64,000 nt of DNA from Chitinophagales bacterium (GCA_038326325.1 JBBQJW010000008.1:13521-77520), one strand, 5' to 3'. Positions 1 to 64,000 are shown, counted from the stretch's first letter. The notes: generated by a model not told the origin, from the letters alone. Translations and numbers: made by a program.

Positions 1-1
1 G

Positions 2-1444
2 AAGGAAAATAATATTTGGGTTGGGGGTAACAATGTAGGAATTGATTTCAACTCAGGAAGTCCTGTAGTTTTTGACAGAACCGATAACGACAGATTTTGG
101 AGAACCAATACCTCCATTTGTGACAAGGATGGAAACCTGCTTTTCTATTCCAATGGATACAGAGTTTACAATCGCCATTTTCAAATCATGCAGGGCGGTA
201 ATGATTTGAACATTGGTGATTATGAAAGTTGGGGTTATAACTTACTAAGTGTTGATGATGGCGCAGCAATTATTCCTATTCCCGGAGATTCAAATAAGTA
301 TTATCTCTTTCATACTGATTTGAATCTTATAAACTTTGATACATTTCAGAATCAGTTAATGCCCACACATTTATTCTATGATGTGATTGATATGAATTTA
401 GATGGAGGATTAGGGGGAATTGTTTCAGGGCAAAAGGATTTAATTATTCTTTCTGATACACTTACTCTTGATGGATTTAAAATAATTAAACATGCAAATG
501 GTAGAGATTACTGGCTCGTTACTCACGAGGCAGGCAACAAAAGTTACTTACGATTTCTGATTGATGTTAATGGAATTCAAGGTCCTTTTTCTCAAAAAGT
601 AGGTGTTACTCTTGATGGTTTAAAAGCTCTTGGATTGAGTCCATTAGTATTCAATTTAAATTGTTCAAGGGCAGCACAAATACTGTGTCAAAATGCAGCG
701 GTGACCCTGTTTGATTTTGACCGTTGTACAGGTGAATTCAGCAATGAAATGTATATTCCAGTAAGTGATACACTTTATTTTGTAACAGGCGGCGGAGCAT
801 TTTCTCCCTCAGGAAAATTTCTGTATGTAACTGCAAATTGGTTTAATTACATCTGGCAATTTGATTTAGACGCATCAAATATTTCGTTAAGTAAAATCTT
901 AATTGCAAAATATGATTCTGCTTTGAATCCGTTTCCTACAGATTTTTATATGCTCTGTAACGGACCAGATGACAAGATATATTGTTGCTCTTATGATGGA
1001 GATTATTCAATACATATAATCAATTATCCAGACAGTTTAGGAATTGCCTGTGGTTTTGTTGAGAATGGTTTTTCTATTAATCCTCCGGGTATGGGATGGG
1101 GAGGAACATTTCCCAATCAGGTTAATTATTCTCTTGCTGCTTTGCCTGGTGTTTGTGATACTTTAAATCAAGACACAACTATTTTACCTGTTCCCGAATT
1201 CACATGGGGAGTTTATCCCAATCCATTCACCAATGAATTTCAACTAAGTGTAACAGGGGCACAATCAGATGCGACTCTTATAGTTTATAATTTACTTGGT
1301 CAGCAATTGTTAAATCAAAAATTAAATATCAAAAATCAAATGGCAAATGCTGTCATTAATATGAGCACTCAACCTGCCGGAGTTTATATCATCGCTCTGA
1401 AAGTGAATGATAAAACTTTTAACAGGAAAATGGTGAAGCAATAA
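2..1444 (+). CDS. T9SS type A sorting domain protein with beta-propeller-like N-terminal region (5' partial)
   Basis: Frame is open from base 2 (KENNIWVGG...SICDKDGNLLFYSNG). C-terminus VYPNPF...YNLLGQ...GVYII...KMVKQ is a typical T9SS CTD. Confidence 0.85.
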   Translation, partial: KENNIWVGGNNVGIDFNSGSPVVFDRTDNDRFWRTNTSICDKDGNLLFYSNGYRVYNRHFQIMQGGNDLNIGDYESWGYNLLSVDDGAAIIPIPGDSNKYYLFHTDLNLINFDTFQNQLMPTHLFYDVIDMNLDGGLGGIVSGQKDLIILSDTLTLDGFKIIKHANGRDYWLVTHEAGNKSYLRFLIDVNGIQGPFSQKVGVTLDGLKALGLSPLVFNLNCSRAAQILCQNAAVTLFDFDRCTGEFSNEMYIPVSDTLYFVTGGGAFSPSGKFLYVTANWFNYIWQFDLDASNISLSKILIAKYDSALNPFPTDFYMLCNGPDDKIYCCSYDGDYSIHIINYPDSLGIACGFVENGFSINPPGMGWGGTFPNQVNYSLAALPGVCDTLNQDTTILPVPEFTWGVYPNPFTNEFQLSVTGAQSDATLIVYNLLGQQLLNQKLNIKNQMANAVINMSTQPAGVYIIALKVNDKTFNRKMVKQ

Positions 1445-1542
1445 AGAGATTTCTATTTATAAAACACTTCAATAATAATCGCTTTCGAATTTTCTTTCAG
1501 AAGATATTCTCCGAGAACTTTAAATTCATTGTTGTTGAATCT

Positions 1543-2391
1543 CTATTTTCCGAAATGATTTTTTAAATACTCAATTGCAAAAATATCAGCATATGCAGCC
1601 ATCGTATAATTATAATGCGGATTACTTGGGTTGGCAAAAGCATGATCAGCATTATAACTTTTCACTGTTAAAGTTTTCCCTGCCTTCTTCATATTTGCCT
1701 CAAACTGACTCACTACTTCCGGAGTAATCCACTTATCCTGTGTTCCGAAAAAGCCAATCACATCCGTGTGTAGTTGTTTCAATTTATTTACATCAGTAAT
1801 CGGCATCCCATAATACATCACACAACCAGCTGCTTGTGTTCCAGCAAATAATGTGGCTCGCAATGATAACCCACCACCAAAACACCAGCCGAGCGTACAG
1901 ATTCTTGCTTCCTTTCCAACATATTTTATGGCACCATAAATAATAGTATCCAACCGACCATCTGTAACACTGTTTGTTAACAAAGAAGCGGTATCAGCAT
2001 TCGCAGTCATTTTCCCATCATACAAATCAATGGCAACCACATTCACATTGCCAATAGCTTTTTGCAATTCATCAGCCCGTTGCTTTATGTAATCATTCAA
2101 TCCCCACCATTCATGAAAAACGAAAAGATAATTGTTAGTAGGTGTAACACTCATCACCTCATAAGCTCCTGCAGTTTTTCCATCCGCAGTTGGAAACGAA
2201 ATCATTTTTCCTGCAGCGTTGGTATAATTAAAAGGCAATGGGCTTTCATGTGCTGCAATAAAAGCAGGGTCGCTTACGAAAGCCATAATTGAATTTTCGG
2301 AAGAACCGATGGAACAACAGGACTTTTGCGCAACTACAAAAAACGGAAACGCGAGTATTAAAATCGGGATAAAGAAGAGTTTTGTTTTCAT
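1543..2391 (-). CDS. dienelactone hydrolase family protein with signal peptide
   Basis: HEWWGLND, GWCFGG nucleophile elbow and HAFANPS motifs; likely start MKTK at 2391. Confidence 0.9.
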   Translation of the reverse strand: MKTKLFFIPILILAFPFFVVAQKSCCSIGSSENSIMAFVSDPAFIAAHESPLPFNYTNAAGKMISFPTADGKTAGAYEVMSVTPTNNYLFVFHEWWGLNDYIKQRADELQKAIGNVNVVAIDLYDGKMTANADTASLLTNSVTDGRLDTIIYGAIKYVGKEARICTLGWCFGGGLSLRATLFAGTQAAGCVMYYGMPITDVNKLKQLHTDVIGFFGTQDKWITPEVVSQFEANMKKAGKTLTVKSYNADHAFANPSNPHYNYTMAAYADIFAIEYLKNHFGK

Positions 2392-2560
2392 AAAATGGTT
2401 TTTGAAGTTTAACAAAGAAGCATCAGTTTAGTTTAATTTCAAAAGTTCTTATGAATTCATTTTTAAAATGAATTCGAATCTTAGCGCAATCAGATATTTG
2501 CAGGTAATTACACCCGAAAACAATCTTTTCTTCGCCACTTGGTAAAATGAATCAGATGTT

Positions 2561-2568
2561 TACCTTTG
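2561..2568 (+). promoter_or_regulatory. Bacteroidota sigma-A -7 element upstream of rpsH
   Basis: TACCTTTG matches TAnnTTTG, with a TTG about 20 nt upstream. Confidence 0.7.
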
Positions 2569-2599
2569 CCATCCCAAAAAAATTAACGCTTTTCTATTT

Positions 2600-3001
2600 A
2601 TGGTAACAGATCCGATAGCCGACTACTTAACCCGTGTGCGCAATGCGCAACATGCGAACCATCGCATTGTAGAAATTCCGGCTTCGAATTTAAAGAAGAG
2701 GATTACCGAAATTCTTTACGAAAAAGGATACATTCTCAAGTATAAATTCGACGATGCAAAAGGGCCTCAGGGCACCATCATGATTGCATTAAAATACAAT
2801 CCTGAAACTAAATTACCTGCTATCCGCAAAATCTGGAGAGTGAGCCGTCCTGGATTACGCAAGTACTCCGGCAGCGATTCATTACCACGCACTTTAAATG
2901 GTTTAGGAATAGTAGTGGTAAGCACACCGAAAGGAGTGATGACCGAGAAAGAAGCGCGCGCACAAAAAGTGGGTGGCGAAATTTTATTTAAAGTTAATTA
3001 A
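2600..3001 (+). CDS. rpsH: 30S ribosomal protein S8
   Basis: TDPIADYLTRVRNA...SRPGLRKY...GGE. Confidence 0.98.
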   Translation: MVTDPIADYLTRVRNAQHANHRIVEIPASNLKKRITEILYEKGYILKYKFDDAKGPQGTIMIALKYNPETKLPAIRKIWRVSRPGLRKYSGSDSLPRTLNGLGIVVVSTPKGVMTEKEARAQKVGGEILFKVN

Positions 3002-3023
3002 GAGCAAAAGAGAAAGATAGATT

Positions 3024-3584
3024 ATGTCACGAATAGGAAAAATGCCGGTTGCCGTTGTTAAAGGTGTAACAGTCAATGTTGCTTCTAACAATGTAGTAAC
3101 TGTTAAAGGACCAAAAGGTGAATTGAAACAAAAGGTAGATGCCGACATCACCGTTAAAATGGATGGCGACAACATCATTCTCGAAAGACCTACTGAACAA
3201 AAGCGTCATAAAGCAATGCATGGTTTATATCGTGCCTTGTTGAATAATATGGTGACAGGAGTTGCTACCGGATATTCTAAGAAATTAGAAATGGTGGGTG
3301 TCGGTTTCCGTGCGACTGTTACAGGTCAGATGCTGGAGTTGAGTGTTGGTTTTTCTCACCCGGTTTTGTTCATGGTGCCTAAAGAAATTAAAATATCTGC
3401 GGAACAACTCAAAGGACAAAACCCAATGATCACTATGGAATCAGCCGATAAGCAATTGCTTGGACAGTTGGCTGCAAAAATTCGCGATGTTCGTCGCCCT
3501 GAACCTTACAAAGGAAAAGGTATCAAGTACACAACTGAAATTCTTCGTCGCAAAGCAGGTAAATCTGCAGCGAGCGCTAAATAA
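3024..3584 (+). CDS. rplF: 50S ribosomal protein L6
   Basis: MSRIGK...PEPYKGKGIKY. Confidence 0.98.
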   Translation: MSRIGKMPVAVVKGVTVNVASNNVVTVKGPKGELKQKVDADITVKMDGDNIILERPTEQKRHKAMHGLYRALLNNMVTGVATGYSKKLEMVGVGFRATVTGQMLELSVGFSHPVLFMVPKEIKISAEQLKGQNPMITMESADKQLLGQLAAKIRDVRRPEPYKGKGIKYTTEILRRKAGKSAASAK

Positions 3585-3611
3585 ATTTTTAAGTAAGAAA
3601 TTAATACTACA

Positions 3612-3959
3612 ATGTCAACTACATCAATTCGCCGCTTCAAAATTCATAAAAGAATTCGCAAAACAATTCAGGGAACAGCTGAGCGTCCACGCATCAGTGT
3701 TTACCGTAGTAACAGCGAAATCTATGCACAGTTAATTAACGATGAAGCTGGTCATACTTTATTATCCGCATCGTCACGCGATATGAAAGATATTACCGGA
3801 ACCAAGATTGAAAAATCAAAACAAGTAGGTGTTGCATTAGCTAAAATGGCTGCTGAAAAAGGAATTACAACTGCAGTTTTTGACCGCAGTGGTTTTCTTT
3901 ATCACGGTCGTGTTAAGGCAATTGCTGAAGGTGCGAGAGAAGGTGGATTACAATTTTAA
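3612..3959 (+). CDS. rplR: 50S ribosomal protein L18
   Basis: [10 protein letters not shown]...[12 protein letters not shown]...AREGGLQF. Confidence 0.98.
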
Positions 3960-3976
3960 ATTATAGCTACACGAAA

Positions 3977-4501
3977 ATGTCTCAATCAACAATACAACGG
4001 GTTAAAGCAAGTGAACTCGATTTAAAAGAAAAAGTGGTAAGCATCAATCGCGTTACTAAAACTACTAAAGGTGGTCGCACATTCAGTTTCTCTGCACTTG
4101 TTGTAGTTGGAGATTCAAACGGAATTGTTGGTCATGGTTTGGGTAAAGCGCGTGAAGTGCAGGAAGCCATTACCAAAGGAATTGACGACGCAAAAAAGAA
4201 TCTCGTTAAAGTTCCAATTCTGAAAGGAACTATTCCTCATGAGCAAATTTCAAAATTCGGTGCTTCAAAAGTTTGGGTTAAACCAGCTTCTCACGGAACA
4301 GGTGTTATTGCAGGTGGTGCAATGCGTGCAGTGTTGGAGAGTGCAGGTGTAACAGATGTGTTGGCAAAATCATTGGGTTCATCAAACCCGCACAATGTTG
4401 TTAAGGCAACTATTAAAGCTTTGACTGATTTGCGTGACCCTGTTTCAGTGGCAATGACTCGTGGCATTACTTTGAAAAAAGTATTTAACGGAAGTAACTG
4501 A
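3977..4501 (+). CDS. rpsE: 30S ribosomal protein S5
   Basis: [12 protein letters not shown]...GTGVIAGG...SLGSSNPHN. Confidence 0.98.
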
Positions 4502-4579
4502 TTTGATAATTTAATGATTTGGAAATTTGATAATGAAATTTCTTACTAAATAGGAAGAAGATTATAAAGAAAAACAGCA

Positions 4580-4765
4580 ATGGCAAAGATTAAAATAACA
4601 CAGTTTAAAAGTGCAATTGATCGCACTGATCGTCAGAAGCGAACTATAAAAGCTTTAGGTATTACACGATTACATGCACCTGTTACTAAGGAAGGAACTC
4701 CTCAGATTTTGGGTATGGTGAAGAAGGTAAGTCACCTCGTAAAGGTGGAAACAGTTAACGCATAG
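4580..4765 (+). CDS. rpmD: 50S ribosomal protein L30
   Basis: [10 protein letters not shown]...[10 protein letters not shown]; syntenic position. Confidence 0.97.
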
Positions 4766-4791
4766 TATTTAAAAGATTAATTCAGGAAGCA

Positions 4792-5247
4792 ATGAATTTA
4801 CATACATTAAAACCCGCAGAAGGTTCTACAAAAAATAAGAAGCGTATTGGTCGCGGACAAGGTAGTGGTCATGGTGGAACATCTACACGCGGTATGAATG
4901 GCGCTGGTTCCCGTTCAGGTGCAAAAAGCAAGAGAGGTTTCGAAGGAGGTCAAATGCCTTTGCAGCGTCGGGTTCCTAAGTACGGTTTCACAAATCCATT
5001 CCGTATTGAGTTTGCTGAATTCAATTTAGATGCATTGCAACTGTTGGTTACAAAACATAAATTGAAAGAAGTGAATTTTGAAGTATTCAAAAAAATAGGA
5101 TTAGTTCAGCGCAATGAACCAATTAAAATTTTAGGTCGTGGTGAATTAACTGCTAAACTAAATATCACAGTAAACGCAGCAAGTGCTAAAGCAAAAATTG
5201 CTATAGAAAATGCTGGTGGCACCTTAACTCTTTTAGAAAAGAAATAA
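4792..5247 (+). CDS. rplO: 50S ribosomal protein L15
   Basis: RIGRGQGSG...[15 protein letters not shown]. Confidence 0.98.
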
Positions 5248-5265
5248 TTTTCAACAATAAATCTG

Positions 5266-5303
5266 ATGCCCCGGTCATAGTAAAACAGATCGGGGCATTT
5301 TTA
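5266..5303 (+). terminator. intrinsic terminator between rplO and secY
   Basis: ATGCCCCGGTC...GATCGGGGCAT stem followed by a T-tract. Confidence 0.75.
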
Positions 5304-5348
5304 TGTAAAGAAGAATGACAACTTCCTTGCAGATACTTAAATTAAAAT

Positions 5349-5356
5349 TACATTTG
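5349..5356 (+). promoter_or_regulatory. -7 element upstream of secY
   Basis: TACATTTG, with TTG (CTTGCA) about 20 nt upstream. Confidence 0.7.
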
Positions 5357-5382
5357 CTTCCCTTTCAGAAAGCTGAATAAAC

Positions 5383-6714
5383 ATGAATCATTTCATTCAA
5401 ACAATTAGAAATATCTGGAGAATAGAAGACCTGCGGTTTCGTATTCTCATGACACTTGGTTTAGTAGCCGTTTATCGTGTTGGTTCTTATATCGTTTTAC
5501 CTGGAATTGATGGTGCGCAATTGCATCAGTTGCAGGACCAGGGCGGAAAGGGAATCTTTGGTTTGGTAAATATTTTCGCAGGAGGAGCATTTACACGCGC
5601 TTCCATTTTTGCATTGGGAATTATGCCTTACATCTCTGCATCTATAGTTATGCAATTGTTGGGAATGGCAATTCCTGCTGTACAAAAATTACAGAAAGAT
5701 GAAAGCGGTCGTCGTACTGTTAATCAGTACACTCGTTTGTTAACTGTTGTTGTTACAGCATTACAGGCATCTGCTTATGTTGTTTATATAAAAAGTCTTG
5801 GAGCTCAAATTTTAATCAGTCCTGGTTTATTCTGGTTTACTACGCTGGTAACACTTACTGCAGGAACAATTTTCGTAATGTGGTTGGGAGAAAAAATTAC
5901 TGATAAAGGAATCGGAAACGGTATTTCTCTTTTAATCATGGTTGGAATTCTTGCTCGTTTACCTTTTGCAATAGCAGCAGAATTTTCTTCGCGCATGACC
6001 GGTGGTAATGGTGGATTGGTTTCTTTCATTGGAGAAATCGCTGCGTTGGTTGGTGTAATTATCCTTGTGATTCTTTTAGTTCAGGGAACAAGAAAGATTC
6101 CTGTTCAGTATGCAAAGCGTATTGTTGGAAATAAACAATACGGTGGAGTTCGTCAGTACATTCCCTTGAAAGTTAATGCTGCGGGTGTAATGCCTATCAT
6201 TTTTGCACAGGCGTTGATGTTTATCCCTGCAACTATTTCACAGTTCTTTCCTGATTCAGCGGCAAGCAAAGGAGGTAGTATTTTTACTGATCACACAAGT
6301 TTCTGGTACAATGTCATTTTCAGTATTCTCATAGTAGTGTTCACTTATTTCTATACTGCTTTGATTGTAAATCCTGTTCAGATGGCTGATGATATGAAGC
6401 GCAATGGCGGATTCATTCCGGGAATAAAACCGGGAAAGAAGACTGCAGATTTCATTGATGGTATAATGAGCAGAATAACATTACCAGGTTCATTCTTCCT
6501 TGCTTTGGTTGCTATACTTCCAGCCTTTGCAGCCATGTTCGGAATAATCAGTGACTTCGGTAATTTCTACGGAGGAACTTCATTGCTGATTATGGTTGGA
6601 GTTATTTTAGATACACTTCAGCAAATTGAAAGTCACTTGCTCATGCGTCACTACGATGGCTTAATGAAGTCTGGTAGAATTAAAGGCCGCACACAAGCTG
6701 CAGCCGCTTACTAA
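5383..6714 (+). CDS. secY: preprotein translocase SecY
   Basis: SIFALGIMPYISASI, GIGNGISL and GGTSLLI motifs. Confidence 0.98.
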   Translation: MNHFIQTIRNIWRIEDLRFRILMTLGLVAVYRVGSYIVLPGIDGAQLHQLQDQGGKGIFGLVNIFAGGAFTRASIFALGIMPYISASIVMQLLGMAIPAVQKLQKDESGRRTVNQYTRLLTVVVTALQASAYVVYIKSLGAQILISPGLFWFTTLVTLTAGTIFVMWLGEKITDKGIGNGISLLIMVGILARLPFAIAAEFSSRMTGGNGGLVSFIGEIAALVGVIILVILLVQGTRKIPVQYAKRIVGNKQYGGVRQYIPLKVNAAGVMPIIFAQALMFIPATISQFFPDSAASKGGSIFTDHTSFWYNVIFSILIVVFTYFYTALIVNPVQMADDMKRNGGFIPGIKPGKKTADFIDGIMSRITLPGSFFLALVAILPAFAAMFGIISDFGNFYGGTSLLIMVGVILDTLQQIESHLLMRHYDGLMKSGRIKGRTQAAAAY

Positions 6715-6726
6715 ACTGTTACACTC

Positions 6727-7512
6727 ATGATTTATTATAAAACCGATGAAGAGATTAGTCTGATTCGGGAGAGTTGTATCCTCGTTTCAAAAACATTAGC
6801 CGAAGTTGGCCAACATATTCAACCAGGTGTAACAACACAGTATTTGGATGAAATAGCTGAGACATTTATTCGAGATCATCACGCAACACCTGCATTCAAA
6901 GGGTATAGAGATTTTCCTGCTTCATTGTGTTTATCAGTTAATGAAGAAGTGGTTCATGGTATTCCATCATCAAACAGAATATTAAAAGAAGGTGATATTA
7001 TTTCTGTTGATTGCGGAACTGTTTTGAACGGTTTTGTCGGCGACAGTGCTTATACTTTTGCTGTTGGCGAAATTGATGAAGCAACTAAAAGATTATTGAC
7101 TGTTACACAAGAATGTTTGGCACTTGGAGTTGAAAAGGCAAAATATGGCAACCGAATCGGCGATATTTCATTTGCCGTACAAGACCATGCTGAGAAAAAT
7201 GGATATGGTGTGGTGCGCGAATTAGTCGGGCACGGTGTAGGAAAAAAATTACATGAAGACCCTGAAGTACCCAACTTCGGACGAAGAGGATCAGGACCCA
7301 AATTGCTTCCAGGTTTGGTAATAGCTATTGAACCCATGATTAATATGGGAAAGAAAAATGTAACAGAAGCTGATGATAAGTGGACGGTGTATGCCACCGA
7401 CAGAAAACCCTCTGCCCACTTCGAGCATACTGTTGTTGTGTTAAAAGACAGAACAGAAATGCTGACTACTTTTAAATTTATAGAAGAGAAGTTGAAGGCA
7501 GTAACAGTTTAA
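6727..7512 (+). CDS. map: type I methionine aminopeptidase
   Basis: VVHGIP, GDSAYT, GHGVG, AIEPM and SAHFEHT motifs. Confidence 0.97.
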   Translation: MIYYKTDEEISLIRESCILVSKTLAEVGQHIQPGVTTQYLDEIAETFIRDHHATPAFKGYRDFPASLCLSVNEEVVHGIPSSNRILKEGDIISVDCGTVLNGFVGDSAYTFAVGEIDEATKRLLTVTQECLALGVEKAKYGNRIGDISFAVQDHAEKNGYGVVRELVGHGVGKKLHEDPEVPNFGRRGSGPKLLPGLVIAIEPMINMGKKNVTEADDKWTVYATDRKPSAHFEHTVVVLKDRTEMLTTFKFIEEKLKAVTV

Positions 7513-7775
7513 TGATAGCCGTTATTATATCAGAAGTGGATTACCAACCGATAAACTGCTCATTTTACGATTTACTTGAAGAAGCAGCGACACTGCAAAA
7601 AAGAGTTTTAATTAAATATTTTTCAGACGATAAATTGATGGAAGAAATTGATTCAATAAAAAATCTGTATATCGAATCAAAGCAGGAATTTATGATTTTG
7701 GGTGCAGGGAAAATTATTCGGCTCGATAAAATAATTTCAATTGACGGAGTTGAATTGAAAAATTTTCATCCATAA
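7512..7775 (+). CDS. Rho-binding antiterminator (Rof/YaeO-like)
   Basis: YQPINCSFYDLLE...IRLDKI resembles the Rof family; start overlaps the map stop. Confidence 0.7.
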   Translation: MIAVIISEVDYQPINCSFYDLLEEAATLQKRVLIKYFSDDKLMEEIDSIKNLYIESKQEFMILGAGKIIRLDKIISIDGVELKNFHP

Positions 7776-7806
7776 AAAAAGCCGCTCTGAAAAAATCAGA
7801 ACGGCT
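7774..7806. terminator. terminator between convergent genes
   Basis: A7-GCCGCTCTGA...TCAGAACGGCT; U-tract lies on the minus strand. Confidence 0.65.
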
Positions 7807-7833
7807 GAATCATAAAGTATAGTACTGTTACAC

Positions 7834-8775
7834 TTAAAATTTATAAGCCAACCCAACACCAATCACATCCTTCACTTGCGTGCGCTTACCTGTTGCGGTT
7901 TGGGTTTTCACTCCGTTCACATCGGAATATAATGGAATGAGCACATCATCATCATACACTACATTAACTGAAATGCTTGCTGAAAGAAATTTATTCACTT
8001 TCAAAGTTAAGAGTCCTTCAAAGTTCACATCAATGTTTCCACGCTTGGTGGCATCGGCATTTGCGTAGTTGTCGAACAGATTTAATTTGGCAAGAAGATT
8101 TACATTCTTGAAAATATCTTTTTGAAACTTCGAATTGAGTGACGCACCAAATTCAGCGCGCGATTTTTTTCCATGAGTAATTAATGTTCCGGTTGAATCA
8201 TAAGTTGCTGGTTTATTTCCATACAAGCCGGCATCAGCAATATCCCGATCATTTACAAAAGTGAACTTACCTGTGGCAGGAGAGAGGAACACTGAAAAAT
8301 AATCTGTTGGTTTGTAATCCATTCCGACTGCAACGGTGAGATAGGCAGGCGCGAGAAATTTTGAAATGGCATTTGTATCGTCGGGATAATTGTAGCCGGG
8401 AGCAAACTGCGATTTGAAATTCAACATGCTACTGTAAAAGAATTTTCCGGTTGCCAATCGTCCGTACTTCGAATTCAACTCTATCTTATCATTACTCTTT
8501 CGCATCGGATTATCAGCAAGTTTTACCAATCCATACCCGAGGTCAATTGAGTTTTCCCAGTTTGTTTTTTCTACTTTATAATTTTCAAAAAAATTGAGCA
8601 TCCCATTTATTGCCAATGAGTTTTCACCGCCACCGGCCCAATTATTATATTGAGTTTGGGATAAATTGATTGAAATAAAACCTCCCTTCTTCCAACTTGT
8701 ATCTGTAACAGTTTGTGCTGAAACCAAAAGTGAAAAGTGAAAAGAGAAAAGTGATAGGAGAAAAAGTTTACGCAT
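7834..8775 (-). CDS. DUF3078-like outer membrane beta-barrel protein
   Basis: Signal peptide; WKKGG...NWAGGGEN...FKSQFAPGY; C-terminal YKF. Confidence 0.85.
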   Translation of the reverse strand: MRKLFLLSLFSFHFSLLVSAQTVTDTSWKKGGFISINLSQTQYNNWAGGGENSLAINGMLNFFENYKVEKTNWENSIDLGYGLVKLADNPMRKSNDKIELNSKYGRLATGKFFYSSMLNFKSQFAPGYNYPDDTNAISKFLAPAYLTVAVGMDYKPTDYFSVFLSPATGKFTFVNDRDIADAGLYGNKPATYDSTGTLITHGKKSRAEFGASLNSKFQKDIFKNVNLLAKLNLFDNYANADATKRGNIDVNFEGLLTLKVNKFLSASISVNVVYDDDVLIPLYSDVNGVKTQTATGKRTQVKDVIGVGLAYKF

Positions 8776-8802
8776 GAATTTGTTTTTAGAGGGGGCAAAT
8801 AA

Positions 8803-8839
8803 AATCCCTCCTGCTGTATCAAACAATTCAGGAGGGATT
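8803..8839 (-). terminator. terminator downstream of mscL
   Basis: AATCCCTCCTG/CAGGAGGGATT inverted repeat. Confidence 0.65.
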
Positions 8840-8857
8840 AAAAAAAATTATTTAAAA

Positions 8858-9256
8858 TTATTTTTTCAGCGAATCGCGTATTTCCATCAGCAACAACTGA
8901 TCGGTAGTTGGAGCAGGTGGTGCTGCGGGTGCCAGTGCCTCTTTTTTCTTCGATGCATTTAATGCTTTAATCACCATGAATACTGCAAATGCAACAATTA
9001 CAAAGTCGAGCACCACAGTTAAGAATGTACCGTACATGATTGCAACCTCTGGTTGGTCACCAACAGCAGCTTTCAGCACATATCGCATTTTAGAAAAGTC
9101 TTGTCCGCTTGTAAGTAAACCTATAACAGGCATTACCATTCCATCAACAAAAGCAGATACAATTTTTCCGAAAGCAGCACCCATTACAAATGCTACTGCG
9201 GTGTCAACAAGGCTTCCGCGCATCGCGAAATCCTTAAATTCTTTCATCATTCCCAT
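8858..9256 (-). CDS. mscL: large-conductance mechanosensitive channel
   Basis: KEFKDFAMRG...GAAFGKIV...LLMEIRD. Confidence 0.95.
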   Translation of the reverse strand: MGMMKEFKDFAMRGSLVDTAVAFVMGAAFGKIVSAFVDGMVMPVIGLLTSGQDFSKMRYVLKAAVGDQPEVAIMYGTFLTVVLDFVIVAFAVFMVIKALNASKKKEALAPAAPPAPTTDQLLLMEIRDSLKK

Positions 9257-9421
9257 AGTGGTTGTTTTTTGTGTGCGAAAAATAAACACAATTTTTATTT
9301 CAGTAAGTATAAAAGATATTCAAGAAACAATTTCTTTGATTTCGATAAATTAATTTCACATCAGATTCTTTCATGAAACATTTCTTTCCATCATTCAAAC
9401 AGTAAAAAATAATTTTTCAAG

Positions 9422-10282
9422 ATGATTAAAAAAATTATTCTCTTTTCGTTTTTCATTTTTAGTTTTTCATTCAGCCAGGCTCAGCACTATTTTAATATTT
9501 CACTTTTGGGTGGAATACCACAAGCTTCGTTTGCACAAAACACAGATGATTTTCATTTAGGTCTCGGCCTTGATTTAATGTTCAAGGTCAATCCTGATTT
9601 CCCGTTTTACCTCGGCATTGGTTATAACTACAATGCGATGGGAAGTAAAAACCAGATTATTGAAAACGATTTGCAGGTAATGGCAGGCACAACTTTAATC
9701 ACAACCATTCCTGTTAAACTCGGTGTAACAACCAACAACGGATTATCAAATTGGATATTTAAAACGCGATTTGTTTTCCCGACCGATTATGTGCATCCTT
9801 ATGTGCAGGCATCAGGCGGCCTAAATTATTTATCGACCAATACCACTGTTACAGATGAAACTGAAAAACATTTTTTCACTGCGGACCATCCCGACGACAA
9901 TACCATCACTTCGAAAAAAGCAATCAGCGATTTAACTTATGCTTATGGCGGCGGCGCGGGTTTATTGATTGATGCCGGAAGCGGTTGCATTGAACTTGGA
10001 GTTGATTATATGTGGGGCGGACTCGCTACTTATTTTAACAAAGACCAGATAAAGGACTGGACTGTTACATTCAGTGGCGCTTCGGGCAGTTTCGATCCGA
10101 ACAACCCGAAAGATGTTGACCTGTCAAATGCTTCTGCAACTCCTTATGAGTCTTATACTGATTTAATTTATGCGCACATCGGTTACACTTTCAAATTCGG
10201 CAAGCAGCCGAAAAAGAAAACTGTTACACATCATCCAGCACCTCCGGTGCATCACAATCCGCCGCCTAAAAAGAAGCACTGA
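9422..10282 (+). CDS. secreted/outer membrane beta-barrel-like protein with His/Pro/Lys-rich tail
   Basis: Signal peptide, amphipathic strands, GYTFKF followed by HHPAPPVHHNPPPKKKH. Confidence 0.7.
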   Translation: MIKKIILFSFFIFSFSFSQAQHYFNISLLGGIPQASFAQNTDDFHLGLGLDLMFKVNPDFPFYLGIGYNYNAMGSKNQIIENDLQVMAGTTLITTIPVKLGVTTNNGLSNWIFKTRFVFPTDYVHPYVQASGGLNYLSTNTTVTDETEKHFFTADHPDDNTITSKKAISDLTYAYGGGAGLLIDAGSGCIELGVDYMWGGLATYFNKDQIKDWTVTFSGASGSFDPNNPKDVDLSNASATPYESYTDLIYAHIGYTFKFGKQPKKKTVTHHPAPPVHHNPPPKKKH

Positions 10283-10367
10283 TATTTTATTGGTGGAAAG
10301 AATGATGCTGGCCGAACTGTAACAGTTATGGTTTTGTGTTGGCATACTATTTTCTGAATTGTAACAG

Positions 10368-10672
10368 TCAGTATTTTATGGAAGAATAAAGTTGCGTGAA
10401 CGCAAAGGAGCGATATTTCATAACAGAATGCCGTTGTGCGAATGCAAAGGGGCGATATTTTAAATAAGAATGCCGTTGTGCGATCACGAAGGGGCGGTAT
10501 TTTATATTATGATGCTGTTGCGCGAACACGAAGGGGCCATATTTTATATTCGAATGATGCTTCGCGAATGCGAAGGGGCGGTATTTTATAGCAGGAGGGT
10601 GTTTTGTGAATGCAAAGGGGCGATATTGTATACAATATCGTCCCTTTGTCAACACATTATCAGTATTTTATG
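10368..10672. repeat. degenerate 42-bp tandem array (6 units plus an inverted partial unit)
   Basis: Units start at 10371, 10413, 10455, 10497, 10539 and 10581, each RTATTT...GYGAAYRCRAAGGGGCG; 36-bp palindrome at 10613-10648. Confidence 0.9.
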
Positions 10673-10742
10673 AATAAATGCTTTGTTTTTTTACTGTAAA
10701 GAGTGATTCGATTTAAAGTGATGGCTGAATGATGAATTAACT

Positions 10743-10800
10743 CCCTCTCTGCTTTCTGCTTCCACGATTCTATTTGTGTCAATGCTGAAAGTAGAGAGGG
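10743..10800. repeat. REP-like inverted repeat
   Basis: CCCTCTCTGCTTTC...GAAAGTAGAGAGGG, a 14-bp stem with one G-T pair. Confidence 0.6.
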
Positions 10801-10933
10801 TGAATTTGCTGTAACACTCAATTACGATTTAATGCGGGTGAGTTATCACGCGATTGCTTCATCACGCAAAAGCAATACTTGTTTTCAGATTTTAAATAAA
10901 TATTCTGTTTACTTTTATCGGAAATAAAATTAC

Positions 10934-13900
10934 TTGAAGAAGTTATTTCTCTTTTCGTTTTTCCTTTTCAGTTTTTCATTTAGCAAAGCGCAATGGGTTA
11001 CTATACCTGATGCGAATTTTGTTGCTTATCTGCAAGCAAATTATCCAACTTGCATGAATGGGAATTTGATGGATACAACTTGTAGTGGGATAGTGAATGC
11101 GACTAGTGTTAATTGTCAGGCTCAGAATATTTCTAACTTTTCAGGAATTCAATATTTTGATAATTTAATTGTTTTCGTTTGTTCAAATAATCCATCTCCT
11201 TACATTCCTTTACTTCCTCAATCTCAAGGAATTTTTGGGGAAATATGGTGTAATGATTGTCAATATACTTCATTACCAAACCTCCCCTATTTGGGCTCCT
11301 GTTATTGTTTTAATAACCTATTAACTTCTTTGCCTGTAATCCCTTTAGGTATTTCGGAGTTATATTGTCAAAATAATAGTATTTCTGGACCGTTGCATTT
11401 TAATCATATTCTGAATTTGGATTGTTCAAATAATCAAATTACAAGTTTATTAATTGACTCTTTTGCTACTGGGTGTTGCATAGCTTTGACAATTAACTGT
11501 AGTCATAATCAAATTGCAAATTTCTCCATTCCTTATTCTGTTCCAGGTGGCGGTAACTCATATTTAAACATTGACTGTAGTTTTAATCCATTGGATTGTC
11601 TTCCCTCATTCAATACATGCCCTACTTTGAATTTTTTAAATACAAATATTAGTTGTCTTCCGTCATATGCGAATGTTACAAATAGTACACCTTTACTCTT
11701 GTCAGTTCCTCTCTGCGATTTGTTTTATAATCCAAATAATTGCCCGGCTCATACAAATATTTTAGGAAAAGTTTTCAATGGTTTCAATAACAATTGTATT
11801 TATGATACAGGCGAGCATTTATTAAACCATCATGGAGTTTCACTTTATCAAAATGGGAATTTCAAAGGAAAGTCATATACTAACTTATTAGGGCAATATG
11901 ATTTCACTATTGATTCAATAGCAACTTATGAGTTGGTGGTTGATACAAATTCAACACTTCATTATTCATGTCCGTCAAGTGGAATCTATACTGTTACAAC
12001 TTCCGGTGTAACACTTACTGTTCCCGGCTTTGAATTAAAATGTGATACAGGATTTGATTTAGGAACAATTGGAATTAATCATGGAGCTTTTGGTCCTCCT
12101 GGTCATCAGATAATGATTCACATGCTTACAGGTGATCAATCAGTAATTTTGAACGGAGTCAACTGCAACACTTATGGTTTAAGTGGAGAAGTGAAAGTAA
12201 TTATTACTGGACCTGTTACATATGCAGGAATGGTAAGCGGTGGCATTACACCAACATCTGTCTATGGTGATACAATCATTTGGAGCATTAATGATTTTTC
12301 AAACCCAAATCTTGATTATCTATTGCGGTTTTATATTATGGTTGATACACTTGCTCAAATTGGAACACCTGTTTGTTTTGATATTGAAGTAACACCAATC
12401 GTCGGAGATTATAACCCAGCAAACAATTCATTTATGGTTTGTGGTCCAATCATAAGTTCAATGGATCCAAATTTTAAAGAGGTGCAACCGAGTGGTTCAA
12501 TTACTGAAGATTTTAATGGTTGGTTGACTTACACAATACATTTTCAAAACACAGGAACTGCTTATGCCGACCATGTTAAAATTTTAGATACGCTTGACAG
12601 CAATCTTGATGCAAGCACTTTTCAATTTTTAGCATCCGACCATAATCCTATTGTGAAAGTGAAAGGAAATATTTCAGTCTTTGATTTTCAGAATATAAAC
12701 TTAGCAGATAGTTCAAGCAATGAACCTGCAAGTCATGGCTGGGTGATGTACAGAATTAAAAAGAAGCAAGGTGTAACAGGTGGAACAACTATCTCCAACA
12801 ATGCCTCTATTTATTTCGATTTCAATACACCTGTTGTCACCAATACTGTGAGCAATCTTATTTGCACACCCGACACCACTTACTTAAACGATAGCGTGTG
12901 CGTTGGGGGCACTTATGTTTTCAATGGAAATAATTTAACTGCATCCGGTGTTTATACTGTTACACTCACCAACATCAGTGGTTGCGATTCTGCTGTTATA
13001 CTTACTCTTAATTCTATAACTCCTATTCCGCCAACTACTATTTTCCAAACCATTTGCGCCGGCGGTTTCTTTGATTTTAATGGAACACTTTATACCACAT
13101 CCGGCATTCACTCTGCACTATTCACTGCAATGAACGGTTGCGATTCAACTGTTACACTCAACCTCACCGTTCTTCCTGCTATAACAACTTCGCAATCCGC
13201 AACTATCTGTCAAGGCGATACATTCAACTTCAACGGAACCACAGTTGACACCGCAGGAATTTATGCTGATACACTTACAACCACCAGTGGCTGCGATTCA
13301 ACTGTTACACTCCAGCTTTCTGTTATTGCAACTGTTACACATTCCATCACCGCCGATATTTGTCAGGGAGAAAATTATAGTTTCAATAATTTAAATCTCA
13401 TTTCAACGGGAACTTACTATGATACTTTATCAGCAGTCAGTGCTTGCGATTCAGTAGTAATTCTTCATTTAGATGCACACGAACTCAACGCAACAATCAC
13501 CCTCAACGGAAACACACTAACAGCAACCGGTAATGGAATCATCCAATGGATAAACTGTGACAGTAGCACTTTCATAGTTGGAGTTGTCGGCAACACATAT
13601 ACGCCAACAATTATCGGTCATTATTCAGCATGGGTATGGGACGGCCTATGCAGCGATACCACTAATTGCATTGAAGTTTTGTTAGATGGGGTTGAGCAGT
13701 TGACAGTTGATAATTGGCAATTGGCAGTTTATCCTAATCCATTTGGAAGTCAGTTGACAGTAAACAGTAAGCAGTTGACATGTGCAACAATTACAATCAC
13801 AGATATTTTAGGTAGAGAATTATTCCGACAAAAATCAAATCTGAAATCTGAAATTATAAATCTCAATTCGCTCACTTCAGGCCTTTATTTTCTTAAAGTA

Positions 13901-13948
13901 ACAGACCAAAACGGAATTACTCAGATTAAAAAAATCGTTAAGGAATAA
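10934..13948 (+). CDS. T9SS-secreted surface protein: LRR-like N-terminus, DUF7619-like domain, GCDS repeats, type A CTD
   Basis: IPDANF and LxCxNN repeats; SMDPNFK...YTIHFQNTG...IYFDFN; four TxxGCDS-type repeats; VYPNPF CTD. Confidence 0.88.
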   Translation: MKKLFLFSFFLFSFSFSKAQWVTIPDANFVAYLQANYPTCMNGNLMDTTCSGIVNATSVNCQAQNISNFSGIQYFDNLIVFVCSNNPSPYIPLLPQSQGIFGEIWCNDCQYTSLPNLPYLGSCYCFNNLLTSLPVIPLGISELYCQNNSISGPLHFNHILNLDCSNNQITSLLIDSFATGCCIALTINCSHNQIANFSIPYSVPGGGNSYLNIDCSFNPLDCLPSFNTCPTLNFLNTNISCLPSYANVTNSTPLLLSVPLCDLFYNPNNCPAHTNILGKVFNGFNNNCIYDTGEHLLNHHGVSLYQNGNFKGKSYTNLLGQYDFTIDSIATYELVVDTNSTLHYSCPSSGIYTVTTSGVTLTVPGFELKCDTGFDLGTIGINHGAFGPPGHQIMIHMLTGDQSVILNGVNCNTYGLSGEVKVIITGPVTYAGMVSGGITPTSVYGDTIIWSINDFSNPNLDYLLRFYIMVDTLAQIGTPVCFDIEVTPIVGDYNPANNSFMVCGPIISSMDPNFKEVQPSGSITEDFNGWLTYTIHFQNTGTAYADHVKILDTLDSNLDASTFQFLASDHNPIVKVKGNISVFDFQNINLADSSSNEPASHGWVMYRIKKKQGVTGGTTISNNASIYFDFNTPVVTNTVSNLICTPDTTYLNDSVCVGGTYVFNGNNLTASGVYTVTLTNISGCDSAVILTLNSITPIPPTTIFQTICAGGFFDFNGTLYTTSGIHSALFTAMNGCDSTVTLNLTVLPAITTSQSATICQGDTFNFNGTTVDTAGIYADTLTTTSGCDSTVTLQLSVIATVTHSITADICQGENYSFNNLNLISTGTYYDTLSAVSACDSVVILHLDAHELNATITLNGNTLTATGNGIIQWINCDSSTFIVGVVGNTYTPTIIGHYSAWVWDGLCSDTTNCIEVLLDGVEQLTVDNWQLAVYPNPFGSQLTVNSKQLTCATITITDILGRELFRQKSNLKSEIINLNSLTSGLYFLKVTDQNGITQIKKIVKE

Positions 13949-14100
13949 ATCAAGCATTCAATTAGAAATTCACTTGTTCTAAATGCTTGAAATCCAACCA
14001 TATTTTGACATTCAGTAATCTCAAAACTTGTATATACTTGAGTCTTATATTCACTCAAAATGGTATTTAAACATTCACTTGTTAATATGAATTAACTTTT

Positions 14101-14108
14101 TACTTTTG
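14101..14108 (+). promoter_or_regulatory. -7 element upstream of infA
   Basis: TACTTTTG, with CTTG about 20 nt upstream. Confidence 0.7.
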
Positions 14109-14152
14109 CGTCCCCTCTTTTTAAAGGGAGGCCTCATTTTTACCGCAACCGG

Positions 14153-14371
14153 ATGGCAAAACAAGACCTGATTAAACAGGATGGAACAATAACAGAAGCG
14201 TTATCAAACGCAATGTTCAGGGTCAGACTGGAAAACGGGCACGAGATACTCGCCACCATTTCAGGCAAAATGCGAATGCACTACATCCGTATTCTTCCTG
14301 GTGATAAAGTAACAGTTGAAATGAGTCCTTACGATTTAACACGAGGCAGAATTACTTACCGTTTCAAATAA
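14153..14371 (+). CDS. infA: translation initiation factor IF-1
   Basis: [17 protein letters not shown]...[10 protein letters not shown]. Confidence 0.98.
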
Positions 14372-14377
14372 ACCGAC

Positions 14378-14494
14378 ATGAGAGTAAGAGCAGCAATTAA
14401 AAAACGCAGTGTCGATTGCAAAATAGTTCGTCGCAAAGGCAAGCTTTATGTAATCAACAAAAAGAATCCACGCTTTAAACAAAGACAAGGCTAA
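14378..14494 (+). CDS. rpmJ: 50S ribosomal protein L36 (zinc-ribbon-lacking type); not in the ORF track
   Basis: Manual translation: [38 protein letters not shown]. Confidence 0.97.
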
Positions 14495-14509
14495 ACCCAT
14501 AAACTATCA

Positions 14510-14893
14510 ATGGCAAGAATTTCAGGTGTTGATTTACCAAAAAACAGGAGAGGCGATATAGGTCTCTCTTACCTATTTGGCATCGGTCGTTCAGCAGGAA
14601 AAAAAATCCTTCTGAAAGCAGGTGTTGATCCGGAAAAGAAAGTGAAAGACTGGGACGATAATGACCTTAATGGCATTCGTACCACAATCAACGAAGAATA
14701 TAAAGTTGAAGGTGCGTTGCGTTCAGAAATTCAATTGAACATAAAACGATTGATGGACATCGGTTCTTACCGTGGCATTCGTCATCGTAAAGGTTTACCC
14801 GTTCGCGGACAAAGAACCCGTACTAACTCACGCACTCGTAAGGGTAAGCGCAAGACAGTAGCAGGAAAGAAAAAAGTAGCAGCTAAGAAATAA
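14510..14893 (+). CDS. rpsM: 30S ribosomal protein S13
   Basis: [10 protein letters not shown]...[16 protein letters not shown]. Confidence 0.98.
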
Positions 14894-14947
14894 AATCAGT
14901 TAGTCGAAAACTAACAACGACAAACTAACAACGAATAACAATCATCA

Positions 14948-15340
14948 ATGGCAGACGCAAAAAAAGGAAGCGCAAAAAAAAGAACGATCAAAGCTGATCC
15001 GGAAGGAGTTGCGCACATACAGGCAAGTTTCAATAATATCATTATCTCATTGACCAACAAAAACGGGAGCGTTATTTCTTGGAGTTCAGCAGGTAAAGTT
15101 GGATTCAAAGGGTCAAAGAAAAACACACCTTATGCTGCACAAATGGCTGCCTCAGAAGCTTCGAAAGTTGCTCATGATGCGGGTTTGCGCAAAGTAGAAG
15201 TGTTTGTGAAAGGACCCGGTTCAGGTCGCGAAGCTGCGATTCGTGCAATCGGCACTTCAGGTATTGATGTAACAGTCATTCGCGATATTACACCTATGCC
15301 GCACAACGGTTGCCGTCCACCGAAAAAGAGAAGAGTATAA
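14948..15340 (+). CDS. rpsK: 30S ribosomal protein S11
   Basis: ASFNN...KGPGSGRE...PHNGCRPPK. Confidence 0.98.
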
Positions 15341-15372
15341 TTCATTCAATACAATAACTGTAACAGTCACTC

Positions 15373-15981
15373 ATGGCAAGATACCTCGGTCCTAAATCAA
15401 AAGTTGCAAGAAAGTTTGGCGAACCTATTATGGGTTTCAGCAAAGCGCTTGAAAAAAAACCTCACGCTCCCGGAATGCACGGCACTTCTAAAAGAAGAAA
15501 GCAGCAATCGGAGTATGGCACTCAACTGAAAGAAAAACAAAAGGCGAAATTGACCTACGGATTACTCGAAAGACAATTTGCTAAAACATACGGAACTGCT
15601 GTTCGCCGTAAAGGTGTTACAGGTGAAAACTTATTGAAATTATTGGAAAGTCGCTTGGACAACACAGTTTATCGTTTAGGCATTGCGCCTACTCGTCGCG
15701 GTGCGCGCCAGTTGGTTTCTCACCGTCACATTTCTGTGAACGGAAGAGGAGTGGATGTTCCATCTTATTGTTTGAAAGCAGGTGATGTAATTGCTGTTCG
15801 CGATAAATCAAAAACACATCCTGCAATTCTTGAATCATTGAATGTAAAAAACACAAGTAATTTCCAGTGGTTAGAGTGGAATGGTGAAGCTATGAAAGGA
15901 ACTTTCCTTACTCCACCGGAGCGCGATCAGATTCCTGAGAACATCAGAGAACAACTGATTGTCGAATTGTACTCTAAGTAA
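15373..15981 (+). CDS. rpsD: 30S ribosomal protein S4
   Basis: MARYLGP...LESRLDN...IVELYSK. Confidence 0.98.
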
Positions 15982-16011
15982 TTCTTAATTGAACAAATAC
16001 AAAAAAGCATA

Positions 16012-17004
16012 ATGAGCATACTCACTTTCCAGAAACCTGATAAAATCGTTCTTCAGAAAGCAACTGACTTCGAAGGATTTTTTGAATTCCGTCCGTTGGA
16101 GCCGGGATTCGGTGTAACAATCGGAAACGCGCTTCGCCGTGTGCTTCTTTCTTCATTGGAAGGATACGCCATCAACGCGGTTCGCATCAGCGGAGTAGAA
16201 CATGAATTCAGCACTATCAAAGGTGTAACAGAAGATGTAACAGAAATTATTCTGAACCTCAAGCAGGTTCGTTTCAAGAAAGTTTCTGACGAAGAAATTT
16301 CATCAGAAAAAATTCTTGTTTCTGTAAAAGGAAAAGATGAATTCACTGCAGGAGATATTGAAAAGGCAACTGCCGGTTTCAAAATCATGAATCCTGATTT
16401 AGTGATTTGTCACTTGGAGAAAAATGTAAAGTTTGATATTGAATTAAATGTTTCTAAAGGTCGCGGATATCTTCCTGCTGAAGATCAGAAACTAAAAGAA
16501 TCACCACTTGGTACTATTGCTACTGATGCTATTTACACTCCGATTAAGAATGTAAAATATGCAGTGGAAAATACTCGTGTTGAACAAAAGACCGACTACG
16601 AAAAACTCATTATTGAAATTACTACCGACGGAACTATTCACCCTGAAGAATCAATTAAGGAAGCTGCAAAAATTTTGATTCAGCACCTCATGTTGATTTC
16701 TGACGAGAATATTTCTTTTGATAACAAGGAGAAGAAAGAAGAAGATGTAGTTGACGAACATGTATTACACATGCGCAAACTATTGAAAACTCCATTGGAA
16801 GATTTGGATTTGAGTGTTCGTGCCTACAACTGTTTGAAAGCAGCGAAAATTGGTAGCTTGGCTGAAATGGTGAAATACGATACTAACGAGTTGTTGAAAT
16901 TCCGCAACTTCGGTCGTAAGAGTTTAATGGAAATTGAAGCGTTGATTAACGAGAAAGGATTGCACTTCGGAATGGATCTTTCTAAATTTAAAATTGAAGA
17001 CTAA
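16012..17004 (+). CDS. rpoA: RNA polymerase alpha subunit
   Basis: [21 protein letters not shown]...[10 protein letters not shown]. Confidence 0.98.
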
Positions 17005-17059
17005 TTAATAATTTGGATTTCAACTCGAAACCCGAAACAAGAAAACTCGAAACTGAACA

Positions 17060-17545
17060 ATGAGACACGGACATAAAGTTAATCACCTCGGCAGAACTTC
17101 ATCGCACCGTAAAGCGCTGATGAAGAATATGGCGAATGCCTTAATACTCAACAAAGAAATTTTTACCACACAGGCAAAAGCAAGATCACTGCGCACTTAC
17201 ATCGAGCCGTTGATTACTCGTTGTAAAGAAAATACTACTCACAATCGTCGTATGTGTTTCGCTTACTTACAAGATAAGGAAAGCATTAAAACATTGTTCG
17301 GTGATATTGCTGAGAAAGTAGGAACCCGCCCGGGTGGATATACCAGAATTATTAAAATTGCTCCCCGTCGTGGTGATGCTGCTGATATGGCTTTGATACA
17401 GTTAGTTGATTTCAGTTTAACTCCAGGCAAAACTGCTAAAGTTGGAACTGCTTCAATTGCTGAACCGAAGAAGCGTACGCGTCGTGCTGGTGGTGCCGCT
17501 AAAAAGGATGCTCCTAAAAAAGGCGAAGAGAAAACAGAAGAATAA
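17060..17545 (+). CDS. rplQ: 50S ribosomal protein L17
   Basis: MRHG...GGYTRIIK. Confidence 0.98.
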   Translation: MRHGHKVNHLGRTSSHRKALMKNMANALILNKEIFTTQAKARSLRTYIEPLITRCKENTTHNRRMCFAYLQDKESIKTLFGDIAEKVGTRPGGYTRIIKIAPRRGDAADMALIQLVDFSLTPGKTAKVGTASIAEPKKRTRRAGGAAKKDAPKKGEEKTEE

Positions 17546-17571
17546 TCAGTTAAAAGTTAAATAAATTTTGA

Positions 17572-17606
17572 AAGGGCTGCCTCGAAAGAGGTGGCCCTTG
17601 TTTTTT
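17572..17606 (+). terminator. alpha operon terminator
   Basis: AAGGGCTGCCTC-GAAA-GAGGTGGCCCTT followed by a T-tract. Confidence 0.85.
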
Positions 17607-17757
17607 GTGTAAAACTCAAATAGTAATTGTAAATTGTAAATTATGTATTCTATGATGATTTAGGTTGATTCAGTTATTTATTTAAAGGTGAAATTTTCAA
17701 TTACTTAGAAACAAATAAAATAGAGTACGACATTTCAAAATATGGTCTTTAATATTT

Positions 17758-17988
17758 AATCCCCACGGGATGATTTTTATTGAATGCTGGTTTTTTCTAC
17801 CAATATTTTGTTCCGATGGAACAAGTGTAACAGGTTTATTTTAAGGTTGTCATCCTATGTTCGCTGAATAGACAAAGCGAAATGTAATCATGAAGCAATC
17901 TGTTACAGTTGTGGATTTCAGATTTCTGATTGGTCGCGAATCGGTTTACAAATTGCTTCGAAAACTGATTATAGTTTTTTGCAATGAC
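17758..17988. repeat. decayed REP-like/palindromic intergenic repeats
   Basis: ATCCCCACGGGAT and TTCTACCAATATTTTGTTCCGATGGAACAA hairpins; GAAGCAATC...ATTGCTTCG...GCAATGAC arms. Confidence 0.45.
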
Positions 17989-17999
17989 AGCCTGAGATT

Positions 18000-18743
18000 C
18001 TACAGGTTCAATAACCCTGCAAGTGGTTTAAAATCTTTTGAAACTTCTATAGCTTCCTGAATCGCTTTCCCTTTCTGCTTAAAAACTTTAAATGCCTCAG
18101 CACTTTTCTTGCTCGTCAATATTTTATATGAATCGTTATTGCGGATTTCAATTGCTGAGCAATCATCACAAGCAATTCCAACTCCACCCGTTTTCGAAAT
18201 CATTTTTCTGAAATGTGCATCGCGTTTTTCTTTCAGATAATGCGGACAAAAAGTTGTATTAACAATTCCCAATCCCTTCACCCGAATGTGTTTCCATTTT
18301 TCAGGATGATAATAAAACAGCGAATCGCTGTGCCCGAACTGAAACCAGCAAATTGCTCCCGCGCTTGTTCCCGCCATTATGGTTCCGCTGTTCCAAGCTT
18401 TCTTTAGCAAAATATCAACCCCAAGTAATCGCCAGCGGCGCATCATCTTCAAAGTATTTCCACCTCCAACATAAATAATGTCGGCTCTTTCAATTTTATC
18501 GAGAATTTCCTTTTTCAAAATTTTTCTTTTCAGCAGAAATAAAACTTCAGGCCGGCAACCCAATTTATCTCCATAAGTTTTCTGAAAATTTTCCCAATAC
18601 AAAGGATCGTCGCTCGATGCGGTTGGAATAAATAATGCGCGCGGATTTTTCTTTCCTGTGAGGTGAACTATATGTTCGTCAATTGACCGTGTGGCGCCTT
18701 CAATCATGCTGCCACCGCCAATCGCAACTATGGTGCGTGTCAA
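18000..18743 (-). CDS. pepE: peptidase E (S51 family)
   Basis: FIPTAS, IYVGGGNT, GTSAGA and CPHY motifs. Confidence 0.88.
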   Translation of the reverse strand: MTRTIVAIGGGSMIEGATRSIDEHIVHLTGKKNPRALFIPTASSDDPLYWENFQKTYGDKLGCRPEVLFLLKRKILKKEILDKIERADIIYVGGGNTLKMMRRWRLLGVDILLKKAWNSGTIMAGTSAGAICWFQFGHSDSLFYYHPEKWKHIRVKGLGIVNTTFCPHYLKEKRDAHFRKMISKTGGVGIACDDCSAIEIRNNDSYKILTSKKSAEAFKVFKQKGKAIQEAIEVSKDFKPLAGLLNL

Positions 18744-19017
18744 ATCTTTCAGTGAAATAGTTTAGAGAAAAGACTAACTGTTATTGTAGTCTAACTGTTG
18801 AAAAGTGATAGTTATTATTATCAGAAAGAAAACAATAGCTGCAATAATCCAAAGTGCTTTTTTCATTTGTTGAAATTTCTTTTCGCGACAAAAATAACAA
18901 TCCAACTTTCATGAGAAAGAAGTGTTTAAATAATATTTCATTCAACTTTCAACAAGCATTTTTGATAAATATAATTCTCATTTTGGTCGGAGCTATTGCA
19001 TGATGAAATTGTGTTTA

Positions 19018-19025
19018 TACATTTG
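19018..19025 (+). promoter_or_regulatory. -7 element of tRNA-Gln
   Basis: TACATTTG about 10 nt before the tRNA. Confidence 0.7.
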
Positions 19026-19034
19026 CACCCTTCT

Positions 19035-19107
19035 TGACCGATGGTGTAACTGGCAACACGTCTGATTTTGGTTCAGAAGAGTCTAGGTTCGAAACCTAGT
19101 CGGTCAA
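19035..19107 (+). tRNA. tRNA-Gln(TTG), CCA not encoded
   Basis: TGACCGA/TCGGTCA acceptor stem, TCTGA-TTTTGGT-TCAGA anticodon arm, GGTTCGAAACC T-arm. Confidence 0.96.
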
Positions 19108-19114
19108 CTTTCAG

Positions 19115-19145
19115 AAGCCTTGCTCGAGCAGGGCTTTATTTTTTT
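19115..19145 (+). terminator. tRNA terminator
   Basis: AAGCCTTGCT-CG-AGCAGGGCTT followed by a T-tract. Confidence 0.7.
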
Positions 19146-19201
19146 ATCGCAGTTGCTAAAGCACGAGTTTCTTATATATTTGCGACCCCAATTTTTGGCT
19201 A

Positions 19202-20149
19202 ATGTCATTATCAGAAATCGAAACAAAAGTTAAAATTTTCGCAGGCACAGCTTCTGAATACCTCGCAAAGGAAATTGCTGAGGAATACGGTACTGAGTTA
19301 GGGGACGCAAAACTTTATCGTTTCAATGATGGCGAAATGCAACCAGTGATTAACGAGAGTATTCGTGGCGATTATGTATTTATTGTTCAAAGCACTTTCG
19401 CCCCTGCTGATAATCTGATGGAATTGTTGCTAATGATGGATTCTGCGAGAAGAGCTTCAGCCGAATATATTACTGCTGTTATTCCTTATTTCGGTTATGC
19501 GCGCCAGGATAGAAAAGATAAACCGCGAGTTTCAATTGCAAGTAAAATGGTTGCAAATCTTTTGACAGCTGCAGGAGCGGATAGAGTAATGACTATGGAT
19601 TTACACGCTCCGCAAATTCAAGGATTCTTTGATATTCCCGTTGATCATTTAGAGAGCAATACGATTTTTATTCCATACTTACATGAATTGAATTTGCCGA
19701 ATATGACTTTTGCGTCACCTGATGTTGGAAGTACAAATCGTGCACGAATTCTTGCTCAGCATTTCGAGAAGGAAATGGTAATCGTTGACAAGCATCGCAA
19801 GCGTCCGGGGGAAATTGCAGGTATGACTTTGATTGGAGATGTGAAAGGACGAAATGTGATTCTGGTTGATGATATTATTGACACAGCAACCACTCTTTGT
19901 AATGCTGCTGCGTTGTTAATTGATAAGGGAGCAAGCAGTGTTCGCGCTATGTGCACTCATCCTGTTCTTTCAGGAAGTGCAATTGATAAAGTTGAAAATT
20001 CTAAATTGACGGAACTTGTGGTGTGTAACACTATTCCACTTGCCCGTGAATCGTCAAAAATAAAAGTGCTTTCGGTTGCGCCGTTGTTTGCTTCGGCCAT
20101 CCGCAACATGCACGAACACAAATCAATCAGTTCATTATTCATCAATTAA
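19202..20149 (+). CDS. prs: ribose-phosphate pyrophosphokinase
   Basis: PYFGYARQDRK and DDIIDTA motifs; TATATTTG promoter at 19175. Confidence 0.97.
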   Translation: MSLSEIETKVKIFAGTASEYLAKEIAEEYGTELGDAKLYRFNDGEMQPVINESIRGDYVFIVQSTFAPADNLMELLLMMDSARRASAEYITAVIPYFGYARQDRKDKPRVSIASKMVANLLTAAGADRVMTMDLHAPQIQGFFDIPVDHLESNTIFIPYLHELNLPNMTFASPDVGSTNRARILAQHFEKEMVIVDKHRKRPGEIAGMTLIGDVKGRNVILVDDIIDTATTLCNAAALLIDKGASSVRAMCTHPVLSGSAIDKVENSKLTELVVCNTIPLARESSKIKVLSVAPLFASAIRNMHEHKSISSLFIN

Positions 20150-20165
20150 GTAAATTCAATTAAAA

Positions 20166-20816
20166 ATGAAATCAATAGTTATCGAAGGAACACTTCGCGA
20201 AAATTCAGGAAAAAAATTATCGAAAGATTTAAGGAAGAACAACGAGGTTCCCTGTAACATTAACGGTGTAGAAAATTTTGTTTTCTCAGCTCCGGTAAAA
20301 TCATTCAAGAGTTTAGTTTACTCGCCTGATTTTCACACTGCAACCATTAAGCTCGGAGATAAAGAAGTAAACTGTGTAATTCAGGAATTACAATTTCATC
20401 CTGTAACAGATGAACTAGTTCACATTGATTTTCTGGAAATTATTCCGGGTAAAACTTTGATAGTTGAAATTCCATTACGACTGAACGGAACTCCGAAAGG
20501 AGCGAAGGATGGTGGAAAAATTACTCAGCGTATTAAAAAGTTGAGAGTGAAAACAACTCCTGATAAATTGGTTGATCGAATTGATATCAATATCGAAAAC
20601 ATTGACCTCGGAAAATCAATTCGTGTTGGCGAAATGAAATTGGAGGGCATGGAAATTCTGAATGCCTCACACATTCCTGTTGTTTCAGTTTTAATTCCTC
20701 GTGCAATTAAAGAAGAAACTCCAACTGCTGCTGCACCAGTTGCTGCTGCTGCTGCCGCACCTGCTGCCGGAGCTGCTGCACCTGCCGCTGCTAAACCTGC
20801 CGCAAAAAAGAAATAA
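20166..20816 (+). CDS. rplY: 50S ribosomal protein L25/Ctc
   Basis: QFHPVTD...HIDF; lies between prs and pth. Confidence 0.95.
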   Translation: MKSIVIEGTLRENSGKKLSKDLRKNNEVPCNINGVENFVFSAPVKSFKSLVYSPDFHTATIKLGDKEVNCVIQELQFHPVTDELVHIDFLEIIPGKTLIVEIPLRLNGTPKGAKDGGKITQRIKKLRVKTTPDKLVDRIDINIENIDLGKSIRVGEMKLEGMEILNASHIPVVSVLIPRAIKEETPTAAAPVAAAAAAPAAGAAAPAAAKPAAKKK

Positions 20817-20823
20817 TAATTAA

Positions 20824-21390
20824 GTGAAATACCTGGTAGCGGGTCTCGGAAATATCGGCGATGAATACGCCAACACCAGACACAACATTGGGTTCAAGAT
20901 AGTGGAAGCACTTGCTGAAGAAGCAGGTGCTTCTTTTATTTTGGAGCGGCTTGCTTTTCATACTTCTTATAAATGGAAAGGAAAAAATATCCATCTTATT
21001 AAGCCAACTACTTATATGAATGAGAGTGGAAAGGCAATTCGTTACTGGATGAATGAATTGGATATTCCTATTGAAAGATTAATTGTAGTAGTTGATGATT
21101 TAGCAATTCCATTCGGGCAATTAAGAGTGCGCGCAAAAGGAAGCGACGGTGGACACAATGGTCTTACAAGTATTCAACAAAATTTAAACACTACGGTTTA
21201 TCCGCGTGTGCGATTCGGAATCGGAAGTGAATTCAGAAAAGGTTCGCAGGTAAATTATGTTTTGGGTGAATGGAATTCAGACGAGAAAAAAGTTCTCGCA
21301 GAAAAAATTAAAGATGCCGCTGAAGCAGTGAAAAATATAATGAGCATCGGACTGGAGCGTGCAATGAATATTGGTAATACTCTCAAATAG
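20824..21390 (+). CDS. pth: peptidyl-tRNA hydrolase
   Basis: GLGN...TRHNIGF, KPTTYMN and GGHNGL motifs. Confidence 0.97.
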   Translation: MKYLVAGLGNIGDEYANTRHNIGFKIVEALAEEAGASFILERLAFHTSYKWKGKNIHLIKPTTYMNESGKAIRYWMNELDIPIERLIVVVDDLAIPFGQLRVRAKGSDGGHNGLTSIQQNLNTTVYPRVRFGIGSEFRKGSQVNYVLGEWNSDEKKVLAEKIKDAAEAVKNIMSIGLERAMNIGNTLK

Positions 21391-21454
21391 TATTCTTCTT
21401 TTTGTCCCACTACTTACTTGATTATTTTTAGCAATTCAAAATTGTAAAAAGCGA

Positions 21455-22066
21455 ATGAAAATTTTTTGTATCGGAAGAAATTATGCAGAGCATGCAAAAG
21501 AGTTGAACAACGAAGTGCCGGATGCACCAGTAATTTTTATGAAACCGCAAACTGCATTGTTGCAAAATAATCGTCCGTTTTATTTTCCTGACTTCACCAA
21601 GGATTTGCATTACGAAACCGAAATCGTTTTAAAAATTGGCAAGAACGGAAAAAATGTTCCGCCCCAATTTGCCGGAGCATACATCGATGCTGTAACAGTC
21701 GGAATTGATTTCACTGCGCGCGATTTGCAATCGAAACAAAAAGCAAAAGGATTGCCTTGGGAAATTTCAAAAGCATTTGATCACTCAGCTGTTGTCGGAA
21801 AATGGATTCCAAGAGTCGAAATAAAAAAACTCGATAACATTAATTTCTGTATGTATCAGAATAAAGCACTGAAGCAAAAGGGCAACACAAAGGATTTAAT
21901 TTTCCCGATGGAAAAAGTAATCTCTTACATTTCTGAATTCTTCACTCTACAAAAGGGAGATTTGCTTTTTACAGGAACTCCTGTTGGTGTTGGCCAGGTT
22001 CAAATCGGAGATAAGATTGAAGCGTTTATTGAGAATGACAGTTTATTAGAATTTGAAATAAAATGA
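21455..22066 (+). CDS. fumarylacetoacetate hydrolase family protein
   Basis: CIGRNYAEH, HYETE and GDLLFTGTPVGVG motifs. Confidence 0.93.
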   Translation: MKIFCIGRNYAEHAKELNNEVPDAPVIFMKPQTALLQNNRPFYFPDFTKDLHYETEIVLKIGKNGKNVPPQFAGAYIDAVTVGIDFTARDLQSKQKAKGLPWEISKAFDHSAVVGKWIPRVEIKKLDNINFCMYQNKALKQKGNTKDLIFPMEKVISYISEFFTLQKGDLLFTGTPVGVGQVQIGDKIEAFIENDSLLEFEIK

Positions 22067-22094
22067 AATTGATACTTTTGATAAAAAGGAATTC

Positions 22095-22313
22095 ATGAAA
22101 AACTCAATTGATAAAATTCTAAAACTTCCAAAGGCTGAAAGAATTCTTATTGTAGAAACAATTTGGGAGAGCATCGCCAGCGAACCAGATGAAATTGAAT
22201 GGAGCGATGAAGTAAAGAATGAATTAAACCGCCGTGAAAAATTATCCGCTTCAGGTAAAATGAAATCTTCTTCGTGGACTGAAGTGAAGAAGAGAATCAA
22301 ATCGAAAATATGA
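22095..22313 (+). CDS. addiction module antitoxin (TIGR02574-like)
   Basis: LPKAERILIVETIWESI...ELNRR...SWTEVKKRI. Confidence 0.8.
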   Translation: MKNSIDKILKLPKAERILIVETIWESIASEPDEIEWSDEVKNELNRREKLSASGKMKSSSWTEVKKRIKSKI

Positions 22314-22477
22314 ATGAAATTATTTTCATAACCGAGGCTGCCGAAGAAGATTTGTTTGAAACAGTTTTGTGGTATGAAAAACAAAAGAGTGGATTGGGTG
22401 AACAAGAAGAAATATTTTTCGCGTACTCAAAAAAAGAAACAAGAAGTAATTCTATTTATTTCTTTGTGACAACATAA
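22310..22477 (+). pseudogene. truncated RelE/ParE-family toxin
   Basis: ATGA overlap with the antitoxin; MNEIIFITEAAEEDLFETVLWYEKQKSGLG matches a ParE N-terminus, then similarity is lost (55 aa). Confidence 0.7.
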
Positions 22478-22481
22478 CCGA

Positions 22482-24560
22482 ATGGAACTTTCAACCAAAA
22501 ATTCAAAATCCGGAATCTCAATTGACTCGCATTACCTCAGAGCATTTGAACTAATGTGTTGTGCGAAGTATATGGCGCAGGTATATGAAGAGAATAGGCA
22601 GATTACAAAGTATGTCCACAGCACTTCACGCGGACACGAAGCCATTCAACTCGCCACTGCGTTTCAATTATTGCCTTGTGATTTTGCATCGCCCTATTAT
22701 CGAGATGAAAGTATGTTGCTTGGTATGGGTTGGGAGCCATACGAGTTGATGTTACAGTTGCTCGCAAAAAAAGATGACCCGTTTTCAGGTGGAAGAAGTT
22801 ATTACTCGCATCCCTCTTCAAGAAGAAAAGACAGACCTGTAATTCCTCATCAAAGCAGCGCGACAGGTATGCAGGCGATTCCTGCAACAGGCATGGCGCA
22901 GGGAGTTCAGTACTCAGAGAAAAAAAATTTATTAAAGAGTGATGAGCCTCCAATCGTGTTGTGTTCGCTTGGCGATGGAAGTGTAACAGAAGGTGAAGTA
23001 AGTGAAGCATTTCAATTTGCAGTGCTCAAACAATTGCCGATAATTTATTTAGTGCAGGATAATGATTGGGGGATTTCTGTTTCGAGTGACGAAGCGCGTT
23101 GCATGGATGCTTACGAATATGCTGCAGGTTTCAAAGGCATGAAGCGCGTGCGAGTTGATGGCAGTGAATATCATCTAGCTTACAGTTGCATGAAGGATGC
23201 AATTGATTTTGTGCGCACACATCGAAAACCAATTTTGGTTCATGCGAAAGTTCCGCTTCTTGGTCATCATACTTCGGGTGTGCGAAAGGAGTGGTATCGA
23301 AGTGAAGAAGATTTAAAAAAACATTATCGCGACGATCCTTTTCCGAAACTCCGCAGTTTTTTATTGAAGATGGGAGTGGAGGAAAGTTGGCTGAACGAAA
23401 CTGAAGAGAAAGCGAAAGAAAAAGTTTACAACGATTTCAAACGAGCTGTAGCCGCACCCGACCCGGAACCGGAAAGTGTAACACTTCACGAATTTGCTGA
23501 AACAACTGTTACAGAAGAAAAAGGTGAGCGAACTCCGGCGGGAAAAGAAAAAGTGGTAATGGTTGATAGTGCGCTTCACGCAGTGGATGAAATATTAAAA
23601 GCAAATGAAGAGGCAATTTTTTTCGGACAGGATGTTGGAAGAAGATTAGGTGGTGTGTTTCGTGAGGCAGCAACACTTGCAGAGAAATATGGCGACGACA
23701 GAGTTTTCAATACCGCAATTCAGGAAGCATACCTTGTGGGTAGCACAGCAGGACTTAGTGCGGTGGGTGTAAAAGCAATTGTAGAAATTCAATTCGCAGA
23801 TTATATATGGACTGGTGTGAATCAATTGGTAACTGAACTTTCGAAAAGTTGTTATCTCACAATGGGAAAATTTCCTGTAGGTACGGTGATTCGAATTCCC
23901 ATTGGTGCTTATGGCGGAGGCGGTCCGTATCACAGCGGGTGTATTGAGTCGAGCATTCTTGCAGTGCGGGGAATAAAAGTTTGTTATCCGAGTAATGCCG
24001 CTGACATGAAAGGTTTAATGAAAGCCGCTTTCCTCGATCCTAATCCGGTGGTGATGTTCGAACACAAAGGATTGTATTGGAGTAAAGTTCCGGGAACGGA
24101 CGAAGCAAAAACCATTGAGCCATCCGAAGATTATATTCTCCCACTCGGAAAGGCAAATATTATACAACTTGCAAGTGTAACAGAAATTGAAAATACACTC
24201 ACCATTATCACTTACGGTATGGGTGTTTACTGGGCGAAGAATGCAAGCAAAAATTTTCCCGGCTGTGTGGAGATTGTTGACCTTCGCACACTCAATCCGC
24301 TCGACGAAGAAACTGTTACAGCATCTGTTCGCAAACATGGAAAATGTATCGTGCTCACCGAAGAACCGATTCAGAATTCTTTTGCAATGGCTCTCGCAGG
24401 AAAAATTTCTGAAACTTGTTTTCAGTCGCTTGACGCACCTGTAAAAACCATTGGCGCAAAACCTTTACCTGCTGTGGGTTTAAACTTAGTGTATGAAAAA
24501 GCCATGTTGCCCAATGCGGAAATTGTTGCGGAGGAAATTGGGAAGATGTTGAGGAGTTAA
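22482..24560 (+). CDS. fused 2-oxoacid (branched-chain-type) dehydrogenase E1 alpha/beta
   Basis: GDGSVTEG TPP motif, EIQFADY and HSG motifs. Confidence 0.92.
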   Translation: MELSTKNSKSGISIDSHYLRAFELMCCAKYMAQVYEENRQITKYVHSTSRGHEAIQLATAFQLLPCDFASPYYRDESMLLGMGWEPYELMLQLLAKKDDPFSGGRSYYSHPSSRRKDRPVIPHQSSATGMQAIPATGMAQGVQYSEKKNLLKSDEPPIVLCSLGDGSVTEGEVSEAFQFAVLKQLPIIYLVQDNDWGISVSSDEARCMDAYEYAAGFKGMKRVRVDGSEYHLAYSCMKDAIDFVRTHRKPILVHAKVPLLGHHTSGVRKEWYRSEEDLKKHYRDDPFPKLRSFLLKMGVEESWLNETEEKAKEKVYNDFKRAVAAPDPEPESVTLHEFAETTVTEEKGERTPAGKEKVVMVDSALHAVDEILKANEEAIFFGQDVGRRLGGVFREAATLAEKYGDDRVFNTAIQEAYLVGSTAGLSAVGVKAIVEIQFADYIWTGVNQLVTELSKSCYLTMGKFPVGTVIRIPIGAYGGGGPYHSGCIESSILAVRGIKVCYPSNAADMKGLMKAAFLDPNPVVMFEHKGLYWSKVPGTDEAKTIEPSEDYILPLGKANIIQLASVTEIENTLTIITYGMGVYWAKNASKNFPGCVEIVDLRTLNPLDEETVTASVRKHGKCIVLTEEPIQNSFAMALAGKISETCFQSLDAPVKTIGAKPLPAVGLNLVYEKAMLPNAEIVAEEIGKMLRS

Positions 24561-24569
24561 ATTTTATTC

Positions 24570-25778
24570 ATGCGCTCAAAGAAAACAGAAAGGGATTTTT
24601 ATGAGAATAAAAATTTTGTTATTCCTGAATGGGATGCAGGTTATATATATTCAAGTGTGAACCCAAATTATCTCAACAAGAAAGTAAAAAATTTTTACGA
24701 ATATTTTAGGGAACAATTTTTTAAGGGAGAATATGTTGAGATCAATAAAAATTGGAGTTATTTATTTAATCTGTTTTATGAATTAATTGAAACATCAAGA
24801 GATGAGACTGAACTTTTGTTGACGCTAAACAAATTGGCAGTTCAATATCCTAAAATTTTAAACTATGTAAAGCGATTATATTTTTACAGAGATATAAAAG
24901 GATATGAAGAAGGAACAACGAGACTTGCTGAGAAACTTTTATCGTTGGAATCAAAATATATTTTTAATGAAGAGACAATAAAACTGAGAAAGCAATTAGG
25001 TTCCACACAGTGCAGTCTCGAATTATTTCTGAGTGAATTATTTACCGAGAAACCATTATTAAAAATTAGAGGCGGTTCTTATCTGAATAGAGTTACAGAG
25101 TATGGATTGAAAAATAAGAATTATCTCTTCGAAAGAATCGATAATTTTTTTGAGCAATACTATTTAGAAAATAAAAAATTCTTTCTTTCAGAATTCTATT
25201 TAGGGATAACAAAGGAAAATGTAAAAAATATTGACATTGAAAATTTGAAATCAAAGTTTTCTGATAAGGAAAAACTTGAAGAAATTATTAATTGGGAAAA
25301 TCAATACTTTGAAATAAATAGTAGAAATAATCCTTTCTGTATTCGAGGATACCATTTAGCAGAAAGGAAATTTGAATTTACGGTTAGCGAAATGATGAGA
25401 GGTTTTGAAAATGATTTGCGAAGTGAAAACAACCTGCCAAAAATCGGAGAAGGCTGGATAAGTGAAACGGAATTATTTTACAAGATAAAGACTGAGTTCA
25501 AGAATCTCAATGTACTACAACACTATAAGCCAAAATGGCTCGGAAGACAACACTTTGATGTATTTATTCAAGAGTACAATATTGCAATCGAATATCAGGG
25601 AAAGCAACACTATGAGCCTGTTGAATTTTTCGGTGGAGAAAAAGCCTTTTTAAAAAATCAAGAACGAGATGTTCGAAAGAGAAATTTGTGTATTGAGAAT
25701 AAATGCAAATTGATTTATGTTGATGAAGGTGAAAGCTGGGAAACCGTAAGAGATAAAATTGAAATTAATTTTTCGTGA
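24570..25778 (+). CDS. hypothetical protein with TerB_N-like N-terminus and C-terminal PD-(D/E)xK-type endonuclease domain
   Basis: C-terminal RQHFDVFI...IAIEYQGKQHY...ERDVRKR; low GC. Confidence 0.6.
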   Translation: MRSKKTERDFYENKNFVIPEWDAGYIYSSVNPNYLNKKVKNFYEYFREQFFKGEYVEINKNWSYLFNLFYELIETSRDETELLLTLNKLAVQYPKILNYVKRLYFYRDIKGYEEGTTRLAEKLLSLESKYIFNEETIKLRKQLGSTQCSLELFLSELFTEKPLLKIRGGSYLNRVTEYGLKNKNYLFERIDNFFEQYYLENKKFFLSEFYLGITKENVKNIDIENLKSKFSDKEKLEEIINWENQYFEINSRNNPFCIRGYHLAERKFEFTVSEMMRGFENDLRSENNLPKIGEGWISETELFYKIKTEFKNLNVLQHYKPKWLGRQHFDVFIQEYNIAIEYQGKQHYEPVEFFGGEKAFLKNQERDVRKRNLCIENKCKLIYVDEGESWETVRDKIEINFS

Positions 25779-25792
25779 ATTGCATTTTCAAT

Positions 25793-26476
25793 TTATTTTT
25801 TCTTTAGAGCTTCTATATTCGATTTAATAAACTCTGCGTCTCGTTCAGCACTTTTTTTAACATAAGAAGTGTTCTCTATTTTCCAAATTGTATTATGATA
25901 AGCCATACCATAAATTGATATTATTTCATAAGCGAAGTTCAGTAATCTCTCAGCTACATCAAAGTTAAAATTTAATTCATCTCTCGCTTCATTATGGGCA
26001 ACAACCTTATCTCTCAATAATTTTAAAATACTAACATCATTTTGAAAATTTTTGCCTTTGTATTTTTCAAGATAATATTGAGAAAGCAATTTAGGGAAAA
26101 GGCTTTTATCTATACTTGTCACTGCATTTATCAATTCATCGGGGCAATTATTTTCTTGGAGAAGCCTTTTAGTATTTGATGTTTCAATTATTTGAACCGC
26201 TTTTGATGAATTTGATTGAAGCAATTTCAAAAAAGACAAGATACATCTGGTCGGATATTTTTTACTGGGATTATCAAATACTTTTGCTAAAGCAAGAATA
26301 AAATTTATTTGAGCAGATTGTTGAGTGAAACTATAAAGGTCTTTAATGTATTTTTTCTGTTGCTGCAAGAAAATCTGTTCTCCCCCTACATACTGCCAAA
26401 TGAGAATATTCCTTTCTGCAATGAATGTTTGGAAAACTAACCCCTTAATAAAACAATCATTTATTTCTTCAGTCAT
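25793..26476 (-). CDS. putative HEPN (AbiU2-like) protein
   Basis: All-helical; LAKVFD and LRDKVVAH motifs. Confidence 0.6.
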   Translation of the reverse strand: MTEEINDCFIKGLVFQTFIAERNILIWQYVGGEQIFLQQQKKYIKDLYSFTQQSAQINFILALAKVFDNPSKKYPTRCILSFLKLLQSNSSKAVQIIETSNTKRLLQENNCPDELINAVTSIDKSLFPKLLSQYYLEKYKGKNFQNDVSILKLLRDKVVAHNEARDELNFNFDVAERLLNFAYEIISIYGMAYHNTIWKIENTSYVKKSAERDAEFIKSNIEALKKK

Positions 26477-26593
26477 TTATCGCTGCAAAATAGCAAAGAC
26501 AAAAAATTCACCATGATCCTTCACCAAGTATATACTAATAATTGAAGAGTTGTCAACCTTTGAAAAACTTGGCGACTCTAAAACTGAAAAATA

Positions 26594-26971
26594 TTATTTC
26601 GAAATCTTTTTCTTATCGAAGTAAGTCGCGATAGTAGAAAATAGAACTCCCGGCGCAACTGTAACAAATAAAATCAGGAAGAGCGGGTCTTTAGTATCGG
26701 CATAAAGCCAAAGCACAATTGCAACCACAGGCAATCGCACATAGATGACGGAGTTATATAATTTTTCAACTCTGAAATAAAATATATTCAGCACCATGAT
26801 AGTAAAAGCGAGCATCGCGGCTCCAACCAACCGTGTCATATAAATGGAATAATTTCCATTCGAAAAATTATCGAGTAGAAATTGTGGAATGAAAATCAGA
26901 ACAAGGCAGCACGGAATCAGGTAACTGATTGGATATAAAAAACTCAGCCGTGTGTATTTTCTTGTTTCCAT
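26594..26971 (-). CDS. small four-TM membrane protein
   Basis: Four hydrophobic segments; likely start METRK. Confidence 0.65.
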   Translation of the reverse strand: METRKYTRLSFLYPISYLIPCCLVLIFIPQFLLDNFSNGNYSIYMTRLVGAAMLAFTIMVLNIFYFRVEKLYNSVIYVRLPVVAIVLWLYADTKDPLFLILFVTVAPGVLFSTIATYFDKKKISK

Positions 26972-27252
26972 TTTTTTGAATTGAGTTATTAAAAGTATTT
27001 TATTTTTCTTGTCATCGTTGGTTAAACGCAAAGCGTCAATTTCATGGACGACCAGGCTGAATAATTATTTTAAGTCTCTGCTGAAACATTAAATCAAAAA
27101 TCCAACTCAATCTTTTCGGTTTTCAATTAGAAAAAATTTCCTCATTACAATAGGCACATTTTTAAATCGGGATTTTAATGTAGGTCTAAAGGAATTTGTC
27201 CCGAACTTTATATTCAAAATTTTGGTGATACGGCCAATTTGTCCCCACCCCC

Positions 27253-27291
27253 AAAAAAAATCCCGTCTCGAAAATATCGAGGCGGGATTTT
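27253..27291 (-). terminator. intrinsic terminator
   Basis: A8-TCCCGTCTCG...CGAGGCGGGATTTT. Confidence 0.75.
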
Positions 27292-27314
27292 ATAAAATCG
27301 AAAAATGGAATTTA

Positions 27315-27731
27315 TTATTTCCGAACTAAAGAAATTGTTTGCGAATAATTTGATGCATCTAAAAGTGTATCGTTTCTGTTGTGTGATACAAAAGTCCATT
27401 TCTCAGAGTCTTTTGTAATTTCTGATACATTATAAATAGTGTTGTAAGCATCATTGCCTGCAATATTTGTAACAATCATTCGTGCAGCTTTTTTATCATA
27501 AGCCCAATTAAATCCGCTTTGATTTCCACCTGTGTCAACAACACTTGCTGAGCCGACATAAAAGGTGATTTGATTTATGGAAGTAATTGGGTCAATACCT
27601 GTAACAGTAATTACAGAAGTTGCAGTCCATGTACCACCTTTTAGCTGTAACAGTTGATAGGGGTTTTTACCGCACGAAAAAATAACAGTGGCAATTACTG
27701 CAAGAAATAAAAATTTAAAAGCTGTTTTCAT
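27315..27731 (-). CDS. lipoprotein (lipocalin-like)
   Basis: Lipobox IFSC followed by GGTW. Confidence 0.7.
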   Translation of the reverse strand: MKTAFKFLFLAVIATVIFSCGKNPYQLLQLKGGTWTATSVITVTGIDPITSINQITFYVGSASVVDTGGNQSGFNWAYDKKAARMIVTNIAGNDAYNTIYNVSEITKDSEKWTFVSHNRNDTLLDASNYSQTISLVRK

Positions 27732-27963
27732 TGGATAATATTTATTAAGGTTGTTTTTCCTACTTCAATAATAACAGAAAGATTTTCAGGTTTAAAATTT
27801 TTATTGAATATTCTGATAAATCAAACCCCTGACTTTTACTATACCAAGAGATGACCTAAAGATGAATTAAAAAATATTTTCGTGCTCACCCAACCTTTCC
27901 AACTGTTACTTTCGTGTAACACTTATGAATGCAATTTTTTAAAGACCCCCAAAACAAAAAATA

Positions 27964-28878
27964 ATGAAACAAAAACTTTTTACCCTGTTAGTTCTTAGTC
28001 TTTTTTTTACAGCGACATCGTTTGCTCAGTTAAGTAATTACACAGTTGGGGGAAACCTCAGCAACACAAATGGTGCGGCTGTAGTCGTTACTTGTATTGA
28101 TTCGTTGACAGCAACAACATTAACTGCTACCACCGATGCTAACGGTGATTACCTTTTTAATGTTACAGCAGGAAGTGGTCTGGCTTACCTTTATTTTTAT
28201 AACTGTCAGGGAAATGCAGTTGATACATTCCTCTGGGTAAATTCGTCGCAAGGAACTTGGAATGCAAGCGCATGTGATACGCTTCCTCCACCTTGTTTAG
28301 TTTCTTATACCACAACTTTTGATGCGAATGCAAATACTTTTTATCTCGTTGTTGATTCCGCTTCATTTGCCGGATATTATGTAACCTGGGATTTTGGCGA
28401 TGGCTCAAATGCAACGGGATTATTTACTTCTCACACTTTCAGCACAAATGGAATTTATAATGTTTGTGTAAGCATAAATATTTTGGGAACTATATTTCCA
28501 ATCTGTTCATACTGCCACGCAATGGGGTTTGATTCTTTGGGCAATGCGGTTTTCAAAACAGAAGCCGCACCTTTTACTATTGTTGTAGTTCAGGAAGGAA
28601 CATTGGCTTCTGTTAAACAAATTAATGCAGTAGCATCACTTAATATTTTCCCGAATCCTGCGGGCAATCACGCTACCATAGTTTTGAATTCAAAATCATC
28701 TTCTGATTGCGAAATCAAAATCACTAACATGCTTGGTCAGGAAGTGAAATCACTCAGCGCACGCGCTGTTCTCGGAATTAATACTTTCAATTTCGATTTA
28801 ATTGAATTGCAAAGCGGTAGTTACTTTGTTACAGTAAAATGCGGCGACACTATTTTGTCGAATCGTTTTATAAAATAA
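27964..28878 (+). CDS. PKD-domain T9SS type A sorting protein
   Basis: WDFGDG PKD motif and IFPNPA CTD. Confidence 0.88.
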   Translation: MKQKLFTLLVLSLFFTATSFAQLSNYTVGGNLSNTNGAAVVVTCIDSLTATTLTATTDANGDYLFNVTAGSGLAYLYFYNCQGNAVDTFLWVNSSQGTWNASACDTLPPPCLVSYTTTFDANANTFYLVVDSASFAGYYVTWDFGDGSNATGLFTSHTFSTNGIYNVCVSINILGTIFPICSYCHAMGFDSLGNAVFKTEAAPFTIVVVQEGTLASVKQINAVASLNIFPNPAGNHATIVLNSKSSSDCEIKITNMLGQEVKSLSARAVLGINTFNFDLIELQSGSYFVTVKCGDTILSNRFIK

Positions 28879-28901
28879 ATAATTGAATAAAATAATTGAA
28901 T

Positions 28902-28934
28902 AGCCATCTCAATCAATATTGAGGTGGCTTTTTT
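28902..28934 (+). terminator. intrinsic terminator
   Basis: AGCCATCTCAAT...ATTGAGGTGGCT followed by a T-tract. Confidence 0.8.
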
Positions 28935-28999
28935 ATTTGAACCCTCAATAGGAAAAATTATTCGTTGAACTTAAAGTTTTCCTTAATCTTACACTTGAA

Positions 29000-30235
29000 A
29001 TGAATCTCATAGAAAATATTCGTCAGGCATTGCGCGCTATTCGCGCAAATCTTACACGCACTATTCTCACCTGCTTGATTATTGCTTTTGGTATTATGGC
29101 TCTCGTTGGAATTCTTACAGCAGTTGATTCACTCAAATCGTCTATATATAAAAACTTCAGTACGCTTGGCTCGAACACTTTCAGTATTCGACAGAGTGGC
29201 ATGAATATGCGGAGGCGAGGTGGAGGGAATGATGAACAGGCAAGCCCGCCAATTCTTTATGAACAGGCGCGTGCTTTTAAGGAGCGTTACACTTTCCCTG
29301 CAAAAGTTTCAATCTCCAATCGCGCGTCTGGAATTGCAACTGTGAAATATAATTCTGAAAAAACAAATCCAAATATTGGTGTATGGGGTGTTGATGAAAA
29401 TTATTTGGAAGCCACAGGTTACGAAATTTCGGAGGGAAGATTTTTTTCCGTGAATGAAATAAAAGAAGGAACAAATGAAGTAGTTATTGGAAATGATATT
29501 CTTGAAAAAATATTTAAAGGAAAAACTGATCCAATTAATCAGTTTGTTTCTATCGGTGATGCCCGATATCGAGTGATTGGTGTGATGAAACCAAAAGGCA
29601 GCAGCATGGTGCGTAGTGGCGACAACACAGTTTATATTCCCATAGTAAATTCTATTCGCTCATTCACGGGTGCAAATTCTTCTGTGGGTGTTTCTGTTAC
29701 AGTTAATAATTTGAATCAGTTAGATTATGCAGTTGATGAAGCTATTGGTTTGTTCAGAAGCATAAGAGGTTTGCGTGTTGATGAGCAGAATGATTTCGAC
29801 ATGAGTAAAAGCGATGAAATTGCAAACACTGTCGTAAGTCAAATCAGCTATGTAACAGTCGCAGCTACAATTATTGGTATAATTACTTTATTCGGTGCTG
29901 CCATTGGGTTGATGAACATCATGCTTGTAAGTGTAACAGAGCGTACAAGAGAAATAGGAGTAAGCAAAGCACTTGGAGCAACACGCAAAACTGTGCGAAC
30001 ACAATTTTTAGTGGAAGCAATTGTTATTTGTCAGATAGGGGGATTGCTTGGAATTATTTTCGGAATACTCGCAGGCAACGGAGTTTCATTGTTGATAGGT
30101 GGAAATTTTATTATTCCTTGGGTATGGATTATTTCAGGAATCATTTTCTGTTTTATTGTTGGTTTGGTTTCAGGGTTATATCCTGCAATCAAAGCATCGA
30201 AGCTTGATCCAATTGAGGCGCTGCGATATGAATAG
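29000..30235 (+). CDS. ABC transporter permease (MacB/FtsX family)
   Basis: MNIMLVSVTERTREIG...LDPIEALRYE. Confidence 0.93.
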   Translation: MNLIENIRQALRAIRANLTRTILTCLIIAFGIMALVGILTAVDSLKSSIYKNFSTLGSNTFSIRQSGMNMRRRGGGNDEQASPPILYEQARAFKERYTFPAKVSISNRASGIATVKYNSEKTNPNIGVWGVDENYLEATGYEISEGRFFSVNEIKEGTNEVVIGNDILEKIFKGKTDPINQFVSIGDARYRVIGVMKPKGSSMVRSGDNTVYIPIVNSIRSFTGANSSVGVSVTVNNLNQLDYAVDEAIGLFRSIRGLRVDEQNDFDMSKSDEIANTVVSQISYVTVAATIIGIITLFGAAIGLMNIMLVSVTERTREIGVSKALGATRKTVRTQFLVEAIVICQIGGLLGIIFGILAGNGVSLLIGGNFIIPWVWIISGIIFCFIVGLVSGLYPAIKASKLDPIEALRYE

Positions 30236-30250
30236 CTATTATTGAATTGC

Positions 30251-30901
30251 CTACTGTTTGTTGTCAACCACAGCTTCTTTCTTCTTAAAAGAAAATTTGC
30301 TCTCTGTTCCCTTCAATAGCCGTTTAATATTTTCGCGGTGAGTGTAAATAATTAAAACAGGAATCAGCAACGAAAAAATATTTATCCATAGCGAATAATA
30401 CTGTAACACAAATATCACGCGGATGGCAAATGCAATGCTTGCAGCAATAGAAGAAAGGGACACATATCTGGTAAAAAAAAATACACCAAAAAAAACAGCC
30501 ATACAAACCAAAGCTGTTACAGGAAACACTGCAATCACAACCCCGAAAAGAGTAGCAACGCCCTTACCCCCCTTGAACCATAGATAGATTGGATAAATAT
30601 GGCCAAGTGCTGCAGTTAACCCGAGTGCGATTTGATACAAAGTAAATTTCTCATCCGTAATCGAAATATTTCCAAAGCTGTATGAAAGCGAAACCGCAAA
30701 CATTCCTTTTGCAATGTCGAGTAACAACACAATACTCCCCGCTCGTGTACCAAGCACACGGAAAGTATTGGTAGCACCTGCATTGCCACTTCCGAATTTG
30801 CGCACATCTTTACCGAAGAATATTTTTCCGATCAAAACAGAAAAAGGAATAGCACCCATCAGGTACGCCAATTCAAAAGCAAGAATGACTGAAAAACTCA
30901 A
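30251..30901 (-). CDS. plsY: glycerol-3-phosphate acyltransferase
   Basis: GSGNAGATN, FKGGKGVAT and HRENIKRL motifs. Confidence 0.96.
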   Translation of the reverse strand: MSFSVILAFELAYLMGAIPFSVLIGKIFFGKDVRKFGSGNAGATNTFRVLGTRAGSIVLLLDIAKGMFAVSLSYSFGNISITDEKFTLYQIALGLTAALGHIYPIYLWFKGGKGVATLFGVVIAVFPVTALVCMAVFFGVFFFTRYVSLSSIAASIAFAIRVIFVLQYYSLWINIFSLLIPVLIIYTHRENIKRLLKGTESKFSFKKKEAVVDNKQ

Positions 30902-31023
30902 ATGAAAAATTTTATCGGATTAAAATTGAAGTTCGAAAAATAATCGGAACTGAATGCAATTGCACATACTATTTTTAAAATCTTTTTTACTTTGTAAAAT
31001 AAATTCTGAAAGTATTTAACTGA

Positions 31024-31815
31024 ATGCGGTTTTTAGTGAGTCTTCTTTTTATTGGAATACTTTTTTTACAGACAGGATGTGTTACGGTTTATAAACCGAA
31101 TGCAATCAACAGTCCTGAGTTATCAGTTCGTCATCAGTTCAGAGGTTCGGCTTCAATGGGATTTGTCGGGTGCGGTTTGATAAATGCGCAAGGTGCATAT
31201 TCTATTAACCGCAAGGTGGGTGTAACAGGGGCTGTTATGTTTCATAATAAGAATACTGAATACAGCGCGCCAAGCAGTTTGGGATTAGGAAGACACAATC
31301 AGTATTATACTGAGGGCGGAGCCGGATATTTTAAAACCTTTGAACGGCGACATCGGTTTTTTACTCAATATTATGGAGGCGCAGGATTAGGATTTTCCGA
31401 TAATTATTTTTCTCAACCCGATATTGACCATGTAAAAACAAAATGTACTTATCATACTTTATATGCTCAACCCGGAATTTATTTTACTGACAGATATTAC
31501 GATGCCGCTTTTGATATGCGAATTACATACATCAATATGTTCGGTATTCATTCTTCTTCCAGATTATACAATCAGCAATCTTTTTATTTTTTAAATGCAG
31601 AACCAACTGTTACACTTCGGGTTGGTAGTGCAGGCTTCCGCGTTTTCACTCAGCTTGGATATACATTGCCATTATTAGACAAAGGAAATTATTTCGCACT
31701 TAATACTGATGAAACTAAAAAAACTCAATCACTCATTAAATTTTCAATGGGATTCAATATCACTTTTAAGGAAAACATGCGCAACAGCCAGAAGATATTG
31801 AAGTGGAAGAATTGA
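31024..31815 (+). CDS. outer membrane lipoprotein, hypothetical
   Basis: Lipobox QTGC; beta-strand rich. Confidence 0.65.
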   Translation: MRFLVSLLFIGILFLQTGCVTVYKPNAINSPELSVRHQFRGSASMGFVGCGLINAQGAYSINRKVGVTGAVMFHNKNTEYSAPSSLGLGRHNQYYTEGGAGYFKTFERRHRFFTQYYGGAGLGFSDNYFSQPDIDHVKTKCTYHTLYAQPGIYFTDRYYDAAFDMRITYINMFGIHSSSRLYNQQSFYFLNAEPTVTLRVGSAGFRVFTQLGYTLPLLDKGNYFALNTDETKKTQSLIKFSMGFNITFKENMRNSQKILKWKN

Positions 31816-31832
31816 AAAGGGTAGTGTAACAG

Positions 31833-34800
31833 TTATTTTTTATTCGGATCAAATTCTTTTTTACCAGACTCAATAAACTGCATGCGCGCTAAAAAAGTGT
31901 TCTTCTTGTTTTCACTTGCGACAGTATATTGATACACTTTACCATCATCAGTTTTTGTTCTTCTCTTCTCAGGATCAATGGCATTGAGAGCAATCATCCA
32001 GGTTCTATCGCCGCTCAAAATCTGCATGTTATTATTCTGATAGAAGAAGTAATAATATTTGTCGTCGTCACCCGGAATATACAGGTTCATGTAGTCGCCG
32101 CTTTTCTTGTAGCCGATTTCTAAATATGCGCCCTGCACAGTTCTGTTTATTGCAGTAGGACCAATGTAAGAAATTCCAATCGGACCTTTGGAATAAAACG
32201 AACGGGTTTCTTTATCCCAAACAAGATGTAAGTCGGTGAAGAAAATTGTGTATTTAAAATCTTCAGGTTTTTTAAATGTTCCGTCTTTATTCATCTGCTC
32301 GCTGAACTTCTTGTCGTTTTTCGGATTGATAAACTCAGGAATATTCTTTGTAAAATCATCGCTGAAATAATCAATATCTTCCTGACTGAAATTATTTGCG
32401 AGCACAGTTTTTCCCATTGCGAGAAGCAAATCATCTTTAATATCAAATTGAATTCCCATCAATAAATTGAATTTGTACTCGTTCTTTATCAAATCAGTAT
32501 TGATATAACCTCCCGCCTGCACATCTACCAAACCAAAGTTTAATCCCATATCCATTTTCCCTTCGGCATAAACTTTTGCAGTGGCATCATTGTATTTTAT
32601 CACATTGCCCCGCGTAGCTTCATTCAGAATTTTATCGGCATTGCCGGCAATAAATTCTTTTGTGGTTTCATCGTAGTAAACTATTCCATTCGCTAAAAAC
32701 AGATTTCTATCCTTGCTTGTTTTCTTCGCCTGAAAAAATGAAGTGTATAAATCAGACGAGTCCGCGCCGAAAACAATTCCAACTGTTGCGGGTTTGTGAT
32801 TTAGATCTTCAGGATCTTTGTAATAAATCAATGAAGAGTCAGGAGTAAATTTATTATCAATACTGAACCATTCTGCTTTCACATTCGGATTGTTTAATTG
32901 CAGTTTAGCAAACCCCTGAAAGTGTAAAGGTTCTTCTGTCGCCACAATATCTGTTACACCTCTATAATAAATTTTCGGGATGATTAGAAATTTCTGAGAA
33001 GTATCAATCACAGTTTTTGCATAAGTGTGAAGATGCTTTGTGCTGTCTTTATAAACTCCAATGTCTGTAAAGTTTATTTTCTGTTTGGTTCCGTTTTTAG
33101 AAACAAAACTGTAATCACCGCTTGCTTTATAACTCTGCTTACCAAAAATATTTGCTGTTACATTAAAGAAGCTGTGAAATTCGGTAAGTGTATCAGTTGT
33201 TATTTTTGCTTTGTTGAGTGTGCGCATTTTTGCTTCCGGCTCTACAACCACTTTGCCACTATCAGGAAAAATTTTTGCATCTATCACACTTATGTATGGA
33301 ACATCACTCACCTTCAAAATAAAATCGGTGAGCGAATAAGTTGCAGTACTGCCTGTGAAAGTCAATGAATCCTGGTCTGGGTGCACGCTGGTAAATTGAG
33401 CTTCAGTTCCGGCAGGGGCAATAAATTTTAAACTCTTTTTTGCCATGTCCCACTTGAACTCATTCATTGAAGTACGATATTGATTGTATGGCAACTCAGT
33501 TGAAATATCATCGGTGTTCGATTTAAAATCGCCAAGCTGTTTATCAAAATCAATATTTGCGTTTACATTTTTTGTACTCAATGCAAATTTTTTCGGGTCA
33601 ATGGATTTAATTACGAAATCAGAAGTGTCGGCACTCATTTTATTTTTTCCAAAACTGATGTCGCCCGATTTCAAATTTGCATCTGCCCAATCAACTGCTC
33701 CACTTCCTTTCAAACCTTTTGGTGTTAGCACAAGAGTTCCTGTCATGTTAGTTTCCTTCCCGAACATTTTAAAAGGAATTGAATCCACTTTCACTAACAT
33801 ACTATCAGCATAAGGTTTCCATAACACATTCAAATCAGTTCCTTCAACAGTCGGATAATCAACACCACCGAAAGTTGTTGCTTTCATGTCGAATGACTTT
33901 GCAACCGCGCTCAATGAATCGGGATAAAAAATTATGTTGTCGCTTTGTGTAACACTCGGCAGATAATTGATTGTTCCTTTTCCGGTAAGACCGCGATTGT
34001 CGAGCGAAATAGTATTGGTATAATTTCCTTTTCCACCATAGGCAGGAAGCGCAGTTCGTTTTGTAACAAAGCCAAGAGATAGATCTTTTTGTATTCCAAT
34101 CGACTGAATGATATCAGGAAAGATTCCTGCTGAAACTAATTTTCCTTTGAACTCAACTTGCGATGCTTGGAATTTATTCAGGCTGTCGAACACGAATGGG
34201 TCAAGCTCATAGAAAAATCTATTTTTATCATAAATATTATTTTGTGCTGATGGACGCTGATAAAACACATAAGAATTATCGGTAGAAGTTAATGCCGGAA
34301 AAGTCCAGTTTCTTTTCACCCCACTCTTATTAAACTTACTATCAATCTGCAAATTTCCAGTGAGCCGCTCAACATAACTGTGAATGGGAACAAGTACCGG
34401 CGAGCCAAATTTATCCGTCTGCCCATTTGGTAGATTAATGAGCATGGTATCAACCGAAGCAAGATTTAATTTCCACGAATCATAAATTAAACTGAATCCT
34501 TTGCCATACATATCAATTCGTCCGGCAAACATTTTTCCATCAAAATCAATGTCGCGATTTTTCTTTTCAATTAAACTATCGCTTCGTGGAAAAATCACAA
34601 CCATGTTTGAATCGCTGAGTAACACACTGTTTACTCCTTTAATATTCATGTTGTAACTGCTCAAATCAATTTGTGCATTGTTGGTTCCGTTCGGAGCAGA
34701 AATCATTTTTATATCATCATAATCCATTCGCTTCTGGTCGTTCAAAACATAGTTGAAAGTTTTCTGGCGAATGGTTACAAGCTCTTTGCCTTCATCGTAA

Positions 34801-36293
34801 TAAATAAATCCGTCTTCAACTAATTTGTAAAGTGTTCGGCGAATAGTTTCAGGAACATAAGTGGGCGAAATATATTTTGCTAATTCATCAGTATAAATTT
34901 CTTTGGTCTGATGTTCTTCAGAATATTTTTTTATTTTATTAATGATGTTGTAGTCAGCAACATTCTGAAATTTTTCTAACCTACCTTTCTCAAAATAATT
35001 TACCGATTCAAAACTTGAACCACCGGAAGCAGCTCCGGGGATTTCGCTAAGTTTAATGGTGGGTTCATCTAATCGCCAATAAATCGCATCAGCAAACATT
35101 TCGTTCTGATGATAAGAATCGAAATAAGGCGAACGCGAAATTCCATCTTTTCCTCTCTCTAAAACCAACTGCTTTGTACTCACACGATACTTAAGTGTAA
35201 GTCCTGAATGATAAATGGAATCTTTTCCTAAATAGAGTCTTACTTCAGCCTGCGGAGAATAAATGTCTTCAAATTTTTTAATCACAAATGTGTTTGCAAT
35301 TGCACGAACTCCGAGTGCGCCATCGTATCGCCTGAGTTCAAGCATTGCTTTCGAATCCTTAGTTCCACTGCAACTCAGTTTGCTTCCCTGAATTGAAATG
35401 GCTCCGCGCAATGCAGCATTGTCGGCAATATTGTCAATGAGAATATTGTTATCGTAAGAAATAAATCTTGGATAGCTGCTACTTTCAGGATTGTTGTTTG
35501 CCAGTAATTTATCCTGAAACTTACCGCGCAATTCTTTTTTCAGAAATGGAGCGTAAGTCATCAATGCTGAATCTACTGTGTATTCACTTTTATCTAAATC
35601 AATTTTAAATGCATCGAAATTTGCGTACACCATTGATGCATCTAATCCTGCGCGTGACCAATCAACCAATCCTTTTGTTCCATACCACATTTTATCAATC
35701 GGATAAAATTTTCCGGCAGTATTGTGAATAATAACTGTATCACCATTTGTAATGCCGAGTAAATCTGTAGAACTAATAATAGCCACAGGAACATTGTCAA
35801 TATAATCAAGGGTAAATTCTGTAGCAGTAATTTTCCAAGTACGACCTGGGGCAATGTTCAACGCATTCTCAGTAAAAATTGATTTGCTGAAATCAATGTA
35901 TTCCTGAAAGGCCTTGTTATTTCCTTTAGGTAAATTTTTTGTAAGCTCACGAAGTGTAACACTCCATTCATCAAAAGTGTTAGAGGTAATTTTCCCACCT
36001 GCATATGCATTTAGTGCTACTGTAAAATCGCGGAAGTAAGGAATCACCAGCATTTTGCGGGTGCGCATAAGGTTTGCAATTTCAATTACACTGTTTTGCT
36101 GACTTCCATTCAGTTTCAACCATGAAGTTTCAAAACCTTTAGCCGCATCCTGACAATCGGGTTGCTTTGTGCTTTCTAAAAGATTCATTAATTCTTTTTG
36201 AAAGTTTGAGGCTTCAAATGCTTTGTCGGATTGCGCAAGTGTTACGCCTGCGCTGAACAGCAGGAAAGTGAAAAACCAAAAAAATAATTTCAT
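31833..36293 (-). CDS. large secreted/periplasmic beta-rich hypothetical protein
   Basis: 1486-aa ORF with signal peptide; overlaps the prmA stop. Confidence 0.8.
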   Translation of the reverse strand: MKLFFWFFTFLLFSAGVTLAQSDKAFEASNFQKELMNLLESTKQPDCQDAAKGFETSWLKLNGSQQNSVIEIANLMRTRKMLVIPYFRDFTVALNAYAGGKITSNTFDEWSVTLRELTKNLPKGNNKAFQEYIDFSKSIFTENALNIAPGRTWKITATEFTLDYIDNVPVAIISSTDLLGITNGDTVIIHNTAGKFYPIDKMWYGTKGLVDWSRAGLDASMVYANFDAFKIDLDKSEYTVDSALMTYAPFLKKELRGKFQDKLLANNNPESSSYPRFISYDNNILIDNIADNAALRGAISIQGSKLSCSGTKDSKAMLELRRYDGALGVRAIANTFVIKKFEDIYSPQAEVRLYLGKDSIYHSGLTLKYRVSTKQLVLERGKDGISRSPYFDSYHQNEMFADAIYWRLDEPTIKLSEIPGAASGGSSFESVNYFEKGRLEKFQNVADYNIINKIKKYSEEHQTKEIYTDELAKYISPTYVPETIRRTLYKLVEDGFIYYDEGKELVTIRQKTFNYVLNDQKRMDYDDIKMISAPNGTNNAQIDLSSYNMNIKGVNSVLLSDSNMVVIFPRSDSLIEKKNRDIDFDGKMFAGRIDMYGKGFSLIYDSWKLNLASVDTMLINLPNGQTDKFGSPVLVPIHSYVERLTGNLQIDSKFNKSGVKRNWTFPALTSTDNSYVFYQRPSAQNNIYDKNRFFYELDPFVFDSLNKFQASQVEFKGKLVSAGIFPDIIQSIGIQKDLSLGFVTKRTALPAYGGKGNYTNTISLDNRGLTGKGTINYLPSVTQSDNIIFYPDSLSAVAKSFDMKATTFGGVDYPTVEGTDLNVLWKPYADSMLVKVDSIPFKMFGKETNMTGTLVLTPKGLKGSGAVDWADANLKSGDISFGKNKMSADTSDFVIKSIDPKKFALSTKNVNANIDFDKQLGDFKSNTDDISTELPYNQYRTSMNEFKWDMAKKSLKFIAPAGTEAQFTSVHPDQDSLTFTGSTATYSLTDFILKVSDVPYISVIDAKIFPDSGKVVVEPEAKMRTLNKAKITTDTLTEFHSFFNVTANIFGKQSYKASGDYSFVSKNGTKQKINFTDIGVYKDSTKHLHTYAKTVIDTSQKFLIIPKIYYRGVTDIVATEEPLHFQGFAKLQLNNPNVKAEWFSIDNKFTPDSSLIYYKDPEDLNHKPATVGIVFGADSSDLYTSFFQAKKTSKDRNLFLANGIVYYDETTKEFIAGNADKILNEATRGNVIKYNDATAKVYAEGKMDMGLNFGLVDVQAGGYINTDLIKNEYKFNLLMGIQFDIKDDLLLAMGKTVLANNFSQEDIDYFSDDFTKNIPEFINPKNDKKFSEQMNKDGTFKKPEDFKYTIFFTDLHLVWDKETRSFYSKGPIGISYIGPTAINRTVQGAYLEIGYKKSGDYMNLYIPGDDDKYYYFFYQNNNMQILSGDRTWMIALNAIDPEKRRTKTDDGKVYQYTVASENKKNTFLARMQFIESGKKEFDPNKK

Positions 36294-37123
36294 TAATCGT
36301 TTGTGTTTTTAAGTAACAGTGCCATCCAATTTTCTCGAAACTTTCTGTTGCTGAATTTCAAATTTAATATTTCTGCTTCCTGCATAATTACAATTTCATC
36401 TTCGGGAAGAAAGCCGCTGCAAAAAATAATTCCCAACGGTTTCAATGTTTGTTTCAGTGAAGGAAGAAATTCTGAAATCACATTGCGATTAATGTTTGCA
36501 AGAATGATGTCAAACTTATTTTCTGTTGATGGCGGTTGATTAGCAAGTTGTGGTGTGCAGTGTGTGGAATTATTACGAGAAAAATTCTCCAACATGTTTT
36601 TATAGGCCCATTCTTCATTATCAATTGATAAAATTTCTTTCGCACCAAGTTGTTCTGCCATAATCGAAAGAATTCCGGTTCTAGCACCAAAATCAAAAAC
36701 AGTTGAATCTTTAAATACATTTTTATTTTCAAGCATCAATTCAATCATCATGTGAGTGGTACCATGATGACCAGTACCAAACGACATTTTTGGTTGAATG
36801 ATTATCTCGTATGGAAATTTTTTTTCTACGCGATGAAATTCTGTTCTGATTAAAACTCCATCGTTGATTTCAATGGGAGTGATTTTGCTTTCCCATTCTT
36901 CATTCCAGTTTTTGTCAGGAACAATTTCGTGTGAAGGAAATTTTATTCCGAACGATTCTACTTGCTGTAACAGCTCATACGGAATATTTTCATTTGAAGA
37001 AATGTAAGCGGTCAAACTATTTTCTTCTTCCTGAAATCCTTCGAAATTATTTTCAGAAAGAATAGCGATTAAAATTTCCGATTCTTCTGAAGAACAAAGA
37101 AATCTGAATGAAATAAAATTCAT
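36293..37123 (-). CDS. prmA: ribosomal protein L11 methyltransferase
   Basis: NWNEEWE, PKMSFGTGHH and ILANINRN motifs; motif I reads DFGARTG. Confidence 0.9.
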   Translation of the reverse strand: MNFISFRFLCSSEESEILIAILSENNFEGFQEEENSLTAYISSNENIPYELLQQVESFGIKFPSHEIVPDKNWNEEWESKITPIEINDGVLIRTEFHRVEKKFPYEIIIQPKMSFGTGHHGTTHMMIELMLENKNVFKDSTVFDFGARTGILSIMAEQLGAKEILSIDNEEWAYKNMLENFSRNNSTHCTPQLANQPPSTENKFDIILANINRNVISEFLPSLKQTLKPLGIIFCSGFLPEDEIVIMQEAEILNLKFSNRKFRENWMALLLKNTND

Positions 37124-37128
37124 CCTTA

Positions 37129-37890
37129 TTAAAAACTATTTGCGATTGCAATAAAATCTTCTGCCTGTAATGCAGCTCCGCCAATCAATCCGCCATCCAC
37201 ATCAGGCTGAGCAAAAAGCTCTTTTGCATTTGAAGACTTACAACTTCCGCCATACAGAATTGAAATTTCATCAGCAGTTTCAAAATCATATTGATGAGAA
37301 ATTGTTTTGCGAATGAAATTGTGCATCTCCTGCGCTTGTGCCGTGGTCGCAGTTTTTCCTGTGCCGATAGCCCACACTGGTTCGTAAGCGATAACAACTT
37401 TTGAAACTGCATCTTTATCAAGATGAAATAAACTTTCACGAATTTGTTTTGCGACTAATTCGTTGTGCGTATTTGCTTCGCGAATTTCGAGTGGCTCACC
37501 GCAACAAAACATCGGAATGAGATTATGTTTTAAAACTGCATCCACTTTTTTAGCAAGTTGTTCATGTGTCTCGTTAAAATATTGCCGACGCTCAGAATGA
37601 CCAACAATTACATACGATGCACCGCAACTCTCAATCATACTGCACGAAATTTCCCCAGTAAAAGCACCTTGTTCTTCCCAATTACAATTTTGTGCACCGG
37701 TATGAATGTGTTTTAAATCTTCAGTAAGTTTTGTTGCTTTACGCAAGTGAATGAACGGAGTACAGAAAATAATTTCCGTTCCTTTTATTTTTTTCTCCTC
37801 TGCCAGACTGATACACTCTTCAATCAAATCAATTCCTTCTTTAAAAGTCTTATGCATTTTCCAGTTACCTGCAACAATTTTTTTTCTCAT
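37129..37890 (-). CDS. tpiA: triosephosphate isomerase
   Basis: AGNWKM, GHSERR and AYEPVWAIGTG motifs. Confidence 0.98.
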   Translation of the reverse strand: MRKKIVAGNWKMHKTFKEGIDLIEECISLAEEKKIKGTEIIFCTPFIHLRKATKLTEDLKHIHTGAQNCNWEEQGAFTGEISCSMIESCGASYVIVGHSERRQYFNETHEQLAKKVDAVLKHNLIPMFCCGEPLEIREANTHNELVAKQIRESLFHLDKDAVSKVVIAYEPVWAIGTGKTATTAQAQEMHNFIRKTISHQYDFETADEISILYGGSCKSSNAKELFAQPDVDGGLIGGAALQAEDFIAIANSF

Positions 37891-37896
37891 GTGCTT

Positions 37897-39084
37897 TTAA
37901 CGCTCCTTTAAATTATAAATGTGTGTGAGTATTTCAGTATCTGTAACAGTGAGATCAATTTTTCGTCGCTCCATTACCAGCTTTGCCACCTTCAATGCTT
38001 TGTTAATTTGATATTCAGTAAAACCACTTGCACCGCCCCAGCTGAATGAAGGAATTATTTGGCGAGGAAATCCATCACCGAAAATATTTGCACTCACTCC
38101 TACAACAGTTCCCGTGTTGAACATGGTGTTAATGCCACACTTGCTGTGGTCGCCCATCATTAAACCACAAAATTGCTGATTGGTATTTTCAAAACTTTGT
38201 GAAGCATAATTCCATTGCTTCACATTGCTGTAATCGTTTTTTAAATTGCTGGTGTTACTGTCAGCGCCAATGTTACACCACTCGCCAACAACTGAATTTC
38301 CTAAATAACCTTCGTGTGCTTTATTACTATAACTGAAAATAACTGAGTTAGTAATTTCTCCTCCAACTTTTGAATGAGGGCCAATAGTAGTTGCGCCATA
38401 AATTTTCCCCTGCATTTTCACTTCGCTGTTGTTGCATAAAGCAAAAGCGCCCCGAATGGTTGCGCCTTCCATCACTTCCGAATTATTTCCTAAATAAACT
38501 TTCCCGCTTGATGCGTTAATGATAGCAAATTCCATTTTCGCATTTTCTTCCATGAAAAAATTCTCAGGAGAAATAATATTATTTGTTGAAGAGGGCTTTG
38601 CTGATTTTCTTCTCGAAGTAATCAATGCAAAATCTTCATCTATAGCCCAATCGTTCCATTTAAATATCTGCCATTTCTGATTGAGAATTCTTTCACTCAG
38701 ATTCACTTCTTTTATTTTCAGATTGGGAAGTGATTCGCCATTTGAAAATTTATTGGCATCAGTTGCCTCAACTCGTGCTGCAATTATTTTTCCTTCAGAA
38801 GAAATTGCTTCACCTTTTTGCAATGAAGAAACAAGAGCAATTTCTTTTTCTCCCGGAATCAATCCTCCGCAGATAAATAAATTGTCATCTGAAATAGAAG
38901 AAGGAAATTTTTTCTGTAAATAATCGGGAGTGAGAGATGATGAAATTGTTCCTAATCTTTTCTCCCACTTTTCTCGGATGGTGATGATTCCGATTCGGAT
39001 ATCGCAAACAGGCCGCGTGAAAGTGAAGGGCAATAAATTATTCCTTCCATCGTGGTCAAACAAGATCACCGAACTGTTAATCAT
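37897..39084 (-). CDS. GlmU-family putative sugar nucleotidyltransferase
   Basis: LLPFTFTRP N-terminus and left-handed beta-helix hexapeptide C-terminus. Confidence 0.85.
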   Translation of the reverse strand: MINSSVILFDHDGRNNLLPFTFTRPVCDIRIGIITIREKWEKRLGTISSSLTPDYLQKKFPSSISDDNLFICGGLIPGEKEIALVSSLQKGEAISSEGKIIAARVEATDANKFSNGESLPNLKIKEVNLSERILNQKWQIFKWNDWAIDEDFALITSRRKSAKPSSTNNIISPENFFMEENAKMEFAIINASSGKVYLGNNSEVMEGATIRGAFALCNNSEVKMQGKIYGATTIGPHSKVGGEITNSVIFSYSNKAHEGYLGNSVVGEWCNIGADSNTSNLKNDYSNVKQWNYASQSFENTNQQFCGLMMGDHSKCGINTMFNTGTVVGVSANIFGDGFPRQIIPSFSWGGASGFTEYQINKALKVAKLVMERRKIDLTVTDTEILTHIYNLKER

Positions 39085-39303
39085 TCATCCTGAAATTTAA
39101 GTGAGCGCAAAAATAAAAAAGAGAAGGGATTGAATGGAATTAATAAACATTGACCCTTATTAAAGTTTGCAGGTAACCCAATAGGTAAACGAAATAAATC
39201 TTTACTTTTTAAAAATAAGAAGGCTGTCAAAAAATGATTTAACTAATCTTTAACATTCGACTACATGAATGAAAAAGTATATTCGCACAAATATTTACAA
39301 GTA

Positions 39304-40164
39304 ATGAAAAAAGTCTTTCTGTCAATTATCGTCATTTCACTTTTCGCTTCGTGCGGAAATAAATCAACTGAAAATTCTGCAACTGAAAAAACAGAAAAGA
39401 AAAGTATTACTCTGAAAGGTAGTGATACAGTTCTTCCACTTGCTCAGAAAGAAGCTGAAGAATTTATGAAGAAAGATTCTACCGCATCAATAACTGTTAC
39501 TGGTGGCGGAACGGGTGTTGGTTTTGCTGCGTTGATAGATAAGACAACTGATATTGCAATGGCATCGCGTGCAATTAAATTAGATGAGAAAACGAAATTG
39601 GAAACAAAGAGTGTTACAGTTAAGGAGGTGTTGATTGCAAAAGATGCGCTTGCCGTTATTGTTAATCCTTCCAATAAAATTTCTCAACTCACAAAGGAGC
39701 AACTGAAAGATATTTTCACAGGAAAAATCACAAATTGGAAACAAGTAGGTGGAGATAATTTAAAGATTGTAGTGTATGCGCGCGAAACAAGTTCAGGCAC
39801 TTACGAATTTTTTAAAGAGCATGTAATGGATAAAACCAATTACGATAAATCAGTTTTAAACTTGCCTGCAACCGGAGCAATCGTACAGAGTGTGAGTCAG
39901 ACAAAAGGTGCTATCGGTTATATTGGACTTGCTTACCTGAACGCTGATGTAAAAGATATTGCAGTGAGTTATGATAATGGAAAAACTTTTATAAATGCAA
40001 ATACAGAAAACGCAATAAATGGAACTTACCCTATTACCCGTCCGCTGTTTTATTATTTTGATGAAACATTGGATTCAAAAGTGAAATCGTTTATTGATTT
40101 TGCTTTGTCGGCAGAAGGGCAAAAAATTGTTAGCGATGTCGGTTATGTTCCAGTGAGTAAATAA
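39304..40164 (+). CDS. pstS: phosphate ABC transporter substrate-binding lipoprotein
   Basis: Lipobox FASC; KGSDT, GGGTGVG, SSGTYEFF and YPITRPL motifs. Confidence 0.9.
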   Translation: MKKVFLSIIVISLFASCGNKSTENSATEKTEKKSITLKGSDTVLPLAQKEAEEFMKKDSTASITVTGGGTGVGFAALIDKTTDIAMASRAIKLDEKTKLETKSVTVKEVLIAKDALAVIVNPSNKISQLTKEQLKDIFTGKITNWKQVGGDNLKIVVYARETSSGTYEFFKEHVMDKTNYDKSVLNLPATGAIVQSVSQTKGAIGYIGLAYLNADVKDIAVSYDNGKTFINANTENAINGTYPITRPLFYYFDETLDSKVKSFIDFALSAEGQKIVSDVGYVPVSK

Positions 40165-40236
40165 TTGAATTTAAAATTCAGTTTATAGCTCTCATTCACA
40201 TTTTTTAGTTGGAAAAAAAATATTTGGCTAATTGTT

Positions 40237-41172
40237 GTGAAAGTAATTTTGAAAAAAAAGAAATTGGAGATAAAGAAATTCGCAGCGATAGATATTGGTT
40301 CTAATTCTGTTCGCTTACTTATTTCCAATGTTCTTCTCAATGGCGAAGGTCCATTTTTTAAACGCAGTTCTCTTATACGAGTTCCTGTTCGTTTGGGAAG
40401 TAATGCATTTACAAATCATAAAATTCCTGAAGTTACGATTCAGCATTTAGAAGAAACAATGCTTGCATTCAAACACCTGATGAGTGCGAACGATGTTATT
40501 CATTATAAAGGTTGCGCAACATCAGCGCTGCGCGAAGCGAACAATGGCAAATTGGTTGTTAATCGTATAAAGAGGAAAACTGGATTGCTGATTGAAATTA
40601 TTCCAGGTTCATTGGAGGCGCATTTAATTTTCAATAGTCAGAGTGCGTGGGTGGAGAGGATGCAAAGCAATTGTGTGTTTGTGGATGTGGGGGGAGGAAG
40701 TACTGAGATTACTTTATTTTCAAAGGGAAAAGCTATTGCGGTAAAGTCATTCAACATTGGCACACTACGCATTTTACAAAATCAGGTGAGAAGGGAGTCG
40801 TGGAAAAAAATGAAAGAGTGGGTAAAGGAGAAAGCAGGTGATTTGAAAAATTTTAAAATCATTGGTTCAGGAGGAAACATAAACAGTTTTGCGAAAATCA
40901 GTGGATTGAAACCTGGCAGAGCATTGTCGTTTGTTAAACTGAATGAGATGGTCGAAAATTTAACTGTACTGAACATTGATGAACGAATGAAACAATACGA
41001 CCTTAATCCCGACCGAGCAGATGTTATAGTTCCCGCTGGAGAAATTTTTATTCGCATTATGAAATGGGTCGAAGTCGCAGAAATTTTTATTCCCAAAATT
41101 GGTTTGGACGATGGTATAGTTCGTGAAGTTTATAAAGAATATTTAAACGGAAAGAAGAGTAGTTTTAAATAA
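40237..41172 (+). CDS. ppx: exopolyphosphatase Ppx/GppA family
   Basis: AAIDIGSNSVR, ATSALREA, DVGGGSTE and RADVI motifs. Confidence 0.9.
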   Translation: MKVILKKKKLEIKKFAAIDIGSNSVRLLISNVLLNGEGPFFKRSSLIRVPVRLGSNAFTNHKIPEVTIQHLEETMLAFKHLMSANDVIHYKGCATSALREANNGKLVVNRIKRKTGLLIEIIPGSLEAHLIFNSQSAWVERMQSNCVFVDVGGGSTEITLFSKGKAIAVKSFNIGTLRILQNQVRRESWKKMKEWVKEKAGDLKNFKIIGSGGNINSFAKISGLKPGRALSFVKLNEMVENLTVLNIDERMKQYDLNPDRADVIVPAGEIFIRIMKWVEVAEIFIPKIGLDDGIVREVYKEYLNGKKSSFK

Positions 41173-41395
41173 TATTATCAATAATTTTATTTGAAAGAAT
41201 CGTACTTATATTCCCTGATATGCGAGTAATGATACACAAGTCAGCTGAAAAATATTTCCTGGAAAAGAAAAACAATAAAATTTTTCATTGTTATTTCAAT
41301 CTGTCAGTGACATTGGAAAGTTATCTTATCTAATATGTATTGATTATAGTAAAATGATTGAAGAATTAATCTTAAAATAATATTTTTTTAATTTA

Positions 41396-41818
41396 TTATG
41401 TGGCAAGTAGTTTCATAACCCTCGCCAATAGTTTTCGGCAATCAATAACTTCATTAAATGGTTGACTGATTCCAACTGTTAATCCCTTTACCCTTAATAG
41501 AAACACGCATTTATTGTCAGTTGTAATTTTCTTTTTCTTACGCATATCGTTTTGATTACAGGCAAGTAATATTTGCAATCGTTTGTTGCATTCATATTGG
41601 GTTGTGAAGCCAGGACTATTAAATAATGTTTCTGAATTGCCCGTTAGTTGATAGTGATAAGCGCCTTTTGAATTTCTATAAAATTCAAAATGGACTGAAT
41701 TTTCATTCTTGGTTTTTACAACTAACTCTTGCTTATTAAAATTATTCGCTGCATTTACTTTCATCACAATGGGTTTCGTATCCATAAAAATTGTGCAGTA
41801 AAATTCTTTAAATTTCAT
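41396..41818 (-). CDS. divergent YegP/DUF1508-like protein
   Basis: FEFYRNSKGAYHYQL...SPGFTTQYEC pattern. Confidence 0.5.
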   Translation of the reverse strand: MKFKEFYCTIFMDTKPIVMKVNAANNFNKQELVVKTKNENSVHFEFYRNSKGAYHYQLTGNSETLFNSPGFTTQYECNKRLQILLACNQNDMRKKKKITTDNKCVFLLRVKGLTVGISQPFNEVIDCRKLLARVMKLLAT

Positions 41819-41854
41819 TTCCTAAATGGTACAGATGATCCATTTATTTTAATT

Positions 41855-42040
41855 CTAAATAGTTGAAATAATCCGGTTGACTTCTTCTCTTGATATACCC
41901 AACTTAATTTGAAGTTTAGCTATCAGCTCTTCTTTTTTACCTTCAACAAAAAGCAAATCGCAGTTTGTAAGCGAAGCAAATTTCTGCTTGAGTTTCGCTT
42001 TTTGTTCATTCCAGTTGCCGTTCAGTTCTGTACCACTCAT
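41855..42040 (-). CDS. CsbD-like general stress protein
   Basis: GNWNEQKAKLKQKFASLT..DL...GK.EEL...LQIKLG. Confidence 0.85.
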   Translation of the reverse strand: MSGTELNGNWNEQKAKLKQKFASLTNCDLLFVEGKKEELIAKLQIKLGISREEVNRIISTI

Positions 42041-42079
42041 TTTTTATTATTTAACTTGTGAATGTTTTTTATTACTTGG

Positions 42080-42145
42080 CAAAGTTGACAGAGTAGAGCA
42101 CGATAACAGTTACACGCCTTCATAAATAAGTTGCATCATTCACAG
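42080..42145 (-). promoter_or_regulatory. regulon promoter A (CsbD-like gene)
   Basis: Minus strand TGTGAATGATGCAAC...GTGTAAC (21-bp spacing)...CAACTTTG. Confidence 0.75.
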
Positions 42146-42367
42146 ATTGCGATCGGTATTTTATTAATTCTTTAAATCCAGATTCAGTTATTATGAATCA
42201 ATTTATAGAATTCGAAATCCACATTAGCGGACTCTGTTGGTTCATAGGCAAGAACATCGTATGCGAAATTATCTGCCAAAAAAACATTGTATGGATTTAT
42301 TAATACCGCAAAAGTTATTTTGACTTTTGGGTCTCGTTCGAAATATCTAAAGTAAAACATGATGTTG

Positions 42368-42433
42368 CAAATGTGAAAGGTATAATGTCTTAATATGTTA
42401 CACTATTGTTAGTATATGTTGCATCATTCCCAT
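42368..42433 (-). promoter_or_regulatory. regulon promoter B
   Basis: TGGGAATGATGCAAC...GTGTAAC...CACATTTG. Confidence 0.75.
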
Positions 42434-42462
42434 ATTGCCCCGGTGCGAATTGAAAATAATAA

Positions 42463-42753
42463 TTATTTATTTCTTTGCTTCCCAAGAAGAAACGATTGAT
42501 ATACTTTTCCTTGAAATAATAAAAATTCCCTTAGACATTCTTCAGCGGATGCGCTTTGCAATTGCGCTTTATATGTATTTTCAAAACCTTTTGTGTGATT
42601 TCCTTCTTCATGATTTGCTGCAGCCAGCAGATGATACTTAGCAGCTAATTGAAAATGCATAGAGCAATTTTTGTGATTTGTAATTCTTTTTCGATTTTCT
42701 TCTTCAGGATTTTCCAATTGTGAAAATTTGTTTTGGATTTGTTTTAAATTCAT
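42463..42753 (-). CDS. small His/Ala-rich helical hypothetical protein
   Basis: HFQLAAKYHLLAAANHEEGNH pattern. Confidence 0.6.
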   Translation of the reverse strand: MNLKQIQNKFSQLENPEEENRKRITNHKNCSMHFQLAAKYHLLAAANHEEGNHTKGFENTYKAQLQSASAEECLREFLLFQGKVYQSFLLGKQRNK

Positions 42754-43083
42754 TTCATTAACAGTTGACTTGTTTTATTAATTTAATTTCCGTCAACGAC
42801 AGAAGTCAAATTCAAAAAAAAATCCTTTATATGAAATCTGTAATTTGGTTTCTGATAAAAAATTAAATCATTTTCATTTATTTTTAAATGAATAATACAA
42901 AGGGCGGGGAAGGCAGTGACTGTCATGCTTGTTTTTTCAGGATTAAAATTTATATATTCTGCTAACCATTCTTGTGATAAATGAAAAAAGGAAACTAAGG
43001 GCAAACGCAAACGCAATTTCTGAGAAGACAACAACGAGTAAAATTTTCATCAGTATATTTTTTTTGATTGAATTATTTCACGG

Positions 43084-43148
43084 TAAAGGTGTGATTCCAA
43101 ATAACAGAAGTGTTACACAACTTCTGAAATAGTTTACATGATTCACAT
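43084..43148 (-). promoter_or_regulatory. regulon promoter C
   Basis: TGTGAATCATGTAAAC...GTGTAAC...CACCTTTA. Confidence 0.75.
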
Positions 43149-43279
43149 ATTTTCAAAATGTTAAATTGAGTTCTTATTAAATCCGAAAAATCAAATTGTT
43201 ACATATATCCCACATTTTATATTTCTGACGAACAACAGGCTTGGTTACAAGTTACATTTACATAAACCATGATTAAAAC

Positions 43280-43840
43280 TTGAAACTTTACATAAAATAT
43301 ATGGTCAGTTTGCGGTGTAAAATGGTGGTGAAAGACGAGCTGAAAAAACTCGGATTGCATTATATAGTTGTCGAATTAGGAACTGTGGAAGTACTTGAGC
43401 AAATAACAAAAAAGCAACACGACGAGTTGAAAACAAATCTGCTTAAATCAGGTTTGGAATTGCTTGATGATAAGAGAAGTATCCTGATTGAAAAAATAAA
43501 AGGGGTAATAATTGAAATGATTCATTACTCAGATGAATTACCAGCGGTAAATTATTCTGATTTCATCGCTGAGAAATTAAAACACGATTACAATTATCTC
43601 TCAAATGTTTTTTCAGAAGTAAAAGGAATCACGATTCAGCAATTTATAATTATCAATAAAATAGAAAAGGTTAAAGAGTTGTTGTTGTATGATGAATTGA
43701 ATCTAACTGAGATTGCAAATAAAATGCACTACAGCAGTGTAGCTCATCTATCCGCTCAATTCAAAAAAATCACCGGTCTTTCGCCTTCCTATTTCAAACT
43801 ATTAAAACAAAAACGACAAGGCAACTTGGAAAACATGTGA
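43280..43840 (+). CDS. AraC-family regulator, paralog 1
   Basis: MVSLRCKMVV N-terminus; YSSVAHLSAQFKKITGLSP HTH; TTG start. Confidence 0.92.
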   Translation: MKLYIKYMVSLRCKMVVKDELKKLGLHYIVVELGTVEVLEQITKKQHDELKTNLLKSGLELLDDKRSILIEKIKGVIIEMIHYSDELPAVNYSDFIAEKLKHDYNYLSNVFSEVKGITIQQFIIINKIEKVKELLLYDELNLTEIANKMHYSSVAHLSAQFKKITGLSPSYFKLLKQKRQGNLENM

Positions 43841-43899
43841 TTTATATAATTTTTTTTCTGAGTTGTGTAACACTAAAGCAATTCAGAATATGACTTTTA
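43835..43899 (+). promoter_or_regulatory. regulon promoter D (cupin-AraC2-kinase-RR)
   Basis: TGTGATTTATATAAT...GTGTAAC...GACTTTTA. Confidence 0.7.
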
Positions 43900-43980
43900 C
43901 CCTCTTACTTTATAAGTAAGAGATATAAATAAAAGTAACCGGACTAATAAGACTTCATTTACAGCGAATAAAAAAATAAA

Positions 43981-44334
43981 ATGATAAATCAAAACGACAT
44001 TATTGAATTAGAAAAATCAAAGGCGCACATTGTTGTTGAGATTATTGAATACATGGCGAATGCGGTAGTAAGTAAAACAATTATTAAAAAGTCAACTGGC
44101 AACATAACAGTTTCTTCATTTGATGCCGGCGAAGAATTAGCTGAAAAACTTTCTCCGTTTGATAACTATATACAGATTATTGATGGCTCGGCTGATATTA
44201 CTATAAATGGAAAAAAATTAAAACTCACATTAGGCGAAGGCATTGTGATTCCCGCTCATACGAAGCATCACTTTAATGCGAACGAACAATTCAAAATGAT
44301 TTCGACTGTAATTAAAAGCGGTTACGAAGATTAG
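43981..44334 (+). CDS. cupin domain protein
   Basis: SFDAGEEL...QIIDG...IPAHTKH. Confidence 0.85.
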   Translation: MINQNDIIELEKSKAHIVVEIIEYMANAVVSKTIIKKSTGNITVSSFDAGEELAEKLSPFDNYIQIIDGSADITINGKKLKLTLGEGIVIPAHTKHHFNANEQFKMISTVIKSGYED

Positions 44335-44376
44335 TAAAGAGGAAAAATCAGTTATTTGTAATCTTAAATAAATAAA

Positions 44377-44979
44377 TTGAAACTCTTCATAAAGTACATG
44401 GTAAGTAACCGTTGCAAGATGATGGTGAAGGAAGAATTGAAAAAACTTGGTCTTCATTTTATTGTAGTGGAGTTGGGCGAAGTTGATGTAATGGAAGATT
44501 TATCAGCCGACCAAAGAATGAAGCTAAGCATTGGTTTGCATGCATCAGGTTTGGAACTGATGGATGATAAGCGCGCCGTGCTGATAGAAAAAATTATTAA
44601 TGTAATTATTGAAATGGTTCATCACGCCGATGAATTGCCCAAAGTGAATTACTCAGAATATATCAGCGAAAAACTAAATCACGATTATACCTATCTGTCA
44701 AATATGTTTTCAGAAGTGCGGGGCGTCACCATTCAACAATTTATAATCGTGCATAAAGTGGAGCGCATAAAAGAGTTGATACTATACGGCGAGTTGACGC
44801 TAACCGAAATTTCTTACAAAATGAATTACAGTAGCGTGGCGCATTTATCAAATCAGTTTAAAAAAATTACGGGACTTACTCCTTCGCACTTCAAGCAAAT
44901 GAAGGATAATAGAAGAAGTCCCATTGAAGAAATAGGAAATCAATCTGCGGTTCACGAAGATTGGAACGGAATAAAATAA
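44377..44979 (+). CDS. AraC-family regulator, paralog 2
   Basis: MVSNRCKMMV; YSSVAHLSNQFKKITGLTP. Confidence 0.92.
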   Translation: MKLFIKYMVSNRCKMMVKEELKKLGLHFIVVELGEVDVMEDLSADQRMKLSIGLHASGLELMDDKRAVLIEKIINVIIEMVHHADELPKVNYSEYISEKLNHDYTYLSNMFSEVRGVTIQQFIIVHKVERIKELILYGELTLTEISYKMNYSSVAHLSNQFKKITGLTPSHFKQMKDNRRSPIEEIGNQSAVHEDWNGIK

Positions 44980-44984
44980 ACGGG

Positions 44985-47942
44985 ATGAGAAAAAGATTAA
45001 CAAAGCAGGAAGAGGATTTTAATCAGCTTGTCGAATATGAAAAGAGCGGAACTCTTGCTGCACTTATAATTGAATCATCTGATTTGGCTATCAAAACAAA
45101 AACACTCGAAGGAATTATAACATCGTGGAATTATGGTGCTGAAAAAATTTATGGATACAAGGATTCAGAAATAATTGGAAAAAATATAAATTTACTAATT
45201 CCTCCGAGTCACATTGATAAATTTCACGCATTAACAAAGAAAATTATCGAAGGACATACAATTTCTCACTATGAAACCAAAGTAGAAAGAAAGGATGGAA
45301 TTACAATTGATGTTTTACTATCTCTCTCGCCTATAAAAGATAAAAAAGGAAAAGTAATTGGTATTGCTACACTTGACAGGGATATTACTGAATTGAAGGT
45401 TGCAAATAAGGAACTGTTTTTTCAGAATGAAGAGAAAGGAAAGCGAGCCGATGAATTGCTCATTGCCAACAAAGAACTTGCATTTCAAAACAAGGAGAAA
45501 AAAAAACGAGCTGCCGAGTTGGTGATTGCTGATAAGGAACTTGTTTTCCAAAACGATGAAAAAGAAAAACGGGTAATAGAAAGTCTGGAATTGGAAGCAA
45601 TCAGTAATTCTGTAAAAAAGGATTCGCTGTATGCTCGAAGTTTAATTGAAGCATCAACCGACCCATTGGTTACAATTTCACCAGAAGGAAAAATTACTGA
45701 TGTAAACGAAGCGTCGGTAAGTGTAACAGGTATGTCGCGCGAGAAATTAATCGGCACTGATTTCTCCGATTATTTTACAGAGCCGGAAAAGGCGCGTGAA
45801 GGATACAAGCAGGTATTCGATAAATCATTTGTTGCAGATTATCCACTAACCATTCGACACAAGAATGGAAAACTGACCGATGTACTTTACAATGCTTCTG
45901 TTTATAAGGATGAAACCGGGAAAGTGCTTGGAGTGTTTGCCGCCGCGAGAGATGTTACAGCGCAAAAATTACTTTCGAAATATTCGCTCAGTTTAATTGA
46001 AGCGAGTCTTGACCCCTTGGTTACAATTAATACAGAAGGAAAGATAACCGACATGAATGAAGCTTGGGCTAAAATTACAGGTATGTCGCGCGAAAAATTA
46101 ACCGGCACTGACTTCTTCGATTATTTTACTGAGCCACAAAAGGCGCGTGAAGTGTATCAGGAAATTTTTGAAAATGGATTTGTAAAAAATTATCCTCTGA
46201 CAATAACGGATGGAAAATTAACTGATGTATTATTCAATGGCTCCGTTTATAAAGACGACAATGGAAAGGTGTTGGGGGTGGTAATTGTAGCAAGAGATGT
46301 AACAGAACAAAAAAAAATTGGGACGGAATTAATTGAAGCAAAAGTTTTTGCCGAACTCGCAACTGAAATCGCTGAAGAAGCGAAATTGAAAGCCGAAAGC
46401 GCAACACGAATTGCGGTGGAAGCCGTGAAAGCAAAGCAACAATTTCTCTCGAATATGAGTCACGAAATTCGCACGCCTATGAATGCGATTATCGGATTTA
46501 CAAAAGTGGTTTTGAAAACTGATTTAACGACGAAACAAAAGGAATATTTGCAGGCGATAAAAATGAGTGGCGACGCTTTGATCGTGCTTATCAATGATAT
46601 TTTGGATTTAGCGAAAGTGGATGCTGGTAAAATGTCGTTCGAACAAACACCATTTAAACTCGCTCAGTCACTTTCCTCCATGTTGCATTTGTTCGAAACA
46701 AAAATTCAGGAAAAAAATTTAGCGCTTGTAAAAAAATACGACGATACAATTCCTGAAGTTTTATTGGGCGACTCGGTGCGATTGCATCAGATAATTTTAA
46801 ATCTTGTAACCAACGCTGTGAAGTTTACCAGTAAAGGAAAAATTACCGTGAGCGCAAAATTGATTCGGGAAGATGAAGAAAAAGTATCGGTTCAGTTTTC
46901 GGTTACTGATACGGGAATTGGGATTGCGGAAAATAAAATTGAAAAAATATTTGAAAACTTTGAGCAGGCCTCAAGCGGAACTTCAAGATTGTATGGAGGA
47001 ACGGGATTGGGATTGGCGATTGTAAAACAACTGGTACTTGCGCAGGGCGGAACCATTGAAGTTAAAAGCAAAGTTGATGAAGGTTCTGAATTCAGTTTTG
47101 TTTTAATGTTTGAGAAAACAAAAGCAAAGGCGGAAATGGAATCAGGAATTGTAGAAACTGATACAGAAATAAAAGACATTAAAATATTAGTGGTTGAAGA
47201 CATCGCACTCAATCAACTGCTGATGAAAACACTGCTCGATGATTTTGGTTTTGGCTGTGAAATCGCGATGAATGGAAAAATCGCCATTGAGAAATTGGAG
47301 AAAAATTCGTACGATATTATTCTGATGGATTTGCAAATGCCGGAAATGAATGGCTTCGAAGCGACTGAATACATCCGGAACACATTGAATTTAAACATTC
47401 CAATTATCGCCTTAACGGCTGATGTAACAACAGTTGATTTGGCAAAATGCAAGGCGGTAGGCATGAATGATTATATTGCAAAACCGGTTGACGAAAGATT
47501 ATTGTACACTAAAATTATCGGGATGATAAAAAAGCCCATACTTCCAAATCTTGTCGATTCACATCCCCCAAAAAAAATTAAATATACCGACCTTAGTTAT
47601 TTGAATCATCGCACAAAATCAAATCCGAAATTAATGATGGAAATGATTTCGTTGTACCTTGAACAAACCCCGCCGTTGGTCAGCAGCATGAAATTAAGTT
47701 TTCAAAACAAAGACTGGAGTTCATTGTATTCATCCGTGCATAAAATGATTCCATCGTTTTCCATTATGGGAATAAGTATTGATTATGAAAACATGGCGAA
47801 AACAATTCAGGAATTCGCCGGCACTCAGAAACAATCCGAAGGCATTTATGAGTTAGTGTTACAGCTTGAAAATATTTGCGTGCAGGCGTGTTTGGAATTG
47901 GAAGAAGAGTTTAATACGATTAAAAATAAAAATGATGAATAG
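44985..47942 (+). CDS. cytoplasmic hybrid histidine kinase (3 PAS, HisKA, HATPase, REC, Hpt)
   Basis: SHEIRTPMN, GGTGLGL, ILMDLQMP and VHKMIPS motifs; no TM segment seen. Confidence 0.95.
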   Translation: MRKRLTKQEEDFNQLVEYEKSGTLAALIIESSDLAIKTKTLEGIITSWNYGAEKIYGYKDSEIIGKNINLLIPPSHIDKFHALTKKIIEGHTISHYETKVERKDGITIDVLLSLSPIKDKKGKVIGIATLDRDITELKVANKELFFQNEEKGKRADELLIANKELAFQNKEKKKRAAELVIADKELVFQNDEKEKRVIESLELEAISNSVKKDSLYARSLIEASTDPLVTISPEGKITDVNEASVSVTGMSREKLIGTDFSDYFTEPEKAREGYKQVFDKSFVADYPLTIRHKNGKLTDVLYNASVYKDETGKVLGVFAAARDVTAQKLLSKYSLSLIEASLDPLVTINTEGKITDMNEAWAKITGMSREKLTGTDFFDYFTEPQKAREVYQEIFENGFVKNYPLTITDGKLTDVLFNGSVYKDDNGKVLGVVIVARDVTEQKKIGTELIEAKVFAELATEIAEEAKLKAESATRIAVEAVKAKQQFLSNMSHEIRTPMNAIIGFTKVVLKTDLTTKQKEYLQAIKMSGDALIVLINDILDLAKVDAGKMSFEQTPFKLAQSLSSMLHLFETKIQEKNLALVKKYDDTIPEVLLGDSVRLHQIILNLVTNAVKFTSKGKITVSAKLIREDEEKVSVQFSVTDTGIGIAENKIEKIFENFEQASSGTSRLYGGTGLGLAIVKQLVLAQGGTIEVKSKVDEGSEFSFVLMFEKTKAKAEMESGIVETDTEIKDIKILVVEDIALNQLLMKTLLDDFGFGCEIAMNGKIAIEKLEKNSYDIILMDLQMPEMNGFEATEYIRNTLNLNIPIIALTADVTTVDLAKCKAVGMNDYIAKPVDERLLYTKIIGMIKKPILPNLVDSHPPKKIKYTDLSYLNHRTKSNPKLMMEMISLYLEQTPPLVSSMKLSFQNKDWSSLYSSVHKMIPSFSIMGISIDYENMAKTIQEFAGTQKQSEGIYELVLQLENICVQACLELEEEFNTIKNKNDE

Positions 47943-48369
47943 CGGAAATAAAATAAAACTTTTTCTTGTCGACGACGACGCTGTATTTCTGAAATCAATG
48001 GAAATAGAATTTCTGCAACACGCCGATTTTGAAATTGAAACTTACGCGACCGGCGAATTATGTGTTGAAAGTTTATCGCACAATCCCGATGTGGTTATTC
48101 TTGATTATAATTTAGATGGCATTGATAAAAATGCTATGGACGGAATTGCAACATTGGATAAAATAAAAGCATTCAACTCAGAGATTCCGGTTATCATGCT
48201 TTCGTCGCAGGATAAAATTGATATTGCTATTAGTTGCATGCACCATAAGGCATTTGATTATGTAATGAAAAGCGAAACAGCTTTTATGCGGTTGCAAAAA
48301 TGTATCACTATTATTTTCAATCAGAAAAAATTAGAGAAAGAATTGAACTGGTACATGGAGCGGGCATAA
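47932..48369 (+). CDS. single-domain response regulator
   Basis: LVDDD...ILDYNL...DYVMK. Confidence 0.9.
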   Translation: MMNSGNKIKLFLVDDDAVFLKSMEIEFLQHADFEIETYATGELCVESLSHNPDVVILDYNLDGIDKNAMDGIATLDKIKAFNSEIPVIMLSSQDKIDIAISCMHHKAFDYVMKSETAFMRLQKCITIIFNQKKLEKELNWYMERA

Positions 48370-48428
48370 GCAGTAACATTCAACTGCATATTTGTTTCCA
48401 GTTATGATATTCAAATTTCTATATCCAT

Positions 48429-48494
48429 GTGTGAACGATGTAACATTTTTAACAAATTGTGTAACAGTTAACCTAACCTCTGCCTTTACTTTTG
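48429..48494 (+). promoter_or_regulatory. regulon promoter E
   Basis: TGTGAACGATGTAAC...GTGTAAC...TACTTTTG. Confidence 0.8.
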
Positions 48495-48529
48495 CACCGT
48501 AACAATTCAGTTGCAAAAAAAATTAATCA

Positions 48530-48970
48530 ATGAAAAAAATAATTTATTTCACGGCTTTATCGGTTATGATTTCAGGAAGTCTTTTCACTTCTTGTGCTTC
48601 AAACGAAAAGAAAGTTGAAAACGCACAGGCAAATGTAGAAGACGCGAAACAAGATTTAACTGACGCGAAAAATAAATTGGCTGCTGAGTACCCTATGTTT
48701 AAATCTGATGCTGAAAAGAAAATCGCTGAAAATGAAAAGCGAATTAATAGTTTAAAAGCAAAGCCATATAAAACAGGTAATGCTGAGTTAGATGAGACAC
48801 ATCAAACAAAAATTGATAACCTTGAAAAGAAGAATGCAGAGTTAAGAAACAGATTATATACTTACGAACACGAGCATTCTGATTGGCAGGAATTCAAGCG
48901 TGGTTTTAATCTTGACCTTGATGCGATTGATAATGCCTTTAAAGATTTGGATAAGGATAAAGGGAATTAA
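48530..48970 (+). CDS. coiled-coil lipoprotein
   Basis: Lipobox FTSC; WQEFKRGF. Confidence 0.8.
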   Translation: MKKIIYFTALSVMISGSLFTSCASNEKKVENAQANVEDAKQDLTDAKNKLAAEYPMFKSDAEKKIAENEKRINSLKAKPYKTGNAELDETHQTKIDNLEKKNAELRNRLYTYEHEHSDWQEFKRGFNLDLDAIDNAFKDLDKDKGN

Positions 48971-48995
48971 GTATTAAGAATTTAAAACTGTTTTC

Positions 48996-49020
48996 GAAAC
49001 GACCCTTTTGGGGCGTTTCT
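48996..49020 (+). terminator. probable terminator
   Basis: GAAACGACCC-TTTTG-GGGCGTTTC. Confidence 0.5.
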
Positions 49021-49075
49021 ATTTAACTATATTAATTAACCGGAAACAATCAGTTTTCATCATTCACCTTATCAA

Positions 49076-49142
49076 TGTGTAATTGATATAACTTATTACT
49101 GAATTTGTGTAACACTCAAGCTGGTTTGAGCAATCACCTTTA
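49076..49142 (+). promoter_or_regulatory. regulon promoter F
   Basis: TGTAATTGATATAAC...GTGTAAC...CACCTTTA. Confidence 0.72.
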
Positions 49143-49195
49143 AATAAAAATTCCGGCGTTTACGGAAAAAATAAATAATTCTTTTAAAACTTTAA

Positions 49196-49684
49196 TTGGC
49201 CAAACACAATCAATTAAATGAAATCTTAAGCAATGTCATCAGCGTATTGGTGGCGGACGATGATTATGATGATTATTTATTATTCGAACACGCGATAAAT
49301 GCGTTGCGGCTCCCATTTACCATTACACATTTAAGCAAGAGTAAAAGCCTGATGGATGCCTTATCGTTGAATCGCTTCGACATTATTTTTCTTAATTTAT
49401 TCATTCCCGTTAAAACCGGAATGAAGTGCTTGACGGAAATAAAACAGAATGAAAAGTATAAGAATGTTCCAGTGGCATTCTTAACACGAATAGATGACGA
49501 ACTTCTAATTAGAAGATGTTTCGGAATGGGAGCTAATAATTATATATTGAAGCTACATTCTGTAAAAGACATGATTGTATTACTTAAAAATTTATTTGCA
49601 CAACCTGATTTGAAATTAACAGGAACAATGAAACCAACTGTTACACTTTATTTTCCTTTATTCAATCAATTTTCTAAAAATTAA
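49196..49684 (+). CDS. atypical response regulator (phosphoacceptor D replaced by N)
   Basis: VADDD...IIFLNL...GANNYILK. Confidence 0.75.
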   Translation: MAKHNQLNEILSNVISVLVADDDYDDYLLFEHAINALRLPFTITHLSKSKSLMDALSLNRFDIIFLNLFIPVKTGMKCLTEIKQNEKYKNVPVAFLTRIDDELLIRRCFGMGANNYILKLHSVKDMIVLLKNLFAQPDLKLTGTMKPTVTLYFPLFNQFSKN

Positions 49685-51207
49685 TTGTAGTGTCCGCTGC
49701 GTTTTTTATTTTCAAGATACAATAACAAAAATATTTTTTGTTCAGTTTGTGTCTGATGAATAGAAGTGCGATTGGGGGCATATCGGTCATTAATATAAAT
49801 GTATTCCTCTATCCCAATACTCAGGTTCTTTATGAGTGTAACAGTAATTCTGGGTTTTAAAATTCCAACGAAATTATCGCCGGGAAATCCGACATAAGTA
49901 TGAATCCAGAAATAGTAAGCGATGAAAGTAGCTGTCGCAGCGTTGCCTAAATTAATGGTGCTTTCAAGTTTTCCTTGCAATCCTCCCCCGAAATTATAAT
50001 CTCTGAAAAGCGTTGAATCAGGACCAAATCGAGTACTGCTTCCCGCAAAAGGAACTACAGCCAAATGAAGTGATGTATAAAGGTTTGATTCTTTATGAAT
50101 ATTGAGTCTTGAAATTATTCCTTCACCGAATCCAATGGTTCCCAATTCAAAAGTTTCATTATCCCAATAATCATAATATTGAAATCCGCCCGTGAGTAAA
50201 TCAAGTTTTCCCATTTTGCGATTTCGAGTAAATAAATTTCCAAATCCTGAAACATGATTTAATAATTTTCTTCCAGCACCATAACTCAAATCCATTCTGA
50301 TTTTGAAAACATCAAATGGTTTTCGTTTTATTTTTTCAAAAGGATTGCCGTAATCAATCTGAAGATTCAGAATTTCATTTACTTGACCTGTAAAAAATTC
50401 TTTGTTTGTATTCACTTTATGAATCCCTGCAAACAATGAAATATTACACGGCTCTTTCTGATACACTTCTTTATGTGTTACACGAAACATTTTTCCATTC
50501 GTAAGTCTGTTCAATGCACCTGTCGGACATAGTAAACCTGCTGTCACTTCCCGAACTACCCGTTCGGCTCCGCGACTTTGATCATCAAGAACATTTGTAC
50601 TCAAGCGATAAAGTATTTCTCCGAGAAAAACGCCACTGACAGGGGTATTAATAATATCGTTATAAGATGGTCGAGATGTTTCTCCAAAATACTCCCACAT
50701 CAAACTTCCACCAATTGCGAATGGAACCGATTCAAAAAAACTATAGCCGTTTGAACGAGCCGCTTTATAATACAGCGAGCCGGAATAAGGATGCCCGATA
50801 AAATTTATTCCGAATTTATCAGAGTCCCATTCCCACCCTGTTTTCATATTATACTTCCATGATTCTGGACCTATATGAGAGTAATCAAAATTAAAAACAT
50901 ATCTATCAATAGACCATATTAAACCATTTACTCCAATGACTTCTATTGTAGGAATCCAGATTGGATACTTTCTGTTATATAAAGTGTCATCATCAGTAAG
51001 GTTGCCATACATGTTGTGTTTTCGCTTTGTTCGAGGAGAATCGGACAGAAAAACAAAATCATGTGTTCGTTTGAATTGTGAATAGTAATTCAGATTTTTT
51101 TCCTGAGGGTGAATGGAAAAATTATTTCTTCCAATGGAAACAAAATCCTGCGCATTAATTGTTGAAGTTAATAGAAAAGAAAAAATGAATAAGTAGAAAT
51201 ATTTCAT
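49681..51207 (-). CDS. DUF3943-like outer membrane protein
   Basis: NFIGHPYSGSLY...ARSNG...WEYFGE...PSYND. Confidence 0.8.
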   Translation of the reverse strand: MKYFYLFIFSFLLTSTINAQDFVSIGRNNFSIHPQEKNLNYYSQFKRTHDFVFLSDSPRTKRKHNMYGNLTDDDTLYNRKYPIWIPTIEVIGVNGLIWSIDRYVFNFDYSHIGPESWKYNMKTGWEWDSDKFGINFIGHPYSGSLYYKAARSNGYSFFESVPFAIGGSLMWEYFGETSRPSYNDIINTPVSGVFLGEILYRLSTNVLDDQSRGAERVVREVTAGLLCPTGALNRLTNGKMFRVTHKEVYQKEPCNISLFAGIHKVNTNKEFFTGQVNEILNLQIDYGNPFEKIKRKPFDVFKIRMDLSYGAGRKLLNHVSGFGNLFTRNRKMGKLDLLTGGFQYYDYWDNETFELGTIGFGEGIISRLNIHKESNLYTSLHLAVVPFAGSSTRFGPDSTLFRDYNFGGGLQGKLESTINLGNAATATFIAYYFWIHTYVGFPGDNFVGILKPRITVTLIKNLSIGIEEYIYINDRYAPNRTSIHQTQTEQKIFLLLYLENKKRSGHYN

Positions 51208-51376
51208 TTTGGATTTATTTTATTTTTTTGAAAAAAAATGATAAAGGAATTTTAATAATCATCCGAATTAAATTTTAAGGAGTGATTGCTAAATAATATG
51301 CTACACAAATCTGTGTCCACCTTATTCAAATGATGAAGAAGAAAAAAGTGTTGGCATTGTTATTTCTGAATACCAA

Positions 51377-52171
51377 GTGATGAGAGAATATATAACCACG
51401 AAATTGATTAAGGCAGGGGAGCGAGTATCTCGTTCGAAATCGTGGATGCATTTAAAGAAAAAACATCCTAAAGTTCATGCGCTGATTAAAAGCAGAATTA
51501 CACTGAAAGATTTCAGTGGTCTTCCGATTTCGTTATTGGTAATTGCAATGGCAACAAATCTTTTATTGATCAGTCAGTTTGTAGAAGATGTCATTAACGA
51601 TAAGTCGTTCATTAACATTGACAATGCCGTTTCAAAAAAATTATTTTCGATTCGAAGCGAAAGCGTTGCTGATTTCTTTTATTGGTTCACACAGTTGGGA
51701 AGTGTAACAGTAGTGACAATTATTTCTATTGTTGTAATCGCAATCGCGCTTTGGAAACGGATGCCGCATTTAATTGTACCGCTACTAATTTCTGTTTTGG
51801 GATGCAGTCTGACAATGTATCTCGGTAAGAAAATTTTTAAAATACAGCGACCACACCAACTCGCTTATTATCACATTGATAATTATTCATTCCCTAGCGG
51901 GCATTCAGCTATTGCCGTTGCATTTTATGGATTGCTATTTTATTTTTTCATTCGTCATAATTTTTCATTCCGCACACGCATAATTTTATTTTTTTCAGCA
52001 ATTGTATTTGCACTGATGATTGGCTTCAGTCGGCTTTATCTCTGTGAACATTTTTTAAGTGATGTGCTCGCAGGATTTATGCTCGGTGGTTTATGGTTAT
52101 TAGTAAGTATCAGCACGCTCGAGTGGGAGCAATACAAATTGATGAAAAGAAAACCAGCCACATATTTGTAA
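51377..52171 (+). CDS. membrane PAP2 phosphatase
   Basis: K.....RP, SFPSGH and SRLYLCEHFLSDV motifs. Confidence 0.9.
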   Translation: MMREYITTKLIKAGERVSRSKSWMHLKKKHPKVHALIKSRITLKDFSGLPISLLVIAMATNLLLISQFVEDVINDKSFINIDNAVSKKLFSIRSESVADFFYWFTQLGSVTVVTIISIVVIAIALWKRMPHLIVPLLISVLGCSLTMYLGKKIFKIQRPHQLAYYHIDNYSFPSGHSAIAVAFYGLLFYFFIRHNFSFRTRIILFFSAIVFALMIGFSRLYLCEHFLSDVLAGFMLGGLWLLVSISTLEWEQYKLMKRKPATYL

Positions 52172-52389
52172 ATATTTCCAGGTAAAATTCAATCACATGA
52201 AATTTTCACTGACGGGATTCGTTCAGAACAATTTTTCATTATTCAATTAAATTCTTTATTCTAAATCAAATACTCGGGTTCCATTCTTGTAATGATATAT
52301 ATGCTCCGGAGATTCAATTATCATAATTCACTATAACAGGAATTTGATAACTATGATTTAACAGGGAAATTTTAAACAAAAAACTTAGG

Positions 52390-53343
52390 ATGAAAAAAAT
52401 GGCTCTCAGAATAATTTTATTATCAGTCGTGATTTTTATTCAATTTGGGGAAGTTTATTCCCAAAATTCCCCAATTGATTCTTTACTGAAAACACCAACT
52501 GATACTGTTACACTAATTCCCGGAAAAGATTCCACAGTAAAAGCTCAATCTTCGATTCATCCATACAAAATAAGATTTTGGCTGAGTGGAGGTATTTCAG
52601 TAATAGGATCAATAGGCGATTATTACGCGATACCACGAATACTCGGAAAGAAAAAAATTACAGACGAAGAACTTGCGGCGTTAAACCCATCAATTCTAAC
52701 CCGACTCGACCGCTGGGCTCTAATGCAAGACCCAACCAAGCGTGTTTACTTCGACCACATGTCCGATAATGTGATAACTGGAATTTTTCTTCTACCTGTT
52801 ACACTTGCTTTTGATAAAAATATTCGTCACGACGGATTGAAATTGCTCCTCATGTATTACGAAAGTCAGGCAGTCACTTTCAGTATTTTCAATTACAGTT
52901 TTCTTGGACCAACCTTCCAGAATAAATTTCGACCAATGACATATTACACCAGTATTCCTGTTGGTGACAGAAATATCGGCAACAACCGCAATTCATTTTT
53001 TGCGGGCCATGTATCATCAGCAACTGCGGCTTCTTTTTTCATGGCGAAAGTTTATTGCGACTATCATCCGAACCTTGGTGCGAAAAAATATTTAATATAT
53101 GCAGCGGCAACCGTTCCTTCCCTTGCAATGGGTTATTTAAGAATGCGGGCGCTAAAACATTTTCCTTCAGATATACTTGCTGGAATGACCGTCGGTGCTG
53201 TATGCGGAATTGCAATTCCTGAGTTGCATGCTCTGAAATACAAACATTTGAAACTCGCATTCTTCGCTTCACCAAAGGGAGCAAGCGGATTGACAATGAA
53301 CTGGAATCTCGCTGAAGGAACGAACAAAAAATTAAAATCATAA
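52390..53343 (+). CDS. PAP2 family protein with signal peptide
   Basis: FRP, SFFAGH and R....KHFPSD motifs. Confidence 0.88.
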   Translation: MKKMALRIILLSVVIFIQFGEVYSQNSPIDSLLKTPTDTVTLIPGKDSTVKAQSSIHPYKIRFWLSGGISVIGSIGDYYAIPRILGKKKITDEELAALNPSILTRLDRWALMQDPTKRVYFDHMSDNVITGIFLLPVTLAFDKNIRHDGLKLLLMYYESQAVTFSIFNYSFLGPTFQNKFRPMTYYTSIPVGDRNIGNNRNSFFAGHVSSATAASFFMAKVYCDYHPNLGAKKYLIYAAATVPSLAMGYLRMRALKHFPSDILAGMTVGAVCGIAIPELHALKYKHLKLAFFASPKGASGLTMNWNLAEGTNKKLKS

Positions 53344-53356
53344 AAATTAAAATCAC

Positions 53357-53551
53357 ATGAACTTAAAAAGAATTTTTGGCGGTATACTTACTACAGCAGG
53401 AATTGTCGGATTGATTTATGGAGCAGTACTATTCATGAATACAGGGGGCGCACAGCGCGATATCAGAGGAATAATAATTTTTGCATTACTGGGAATTGTT
53501 TTCTTCATAACTGGCATTAGTTTAATAAGAACAACAAAAGACGAATCTTAA
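53357..53551 (+). CDS. small two-TM protein
   Basis: MNLKRIFGGILT...GISLIRTTKDES. Confidence 0.75.
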   Translation: MNLKRIFGGILTTAGIVGLIYGAVLFMNTGGAQRDIRGIIIFALLGIVFFITGISLIRTTKDES

Positions 53552-53558
53552 ATTATTT

Positions 53559-55673
53559 ATGGATATAGCAACTCAGGATTATTCGAAACTTTCCGAAGAG
53601 GTAAAAAAATATGTGCGATCATTTTTTAATGATATTACAAGTAGTCGCTATAAGTATCACAACCTTGCTCATACTGAAAGCGTGGTTGCTGCCGCAAACC
53701 AGATAGCAGATCATTATAAACTGAACGAGCATGATTTATTTATTGTGAATGCAGGTGCTTGGTTTCACGATGTCGGTTACTTTACGGTGCTCGAAAACCA
53801 CGAAGAAAAAGGTGTTGCCATCGCCGAAAACTTTTTTAAAGACAAAGGGCTTGATGCAGACACGATTGCTGGAGTGAAGAACTGTATTCTCGCCACACGC
53901 ATTCCGCAGAAGCCAACTAATTTATTAGAGCAAATTATTTGCGACGCAGATTTATTTCATCTGGGTACTGATAAATTTATGGAGCGCAACAAGGAAGTGC
54001 GCAACGAAATAGAAGAACTTACCGGAAACAAGATAAAGAAAAAAGTCTGGCGCGAACAGAGTATTGAATTGCTGGAAGGTCATCATTACTTCACAGACTA
54101 TTGCAATCAGTTACTCGAAGCAAAAAAAAAAGAAAACCTAAAAGCGCTGCAAACGATGAAAGAAAACGCGCCTGAAAAAAAACATGCACATCAGGATGAA
54201 GAAAAAAAACATGGGCATCATCACTCCGACAAAAAAAAACATTCACATCCAGAGTCAGAAATTGTGATTGACCAAAAAAAATCGAAGAGCGAAATAAAGG
54301 AGGACGAAAAGATTGAAAGTTTAAGAGCGAAAGATGCACCTGCCGATAAAGGAGTTCAAACCATGTTCAGAATCACATCGGGAAACAACCAGAAACTAAG
54401 TGATATGGCAGACAACAAGGCCCATATCATGATAACGGTGAATTCAATTATTCTCTCTGTAGTTATCGGAGTTTTATTCCGCAAACTCGACCCCGACAAT
54501 TCAATTGTCTATCCTACAATGCTCTTTATCGCAATCAGTTTAGCAACAATCATATTCGCTATTCTCGCTACGCGCCCATCCATTCCAAACGGAATATTTA
54601 CAAAAGAAGATATTACGAATAAAAAAGTGAATCTTCTGTTCTTCGGAAATTTTTATAAGATGTCCCTCGAAGATTATACCGAAGGCATGTTCCATGTGAT
54701 GGAAGACCGAAGTTTTCTTTACTCCTCACTCATCAAAGATGTGTACGCACAAGCTGTTGTGCTCGGTCGTAAGTATCGTCAGTTGCGTATCTCTTACAAC
54801 ATTTTCATGTTTGGGTTAATCGCCTCAGTACTCGGTTATGTAATCGCTTTAATGTTTTTTACCCCCGAACCGTTACAGACAGTTCTCCAAACAAATCTGT
54901 ATAAAAACCCTACTGGCTACGACCTCTCACAACCCGAAAAAATTTCATTGCCATCTGCTTTAAACGAAGTGTCGGGCATAGCATTCAATAAAGGAAATTC
55001 CGATACAATTTATGCCCAGCAAGATGAAAATTCATTGCTATTTCATTTTCAATTAGGTGATAAAAATGAATTCACCACAAAATTTGGAAAGAAAGGCGAT
55101 TACGAAGACCTTACAATTTGCAAAAGAAATGTTACACTGTTACGCAGTGATGGAGTGCTTTTTACTTTTCCACTCGGAGAGGCAAATCAATCAGAGTTAA
55201 CTGATGCAAAAGAATGGGATAATTTGTTGCCTGGTGCCGAATACGAAAGCATGGCATCCATTGAATCAACAGGAGAAATATTCGTTTTGTGCAAGCACGA
55301 TAAAGGAAGCAAAGACGAAAAATCAAAAGGATATATTTTCAAACAGGCATCCGACGGCAGTATCATCTCCTCCGGAAAATTCAATATCGACTGGGACGAA
55401 ATAGCAGCAAAAACAGGTGACAAGAAAACTGATTTCCGTCCATCAGGAATGGCGTTGAATCCGTGCACAAACGAGTGGTATATTATTTCATCAGTCAACA
55501 AACTTCTAGTTGTTACCGATCCCAATTTTAAAGTTAAAGAAGTTTATTCTCTCAAGCCAACTACCTTCCGTCAACCCGAAGGCATTGCGTTCGACGACGA
55601 TTGCAATCTATATATTTCTAACGAAAAAACTGCAAACACAAAACCATCCATTCTAAAGTTTACTTATCAATAA
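53559..55673 (+). CDS. fusion: HD domain, His-rich linker, DUF5706/Pycsar-effector-like TM domain, SdiA-regulated-like propeller
   Basis: YHNLAHT/FHDVG/CDADL; LSDMADNKAHIMITVNSII...KYRQLRISY; EVSGIAF/GDYEDL/QPEGIAFD. Confidence 0.8.
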   Translation: MDIATQDYSKLSEEVKKYVRSFFNDITSSRYKYHNLAHTESVVAAANQIADHYKLNEHDLFIVNAGAWFHDVGYFTVLENHEEKGVAIAENFFKDKGLDADTIAGVKNCILATRIPQKPTNLLEQIICDADLFHLGTDKFMERNKEVRNEIEELTGNKIKKKVWREQSIELLEGHHYFTDYCNQLLEAKKKENLKALQTMKENAPEKKHAHQDEEKKHGHHHSDKKKHSHPESEIVIDQKKSKSEIKEDEKIESLRAKDAPADKGVQTMFRITSGNNQKLSDMADNKAHIMITVNSIILSVVIGVLFRKLDPDNSIVYPTMLFIAISLATIIFAILATRPSIPNGIFTKEDITNKKVNLLFFGNFYKMSLEDYTEGMFHVMEDRSFLYSSLIKDVYAQAVVLGRKYRQLRISYNIFMFGLIASVLGYVIALMFFTPEPLQTVLQTNLYKNPTGYDLSQPEKISLPSALNEVSGIAFNKGNSDTIYAQQDENSLLFHFQLGDKNEFTTKFGKKGDYEDLTICKRNVTLLRSDGVLFTFPLGEANQSELTDAKEWDNLLPGAEYESMASIESTGEIFVLCKHDKGSKDEKSKGYIFKQASDGSIISSGKFNIDWDEIAAKTGDKKTDFRPSGMALNPCTNEWYIISSVNKLLVVTDPNFKVKEVYSLKPTTFRQPEGIAFDDDCNLYISNEKTANTKPSILKFTYQ

Positions 55674-55732
55674 TTTCCACGATAATCCATTTTGTAATAC
55701 AAACTGAAAAAAATTTCTGAAGCTATTTTTTT

Positions 55733-56533
55733 TTAGATTAAATGCAATATGGCGTTTTTCAGTTTTCTCTTTGCCGATTCCCATTCAATTCCTGCTCCAA
55801 CCAACAATGAACTATTGCTGCCATAACCAATTGCAAAAGATAATAACCAGCCATTTTTAAAGGCATAACCATAACCTGCTGAAAAATCATTTTGTTGTTC
55901 TGAAAAAGATCTGTTTCCATAAACCTCGCAAAAAAGAAGACTCTTACTTACAGGAGTAAAAATGGTGGCAATGCCATAATCAAATAAATTATAAACTGTT
56001 ACACCTTTAGGTTTCCCAATTATTGTATAGCCAAGATTAATAGTTGTAAAAAATTTACCTGTAGTTTTATTAGCGATAAACAATGGTGTAAAATCAATTT
56101 TTCCGGTTCCGATTAATTCATTTCGGGCGGTTGGAAATTTTGTTTCCAGTGCAATCGAAAAAAAAGGGCGAATTTTATTTTCTTCAACCACTTTCAGAAA
56201 CAATGTTAATTCCGCATCCCCTAAACCGGTGGCGGATGCACCACTATCCGGGTCTATACTGGTAACAACAGGCACTTCAGTTGAAATCATAAACTCTTTT
56301 GATAGCCGGTACTTCACATTTGCATTCCACGAAAATTCTTTAAGGTCTGTTTGTTTTCCAAATTCAAAAGTTGTTTCAAGATGAATTTGATGAGCATCCA
56401 AAGGTTTTGCATCATCGGTTTTCAGATTTTGCCCTTTAGACTTAAAAGAAAATAAATTGCCTAAAATCATAAACATGAAAAATGCCCGTGATGTCATCAA
56501 TCTGTTACAGTCAACTCTTAATTTAAAATTCAT
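55733..56533 (-). CDS. putative beta-barrel 'transporter' family protein
   Basis: GLGDAEL...KFPTA...GTGK.D...NLGY. Confidence 0.6.
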   Translation of the reverse strand: MNFKLRVDCNRLMTSRAFFMFMILGNLFSFKSKGQNLKTDDAKPLDAHQIHLETTFEFGKQTDLKEFSWNANVKYRLSKEFMISTEVPVVTSIDPDSGASATGLGDAELTLFLKVVEENKIRPFFSIALETKFPTARNELIGTGKIDFTPLFIANKTTGKFFTTINLGYTIIGKPKGVTVYNLFDYGIATIFTPVSKSLLFCEVYGNRSFSEQQNDFSAGYGYAFKNGWLLSFAIGYGSNSSLLVGAGIEWESAKRKLKNAILHLI

Positions 56534-56796
56534 TGGATATTACTAATCATAATAAAACACACATTATGCCATGTGATGACTAACTGATTACCAATAACAG
56601 AAATGAAGTCTGAAAAATATTTTGAAGAAAAATTTAGCGTAACGGTTTAATTAATTCAAACTATATTTTTCGTTCACTGCTTTTTTTCCACCCACGCGTA
56701 GGACTCTTTTCTCAATTGGGTTTTATTTTTAGAAAACGACGAGGAAATAAGAAAAGTACTTATTAATAAATTTCGCAGCCAGGTAACGCTTAAGAA

Positions 56797-57567
56797 CTAC
56801 AACTTAAAATTTAACCCAACCATTAAAGCTGCAGTCGCGTTGTGGGTACTGCTTCTTCCATCATTATAAAAATTAACTGCTGGTAAACCAAGGTAGCTAA
56901 CTGTTACATCTTTATTTTCCACATCAGAAAACCCGTAATCAAAACGAAGGTGAGCAGTCACTTCAAAGTGAGAAAAAATATTCAACCCCCCGCCAAGTGC
57001 AAGTATGCCATCAAGTGTAAGAGGTTTGTATAAGTCTTTCGGTTCAATGTTGGTGTTAGGATAAGTATGGTCTTTGCCGTTTACTTCCTGTGCCACTCCC
57101 TGAAGAAAATTCAATTGCGGACCAACCAGGCAATTGAAATAGGCAACTTTACTTCTATCTGAAGAAAGCGAAAGCATTAGCGGCACTTTAATAAAATTTA
57201 ATTCTGCAAGCGCCGTGTAATTTCCGGTTACGATTTCCCCTGCCAAAAAGGATTGCAACGCAACTTCACTACTGTAATTATTATTTTCTGAGGCACCGTT
57301 TATATTTCCGGTAAATGCCTGCCCCTCTCTTGAAAAAAGAATATCAACCGCAAACCCGATGTGATTCATATTATATGCCGTTCCGAACCCGAATGATGCA
57401 TAACCGAAATGCTTTGCATAATCTAATTCATCACCTGCATTTGCATCAGTTTTATTTAATAGCGCAGTAAACTCCGGGTTTAATCTTAATCCAAATGACA
57501 AATTGTTTTGTGCATTTGATTGCGTAAAGACGAATGTGACTGCAATCAGCAGTATAGTTTTTTTCAT
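56797..57567 (-). CDS. outer membrane beta-barrel (PorT-like) protein
   Basis: Signal peptide; FIKVPLML, GPQLNFL, RFDYG; terminal FKL. Confidence 0.75.
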   Translation of the reverse strand: MKKTILLIAVTFVFTQSNAQNNLSFGLRLNPEFTALLNKTDANAGDELDYAKHFGYASFGFGTAYNMNHIGFAVDILFSREGQAFTGNINGASENNNYSSEVALQSFLAGEIVTGNYTALAELNFIKVPLMLSLSSDRSKVAYFNCLVGPQLNFLQGVAQEVNGKDHTYPNTNIEPKDLYKPLTLDGILALGGGLNIFSHFEVTAHLRFDYGFSDVENKDVTVSYLGLPAVNFYNDGRSSTHNATAALMVGLNFKL

Positions 57568-57605
57568 GAATTTGATTTTGAAATTGTAATGAAATTATTA
57601 CAATA

Positions 57606-57669
57606 CAAATGTCATTTCAGGAAGTTGGCCAGTGTTACAGTATTCGAATTAAAGGTTACACAATTCACT
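57606..57669 (-). promoter_or_regulatory. regulon promoter G
   Basis: AGTGAATTGTGTAAC...CTGTAAC...GACATTTG. Confidence 0.72.
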
Positions 57670-57743
57670 CTTTTCAAATCGACTCAAAAAAATCAAATGA
57701 ATAATTCACTATTCGCGGCGCATCTCTTGATATACACTAATTA

Positions 57744-60700
57744 ATGCGCAAAAAATTCTCCCTTTTACTATTTCTCTCTTTCTTCTTTGTTTCGTTACAC
57801 GCCCAGGATTCTGTATTACACCGCGTTATCTTCATGGGCAATGCAGGCGAAATCAGCCCGGAGCAGCAATCAATTATAAATTCTGCAGTTGGAGTTGTGC
57901 TGCCAAACAAGACCATTGTCATGTATCTTGGGGAAAATATTCTACCAAATGGGTATGGGTTAACAGCCGATAAGCAAGCACAATCAATAAAAATTTTAGA
58001 CTCCCAATACAAAATATTCCGAAGCGCGGGTGTGCCTGTTTACTTCACCCCCGGAGAAAGCGATTGGGACAACGGCGGACCTGACGGAATGGAAAAATTA
58101 AAACTGCAATCAGAACATCTTTCTTCGCAAAGCGATTCCGGTTTACAGATGCTACCAACTAACGGCTGCCCCGACCCGGTTGAAATAAATATCTCTGATA
58201 GTTTATCCATCATCGCGTTCGATTCAGAGTGGTGGCTGTATCAGTTCGATAAATCAAACGATGAAGCTGATTGCAATTGCACCACAAAACAGGAAGTTGT
58301 TGATGCACTCGCCGATTTAATTAATCATAATCGTTACAAAATAATTTTATTGGTGTCGCATCATCCATTTCAAAGTCAGGGTGTACGCGGCGGTCATTTT
58401 TCGTTGCGCGATAATTTATTTCCCCTCACCGTATTGAATAAATATCTCTTCATCCCCTTGCCGGTTGTTGGTTCGCTATATCCTTTGTACATGAAAATAT
58501 TTAATACCCCGCAGGATTTAAATCATCCGCTATATCAGAAAATGATTAATCAGGTTGATGCACTTATTTCAGGAATGCCTAATGTGATTCATGTTGGGTC
58601 GCATGAAGCCGGAATGCAGTTTATAAAAAATAAACAAACACAGGTTGTAACAGGCATCGAAGGCAAGCGCAGATTTTTAAAACGAAATAAACACGCGCTC
58701 TATCGCGAAAGCAATCCCGGATTTGTAACGGCGGATTTACTTCCCGGAAATAATCTGCGATTCACATACTATGTGTTGCACGATACAACTGTAACAGTTG
58801 GTTACACTTACACCCAATCATTCATAAGTTACAAGCAGAAAGAAGATTCCGCAATTCATCAATTTGATAAAGACAGCATTCTAACTCCCGCACTTGCAAA
58901 ATTTGATAGTGTAACAGATTTGCATCGCACACTTTTCGGTGAAAATTATCGAAAGGAATGGTCACTGCCTGCTGAACTTCCTGTAATAAAATTATCTGAA
59001 ATAAAAGGAGGATTAATTGTTGTCGCAAGAGGCGGCGGTCAGCAAACACATTCACTCCGGCTGAAAGACAAGCAAGGAAATGAATGGGCGCTTCGCAGTG
59101 TAGAAAAATTCCCTGAAACTATTTTACCGGAAGTGCTGAAGAATTCTTTTGTAAAAACAATTTTAAGAGATGCAATCAGTGGAGAAAATCCGTATGGCTC
59201 TTTGATGGTTCCCGTGCTGTCGGATGCTGAACACATTCCGCACACCAATCCCATCATCGGTTATGTTTCGCCCGATACTTTGTTAGGGGCCTTCAACTCT
59301 CAGTTCGCAAACACGATTTGTTTGTTGGAAGAAAGAGAACCGCTCGGCAAATCCGACAACACTTTCAAGATGCTCGACAAATTGAAAAGTGATAACAATA
59401 ATAGCGTTGACGACACTACTTTCCTTCGCGCGCGCCTCCTCGATTTATTCATTGGTGATTGGGATCGACACGAAGGACAATGGCGCTGGGTGGATATTGA
59501 CACAGGCAACGGAAAAAAATATATTCCTGTTCCGAAAGACAGAGACCAGGCATTTTCCCTCAACGAAGGATTTCTGCCAACCATTGCATCACGCAAATGG
59601 CTACAGCCAAAACTCAGAGGATTCAAACCGTATATCAAGGCACTCGATTATTCTTTTTTCAACGGAAAATATCTGAATGGCGAACTGCTTAATCAAATCA
59701 ATTATGAAGAGTGGATGAACATCACACACAAATTTGTCGTGGCGCTTACCGACAGCGTACTTGAAGAGTCAATAAAAAGACTTCCAGAATCAGTTTATAA
59801 TATTAGTCATGATGAACTGCTGATGAACATGCAATTCCGCCGCAACAATCTCGAACCTGCGATGAAGCAATATTATTTATCACTCAATAAAATTGTCGAT
59901 ATACAATGTTCAAACAAAGATGAACGAATTGAAATAAAAGATTCTGCAGACAATTCATTATCAGTTTCAGTTTATAAAAGTATTGCCGACGGAAGTCAGT
60001 TGCTCTATCACCGAACATTTACTCCAACCGTTACACACGAACTCCGGCTTTACATTTATAAAGGCGACGACTCACTCATCATCAATAATAAAACCTCACA
60101 CATCAAACTGCGAATTGTTGGGGGTGGAGGAAAAAAACATTTCAATATTATAACCGCCAAGAAAAAAGTTAATGTTTATGAAAAGAAATCAAACTCAATT
60201 GTCGAAGGAAAAAAACATCGAATGATAAAACATTTTTCCAACGACAGCTTGAATACGAAGTATGTTCCAACCAACCGTTACAATGTTACACTTCCCCTCG
60301 TTACATTCGGATTCAATGTGGATGACGGAGTATTGCTCGGCGGCGGTTTTAAATACATTTATCAGGGTTTTCGCAAAACTCCTTATGCAGGGATACAACA
60401 GTTAACAGGAGCATTCGCATTTTCCAATCAGGCATTCAATATTAAATACAAAGGCGAATGGATAAGAGCCGTAGGAAGATCTGATTTCATTTTAGACGCA
60501 AACTCATATCTGCCTTCAAAAACTCAAAATTATTTTGGAAGTGGGAATGAAACACAATTCGACGCTATAAGTGAGAAAAAAAATTACTACAAGAGTAGAA
60601 TGAATCATTTCAATTTCGACCCTGCGCTGAGATGGAAAAATAAAACCGGAACAAGCATCACCATTGGACCTTCACTTCAATATTCAAAATTGGATACCAG

Positions 60701-61337
60701 TTTTGATGGTGCGCTTCTTCGCAATACTGCGCTCATTCATACTTATGATAGTACAACTTTATCAAATGAAAAATGGCATGGCGGATTGGTGATGAATTTC
60801 ATCAACGACAAAAGAAGTGAAGCACTTCTTCCTGCGTGGGGTTCTTATATCAATCTGAGATTACTTGCATACAAAGGATTAAATAATTATTCCAAATCAT
60901 TTGCACAACTCTCAGGCGAAATTGATTTATATAAAAGTGTAAATCATCGCTCAACAATTATCGTTGTCGAACGAATTGGTGGAACTGTAACAGTGGGTCA
61001 TCCTGCTTTTTATCAAACGGCGTTTGTTGGCGGCCGCGAAAATTTAATGGGCTATCACCTGAATCGTTTTTCGGGTCAACATTCTCTCTATAACAATGTT
61101 GAACTTCGAATCAAGCTCGCAGATTTTGCTTCGTACATCGTGCCTGGTCAGTTGGGGTTGATTGGCTTTTATGATATAGGCAGAGTATGGGAAGCAAATG
61201 AAACATCTGTAGTATGGCACAATGGTTATGGTGGAGGAATTTATTTCGCCCCAGCCCGCATCATCGTCATTCGCGCTGAAGTTGCTTTTTCTGTTGAAGG
61301 ATATTATCCAACTGTTACACTCGGCTTCCGGTATTGA
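57744..61337 (+). CDS. Omp85/BamA-TamA family protein with N-terminal metallophosphoesterase-like and central kinase-like domains
   Basis: C-terminal LMGYHLNRFSG...ELR...YDIGRVW...GFRY; central GDWDRH and DRDQAF motifs. Confidence 0.82.
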   Translation: MRKKFSLLLFLSFFFVSLHAQDSVLHRVIFMGNAGEISPEQQSIINSAVGVVLPNKTIVMYLGENILPNGYGLTADKQAQSIKILDSQYKIFRSAGVPVYFTPGESDWDNGGPDGMEKLKLQSEHLSSQSDSGLQMLPTNGCPDPVEINISDSLSIIAFDSEWWLYQFDKSNDEADCNCTTKQEVVDALADLINHNRYKIILLVSHHPFQSQGVRGGHFSLRDNLFPLTVLNKYLFIPLPVVGSLYPLYMKIFNTPQDLNHPLYQKMINQVDALISGMPNVIHVGSHEAGMQFIKNKQTQVVTGIEGKRRFLKRNKHALYRESNPGFVTADLLPGNNLRFTYYVLHDTTVTVGYTYTQSFISYKQKEDSAIHQFDKDSILTPALAKFDSVTDLHRTLFGENYRKEWSLPAELPVIKLSEIKGGLIVVARGGGQQTHSLRLKDKQGNEWALRSVEKFPETILPEVLKNSFVKTILRDAISGENPYGSLMVPVLSDAEHIPHTNPIIGYVSPDTLLGAFNSQFANTICLLEEREPLGKSDNTFKMLDKLKSDNNNSVDDTTFLRARLLDLFIGDWDRHEGQWRWVDIDTGNGKKYIPVPKDRDQAFSLNEGFLPTIASRKWLQPKLRGFKPYIKALDYSFFNGKYLNGELLNQINYEEWMNITHKFVVALTDSVLEESIKRLPESVYNISHDELLMNMQFRRNNLEPAMKQYYLSLNKIVDIQCSNKDERIEIKDSADNSLSVSVYKSIADGSQLLYHRTFTPTVTHELRLYIYKGDDSLIINNKTSHIKLRIVGGGGKKHFNIITAKKKVNVYEKKSNSIVEGKKHRMIKHFSNDSLNTKYVPTNRYNVTLPLVTFGFNVDDGVLLGGGFKYIYQGFRKTPYAGIQQLTGAFAFSNQAFNIKYKGEWIRAVGRSDFILDANSYLPSKTQNYFGSGNETQFDAISEKKNYYKSRMNHFNFDPALRWKNKTGTSITIGPSLQYSKLDTSFDGALLRNTALIHTYDSTTLSNEKWHGGLVMNFINDKRSEALLPAWGSYINLRLLAYKGLNNYSKSFAQLSGEIDLYKSVNHRSTIIVVERIGGTVTVGHPAFYQTAFVGGRENLMGYHLNRFSGQHSLYNNVELRIKLADFASYIVPGQLGLIGFYDIGRVWEANETSVVWHNGYGGGIYFAPARIIVIRAEVAFSVEGYYPTVTLGFRY

Positions 61338-61451
61338 TAAATCAGAATTTTAATTGAATGAGAATGAATCGTCACTAATTCTATTGTGAAAATTACATTT
61401 GCGATTCCAATGGAATATTCCTAAACAATTTTGAAACAAAGAATTTAAACT

Positions 61452-61865
61452 ATGTGGTGGATTTTCGCTTTGCTTTCCGCACTGTTTGCAGCACTCACTG
61501 CCATCTTTGCTAAGGTCGGTATCAAAAATGTAAATACTGATTTGGCAATTGCCATTCGCACCGTTGTGATTTTAATTTTAACATGGGGCATTGCTTTTTT
61601 TCGCGGAGGAATAAATACTTTTAATACACTTACTAAATACAATTGGTTATTTCTGGTTTTATCCGGAATAACCACTGGGCTTTCATGGATATTTTATTTC
61701 AAAGCATTACAAATAGGTAAAATTTCTCAGGTTGCTCCGGTTGATAAATTGAGTCTTGCGTTGGTAATTATTTTTTCCGTAGTATTTCTTGGCGAGGCAC
61801 TTACATTGAAAACAGCAATTGGCGCGGGCTGCATTATAGCCGGAACATTGGTCTTGGTTTTCTGA
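61452..61865 (+). CDS. EamA family transporter (single domain)
   Basis: FALLSALFAALTAIFAKVG...VAPVDKLS. Confidence 0.92.
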   Translation: MWWIFALLSALFAALTAIFAKVGIKNVNTDLAIAIRTVVILILTWGIAFFRGGINTFNTLTKYNWLFLVLSGITTGLSWIFYFKALQIGKISQVAPVDKLSLALVIIFSVVFLGEALTLKTAIGAGCIIAGTLVLVF

Positions 61866-61950
61866 ATTTAATTTCAAATTGTTCCAGAATAAAAAAACTT
61901 TTTTATTCTGGATAAAAAAGAAGATTATTCAGGATAAAAATTTATTTAAT

Positions 61951-62856
61951 TTAAAACTGTAAATTCATATTCATCACCATTCCTCCTTTCAAAGAAGGAG
62001 CAAGGCCTAGATCTAATTTGGTTTTCTTATGTGGCTTGTAACCAAAGTTACGATGCAATTCAGGAATAATGAATCCGCTCAAAGCCCCAAGAGCATATCC
62101 TGTAATTACATCAGTTGGGTAATGTTTTCCCCCCTTTACCCGAAAATATCCCTCAGCAGCAGGAAGTGCGGCAGCGAAAGCCCAGATTCCAACTTTAATT
62201 CCCGGACGAAGATTATGATAGTCAGTAATCACTTTTGCAAATAAGAAAGTAGCGGCGGCTGTTTGTGAAGTATGACCTGAATAGAAAGACTGTCGTGATT
62301 CTTTATTTGTTCTGATTTTGTCAGACAAAGAAGTATTATAAACATAAGGTCGAGTGCGATTCACTGTGCTTTTCACAATGTATGTTGCACCGTAGTTGAG
62401 TGCGAATGCCTCTAATGTCATTATACCAAGTGATTTAAAATCATGACCTGTATGATGTTCTGATACAAATAGAACCGGCAAGAGAGAAATTCCAATTAGC
62501 ATGTAATCACTCAATGAAGCGATACTCGGGTTCCAGAATCCTGTGGCTTGTCGGTCGAAGGGATTGATTTTATTTTTATCAAGACTACTCAGCGCATCGG
62601 GAGTATAAGGTTTTGTTTTATCTGTCTTAGTCATATAATATCCAGTTGAAAAAACAGCGGCTGAGGTAAGCAGAAAGGGCCACTCCTTTTTCCACGAGTG
62701 ATTGTAAGGTTCTCCAATGAGATGTTGGTCGTTGTGACACATCCAGCAATAATCGTGAAGTGTGTCAACAGGAACCCAGTTTTTTGGATACTGTGCCTGC
62801 GCAGATGCATAAAAAATCAATAGGGAAAAAATTAGAATAATGCTTTTCTTTTTCAT
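61951..62856 (-). CDS. PAP2 family protein with signal peptide
   Basis: K....RTRP, SFYSGH and RVKGGKHYPTDV motifs. Confidence 0.9.
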   Translation of the reverse strand: MKKKSIILIFSLLIFYASAQAQYPKNWVPVDTLHDYCWMCHNDQHLIGEPYNHSWKKEWPFLLTSAAVFSTGYYMTKTDKTKPYTPDALSSLDKNKINPFDRQATGFWNPSIASLSDYMLIGISLLPVLFVSEHHTGHDFKSLGIMTLEAFALNYGATYIVKSTVNRTRPYVYNTSLSDKIRTNKESRQSFYSGHTSQTAAATFLFAKVITDYHNLRPGIKVGIWAFAAALPAAEGYFRVKGGKHYPTDVITGYALGALSGFIIPELHRNFGYKPHKKTKLDLGLAPSLKGGMVMNMNLQF

Positions 62857-63100
62857 GTAGTTTTTATTTGTTGAAATTTCTTGATAATAAATTAATACCA
62901 ACAATCAATCCCAAACATGAAACTTATTTTAAAAATAGTAGATAATCGCATTTACAATCTTATATAAGACACAAATTAATAATGTATTTCATCTTTAAAT
63001 ATTCAAATCAGCAAATCTTCAAATAATAATTCTGGTGGCTCCATTGTTGTAACACTCGAATCAAGGTTCATGTGCAAATAATAATTGCGCGAATCATTTC

Positions 63101-64000
63101 ATGAAGCAATTTTTATTAAACATCTCTCAGGACATCTCATCTTACAAATTATTGGATTCTTCCTTATCATTTAAACCGTTTTCTGATTTTCTGAAACGAA
63201 ATGTCGAAGCTGAAGAAACAATTATCAAAACACGACTCTACAATTTTCTGATTCAGAAATTAAACGAGTATCCTGAATTGAAATTGTCAATGGATGTTGC
63301 AACAGTTGGCGAATACAAAGAATTACTCGAATTAATTTATTCCGGAATGACTGGAATAACTGGCGAAGAAATTTACTGGGCACTCGCAACACCTGAGTCA
63401 GGTTCCGTGTTTTATGGAACTGACCCGCTATATGATTTAATCGCTTCCGCAAAACCGGAAGAGGTAACTTCAGATTCGAACAACGAAAATGGAAATTCAA
63501 ATCTTCAACTCTCGTTTATTTATTCTTTCATTCTGGAAAACTGTTACAACTATAAATCTCCGGTGAAAGCAGAACTGCTTCAACCCTTCGCTGACACCGG
63601 AACCGGAATTATGAAGTACTACAAAATGAATATTGATTCCACTTTCGTAAAGGTCGAAGCAAAATCTTCATTACCAAAAATTGATTTCACGGAACTTGAA
63701 ATTCAGGTGAGCAACAATACCCTACTGAATTATCTCACTAAAATTCTTCCCCTCAGTTTATTTTCCTTTCGCGGCTTCACTGTAATTACACTTTATGACC
63801 GCACTGAAGATTTTGTGTTAAAAAAAATCAGCGACAGTATTGCCAATATAAACATCAATCCGCAAAATGATGACGAAGTAATTGTAGCATTGAAAGCGCT
63901 CGCAGGCAACATGCAATTGCATTTGAAATTAATTCCATTCGTGAAATTGAATGACAAATTCCTACCTGACTATAGCGAGACTTTAATTTCACAATCACTA
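63101..64000 (+). CDS. large Bacteroidota GAF-domain-type protein (3' partial; missing from the ORF track)
   Basis: Frame from ATG 63101: MKQFLLN...LSFKPF...YWALATP...FYGTD; appears to run off the window end. The GAF domain itself is not visible. Confidence 0.6.
   Translation, partial: MKQFLLNISQDISSYKLLDSSLSFKPFSDFLKRNVEAEETIIKTRLYNFLIQKLNEYPELKLSMDVATVGEYKELLELIYSGMTGITGEEIYWALATPESGSVFYGTDPLYDLIASAKPEEVTSDSNNENGNSNLQLSFIYSFILENCYNYKSPVKAELLQPFADTGTGIMKYYKMNIDSTFVKVEAKSSLPKIDFTELEIQVSNNTLLNYLTKILPLSLFSFRGFTVITLYDRTEDFVLKKISDSIANININPQNDDEVIVALKALAGNMQLHLKLIPFVKLNDKFLPDYSETLISQSL

Follow-up and report, generated by a model that had tools for sequence, protein, structure and literature searches.

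Why does the seven-base word TGTWACA recur about once every 620 bp in a stretch of bacterial DNA, and is it kept there at the level of DNA or of protein? The window, i.e., the whole 64-kb stretch analyzed here, belongs to an uncultured Chitinophagales bacterium from sediment (reference genome G000), whose DNA is present in one sequencing run only, as contigs. Hyper-abundant short words are known in cyanobacteria (HIP1), Pasteurellaceae (USS) and Neisseriaceae (DUS), and the mechanism is understood only for USS and DUS. The literature searched contained no description of a comparable word from Bacteroidota.

In total, 103 TGTWACA sites were counted in the window, spanning positions 781–63548 (no strand is assigned to the sites and regions given here). 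The original prediction of about 100 sites was thus correct, and all 15 coordinates listed in it were recovered. One hundred dinucleotide-preserving shuffles gave a mean of 10.16 sites (sd 3.27, maximum 19), and none of them reached 103; the predicted enrichment held, with a size of about 10-fold and not about sevenfold. The hyper-abundance of the word is therefore confirmed. At fifty of the 103 sites the complete 9-mer STGTAACAG is present on one of the strands, against 0.48 expected. When oriented by its centre, the word reads 5'-S-TGTAACA-G-(T)-3' (9–10 bp, with TGTWACA as the core): in the A-centre orientation the right flank is G (66%) and then T (58%), while G and C are about equally frequent on the left. 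The symmetric S flanks that had been proposed were not found.

The reference genome (67 contigs, the longest of 368 kb) contains 6482 sites in 3.68 Mb, about one per 570 bases, whereas Markov models of order 1 to order 3 predict 589–1105. The core sites number 3238 on one strand and 3244 on the other, none of the 702 five-kb windows lacks the word, and close pairs of sites are in deficit. We saw no co-orientation of the oriented word with GC skew or replication in G000: TGTAACAG is found 1046 times forward and 1014 times reverse in windows of positive GC skew, and 986 and 993 times where the skew is negative (Spearman rho 0.007). This bears on a Chi-like signal, which would tame a helicase-nuclease and mark DNA as self in recombinational repair. 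Chi sites, too, are short lineage-specific words over-represented and abundant in the host genome, and a preprint on HIP1 suggests a Chi-like component there (10.1101/2024.09.10.611283). However, Chi sites show strong co-orientation with replication and are recognized by RecBCD or AddAB; of these enzymes, RecC (PF04257) was searched for in the 28 family genomes and found in none. The excess of TGTWACA also greatly exceeds that of known Chi sites, and we consider this role very improbable.

As many as 4609 of the 6482 sites in G000 (71%) lie in the frame xxT-GTW-ACA, as would be produced by a favoured Val-Thr dipeptide or codon pair. In the window, crude ORF calls (longest ORFs, at least 90 aa) placed 74 sites in this frame, five in xTG-TTA-CAx, where a second coding frame with TTA had been claimed, five in TGT-WAC-Axx and 19 between ORFs, the last including all the spacer sites named beforehand (6717, 7826, 10318, 10360, 10810, 15359, 27915 and 31825). 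Such a protein- or codon-level artefact is nevertheless refuted by the frame, spacer and codon-pair-preserving tests, which leave it practically no probability. The genome-wide counts in the three frames are 4609, 829 and 374, compared with 911, 155 and 95 in synonymous shuffles and with 2646, 125 and 258 under a codon-pair-preserving expectation, and the spacers hold 628 sites versus 68–101 expected, an excess of about 9-fold. Loss of the excess under a dicodon-preserving control and an intergenic frequency equal to expectation had been named in advance as possible refutations; since the excess persists in all three frames and in the spacers, neither was observed. Moreover, the preceding codon ends in T for 88.7% of GTW-ACA pairs and for 45.8% of the remaining GTW codons, GTG-ACA is under-used fivefold (145 vs. 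705), the flank preferences in spacers are identical to those in coding regions (the two logos coincide), and two genera under the same coding constraints follow mirror-image flank rules (see below). The inference of selection at the DNA level rather than the protein level is thus supported.

The enrichment is graded. In G000 the 9-mers GTGTAACAG and CTGTAACAG are enriched 123- and 127-fold, and tolerated variants are enriched likewise, namely ATGTAACAG (22-fold), xTGTAACGG (22–25-fold) and xTGTATCAG (12–15-fold); the outermost positions are the most relaxed. Being of odd length and having asymmetric flank and variant tolerances, the word is not a perfect palindrome, and symmetric CTGT..ACAG arms are found in only 1692 of the 6482 sites (26%). 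It should be mentioned that symmetric TGT/ACA arms are typical of the sites of dimeric proteins or type II methyltransferases and not of USS or DUS, which speaks against an uptake reading.

A quasi-palindromic core at a density near one per 0.6 kb would suit a word of the HIP type tied to methylation, in which an orphan methyltransferase modifies the word or its inner part (e.g., GTWAC) and a process that depends on methylation (choice of the repair strand, control of replication or methyl-dependent transformation) favours its accumulation. Elhai has reportedly proposed methylation-linked accumulation for HIP1. The relaxed outermost positions resemble those of HIP1 as described in PMC4390886, and the excess of the 9-mer (about 125-fold) falls within the 15–300-fold range given for HIP1 in PMC5861425. 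G000 also encodes at least eight DNA methyltransferase-like genes, a list obtained with a motif filter and possibly incomplete. However, the asymmetric pattern of enrichment is unlike the site of a symmetric enzyme. Six of the eight genes, with two HsdM genes left out, were searched in the second saturated genome, G013. Those of the D12 class (L124), C5 (L128), gamma class (L125) and Eco57I-like type (L139) had no match at E ≤ 1e-5 in five genomes each, always including G013, and the other two had distant matches in G013 (31–32% identity or E of 6e-9). The sole methyltransferase with a G013 homologue, 31–32% identical, has a type I/IIB architecture, which reads bipartite sites; among these six genes, no enzyme common to both saturated genomes was found that would explain the word. 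In addition, MutH was over the cut-off in 0 of 28 family genomes, Vsr is absent in G013 and reduced in G000 to a 30-aa fragment with a stop, and TGTAATA, the product of C-to-T decay, shows no excess (0.64-fold relative to the genome of a relative, G001). We regard the methylation-linked explanation as unlikely, if far from negligible.

CCWGG is enriched through very-short-patch repair by Dcm/Vsr, and a palindrome centred on W could likewise be enriched by site-specific mismatch repair. This candidate was rejected in view of the state of Vsr, the many transversions among the word-creating changes and transition neighbours that are not specifically depleted. Relative to an order-1 expectation, TATAACA and TGTAATA stand at 0.88 and 1.31 in G000.

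In alignments to relatives, every kind of substitution is seen among the changes that create the word, transversions and clusters of four to five changes included; the word was created in place, in some cases with altered amino acids. Among 14 aligned G000 sites, only GGTGTAACAGT at 3065–3071 is also TGTWACA in all four aligned genomes of the same genus (G002–G005). The spacer site ACTGTTACACT (6717–6723) lies between the secY stop (6714) and the map start (6727), where same-genus genomes have ATTATTTTAAG or similar, so that several substitutions produced it. Within map, GGT-GTA-ACA (Gly-Val-Thr, 6828–6834) corresponds to GGA-ATT-TCT or GGT-ATC-AGC (Gly-Ile-Ser) in relatives, with two amino acids altered, and ACT-GTT-ACA (Thr-Val-Thr, 7101–7107) to CGA-ATT-ACT (Arg-Ile-Thr) or AAA-GTT-ACG. 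The fully palindromic spacer site ACTGTAACAGT (15359–15365), immediately upstream of an ORF that starts at 15373, reads ACAGTAATAAA in relatives, and a pair of sites 12 bp apart in rpoA (16224–16242) derives from the relatives' GTAACT, GTAACC or GTGACT via third-position changes.

In a comparison with G001, 65 of its 109 motif sites proved to be motif sites in G000 as well, against 17% identity for any 7-mer, and near-motif words were conserved less than average (6.5–11% vs. 17%). The latter value, the clusters of four to five changes and the variable density within one genus (see below) would all fit a functionless by-product of sequence-specific mutation or repair bias, e.g., of a mismatch-processing or nicking enzyme that resolves heteroduplexes or lesions toward the full word. 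Such a bias would, however, require a specificity of 7–9 bp together with every type of change at every position; one-off neighbours of the word are only slightly depleted (mostly 0.64–0.98-fold vs. G001), and Vsr and MutH are lacking as described above. We know of no precedent for a mutation or repair bias of such strength and find this explanation improbable.

Our data show a lineage-specific word held at the DNA level by a directional force. The force is strong: 67% of the X-Val-Thr tripeptides able to encode the word without protein change carry it, and amino-acid usage in G000 has been shifted. It has not been strong enough to enter the rRNA operon, rpoB or dnaE, where 4–6 kb are free of the word, and has yet to act on low-GC accessory islets. 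Of the 63 word-free gaps of at least 2.8 kb in G000, 20 of low GC (≤0.342) were scanned and contained AAA_15/21 ATPases, P63C and O-antigen/capsule genes, with 23 of 66 ORFs having no Pfam match; their foreign origin is putative, and the remaining gaps are highly constrained genes. As predicted for the low-GC cassette at 24.6–26.5 kb, no sites were found in the 2.3 kb between 24321 and 26659 (GC 0.32–0.33), although sites spaced 560 bp apart on average should leave about one gap of this size per window, so that this gap alone is not significant. It contains an ORF without Pfam match (24570–25778) and an AbiU2-type HEPN gene (25793–26476) and is likely a recently acquired defence islet. Two other motif-free regions in the window are 39619–42395 (2.8 kb, GC 0.30–0.33), with a Ppx/GppA gene (40237–41172), and 52804–55129 (2.3 kb), with most of a gene for a 704-aa HD and PycTM (Pycsar-effector-like) protein (53559–55673). 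The distribution of the word may serve as a putative flag for recently acquired DNA in these genomes.

The survey covered 301 genomes from the order and a further 400 from the phylum. Saturation was found in only two of the former, G000 and G013 (of another genus, g8), and in none of the latter. In the genus of G000 (g1) the dialect is the same at lower density, with TGTWACA counts ranging 9-fold, from 729 to 6482. The scope of Bacteroidota suggested originally is thus too wide, because saturation is limited to one genus and one genome of a second genus in a single Chitinophagales family. G013 has the centre-flipped dialect S-TGTTACA-G. The ratio of GTGTAACAG to GTGTTACAG is 1713:424 in G000, 431:136 in G002, 259:93 in G004 and 214:87 in G005, i.e., the A-centre dialect in all four counted genomes of g1, compared with 259:879 in G013; in the cold sister genome G011 it is 48:31. 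A cold sister genus, g6, lies between g1 and g8. Sites of G000 and G013 coincide in 67 of 194 and 67 of 183 cases, and only 33 of these 67 have the same centre, which fits parallel saturation of conserved X-Val-Thr positions.

These distributions also bear on a high-copy binding site of an abundant chromosome-organizing or nucleoid-associated protein, maintained through selection acting on chromosome structure; Xu, Lawrence and Durand are said to have proposed a chromosome-organizing role for HIP1. The even genome-wide spread without strand or replication bias, the symmetric arms, which would suit a dimer, and the retention of G001 sites agree with it. On the other hand, only two saturated genomes were found in the survey, with a cold sister genus between them, the word is dispensable over 4–6 kb at the rRNA operon, rpoB and dnaE, and it costs amino-acid changes. 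A binding-site role is in our opinion quite unlikely.

Our tentative preference is a tag for self DNA, akin to USS, DUS and HIP, that spreads because some step in DNA exchange is sequence-biased. The uptake sequences of Pasteurellaceae and Neisseriaceae spread in this way, and the same has now been proposed for HIP1. Thousands of point substitutions in place have written the word into genes, in all frames and on both strands, and into spacers. A reader protein with graded specificity would prefer word-carrying DNA during uptake, processing or recombination, and word-carrying alleles would therefore be over-transmitted in the population (molecular drive). Within g1 this reader would be passed on by descent, while a relative preferring the flipped central base pair would act in g8. 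It should be mentioned that an intracellular biased process, or selection for a binding site, would equally produce all patterns favouring an exchange tag.

More specifically, though this is rather doubtful, the word may serve uptake or self-recognition in a pilus-independent transformation system of Bacteroidota, with a reader whose specificity has shifted at a single central base pair between two genera in the same family. The presence of ComEC speaks for an exchange tag; with 27 of the 28 family genomes carrying it, whether hot or cold, it does not discriminate. No candidate uptake receptor was found, and neither G000 nor G013 has a T2SSE/PilB-type ATPase (PF00437) that passes the Pfam cut-off. 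According to PMC8459023, competence in Bacteroidota needs no type IV pili (Riemerella), and the missing ATPase therefore lowers membership in the USS/DUS class but not the analogy. HIP1 has recently been shown to raise transformation (10.1101/2024.09.10.611283 and PMC13756078). If this reading is true, TGTWACA would be the first uptake-type word in Bacteroidota, and a receptor whose specificity shifted in this way could be found by comparing g1, g8 and g6. As a Bacteroidota case among the hyper-abundant words, TGTWACA adds a 9-fold density gradient within one genus, mirror-image dialects in two genera separated by a cold sister genus, and near-saturation of synonymous opportunities with measurable rewriting of the proteome. 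With these properties, comparative genomics can address directly both the reader protein and whether drive or selection is at work. Efficient genetic work in this group may also require the word.

In behaviour (lineage specificity, dialects, origin in place and proteome effects), the word does resemble HIP1 and uptake sequences, as proposed; the resemblance does not extend to a perfect palindrome or pilus-based uptake. HIP1 (GCGATCGC) and the alternate highly iterated palindromes of cyanobacteria also arise in place, with comparable fold excess, most relaxed outer positions and sites retained between genomes, and transformation is now implicated in HIP1 function. HIP1 is, however, a perfect, GC-rich palindrome of even length that contains known methyltransferase sites and is phylum-wide, whereas TGTWACA is AT-rich, of odd length, asymmetric in flanks and variants, and confined to one genus and one genome, and a cognate methyltransferase was not found among the six genes searched. 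USS likewise has a core of about 9 bp with graded flanks, about one copy per kb, spacing more even than chance, sites in all frames with preferred ones, effects on peptide content and two dialects in a family, but it is non-palindromic with AT-rich flanking segments, and its hosts are known to be competent. DUS is also a short asymmetric word with thousands of copies, equally on both strands, in genes and spacers, with single-base dialects in related genera and very unequal density between species; neisserial DUS dialects are reported to behave likewise (PMC3630211). Unlike TGTWACA, with its quasi-palindromic core and under-represented close pairs, DUS is a non-palindromic word of 10–12 nt read by the minor pilin ComP of the type IV pilus and often forms inverted-repeat pairs in terminators. 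Such pairs were not found in G000, where a mild enrichment of the word was seen directly after stop codons.

The TGTWACA word occurs 103 times in the window, compared with 10.16 ± 3.27 occurrences (19 at most) in 100 dinucleotide-preserving shuffles, and its extended form STGTAACAG occurs 50 times versus 0.48 expected. The excess claimed in the original prediction is therefore real, and all 15 site positions cited there are present in the computed site list. The whole source genome (3,683,896 bp in 67 contigs, GC 37.4%, the window being C8:13521–77520; closest named relatives by SecY, uncultured Chitinophagales MAGs) contains 6482 sites versus 589–1105 expected from Markov models of order 1–3, and its top four 7-mers by observed/expected ratio are all pieces of the word. 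The plus strand carries 3238 copies of TGTAACA and 3244 of TGTTACA. Since both are the same site read on opposite strands, the W does not represent any degeneracy.

When all sites are read in the A-centred orientation, position –1 is G (0.40) or C (0.38), position +7 is G (0.66) and position +8 is T (0.58). Thus the predicted core stands, while the symmetric S flanks proposed on both its sides do not. The most abundant 9-mers are GTGTAACAG (1713 copies, 123 times the order-1 expectation) and CTGTAACAG (1692, 127 times), with lower excesses for GTGTAACAC (501, 35 times), CTGTAACAC (424, 30 times) and ATGTAACAG (585, 22 times). Two variants differing at one position are also in excess, xTGTAACGG (22–25 times) and xTGTATCAG (12–15 times), and their mirror images show no enrichment in this genome; the specificity of the word is therefore graded and asymmetric. 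Depletion of TGTSACA (0.36 of the Markov expectation) was dropped as a clue, being a genus-wide trait (0.81 relative to the same-genus genome G001).

To separate codon usage from a DNA-level signal we used crude ORF calls (longest ORFs, minimum length 90 aa; 2842 ORFs covering 88% of the genome). Of the 6482 sites, 4609 lie in the frame xxT-GTW-ACA, 830 in xTG-TWA-CAx (829 of them with TTA), about 373–374 in TGT-WAC-Axx, 628 between ORFs and 42 at ORF edges. Within-gene synonymous shuffles (n = 10) gave 911, 155 and 95 sites in the three frames versus 4609, 829 and 374 observed. A first-order codon Markov chain gave 2646, 125 and 258; it preserves all codon-pair counts, so this null itself contains much of the signal. 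A T-ending codon precedes in-frame GTW-ACA in 88.7% of cases (4609/5197), compared with 45.8% for GTW without a following ACA. The 443 kb of spacers between ORFs, a class that includes any gene shorter than 90 aa, hold 628 sites versus 68, 74 and 101 expected (orders 1–3), and the logo of the spacer sites is the same as that of all sites. The excess thus outlasts the codon nulls in all three frames and exceeds the spacer expectation, in agreement with the DNA-level selection originally proposed, and the codon explanation of the word is refuted.

The word has left its mark on proteins. Among the dipeptides of the source genome, Val-Thr ranks fourth in over-representation (1.61–1.62 times); the value is 1.57 in G013, a genome of genus g8 that is also saturated with the word, and 1.08–1.30 in small samples of unsaturated genomes. 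Where the residue before Val-Thr has a T-ending codon, 67% of such tripeptides (4609/6841) are written in the word form. This preceding residue is enriched for Thr (3.2 times) and Ser (1.8 times). No codon of Lys, Glu, Gln, Met or Trp can provide the T, and these five account for 7.9% of the residues in that position, versus 18.4% before other Val.

Comparison with relatives revealed how the sites arose. In an alignment of about 8 kb with four same-genus genomes, 14 sites of the source genome fall in aligned columns; one is common to all four relatives, three are shared with one relative each and 10 with none. Among the changes creating the word are transversions (GTAACC or GTAACT to GTAACA), clusters of four to five changes and amino acid replacements; those in the gene map lie at 6828 (Ile-Ser to Val-Thr), 7101 (Arg-Ile to Thr-Val) and 7359 (Ser to Thr). 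In a 322 kb alignment with G001 (74.9% identity), 65 of 109 G001 sites are kept as sites in the source genome, versus 17% identity for any 7-mer, and just 65 of 563 source-genome sites are also sites in G001. For near-motif words, the share conserved between these two genomes is below average (6.5–11%). The word is shown to be a lineage-specific DNA-level feature that arose in situ and is maintained by a directional force, which overrides codon choice and at times protein sequence.

A survey of 28 genomes of the family, with the reversed word as a control, showed where saturation occurs: 6482 sites versus 618 controls in the source genome and 4674 versus 468 in G013. Six further genomes of the source genus g1 have 729–2079 sites (controls 499–770), and in all other genera of the family the ratio is about 0.4–1.6. 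Among 301 genomes of the order, CTGTWACAG is most frequent in the same two genomes (1692 and 1393), followed by 364, 254 and 204; none of 400 additional genomes of the phylum has more than 143 copies. In a SecY tree, (g4,(g8,(g6,g1))), an unsaturated genome of genus g6 (G011) lies between the two saturated lineages, the g8 node of this single-protein tree being moderately supported (84/67). It should be mentioned that the terminal SecY branch of the source genome is long (0.052 versus 0.003–0.022 in six congeners), as is that of G013 (0.25); SecY holds one motif site only, so the word does not explain these lengths.

The two saturated lineages use different dialects. Counts of GTGTAACAG and GTGTTACAG are 1713 and 424 in the source genome and, in its congeners, 431 and 136 (G002), 259 and 93 (G004) and 214 and 87 (G005), as opposed to 259 and 879 in G013; the unsaturated G011 has 48 and 31. 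Accordingly, the g1 dialect is S-TGTAACA-G and the g8 dialect S-TGTTACA-G, with identical flanks and the central pair flipped. The logo from a 400 kb sample of G013 matches the g8 dialect, which also agrees with the form [C/G]TGTTACAGT reported for another Bacteroidota genome. Since coding constraints are equal in both genera, mirror dialects are not a coding artefact. In the alignment of the two saturated genomes, 67 sites coincide (67/183 and 67/194), only 33 of them with the same centre. Such an overlap would be expected if conserved X-Val-Thr positions were saturated independently in each genome; an earlier impression of few common sites (2/15 in a small alignment) was overturned by the larger sample (~35%).

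In its asymmetry, graded tolerance, strand neutrality and single-base dialects between genera, the word resembles DUS/USS uptake sequences more than HIP1, with which it shares symmetric arms and density. We tentatively favour a sequence-biased step in DNA exchange as the cause. Recent work ties HIP1 itself to transformation (PMC13756078; 10.1101/2024.09.10.611283; for further HIP1 literature see PMC4390886, PMC5861425), so the uptake and HIP readings may be converging. Our literature search brought up no description of such a word, whether iterated or of the uptake type, from Bacteroidota. The PilB/T2SSE ATPase passed the cut-off in one of 28 family genomes (G008) and in neither saturated genome. 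This does not imply a lack of competence, because Riemerella transformation, as described in PMC8459023, relies on ComEC, DprA, ComF and RecA together with four proteins specific to Bacteroidetes whose function is unknown. ComEC is near-universal (27/28) and hence uninformative. In each saturated genome comEC neighbours a T9SS-cargo gene; in the source genome this encodes 613 aa (L185:11187–13028, contig C13) between comEC and yidC, which adjoin in the same-genus G004, so it is a lineage-specific insertion. The two cargo genes are non-homologous and one is inserted, and their position was treated as chance. A tblastn search of 2842 source-genome ORFs against ~410 kb (~13%) of G013 for horizontally shared genes gave no high-identity outliers.

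A HIP-like mechanism linked to methylation appears somewhat unlikely. The source genome has eight DNA methyltransferase-like genes by motif filter and Pfam (the list may be incomplete), of which six, all but two HsdM genes, were compared with G013. L124, L125, L128 and L139 had no match at E ≤ 1e-5 there or in four other genomes searched per gene, and L136 gave only a weak partial match. L118 is an RM fusion located ahead of an HsdS gene; its distant counterpart in G013 is a 31–32% identical M+S fusion in a non-syntenic place. On these comparisons, all six were set aside as candidate causes. In G013, an N6 methyltransferase fused to an HsdS-like domain (679 aa; L190:7471–9510, contig C11) is inserted between scpB and a DUF4290 gene; these two flanking genes are on separate contigs in the source genome.

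That the word is a functionless product of repair bias seems distinctly unlikely. Vsr passed the cut-off in seven of 28 family genomes in a pattern unrelated to the motif and is lacking in G013; at E ≤ 0.001 it is found in eight, including a broken fragment in the source genome, a 30-aa remnant with an internal TGA (contig C3, 90437–90526), with intact Vsr in G002 and G005. MutH passed the cut-off in none of the 28. A Chi-like role is highly improbable: RecC was found in 0/28 family genomes, and the oriented word shows no bias relative to GC skew (1046/1014 and 986/993).

We also consider a structural binding site unlikely. Along the chromosome, every one of 702 five-kb windows contains the word, one of them just once. 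Neighbouring sites are rare below 10 bp (0.23 times) and at 10–20 bp (0.55 times), and spacings of 100–400 bp are mildly over-represented. Density is low around start codons and 1.3–1.5 times higher in the 40 bp past stop codons; a stop codon inside the word (xTG-TAA-CA) ends 43 genes. Distances also favour multiples of 6 bp (30, 36, 42, 48, 54; cf. 16224–16242 in the window), probably reflecting alternating Val-Thr in beta-strands.

Motif-free gaps of 2.8 kb or more number 63, and the 3.2–6.4 kb class counts 37 gaps versus 21 expected. The longest (5957 bp) is a complete rRNA operon; gaps of normal GC span rpoB, dnaE, metH, a mutase-dnaA stretch, rpsB-tsf, sufB and sprA. Accessory genes (for AAA_15/21 ATPases, P63C, O-antigen and capsule) are found in 20 low-GC gaps, where 23 of 66 ORFs lack a Pfam match. 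The three gaps of the window fit this pattern: 24321–26659, with a low-GC two-gene islet at 24570–26476 (a 402-aa ORF without Pfam match and an AbiU2-type HEPN gene on opposite strands); 39619–42395; and 52804–55129, with an HD-PycTM gene. The product of this last gene (53559–55673; 704 aa) combines an HD domain at its N terminus with a PycTM (Pycsar effector) domain and might be a cyclic-nucleotide defence effector that acts alone. The minus-strand ORF at 31833–36293 (1486 aa), located upstream of prmA and tpiA, matches no Pfam family at E ≤ 1e-5. Relative to a 400 kb sample of G001, GCGATTG/CAATCGC and GCGAATG/CATTCGC are 2.2–2.5 times commoner in the source genome, while words containing TGGCCA (0.29–0.36 times) and CAGCTG (0.43 times) are much rarer, a scarcity that could reflect restriction avoidance.

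Follow-up and report, generated by a model that had tools for sequence, protein, structure and literature searches.

The window, by which we mean the whole 64,000-nt stretch of Chitinophagales bacterium DNA analysed, raises the question of whether a group of look-alike promoters within it answers to one regulator and, if so, to which. A preliminary description had listed seven of them and had attributed their control to AraC-type proteins encoded in their midst. Taken alone, the distal box (up to 2 mismatches) exceeds chance only slightly, with 5 matches in the window where 1.9 are expected and with 4 of 100 shuffles also reaching 5; the composite TGTGAATnATGYAAC-N14-GTGTAAC was therefore chosen as the test. 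At up to 3 mismatches, the pattern search returned exactly seven matches in the window, all of them where the seven promoters had been placed, and none of 100 dinucleotide-preserving shuffles of the window contained any match. A −7-like box follows 20 or 21 nt past the proximal box in all seven. The promoters and the genes around them are given below in window coordinates, those of the promoters running from the start of the distal box to the end of the −7 box.

41855..42040, minus strand: CsbD-like gene, target of promoter 1 (Pfam CsbD, E 1.2e-8, below the gathering score).
42144 to 42080, minus strand: promoter 1; distal box TGTGAATGATGCAAC, N14, GTGTAAC, N21, −7 box CAACTTTG; 0 mismatches; PWM score 47.6; the CsbD gene and a 140-aa ORF lie downstream.
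42432 to 42368, minus strand: promoter 2; TGGGAATGATGCAAC, N14, GTGTAAC, N21, CACATTTG; 1 mismatch; PWM score 40.9; a 58-aa ORF lies downstream.
43147 to 43084, minus strand: promoter 3; TGTGAATCATGTAAA, N14, GTGTAAC, N20, CACCTTTA; 1 mismatch; PWM score 53.6; divergent from AraC1, with small ORFs and a 96-aa ORF downstream.
43280..43840, plus strand: AraC1, a 186-aa regulator with a TTG start (Pfam HTH_18/HTH_AraC).
43836 to 43899, plus strand: promoter 4, whose distal box contains the AraC1 stop codon and which heads the cupin-AraC2-kinase-receiver operon; TGTGATTTATATAAT, N14, GTGTAAC, N20, GACTTTTA; 3 mismatches; PWM score 40.9.
43981..44334, plus strand: small cupin protein of 117 aa, the first gene past promoter 4 (Pfam Cupin_2).
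44377..44979, plus strand: AraC2, a paralog of AraC1 (67% identity, HTH regions near-identical).
44961..47942, plus strand: hybrid histidine kinase (PAS x3, HisKA, HATPase, receiver), assigned to the promoter 4 operon by gene spacing.
47935..48369, plus strand: receiver-only response regulator, the last gene of the operon (144 aa counted from ATG).
48430 to 48494, plus strand: promoter 5; TGTGAACGATGTAAC, N14, GTGTAAC, N21, TACTTTTG; 1 mismatch; PWM score 50.8; its target encodes a 146-aa lipoprotein that weakly resembles the sll1863 stress-protein family, scoring below the NCBIfam family cut-off.
49078 to 49142, plus strand: promoter 6; TGTAATTGATATAAC, N14, GTGTAAC, N21, CACCTTTA; 3 mismatches; PWM score 50.1.
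49196-49684: receiver-only protein, target of promoter 6 (Pfam Response_reg).
56797-57567: outer-membrane beta-barrel gene, target of promoter 7 (Pfam OMP_b-brl_2).
57669 to 57606, minus strand: promoter 7; AGTGAATTGTGTAAC, N14, CTGTAAC, N20, GACATTTG; 3 mismatches; PWM score 38.2.

The uniform consensus claimed for these promoters holds insofar as the composite occurs in all seven, but not to the letter, as the proximal box of promoter 7 reads CTGTAAC; likewise, the seven distal boxes fit their consensus, those of promoters 4 and 6 with 3 mismatches. The label YegP-like given to one of the targets is left unconfirmed, because the 140-aa protein concerned has no Pfam or NCBIfam match. The spacing of 21 bp between the two boxes was confirmed and is specific in register: across the genome, the distal box with at most 3 mismatches, combined with TGTAAC, gave 19 matches at a gap of 14 nt and 0–8 at each of the other 25 gaps tested (4–29 nt), and at up to 2 mismatches 15 matches were found at the 14-nt gap versus 4 summed over all other gaps. 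Site alignments and their column frequencies place GAA 9 nt upstream of both TGTAAC boxes, which gives the pair its direct-repeat character. A CRP/FNR-type symmetry (TGTGA-N6-TCACA), suggested by the TGTGA start of the distal box, was rejected, the aligned sites having no inverted half-site.

When the whole genome was scanned with a weight matrix (PWM), 18 sites scored at least 29.8 and the next best 14.0, so that the scores are bimodal. What had been described as a regulon of seven local promoters thus comprises 18 sites in the genome, and it also occurs across the phylum. Fifteen of the 18 sites lie on one contig, from C8:55664 to C8:101884, in a 46-kb stress island that extends beyond the end of the window. 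A same-strand ORF of at least 35 aa starts within 260 nt downstream of 17 of the 18; the remaining site, at C1:71230, has neither a −7 box nor an ATG-started ORF of at least 35 aa within 260 nt downstream. The targets thus amount to 17–18 transcription units in this genome. Among them are CsbD twice (the second, at C8:101986-102171 behind another motif site, is the clearer match), Dps, a DUF5670-YtxH cluster, DoxX with a type III PKS and ICMT, ice-binding-like proteins, YceI, OmpA-type and beta-barrel envelope proteins, receivers and a sigma-54 activator; a Pmp3-domain protein is also encoded in the island. The stress character previously ascribed to the targets holds on the strength of CsbD, Dps, YtxH, DUF5670, the Pmp3-domain protein, DoxX and the ice-binding-like proteins, and the set looks like a regulon of stress and envelope protection. 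Several ORFs of the island have no family assignment. At the gathering threshold, Rfam gave no family in the two stretches of sequence searched, which cover the leader following C8:96901 in part. Among sequencing runs looked up for window 41300-49800, one DNA run, possibly the source, and no RNA run was listed.

The core of these promoters was examined across 154 sites. TTT is found at an offset of 23–26 past the proximal box in 138 of them, and the −7 box has the composition C 51%, A 76–86%, any base, C 64%, TTT, G 62%, i.e. cAnCTTTG. With respect to the consensus TAnnTTTG, the A and the TTT are conserved; the first base is C in 51% of the sites and T in only 20%. As far as the excerpt of PMC9723704 goes, the −7 box lies at −12 to −5, and none of the sigma motifs SM1-6 of Flavobacterium psychrophilum given there resembles this element. 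No −33 TTTG stands some 19 nt ahead of the −7 box, where the TGTAAC end and variable bases are found instead; the proximal site covers the −33 position, in agreement with the earlier placement. The wording "sigma-independent", used previously for this regulon, is not apt, since a box resembling the Bacteroidota −7 type recurs with constant spacing in 138 of the 154 sites, and a box so conserved points to the housekeeping sigma factor acting together with an activator.

In AraC1, a linker helix connects the HMA-like N-domain (SxxC) to an AraC-type DNA-binding domain with two HTH motifs. Both paralogs have the two-HTH C-terminal domain of the AraC/XylS family, with Pfam matches to HTH_18 (E 2e-14 and 8e-16) and HTH_AraC; in NCBIfam no specific model for the regulator was found, generic AraC-family matches being far below their cut-offs. 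In the AF2 model of AraC1 (pLDDT 87.2), the DNA-binding domain has seven helices, and Foldseek matched it to AraT, MarA, AdpA, Rns and ToxT (E 3e-5 to 4e-3, TM to target 0.67–0.81). The N-domain is predicted to follow the order beta-alpha-beta-beta-alpha-beta of an HMA-like/ferredoxin fold (AF2, Foldseek); its Foldseek matches to CopZ and GolB are weak (E 0.06–0.1, TM to target 0.65–0.73) and Pfam HMA gave no match in AraC1 or AraC2. In the 33 aligned sequences, M-V-S-x-R-C stands where the metal motif MxCxxC would be, the first Cys being replaced by Ser. The N-terminal cupin domain of arabinose-type AraC is absent, and a separate 117-aa cupin is encoded next door. The predicted complex of two AraC1 copies reached a median of 0.43, with one control at 0.28, values that speak neither for nor against dimerisation.

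Taking these data together, we assign a probability of about 0.68 to activator-dependent sigma-A promoters at which two AraC-type protomers would occupy 21-bp direct repeats. Each element would then be an activator-dependent promoter for the Bacteroidota housekeeping sigma factor. The putative operator, 36 bp long and located at 42109-42144 in promoter 1, would consist of two half-operators of about 15 bp, nnnGAATnrTGTAAC, repeated in the same orientation with a period of exactly 21 bp, or two turns of the helix, the distal one strong and the proximal one weaker and ending about where the −33 box (TTTG) would lie, with the −7 box cAnCTTTG 20–21 nt after it. Two regulator protomers bound to both repeats would recruit RNA polymerase in a class II manner; they could be AraC1 and/or AraC2, whose recognition helices are nearly the same. 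The AraC1 gene itself has no motif site upstream in this genome, and the site at its stop codon would drive the cupin-AraC2-PAS kinase-receiver operon, giving a cascade, or positive feedback through AraC2. The positive feedback proposed beforehand is accordingly plausible, given that a motif promoter heads the operon that holds AraC2.

This arrangement has well-known counterparts. AraC at araI1-I2, XylS at Pm and RhaS at rhaBAD occupy direct repeats about 21 bp apart, the proximal one touching −35, and the same geometry is found in the sequences studied here. As in those class II activators, a two-HTH domain goes together with two 21-bp direct half-sites, the proximal of which abuts −35/−33. 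The present case differs from them in having an HMA-like N-domain (SxxC) instead of a cupin, a promoter of the Bacteroidota −33/−7 type and a binding that is putative; moreover, 17–18 stress and envelope transcription units are concerned instead of one catabolic operon.

The AraC protein might instead bind and repress, occupying −33 and shutting out RNA polymerase until freed by a stress signal: the proximal site lies over that very position, the sequence gives no sign of the direction of regulation and some AraC-family proteins do repress. We nevertheless consider this unlikely: the promoters are without a −33 TTTG and mostly without the T of the −7 TA, which would render them weak on their own, a trait expected of activated rather than repressed promoters, and a second site upstream in helical phase is the classical activator arrangement.

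Whether an AraC-type protein is the reader at all was approached by genome comparison. AraC1 orthologs are 74–82% identical across orders, and 80 regulator loci were gathered, with Pontibacter, Algoriphagus and Rhodocytophaga among the named genomes. In 58 of them, from many orders, the PWM gave 86 matches, and in the reversed sequences 0. The site lies on the regulator stop codon in 30 of the 80 related loci, and many orders have it beside or on the stop. Of the island genes, the regulator alone is common to all 80 loci, the cupin homolog coming next (29 of 80). When 41 related genomes were searched at up to 3 mismatches, genomes G017, G002, G000, G020 and G012 contained 41, 30, 21, 17 and 14 matches, respectively; the reversed pattern gave 0–2 per genome. 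A phyletic test was performed on 200 other genomes of the phylum, with the pattern at up to 1 mismatch and an ortholog defined by E 1e-60 or better. The preliminary description had stated that equal presence of the motif in genomes lacking the regulator would refute its reading; this is not what was found, as the motif occurs in 13 of 24 genomes with a close ortholog, in 5 of the 84 whose homologs are weaker and in 1 of the 92 that have none, counts that overstate the support inasmuch as related genomes are not independent. The reversed control of this test yielded 5 single matches in 201 genomes. Eleven of the 24 genomes with a close ortholog have no match at up to 1 mismatch, and genome G039, which encodes a 77%-identical ortholog, has 0 matches even at up to 3 mismatches, the PWM finding in it a weak variant (score 20).

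Co-occurrence can reflect joint inheritance of the whole island, and the regulator gene could be a conserved target instead of the binder. Another protein, either a small island protein or a regulator encoded elsewhere, would then read the repeats, with AraC as a member or neighbour of the regulon. Co-occurrence and adjacency cannot separate a regulator from a constant target, island ORFs without family assignment would provide candidates, and genome G005 has 6 motif matches in an assembly that holds only a 37%-identical homolog of another subfamily and no close ortholog. All the same, we regard another binder as quite improbable, for no other gene is common to the 80 loci, the geometry of the site suits a two-HTH protein, and three AraC subfamilies have 21-bp repeats of their own at the same place, their recognition helices differing in step. 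In the CxxC subfamily (35–41% identity), 15 of 20 loci have TGCAC-N16-TGYAA at most 63 nt past the stop codon, whereas 178,326 other positions yielded 1 match; the stress PWM has 0 matches in these loci, and their recognition helices differ from those of the stress subfamily. In the third subfamily, GAATTTTATAAC occurs twice with a 21-bp period past the stop codon in 2 of 3 loci. Regulator and operator thus co-vary, paralogous subfamilies having different operators of the same 21-bp geometry. The CxxC proteins, HMA(CxxC)-AraC regulators of Bacteroidota that are encoded beside metal-efflux genes and are uncharacterised, share the three-part architecture and the length of AraC1, and their genes too end directly before a 21-bp tandem operator. 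They keep MxCxxC where the stress subfamily has SxxC, and their operator reads TGCAC/TGCAA versus TGTAAC, with different recognition helices. The proposed link between the motif and this AraC subfamily is backed by the comparison of genomes through co-occurrence, stop-codon adjacency and operator co-variation.

As to the polymerase, the preliminary description had named an alternative sigma factor as the other possibility; it would read TGTAAC as −35 and cAnCTTTG as −10, the upstream box being accessory. ECF sigma factors typically use GTAAC-like −35 elements, and the fact that the −7 box begins more often with C than with T could point to a different holoenzyme instead of a box that is simply weak. 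We judge such a factor very unlikely. The gap of 20–21 nt is too long for the 16–17 nt spacer of ECF promoters, and although AAC is present, no CGT-type −10 is conserved, the next block reading cAnCTTTG. No sigma gene is found in the island or common to the 80 regulator loci, and a stronger second copy of the box 21 bp upstream would be left unexplained. Furthermore, the downstream box resembles the sigma-A −7 box in sequence and place, as given in the excerpt of PMC9723704. Inspection of the aligned sites revealed no sigma-54 −24/−12 element; TTGC is present in some sites, and a GG 10 nt upstream of it is absent.

It remains to consider the abundance of the proximal heptamer. GTGTAAC occurs 57 times in the window versus 4.09 expected, and 3046 times in the genome versus 254 expected, about 12 times over-represented, as part of a hyper-abundant palindrome, S-TGTWACA-S, located mostly inside genes. 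The proximal heptamer alone is uninformative in this genome; only the composite is informative. That the likeness of the promoters is a by-product of this excess, or of a recent duplication of promoter DNA as the clustering of 15 of the 18 sites within 46 kb might suggest, and has no regulatory meaning, is hardly credible, given that the shuffles lack the composite, that spacers vary among the copies with boxes and distances constant, and that the composite occurs in genera without ACGT depletion or a strong palindrome excess (G017, many orders). A HIP1-like word excess alone was rejected as the origin by the shuffles and by conservation in genomes without comparable excess.

Activation by an AraC-type regulator at sigma-A promoters, the reading we prefer, can be set beside several characterised systems. 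MarA, SoxS and Rob of E. coli are AraC-family activators that switch on stress regulons of many promoters, in part from class II positions, and bind as monomers to one 20-bp box. A putative AraC-family activator of a many-promoter stress regulon is what we propose here too; two phased sites are always present in this case, however, and only the DNA-binding fold is related (12–21% identity). Their structures 1bl0, 1d5y and 7w5w are among the Foldseek matches. The best matches of the DNA-binding domain are REC-AraC response regulators (AraT, YesN; 6swi, 3lsg), at 28–30% identity and E 3e-5 to 2e-4. Those regulators carry a receiver, whereas none is fused to the protein described here, so that a phosphorelay input, if any, would have to act in trans; the regulon does encode a hybrid kinase as well as receiver-only proteins. 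General stress regulons elsewhere depend on sigma-B (Firmicutes), RpoS (Proteobacteria) or EcfG (Alphaproteobacteria), and comprise similar kinds of targets (CsbD, Dps, YtxH, small membrane proteins, envelope proteins). In contrast to them, control here would fall to an activator working on sigma-A promoters, with no alternative sigma factor involved.

To our knowledge, no master regulator of the general stress response is known in Bacteroidota, and a full-text search of open-access papers and preprints found no description of the motif or of the regulator. The promoters probably mark an undescribed stress-protection gene network in Bacteroidota, tied to a conserved small AraC-type regulator. 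A more far-reaching proposal, which we hold to be possible yet doubtful, is that this is the general-stress master switch of Bacteroidota and allied phyla, which are without RpoS and SigB. A former metal sensor of the HMA-AraC type, having lost one Cys of its CxxC, would read a stress signal, via its single invariant Cys, Cys13, or via the co-encoded cupin, PAS kinase or receivers, and would activate a tandem operator at dozens of promoters, with a cascade from AraC1 to AraC2 and a two-hairpin leader, shared by a subset of the transcripts, as a second layer of control. A metal-sensor family would thereby be shown to have been re-used for stress control. A conserved regulator with so rigid an operator would allow the regulon to be predicted from the sequences of thousands of environmental genomes, and would offer an experimental handle of one gene and one 36-bp site. 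For annotation, the motif places many small unknown genes in one stress network.

The composite element TGTGAATNATGYAAC-N14-GTGTAAC, in which a distal and a proximal box lie 21 bp apart, has exactly seven matches in the 64-kb window when up to three mismatches are allowed. These are the places where a preliminary description had put seven look-alike promoters.

Matches to the composite pattern in the window (at most three mismatches)
42109-42144, minus strand, composite match
42397-42432, minus strand, composite match
43112-43147, minus strand, composite match
43836-43871, plus strand, composite match
48430-48465, plus strand, composite match
49078-49113, plus strand, composite match
57634-57669, minus strand, composite match

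Not a single match was obtained in any of 100 dinucleotide-preserving shuffles of the window. The fixed spacing that had also been claimed is borne out over the whole genome: the distal box (up to three mismatches) combined with TGTAAC gives 19 matches at a gap of 14 nt and 0–8 at each of 25 other gaps (4–29 nt), and with up to two mismatches the figures are 15 at gap 14 versus 4 summed over all other gaps. As GAA lies 9 nt upstream of TGTAAC in the proximal as in the distal box (TGTGAATnATGTAAC versus, for example, cAGAAgTTGTGTAAC), the element is a unit of about 15 bp present twice, as a direct repeat with a 21-bp period.

The proximal heptamer by itself is uninformative in this genome. Within the window there are 57 copies of GTGTAAC (4.09 expected); over the 3.68 Mb of the genome the count is 3046, where a first-order Markov model predicts 254. 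The heptamer is part of a hyper-abundant palindrome, S-TGTWACA-S. Genome-wide there are 4257 copies of TGTAACAG (89 expected) and 6482 TGTAACA sites (589 expected); about 89% of the TGTAACA copies are intragenic according to a crude ORF set, in both orientations and mostly in the frame xxT-GTW-ACA. The palindrome, which can be likened to HIP1 of cyanobacteria, is a separate phenomenon, though its sequence overlaps that of the proximal promoter box. Because of this excess, the test must rest on the composite and its spacing.

At 20 or 21 nt past the proximal box, the seven aligned sites carry the downstream boxes CAACTTTG, CACATTTG, CACCTTTA, GACTTTTA, TACTTTTG, CACCTTTA and GACATTTG. When 154 sites were surveyed (18 from the source genome and 136 distinct ones from relatives), 138 had TTT at 23–26 nt past the proximal box, and the composition of this downstream box was C 51%, A 76–86%, any base, C 64%, T-T-T and G 62%. 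To judge from the sequence, the box corresponds in both composition and spacing to the Bacteroidota sigma-A -7 box TAnnTTTG, which one study places at -12 to -5 (PMC9723704). Its first T is mostly replaced by C in the surveyed sites, and the -33 TTTG is missing because the end of the proximal repeat takes its place. By analogy, this layout can be read as that of a weak core promoter assisted by an activator bound in the class II manner. AraC at I1-I2, XylS at Pm and RhaS all show the class II activator layout over a weak core promoter.

A weight matrix trained on 15 aligned sites, running from four bases upstream of the distal box to two bases past the proximal one (spacer included), was used to scan both strands of all 67 contigs. 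Scores were bimodal, with 18 sites at 29.8 or above and the next best at 14.0; three of the 18 (C1:71230, C62:3695 and C8:100870) lie outside the training set. Fifteen are on contig C8, between C8:55664 and C8:101884; the window itself covers C8:13521-77520. The seven promoters proposed at the outset are thus all the sites inside the window but not the complete set, eight more being found on C8 just past the window end. Behind 17 of the 18 sites, a same-strand ATG-started ORF of at least 35 aa follows within 260 nt. The exception, C1:71230, has the proximal box GTGTTAC, lacks the TTTG box and adjoins a fourth paralog of the regulator (C1:72049-72603). The putative targets are two CsbD-like genes, a 67-aa ORF and several small ORFs; an operon encoding a cupin, AraC2, a PAS hybrid kinase and a receiver; genes for a lipoprotein that weakly matches the sll1863 family, a receiver-only protein, an outer-membrane beta-barrel protein, Dps and a sigma-54 activator that carries a receiver domain; a gene for a Q/N-rich protein, after which come DUF5670, YtxH and further ORFs, with a low-affinity iron permease gene in the same stretch; an OmpA-family gene preceded by one for a small membrane protein; DoxX together with a type III polyketide synthase and ICMT; an ice-binding-like protein; and YceI, on contig C62.

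At window 53559-55673 (plus strand), within the stress island, a gene that has no motif promoter encodes a 704-aa protein with an HD domain and a PycTM domain (Pycsar effector transmembrane module), possibly an effector of the defence or nucleotide-signal type. The tetranucleotide ACGT is nearly missing from the genome (30 sites, about 9,400 expected; in the window for example at 19058, C8:32578). Seven of the 30 are on contig C4 (175–184 kb), at least two of them in what we take to be conserved 16S rRNA sequence, and 14 are spread over three small contigs, C32, C60 and C62, possibly of foreign origin or derived from another strain. The regulon-type promoter before the YceI-like gene (C62:3660-3695, minus strand) is on one of these, a 3.9-kb contig with four ACGT sites, unlike the rest of the genome, perhaps contributed by a related organism in that sample. 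In the retrieved loci, ACGT is also depleted in two genomes of the same genus (G002, 0 versus 120 expected; G005, 1 versus 38 expected), but not in other genera (for example G017, 49 versus 123 expected). This scarcity suggests that an ACGT-specific restriction activity selects very strongly against the word, or that mutation or repair is biased.

Behind ten sites, picked by eye from 14 of 160 flagged by a word search, a conserved 5′ leader was seen (among them C8:96901, C8:100870, and sites in the comparison genomes G002, G005, G012, G017 and G020 and in one Balneolaceae bin). It reads GTAAYAA-loop-TTRTTAC-ACC, then a short GC hairpin, and precedes unrelated genes (CsbD-like, ice-binding-like and YtxH-like).

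Leader positions
C8:96965-97030, leader, outside the window, spanning retrieved loci L001/L002
L002:3934-3999, leader, with eight more loci in relatives

For nine leaders, RNAalifold gives two small hairpins with ten pairs, seven of which show compensatory changes. No Rfam family matched at the gathering threshold in L001 and L002, the second of which holds one leader whole; the leader may be an undescribed cis-regulatory RNA.

Two paralogous small regulators are encoded in the window.

Regulator genes in the window
43280-43840, AraC1, TTG start, Pfam HTH_18 and HTH_AraC
44377-44979, AraC2, Pfam HTH_18 and HTH_AraC

They are 67% identical, and two more paralogs lie on contigs C23 and C1. For AraC1, AlphaFold2 was given an alignment of 33 sequences (mean column identity 75%); the resulting model has a mean pLDDT of 87.2 and comprises a beta-alpha-beta-beta-alpha-beta domain (residues 1–62), a long linker helix (65–83) and a seven-helix AraC domain. 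When compared with the PDB by Foldseek, the C-terminal part matched AraT, YesN, an E. coli regulator (3mkl), AdpA, MarA, Rns and ToxT (E 3e-5 to 4e-3), and the N-terminal part weakly matched CopZ-/GolB-type metallochaperones (E 0.06–0.1; TM to target 0.65–0.73). All 33 aligned sequences share Met8, Arg12 and Cys13.

Full-length orthologs with 73–82% identity were retrieved in 80 loci, from Chitinophagaceae, Saprospiraceae, Cytophagales, Flavobacteriales, Bacteroidales, Pontibacter, Algoriphagus, Rhodocytophaga and Empedobacter, as well as from Balneolaceae, Ignavibacteria and Melioribacteraceae bins; such conservation is unusual for a transcription factor. At a threshold of 12 the matrix gave 86 matches in 58 of the 80 loci and none in the reversed sequences of the same loci. 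In 30 of the 80 the distal box begins within the last codons of the regulator (...AAC ATG TGA), as at window 43836; this is a hand count from ortholog match ends and matrix positions, and a count at one fixed coordinate gave 25. By tblastn, the regulator alone among the island proteins is common to all 80 loci, with homologs of the cupin in 29, CsbD in 11–16, the ice-binding-like protein in 13, the PAS kinase in 12 and DUF5670 in 11. First ORFs were extracted behind 125 distinct matches, and the 80 scanned against Pfam include CsbD, DUF5670, cupin, AraC paralogs, receiver-only, ice-binding-like, Dps, DoxX, YceI, Pmp3, OmpA and beta-barrel proteins, and Band 7. Several targets, judged from their sequences outside the Pfam scan, are Lys/Glu-rich peptides of about 38 aa. 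An AraC-paralog gene stands directly behind a site in at least nine other loci.

Motif and regulator were then compared across genomes. Among 41 related genomes (up to three mismatches), matches numbered 41 in G017, 30 in G002, 21 in the source genome, 17 in G020, 14 in G012, 6 in G005 and 4 in G025, and the reversed pattern gave 0–2 per genome. Twelve genomes without a regulator match (E 0.001 or better) had 0–2 matches each, every one with three mismatches. Two genomes speak against a strict pairing of motif and regulator. G039 carries a 77%-identical ortholog, yet no match with up to three mismatches; the matrix finds there only a weaker variant (score 20), on the stop codon of the ortholog. 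G005 has six matches, but the sole homolog in its assembly is 37% identical and of another subfamily; the true ortholog may have escaped assembly, or the pairing may not be without exceptions. An even sample of the phylum comprised 201 genomes, of which 109 encode a regulator homolog (E 1e-20 or better). The generalised pattern TGTGAWNNATGTAAY-N14-RTRTAAY (up to one mismatch) occurs in 20, of which 19 have the homolog; its reverse gives five single matches in the 201. The motif is not equally common where the regulators are lacking: excluding the source genome, it is present in 13 of the 24 genomes whose best E is at most 1e-60, in 5 of the 84 whose homologs are weaker and in 1 of the 92 that have none (G113, a single one-mismatch match), counts in which related genomes are not independent and for which joint inheritance of the island would yield the same correlation.

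Paralogous subfamilies bear on the identity of the binder. Twenty loci with distant homologs (L110-L129; 35–41% identity, from one family of the phylum sample) encode proteins of the same length and architecture, but with a true HMA motif, NMVCSHC (CxxC), versus YMVSLRC in the stress subfamily. The tandem repeat directly past their stop codon is another one, cTGCACgagatttacannaatcTGCAAt, and its period is likewise 21 bp. Strict TGCAC-N16-TGYAA is found at most 63 nt past the stop codon in 15 of the 20 loci, once in their remaining 178,326 positions, and three times in the stress-type set of 80 loci (606 kb, both strands). In the 20 CxxC loci the stress matrix finds no match. The predicted recognition helices, GITIQQFII and SSVAHLSNQFKK in the stress subfamily and GKSIERYYI and SSQQHFSRQFKK in the CxxC subfamily, differ in step with the putative operators. 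A third subfamily (NMVSDSC, 199 aa, 36% identity; L132 in G002, L131 in G004, L130 in G005) has GAATTTTATAAC twice with a 21-bp period, then a CCTTTG box, past the stop codon in two of the three loci examined. Three paralogous regulators with three putative operators of one geometry and placement are as expected if each binds the repeat beside its own gene, a co-variation that would point to the AraC protein as binder rather than mere neighbour. By eye, with no family search, many CxxC genes follow a gene whose C-terminus resembles a cation-diffusion-facilitator (CDF) efflux protein, and the third-subfamily gene follows an apparent ABC ATPase gene. The HMA(CxxC)-AraC subfamily is probably an uncharacterised metal-responsive regulator, and we infer that the stress subfamily arose from a metal-sensing HMA-AraC ancestor with loss of the first Cys.

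We give a probability of about 0.68 to the reading that the regulator activates sigma-A promoters via two phased repeats. Two protomers would bind at about -69 to -54 and -48 to -33, and would help the sigma-A holoenzyme to use a core promoter with a merely sub-consensus -7 box. Repression by the same AraC protein, set against a layout resembling class II activation, is unlikely. A different protein as binder is quite unlikely, with the operator co-variation against it, and an alternative sigma factor is very unlikely beside a -7 box of apparent sigma-A type. An artefact of the palindrome excess, with the composite and its spacing counted, has next to no chance.

Activation by the AraC protein would be alike in mechanism to that of AraC/XylS-type class II activators, from which the present system differs in sensor domain, promoter type, regulon size and content, and phylum-wide conservation. 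No description of it was found in open-access papers and preprints; a report in a subscription journal is possible. The cupin, the PAS hybrid kinase and the receiver-only proteins recurring in the regulon may provide the signal input. In the source genome no site was found upstream of AraC1 itself (by inspection of the sequence, and with no matrix match), which may make AraC1 a constitutive entry point. The site on the AraC1 stop codon would drive cupin-AraC2-kinase-receiver, and AraC2, its operon standing behind that site, would amplify or sustain the response.
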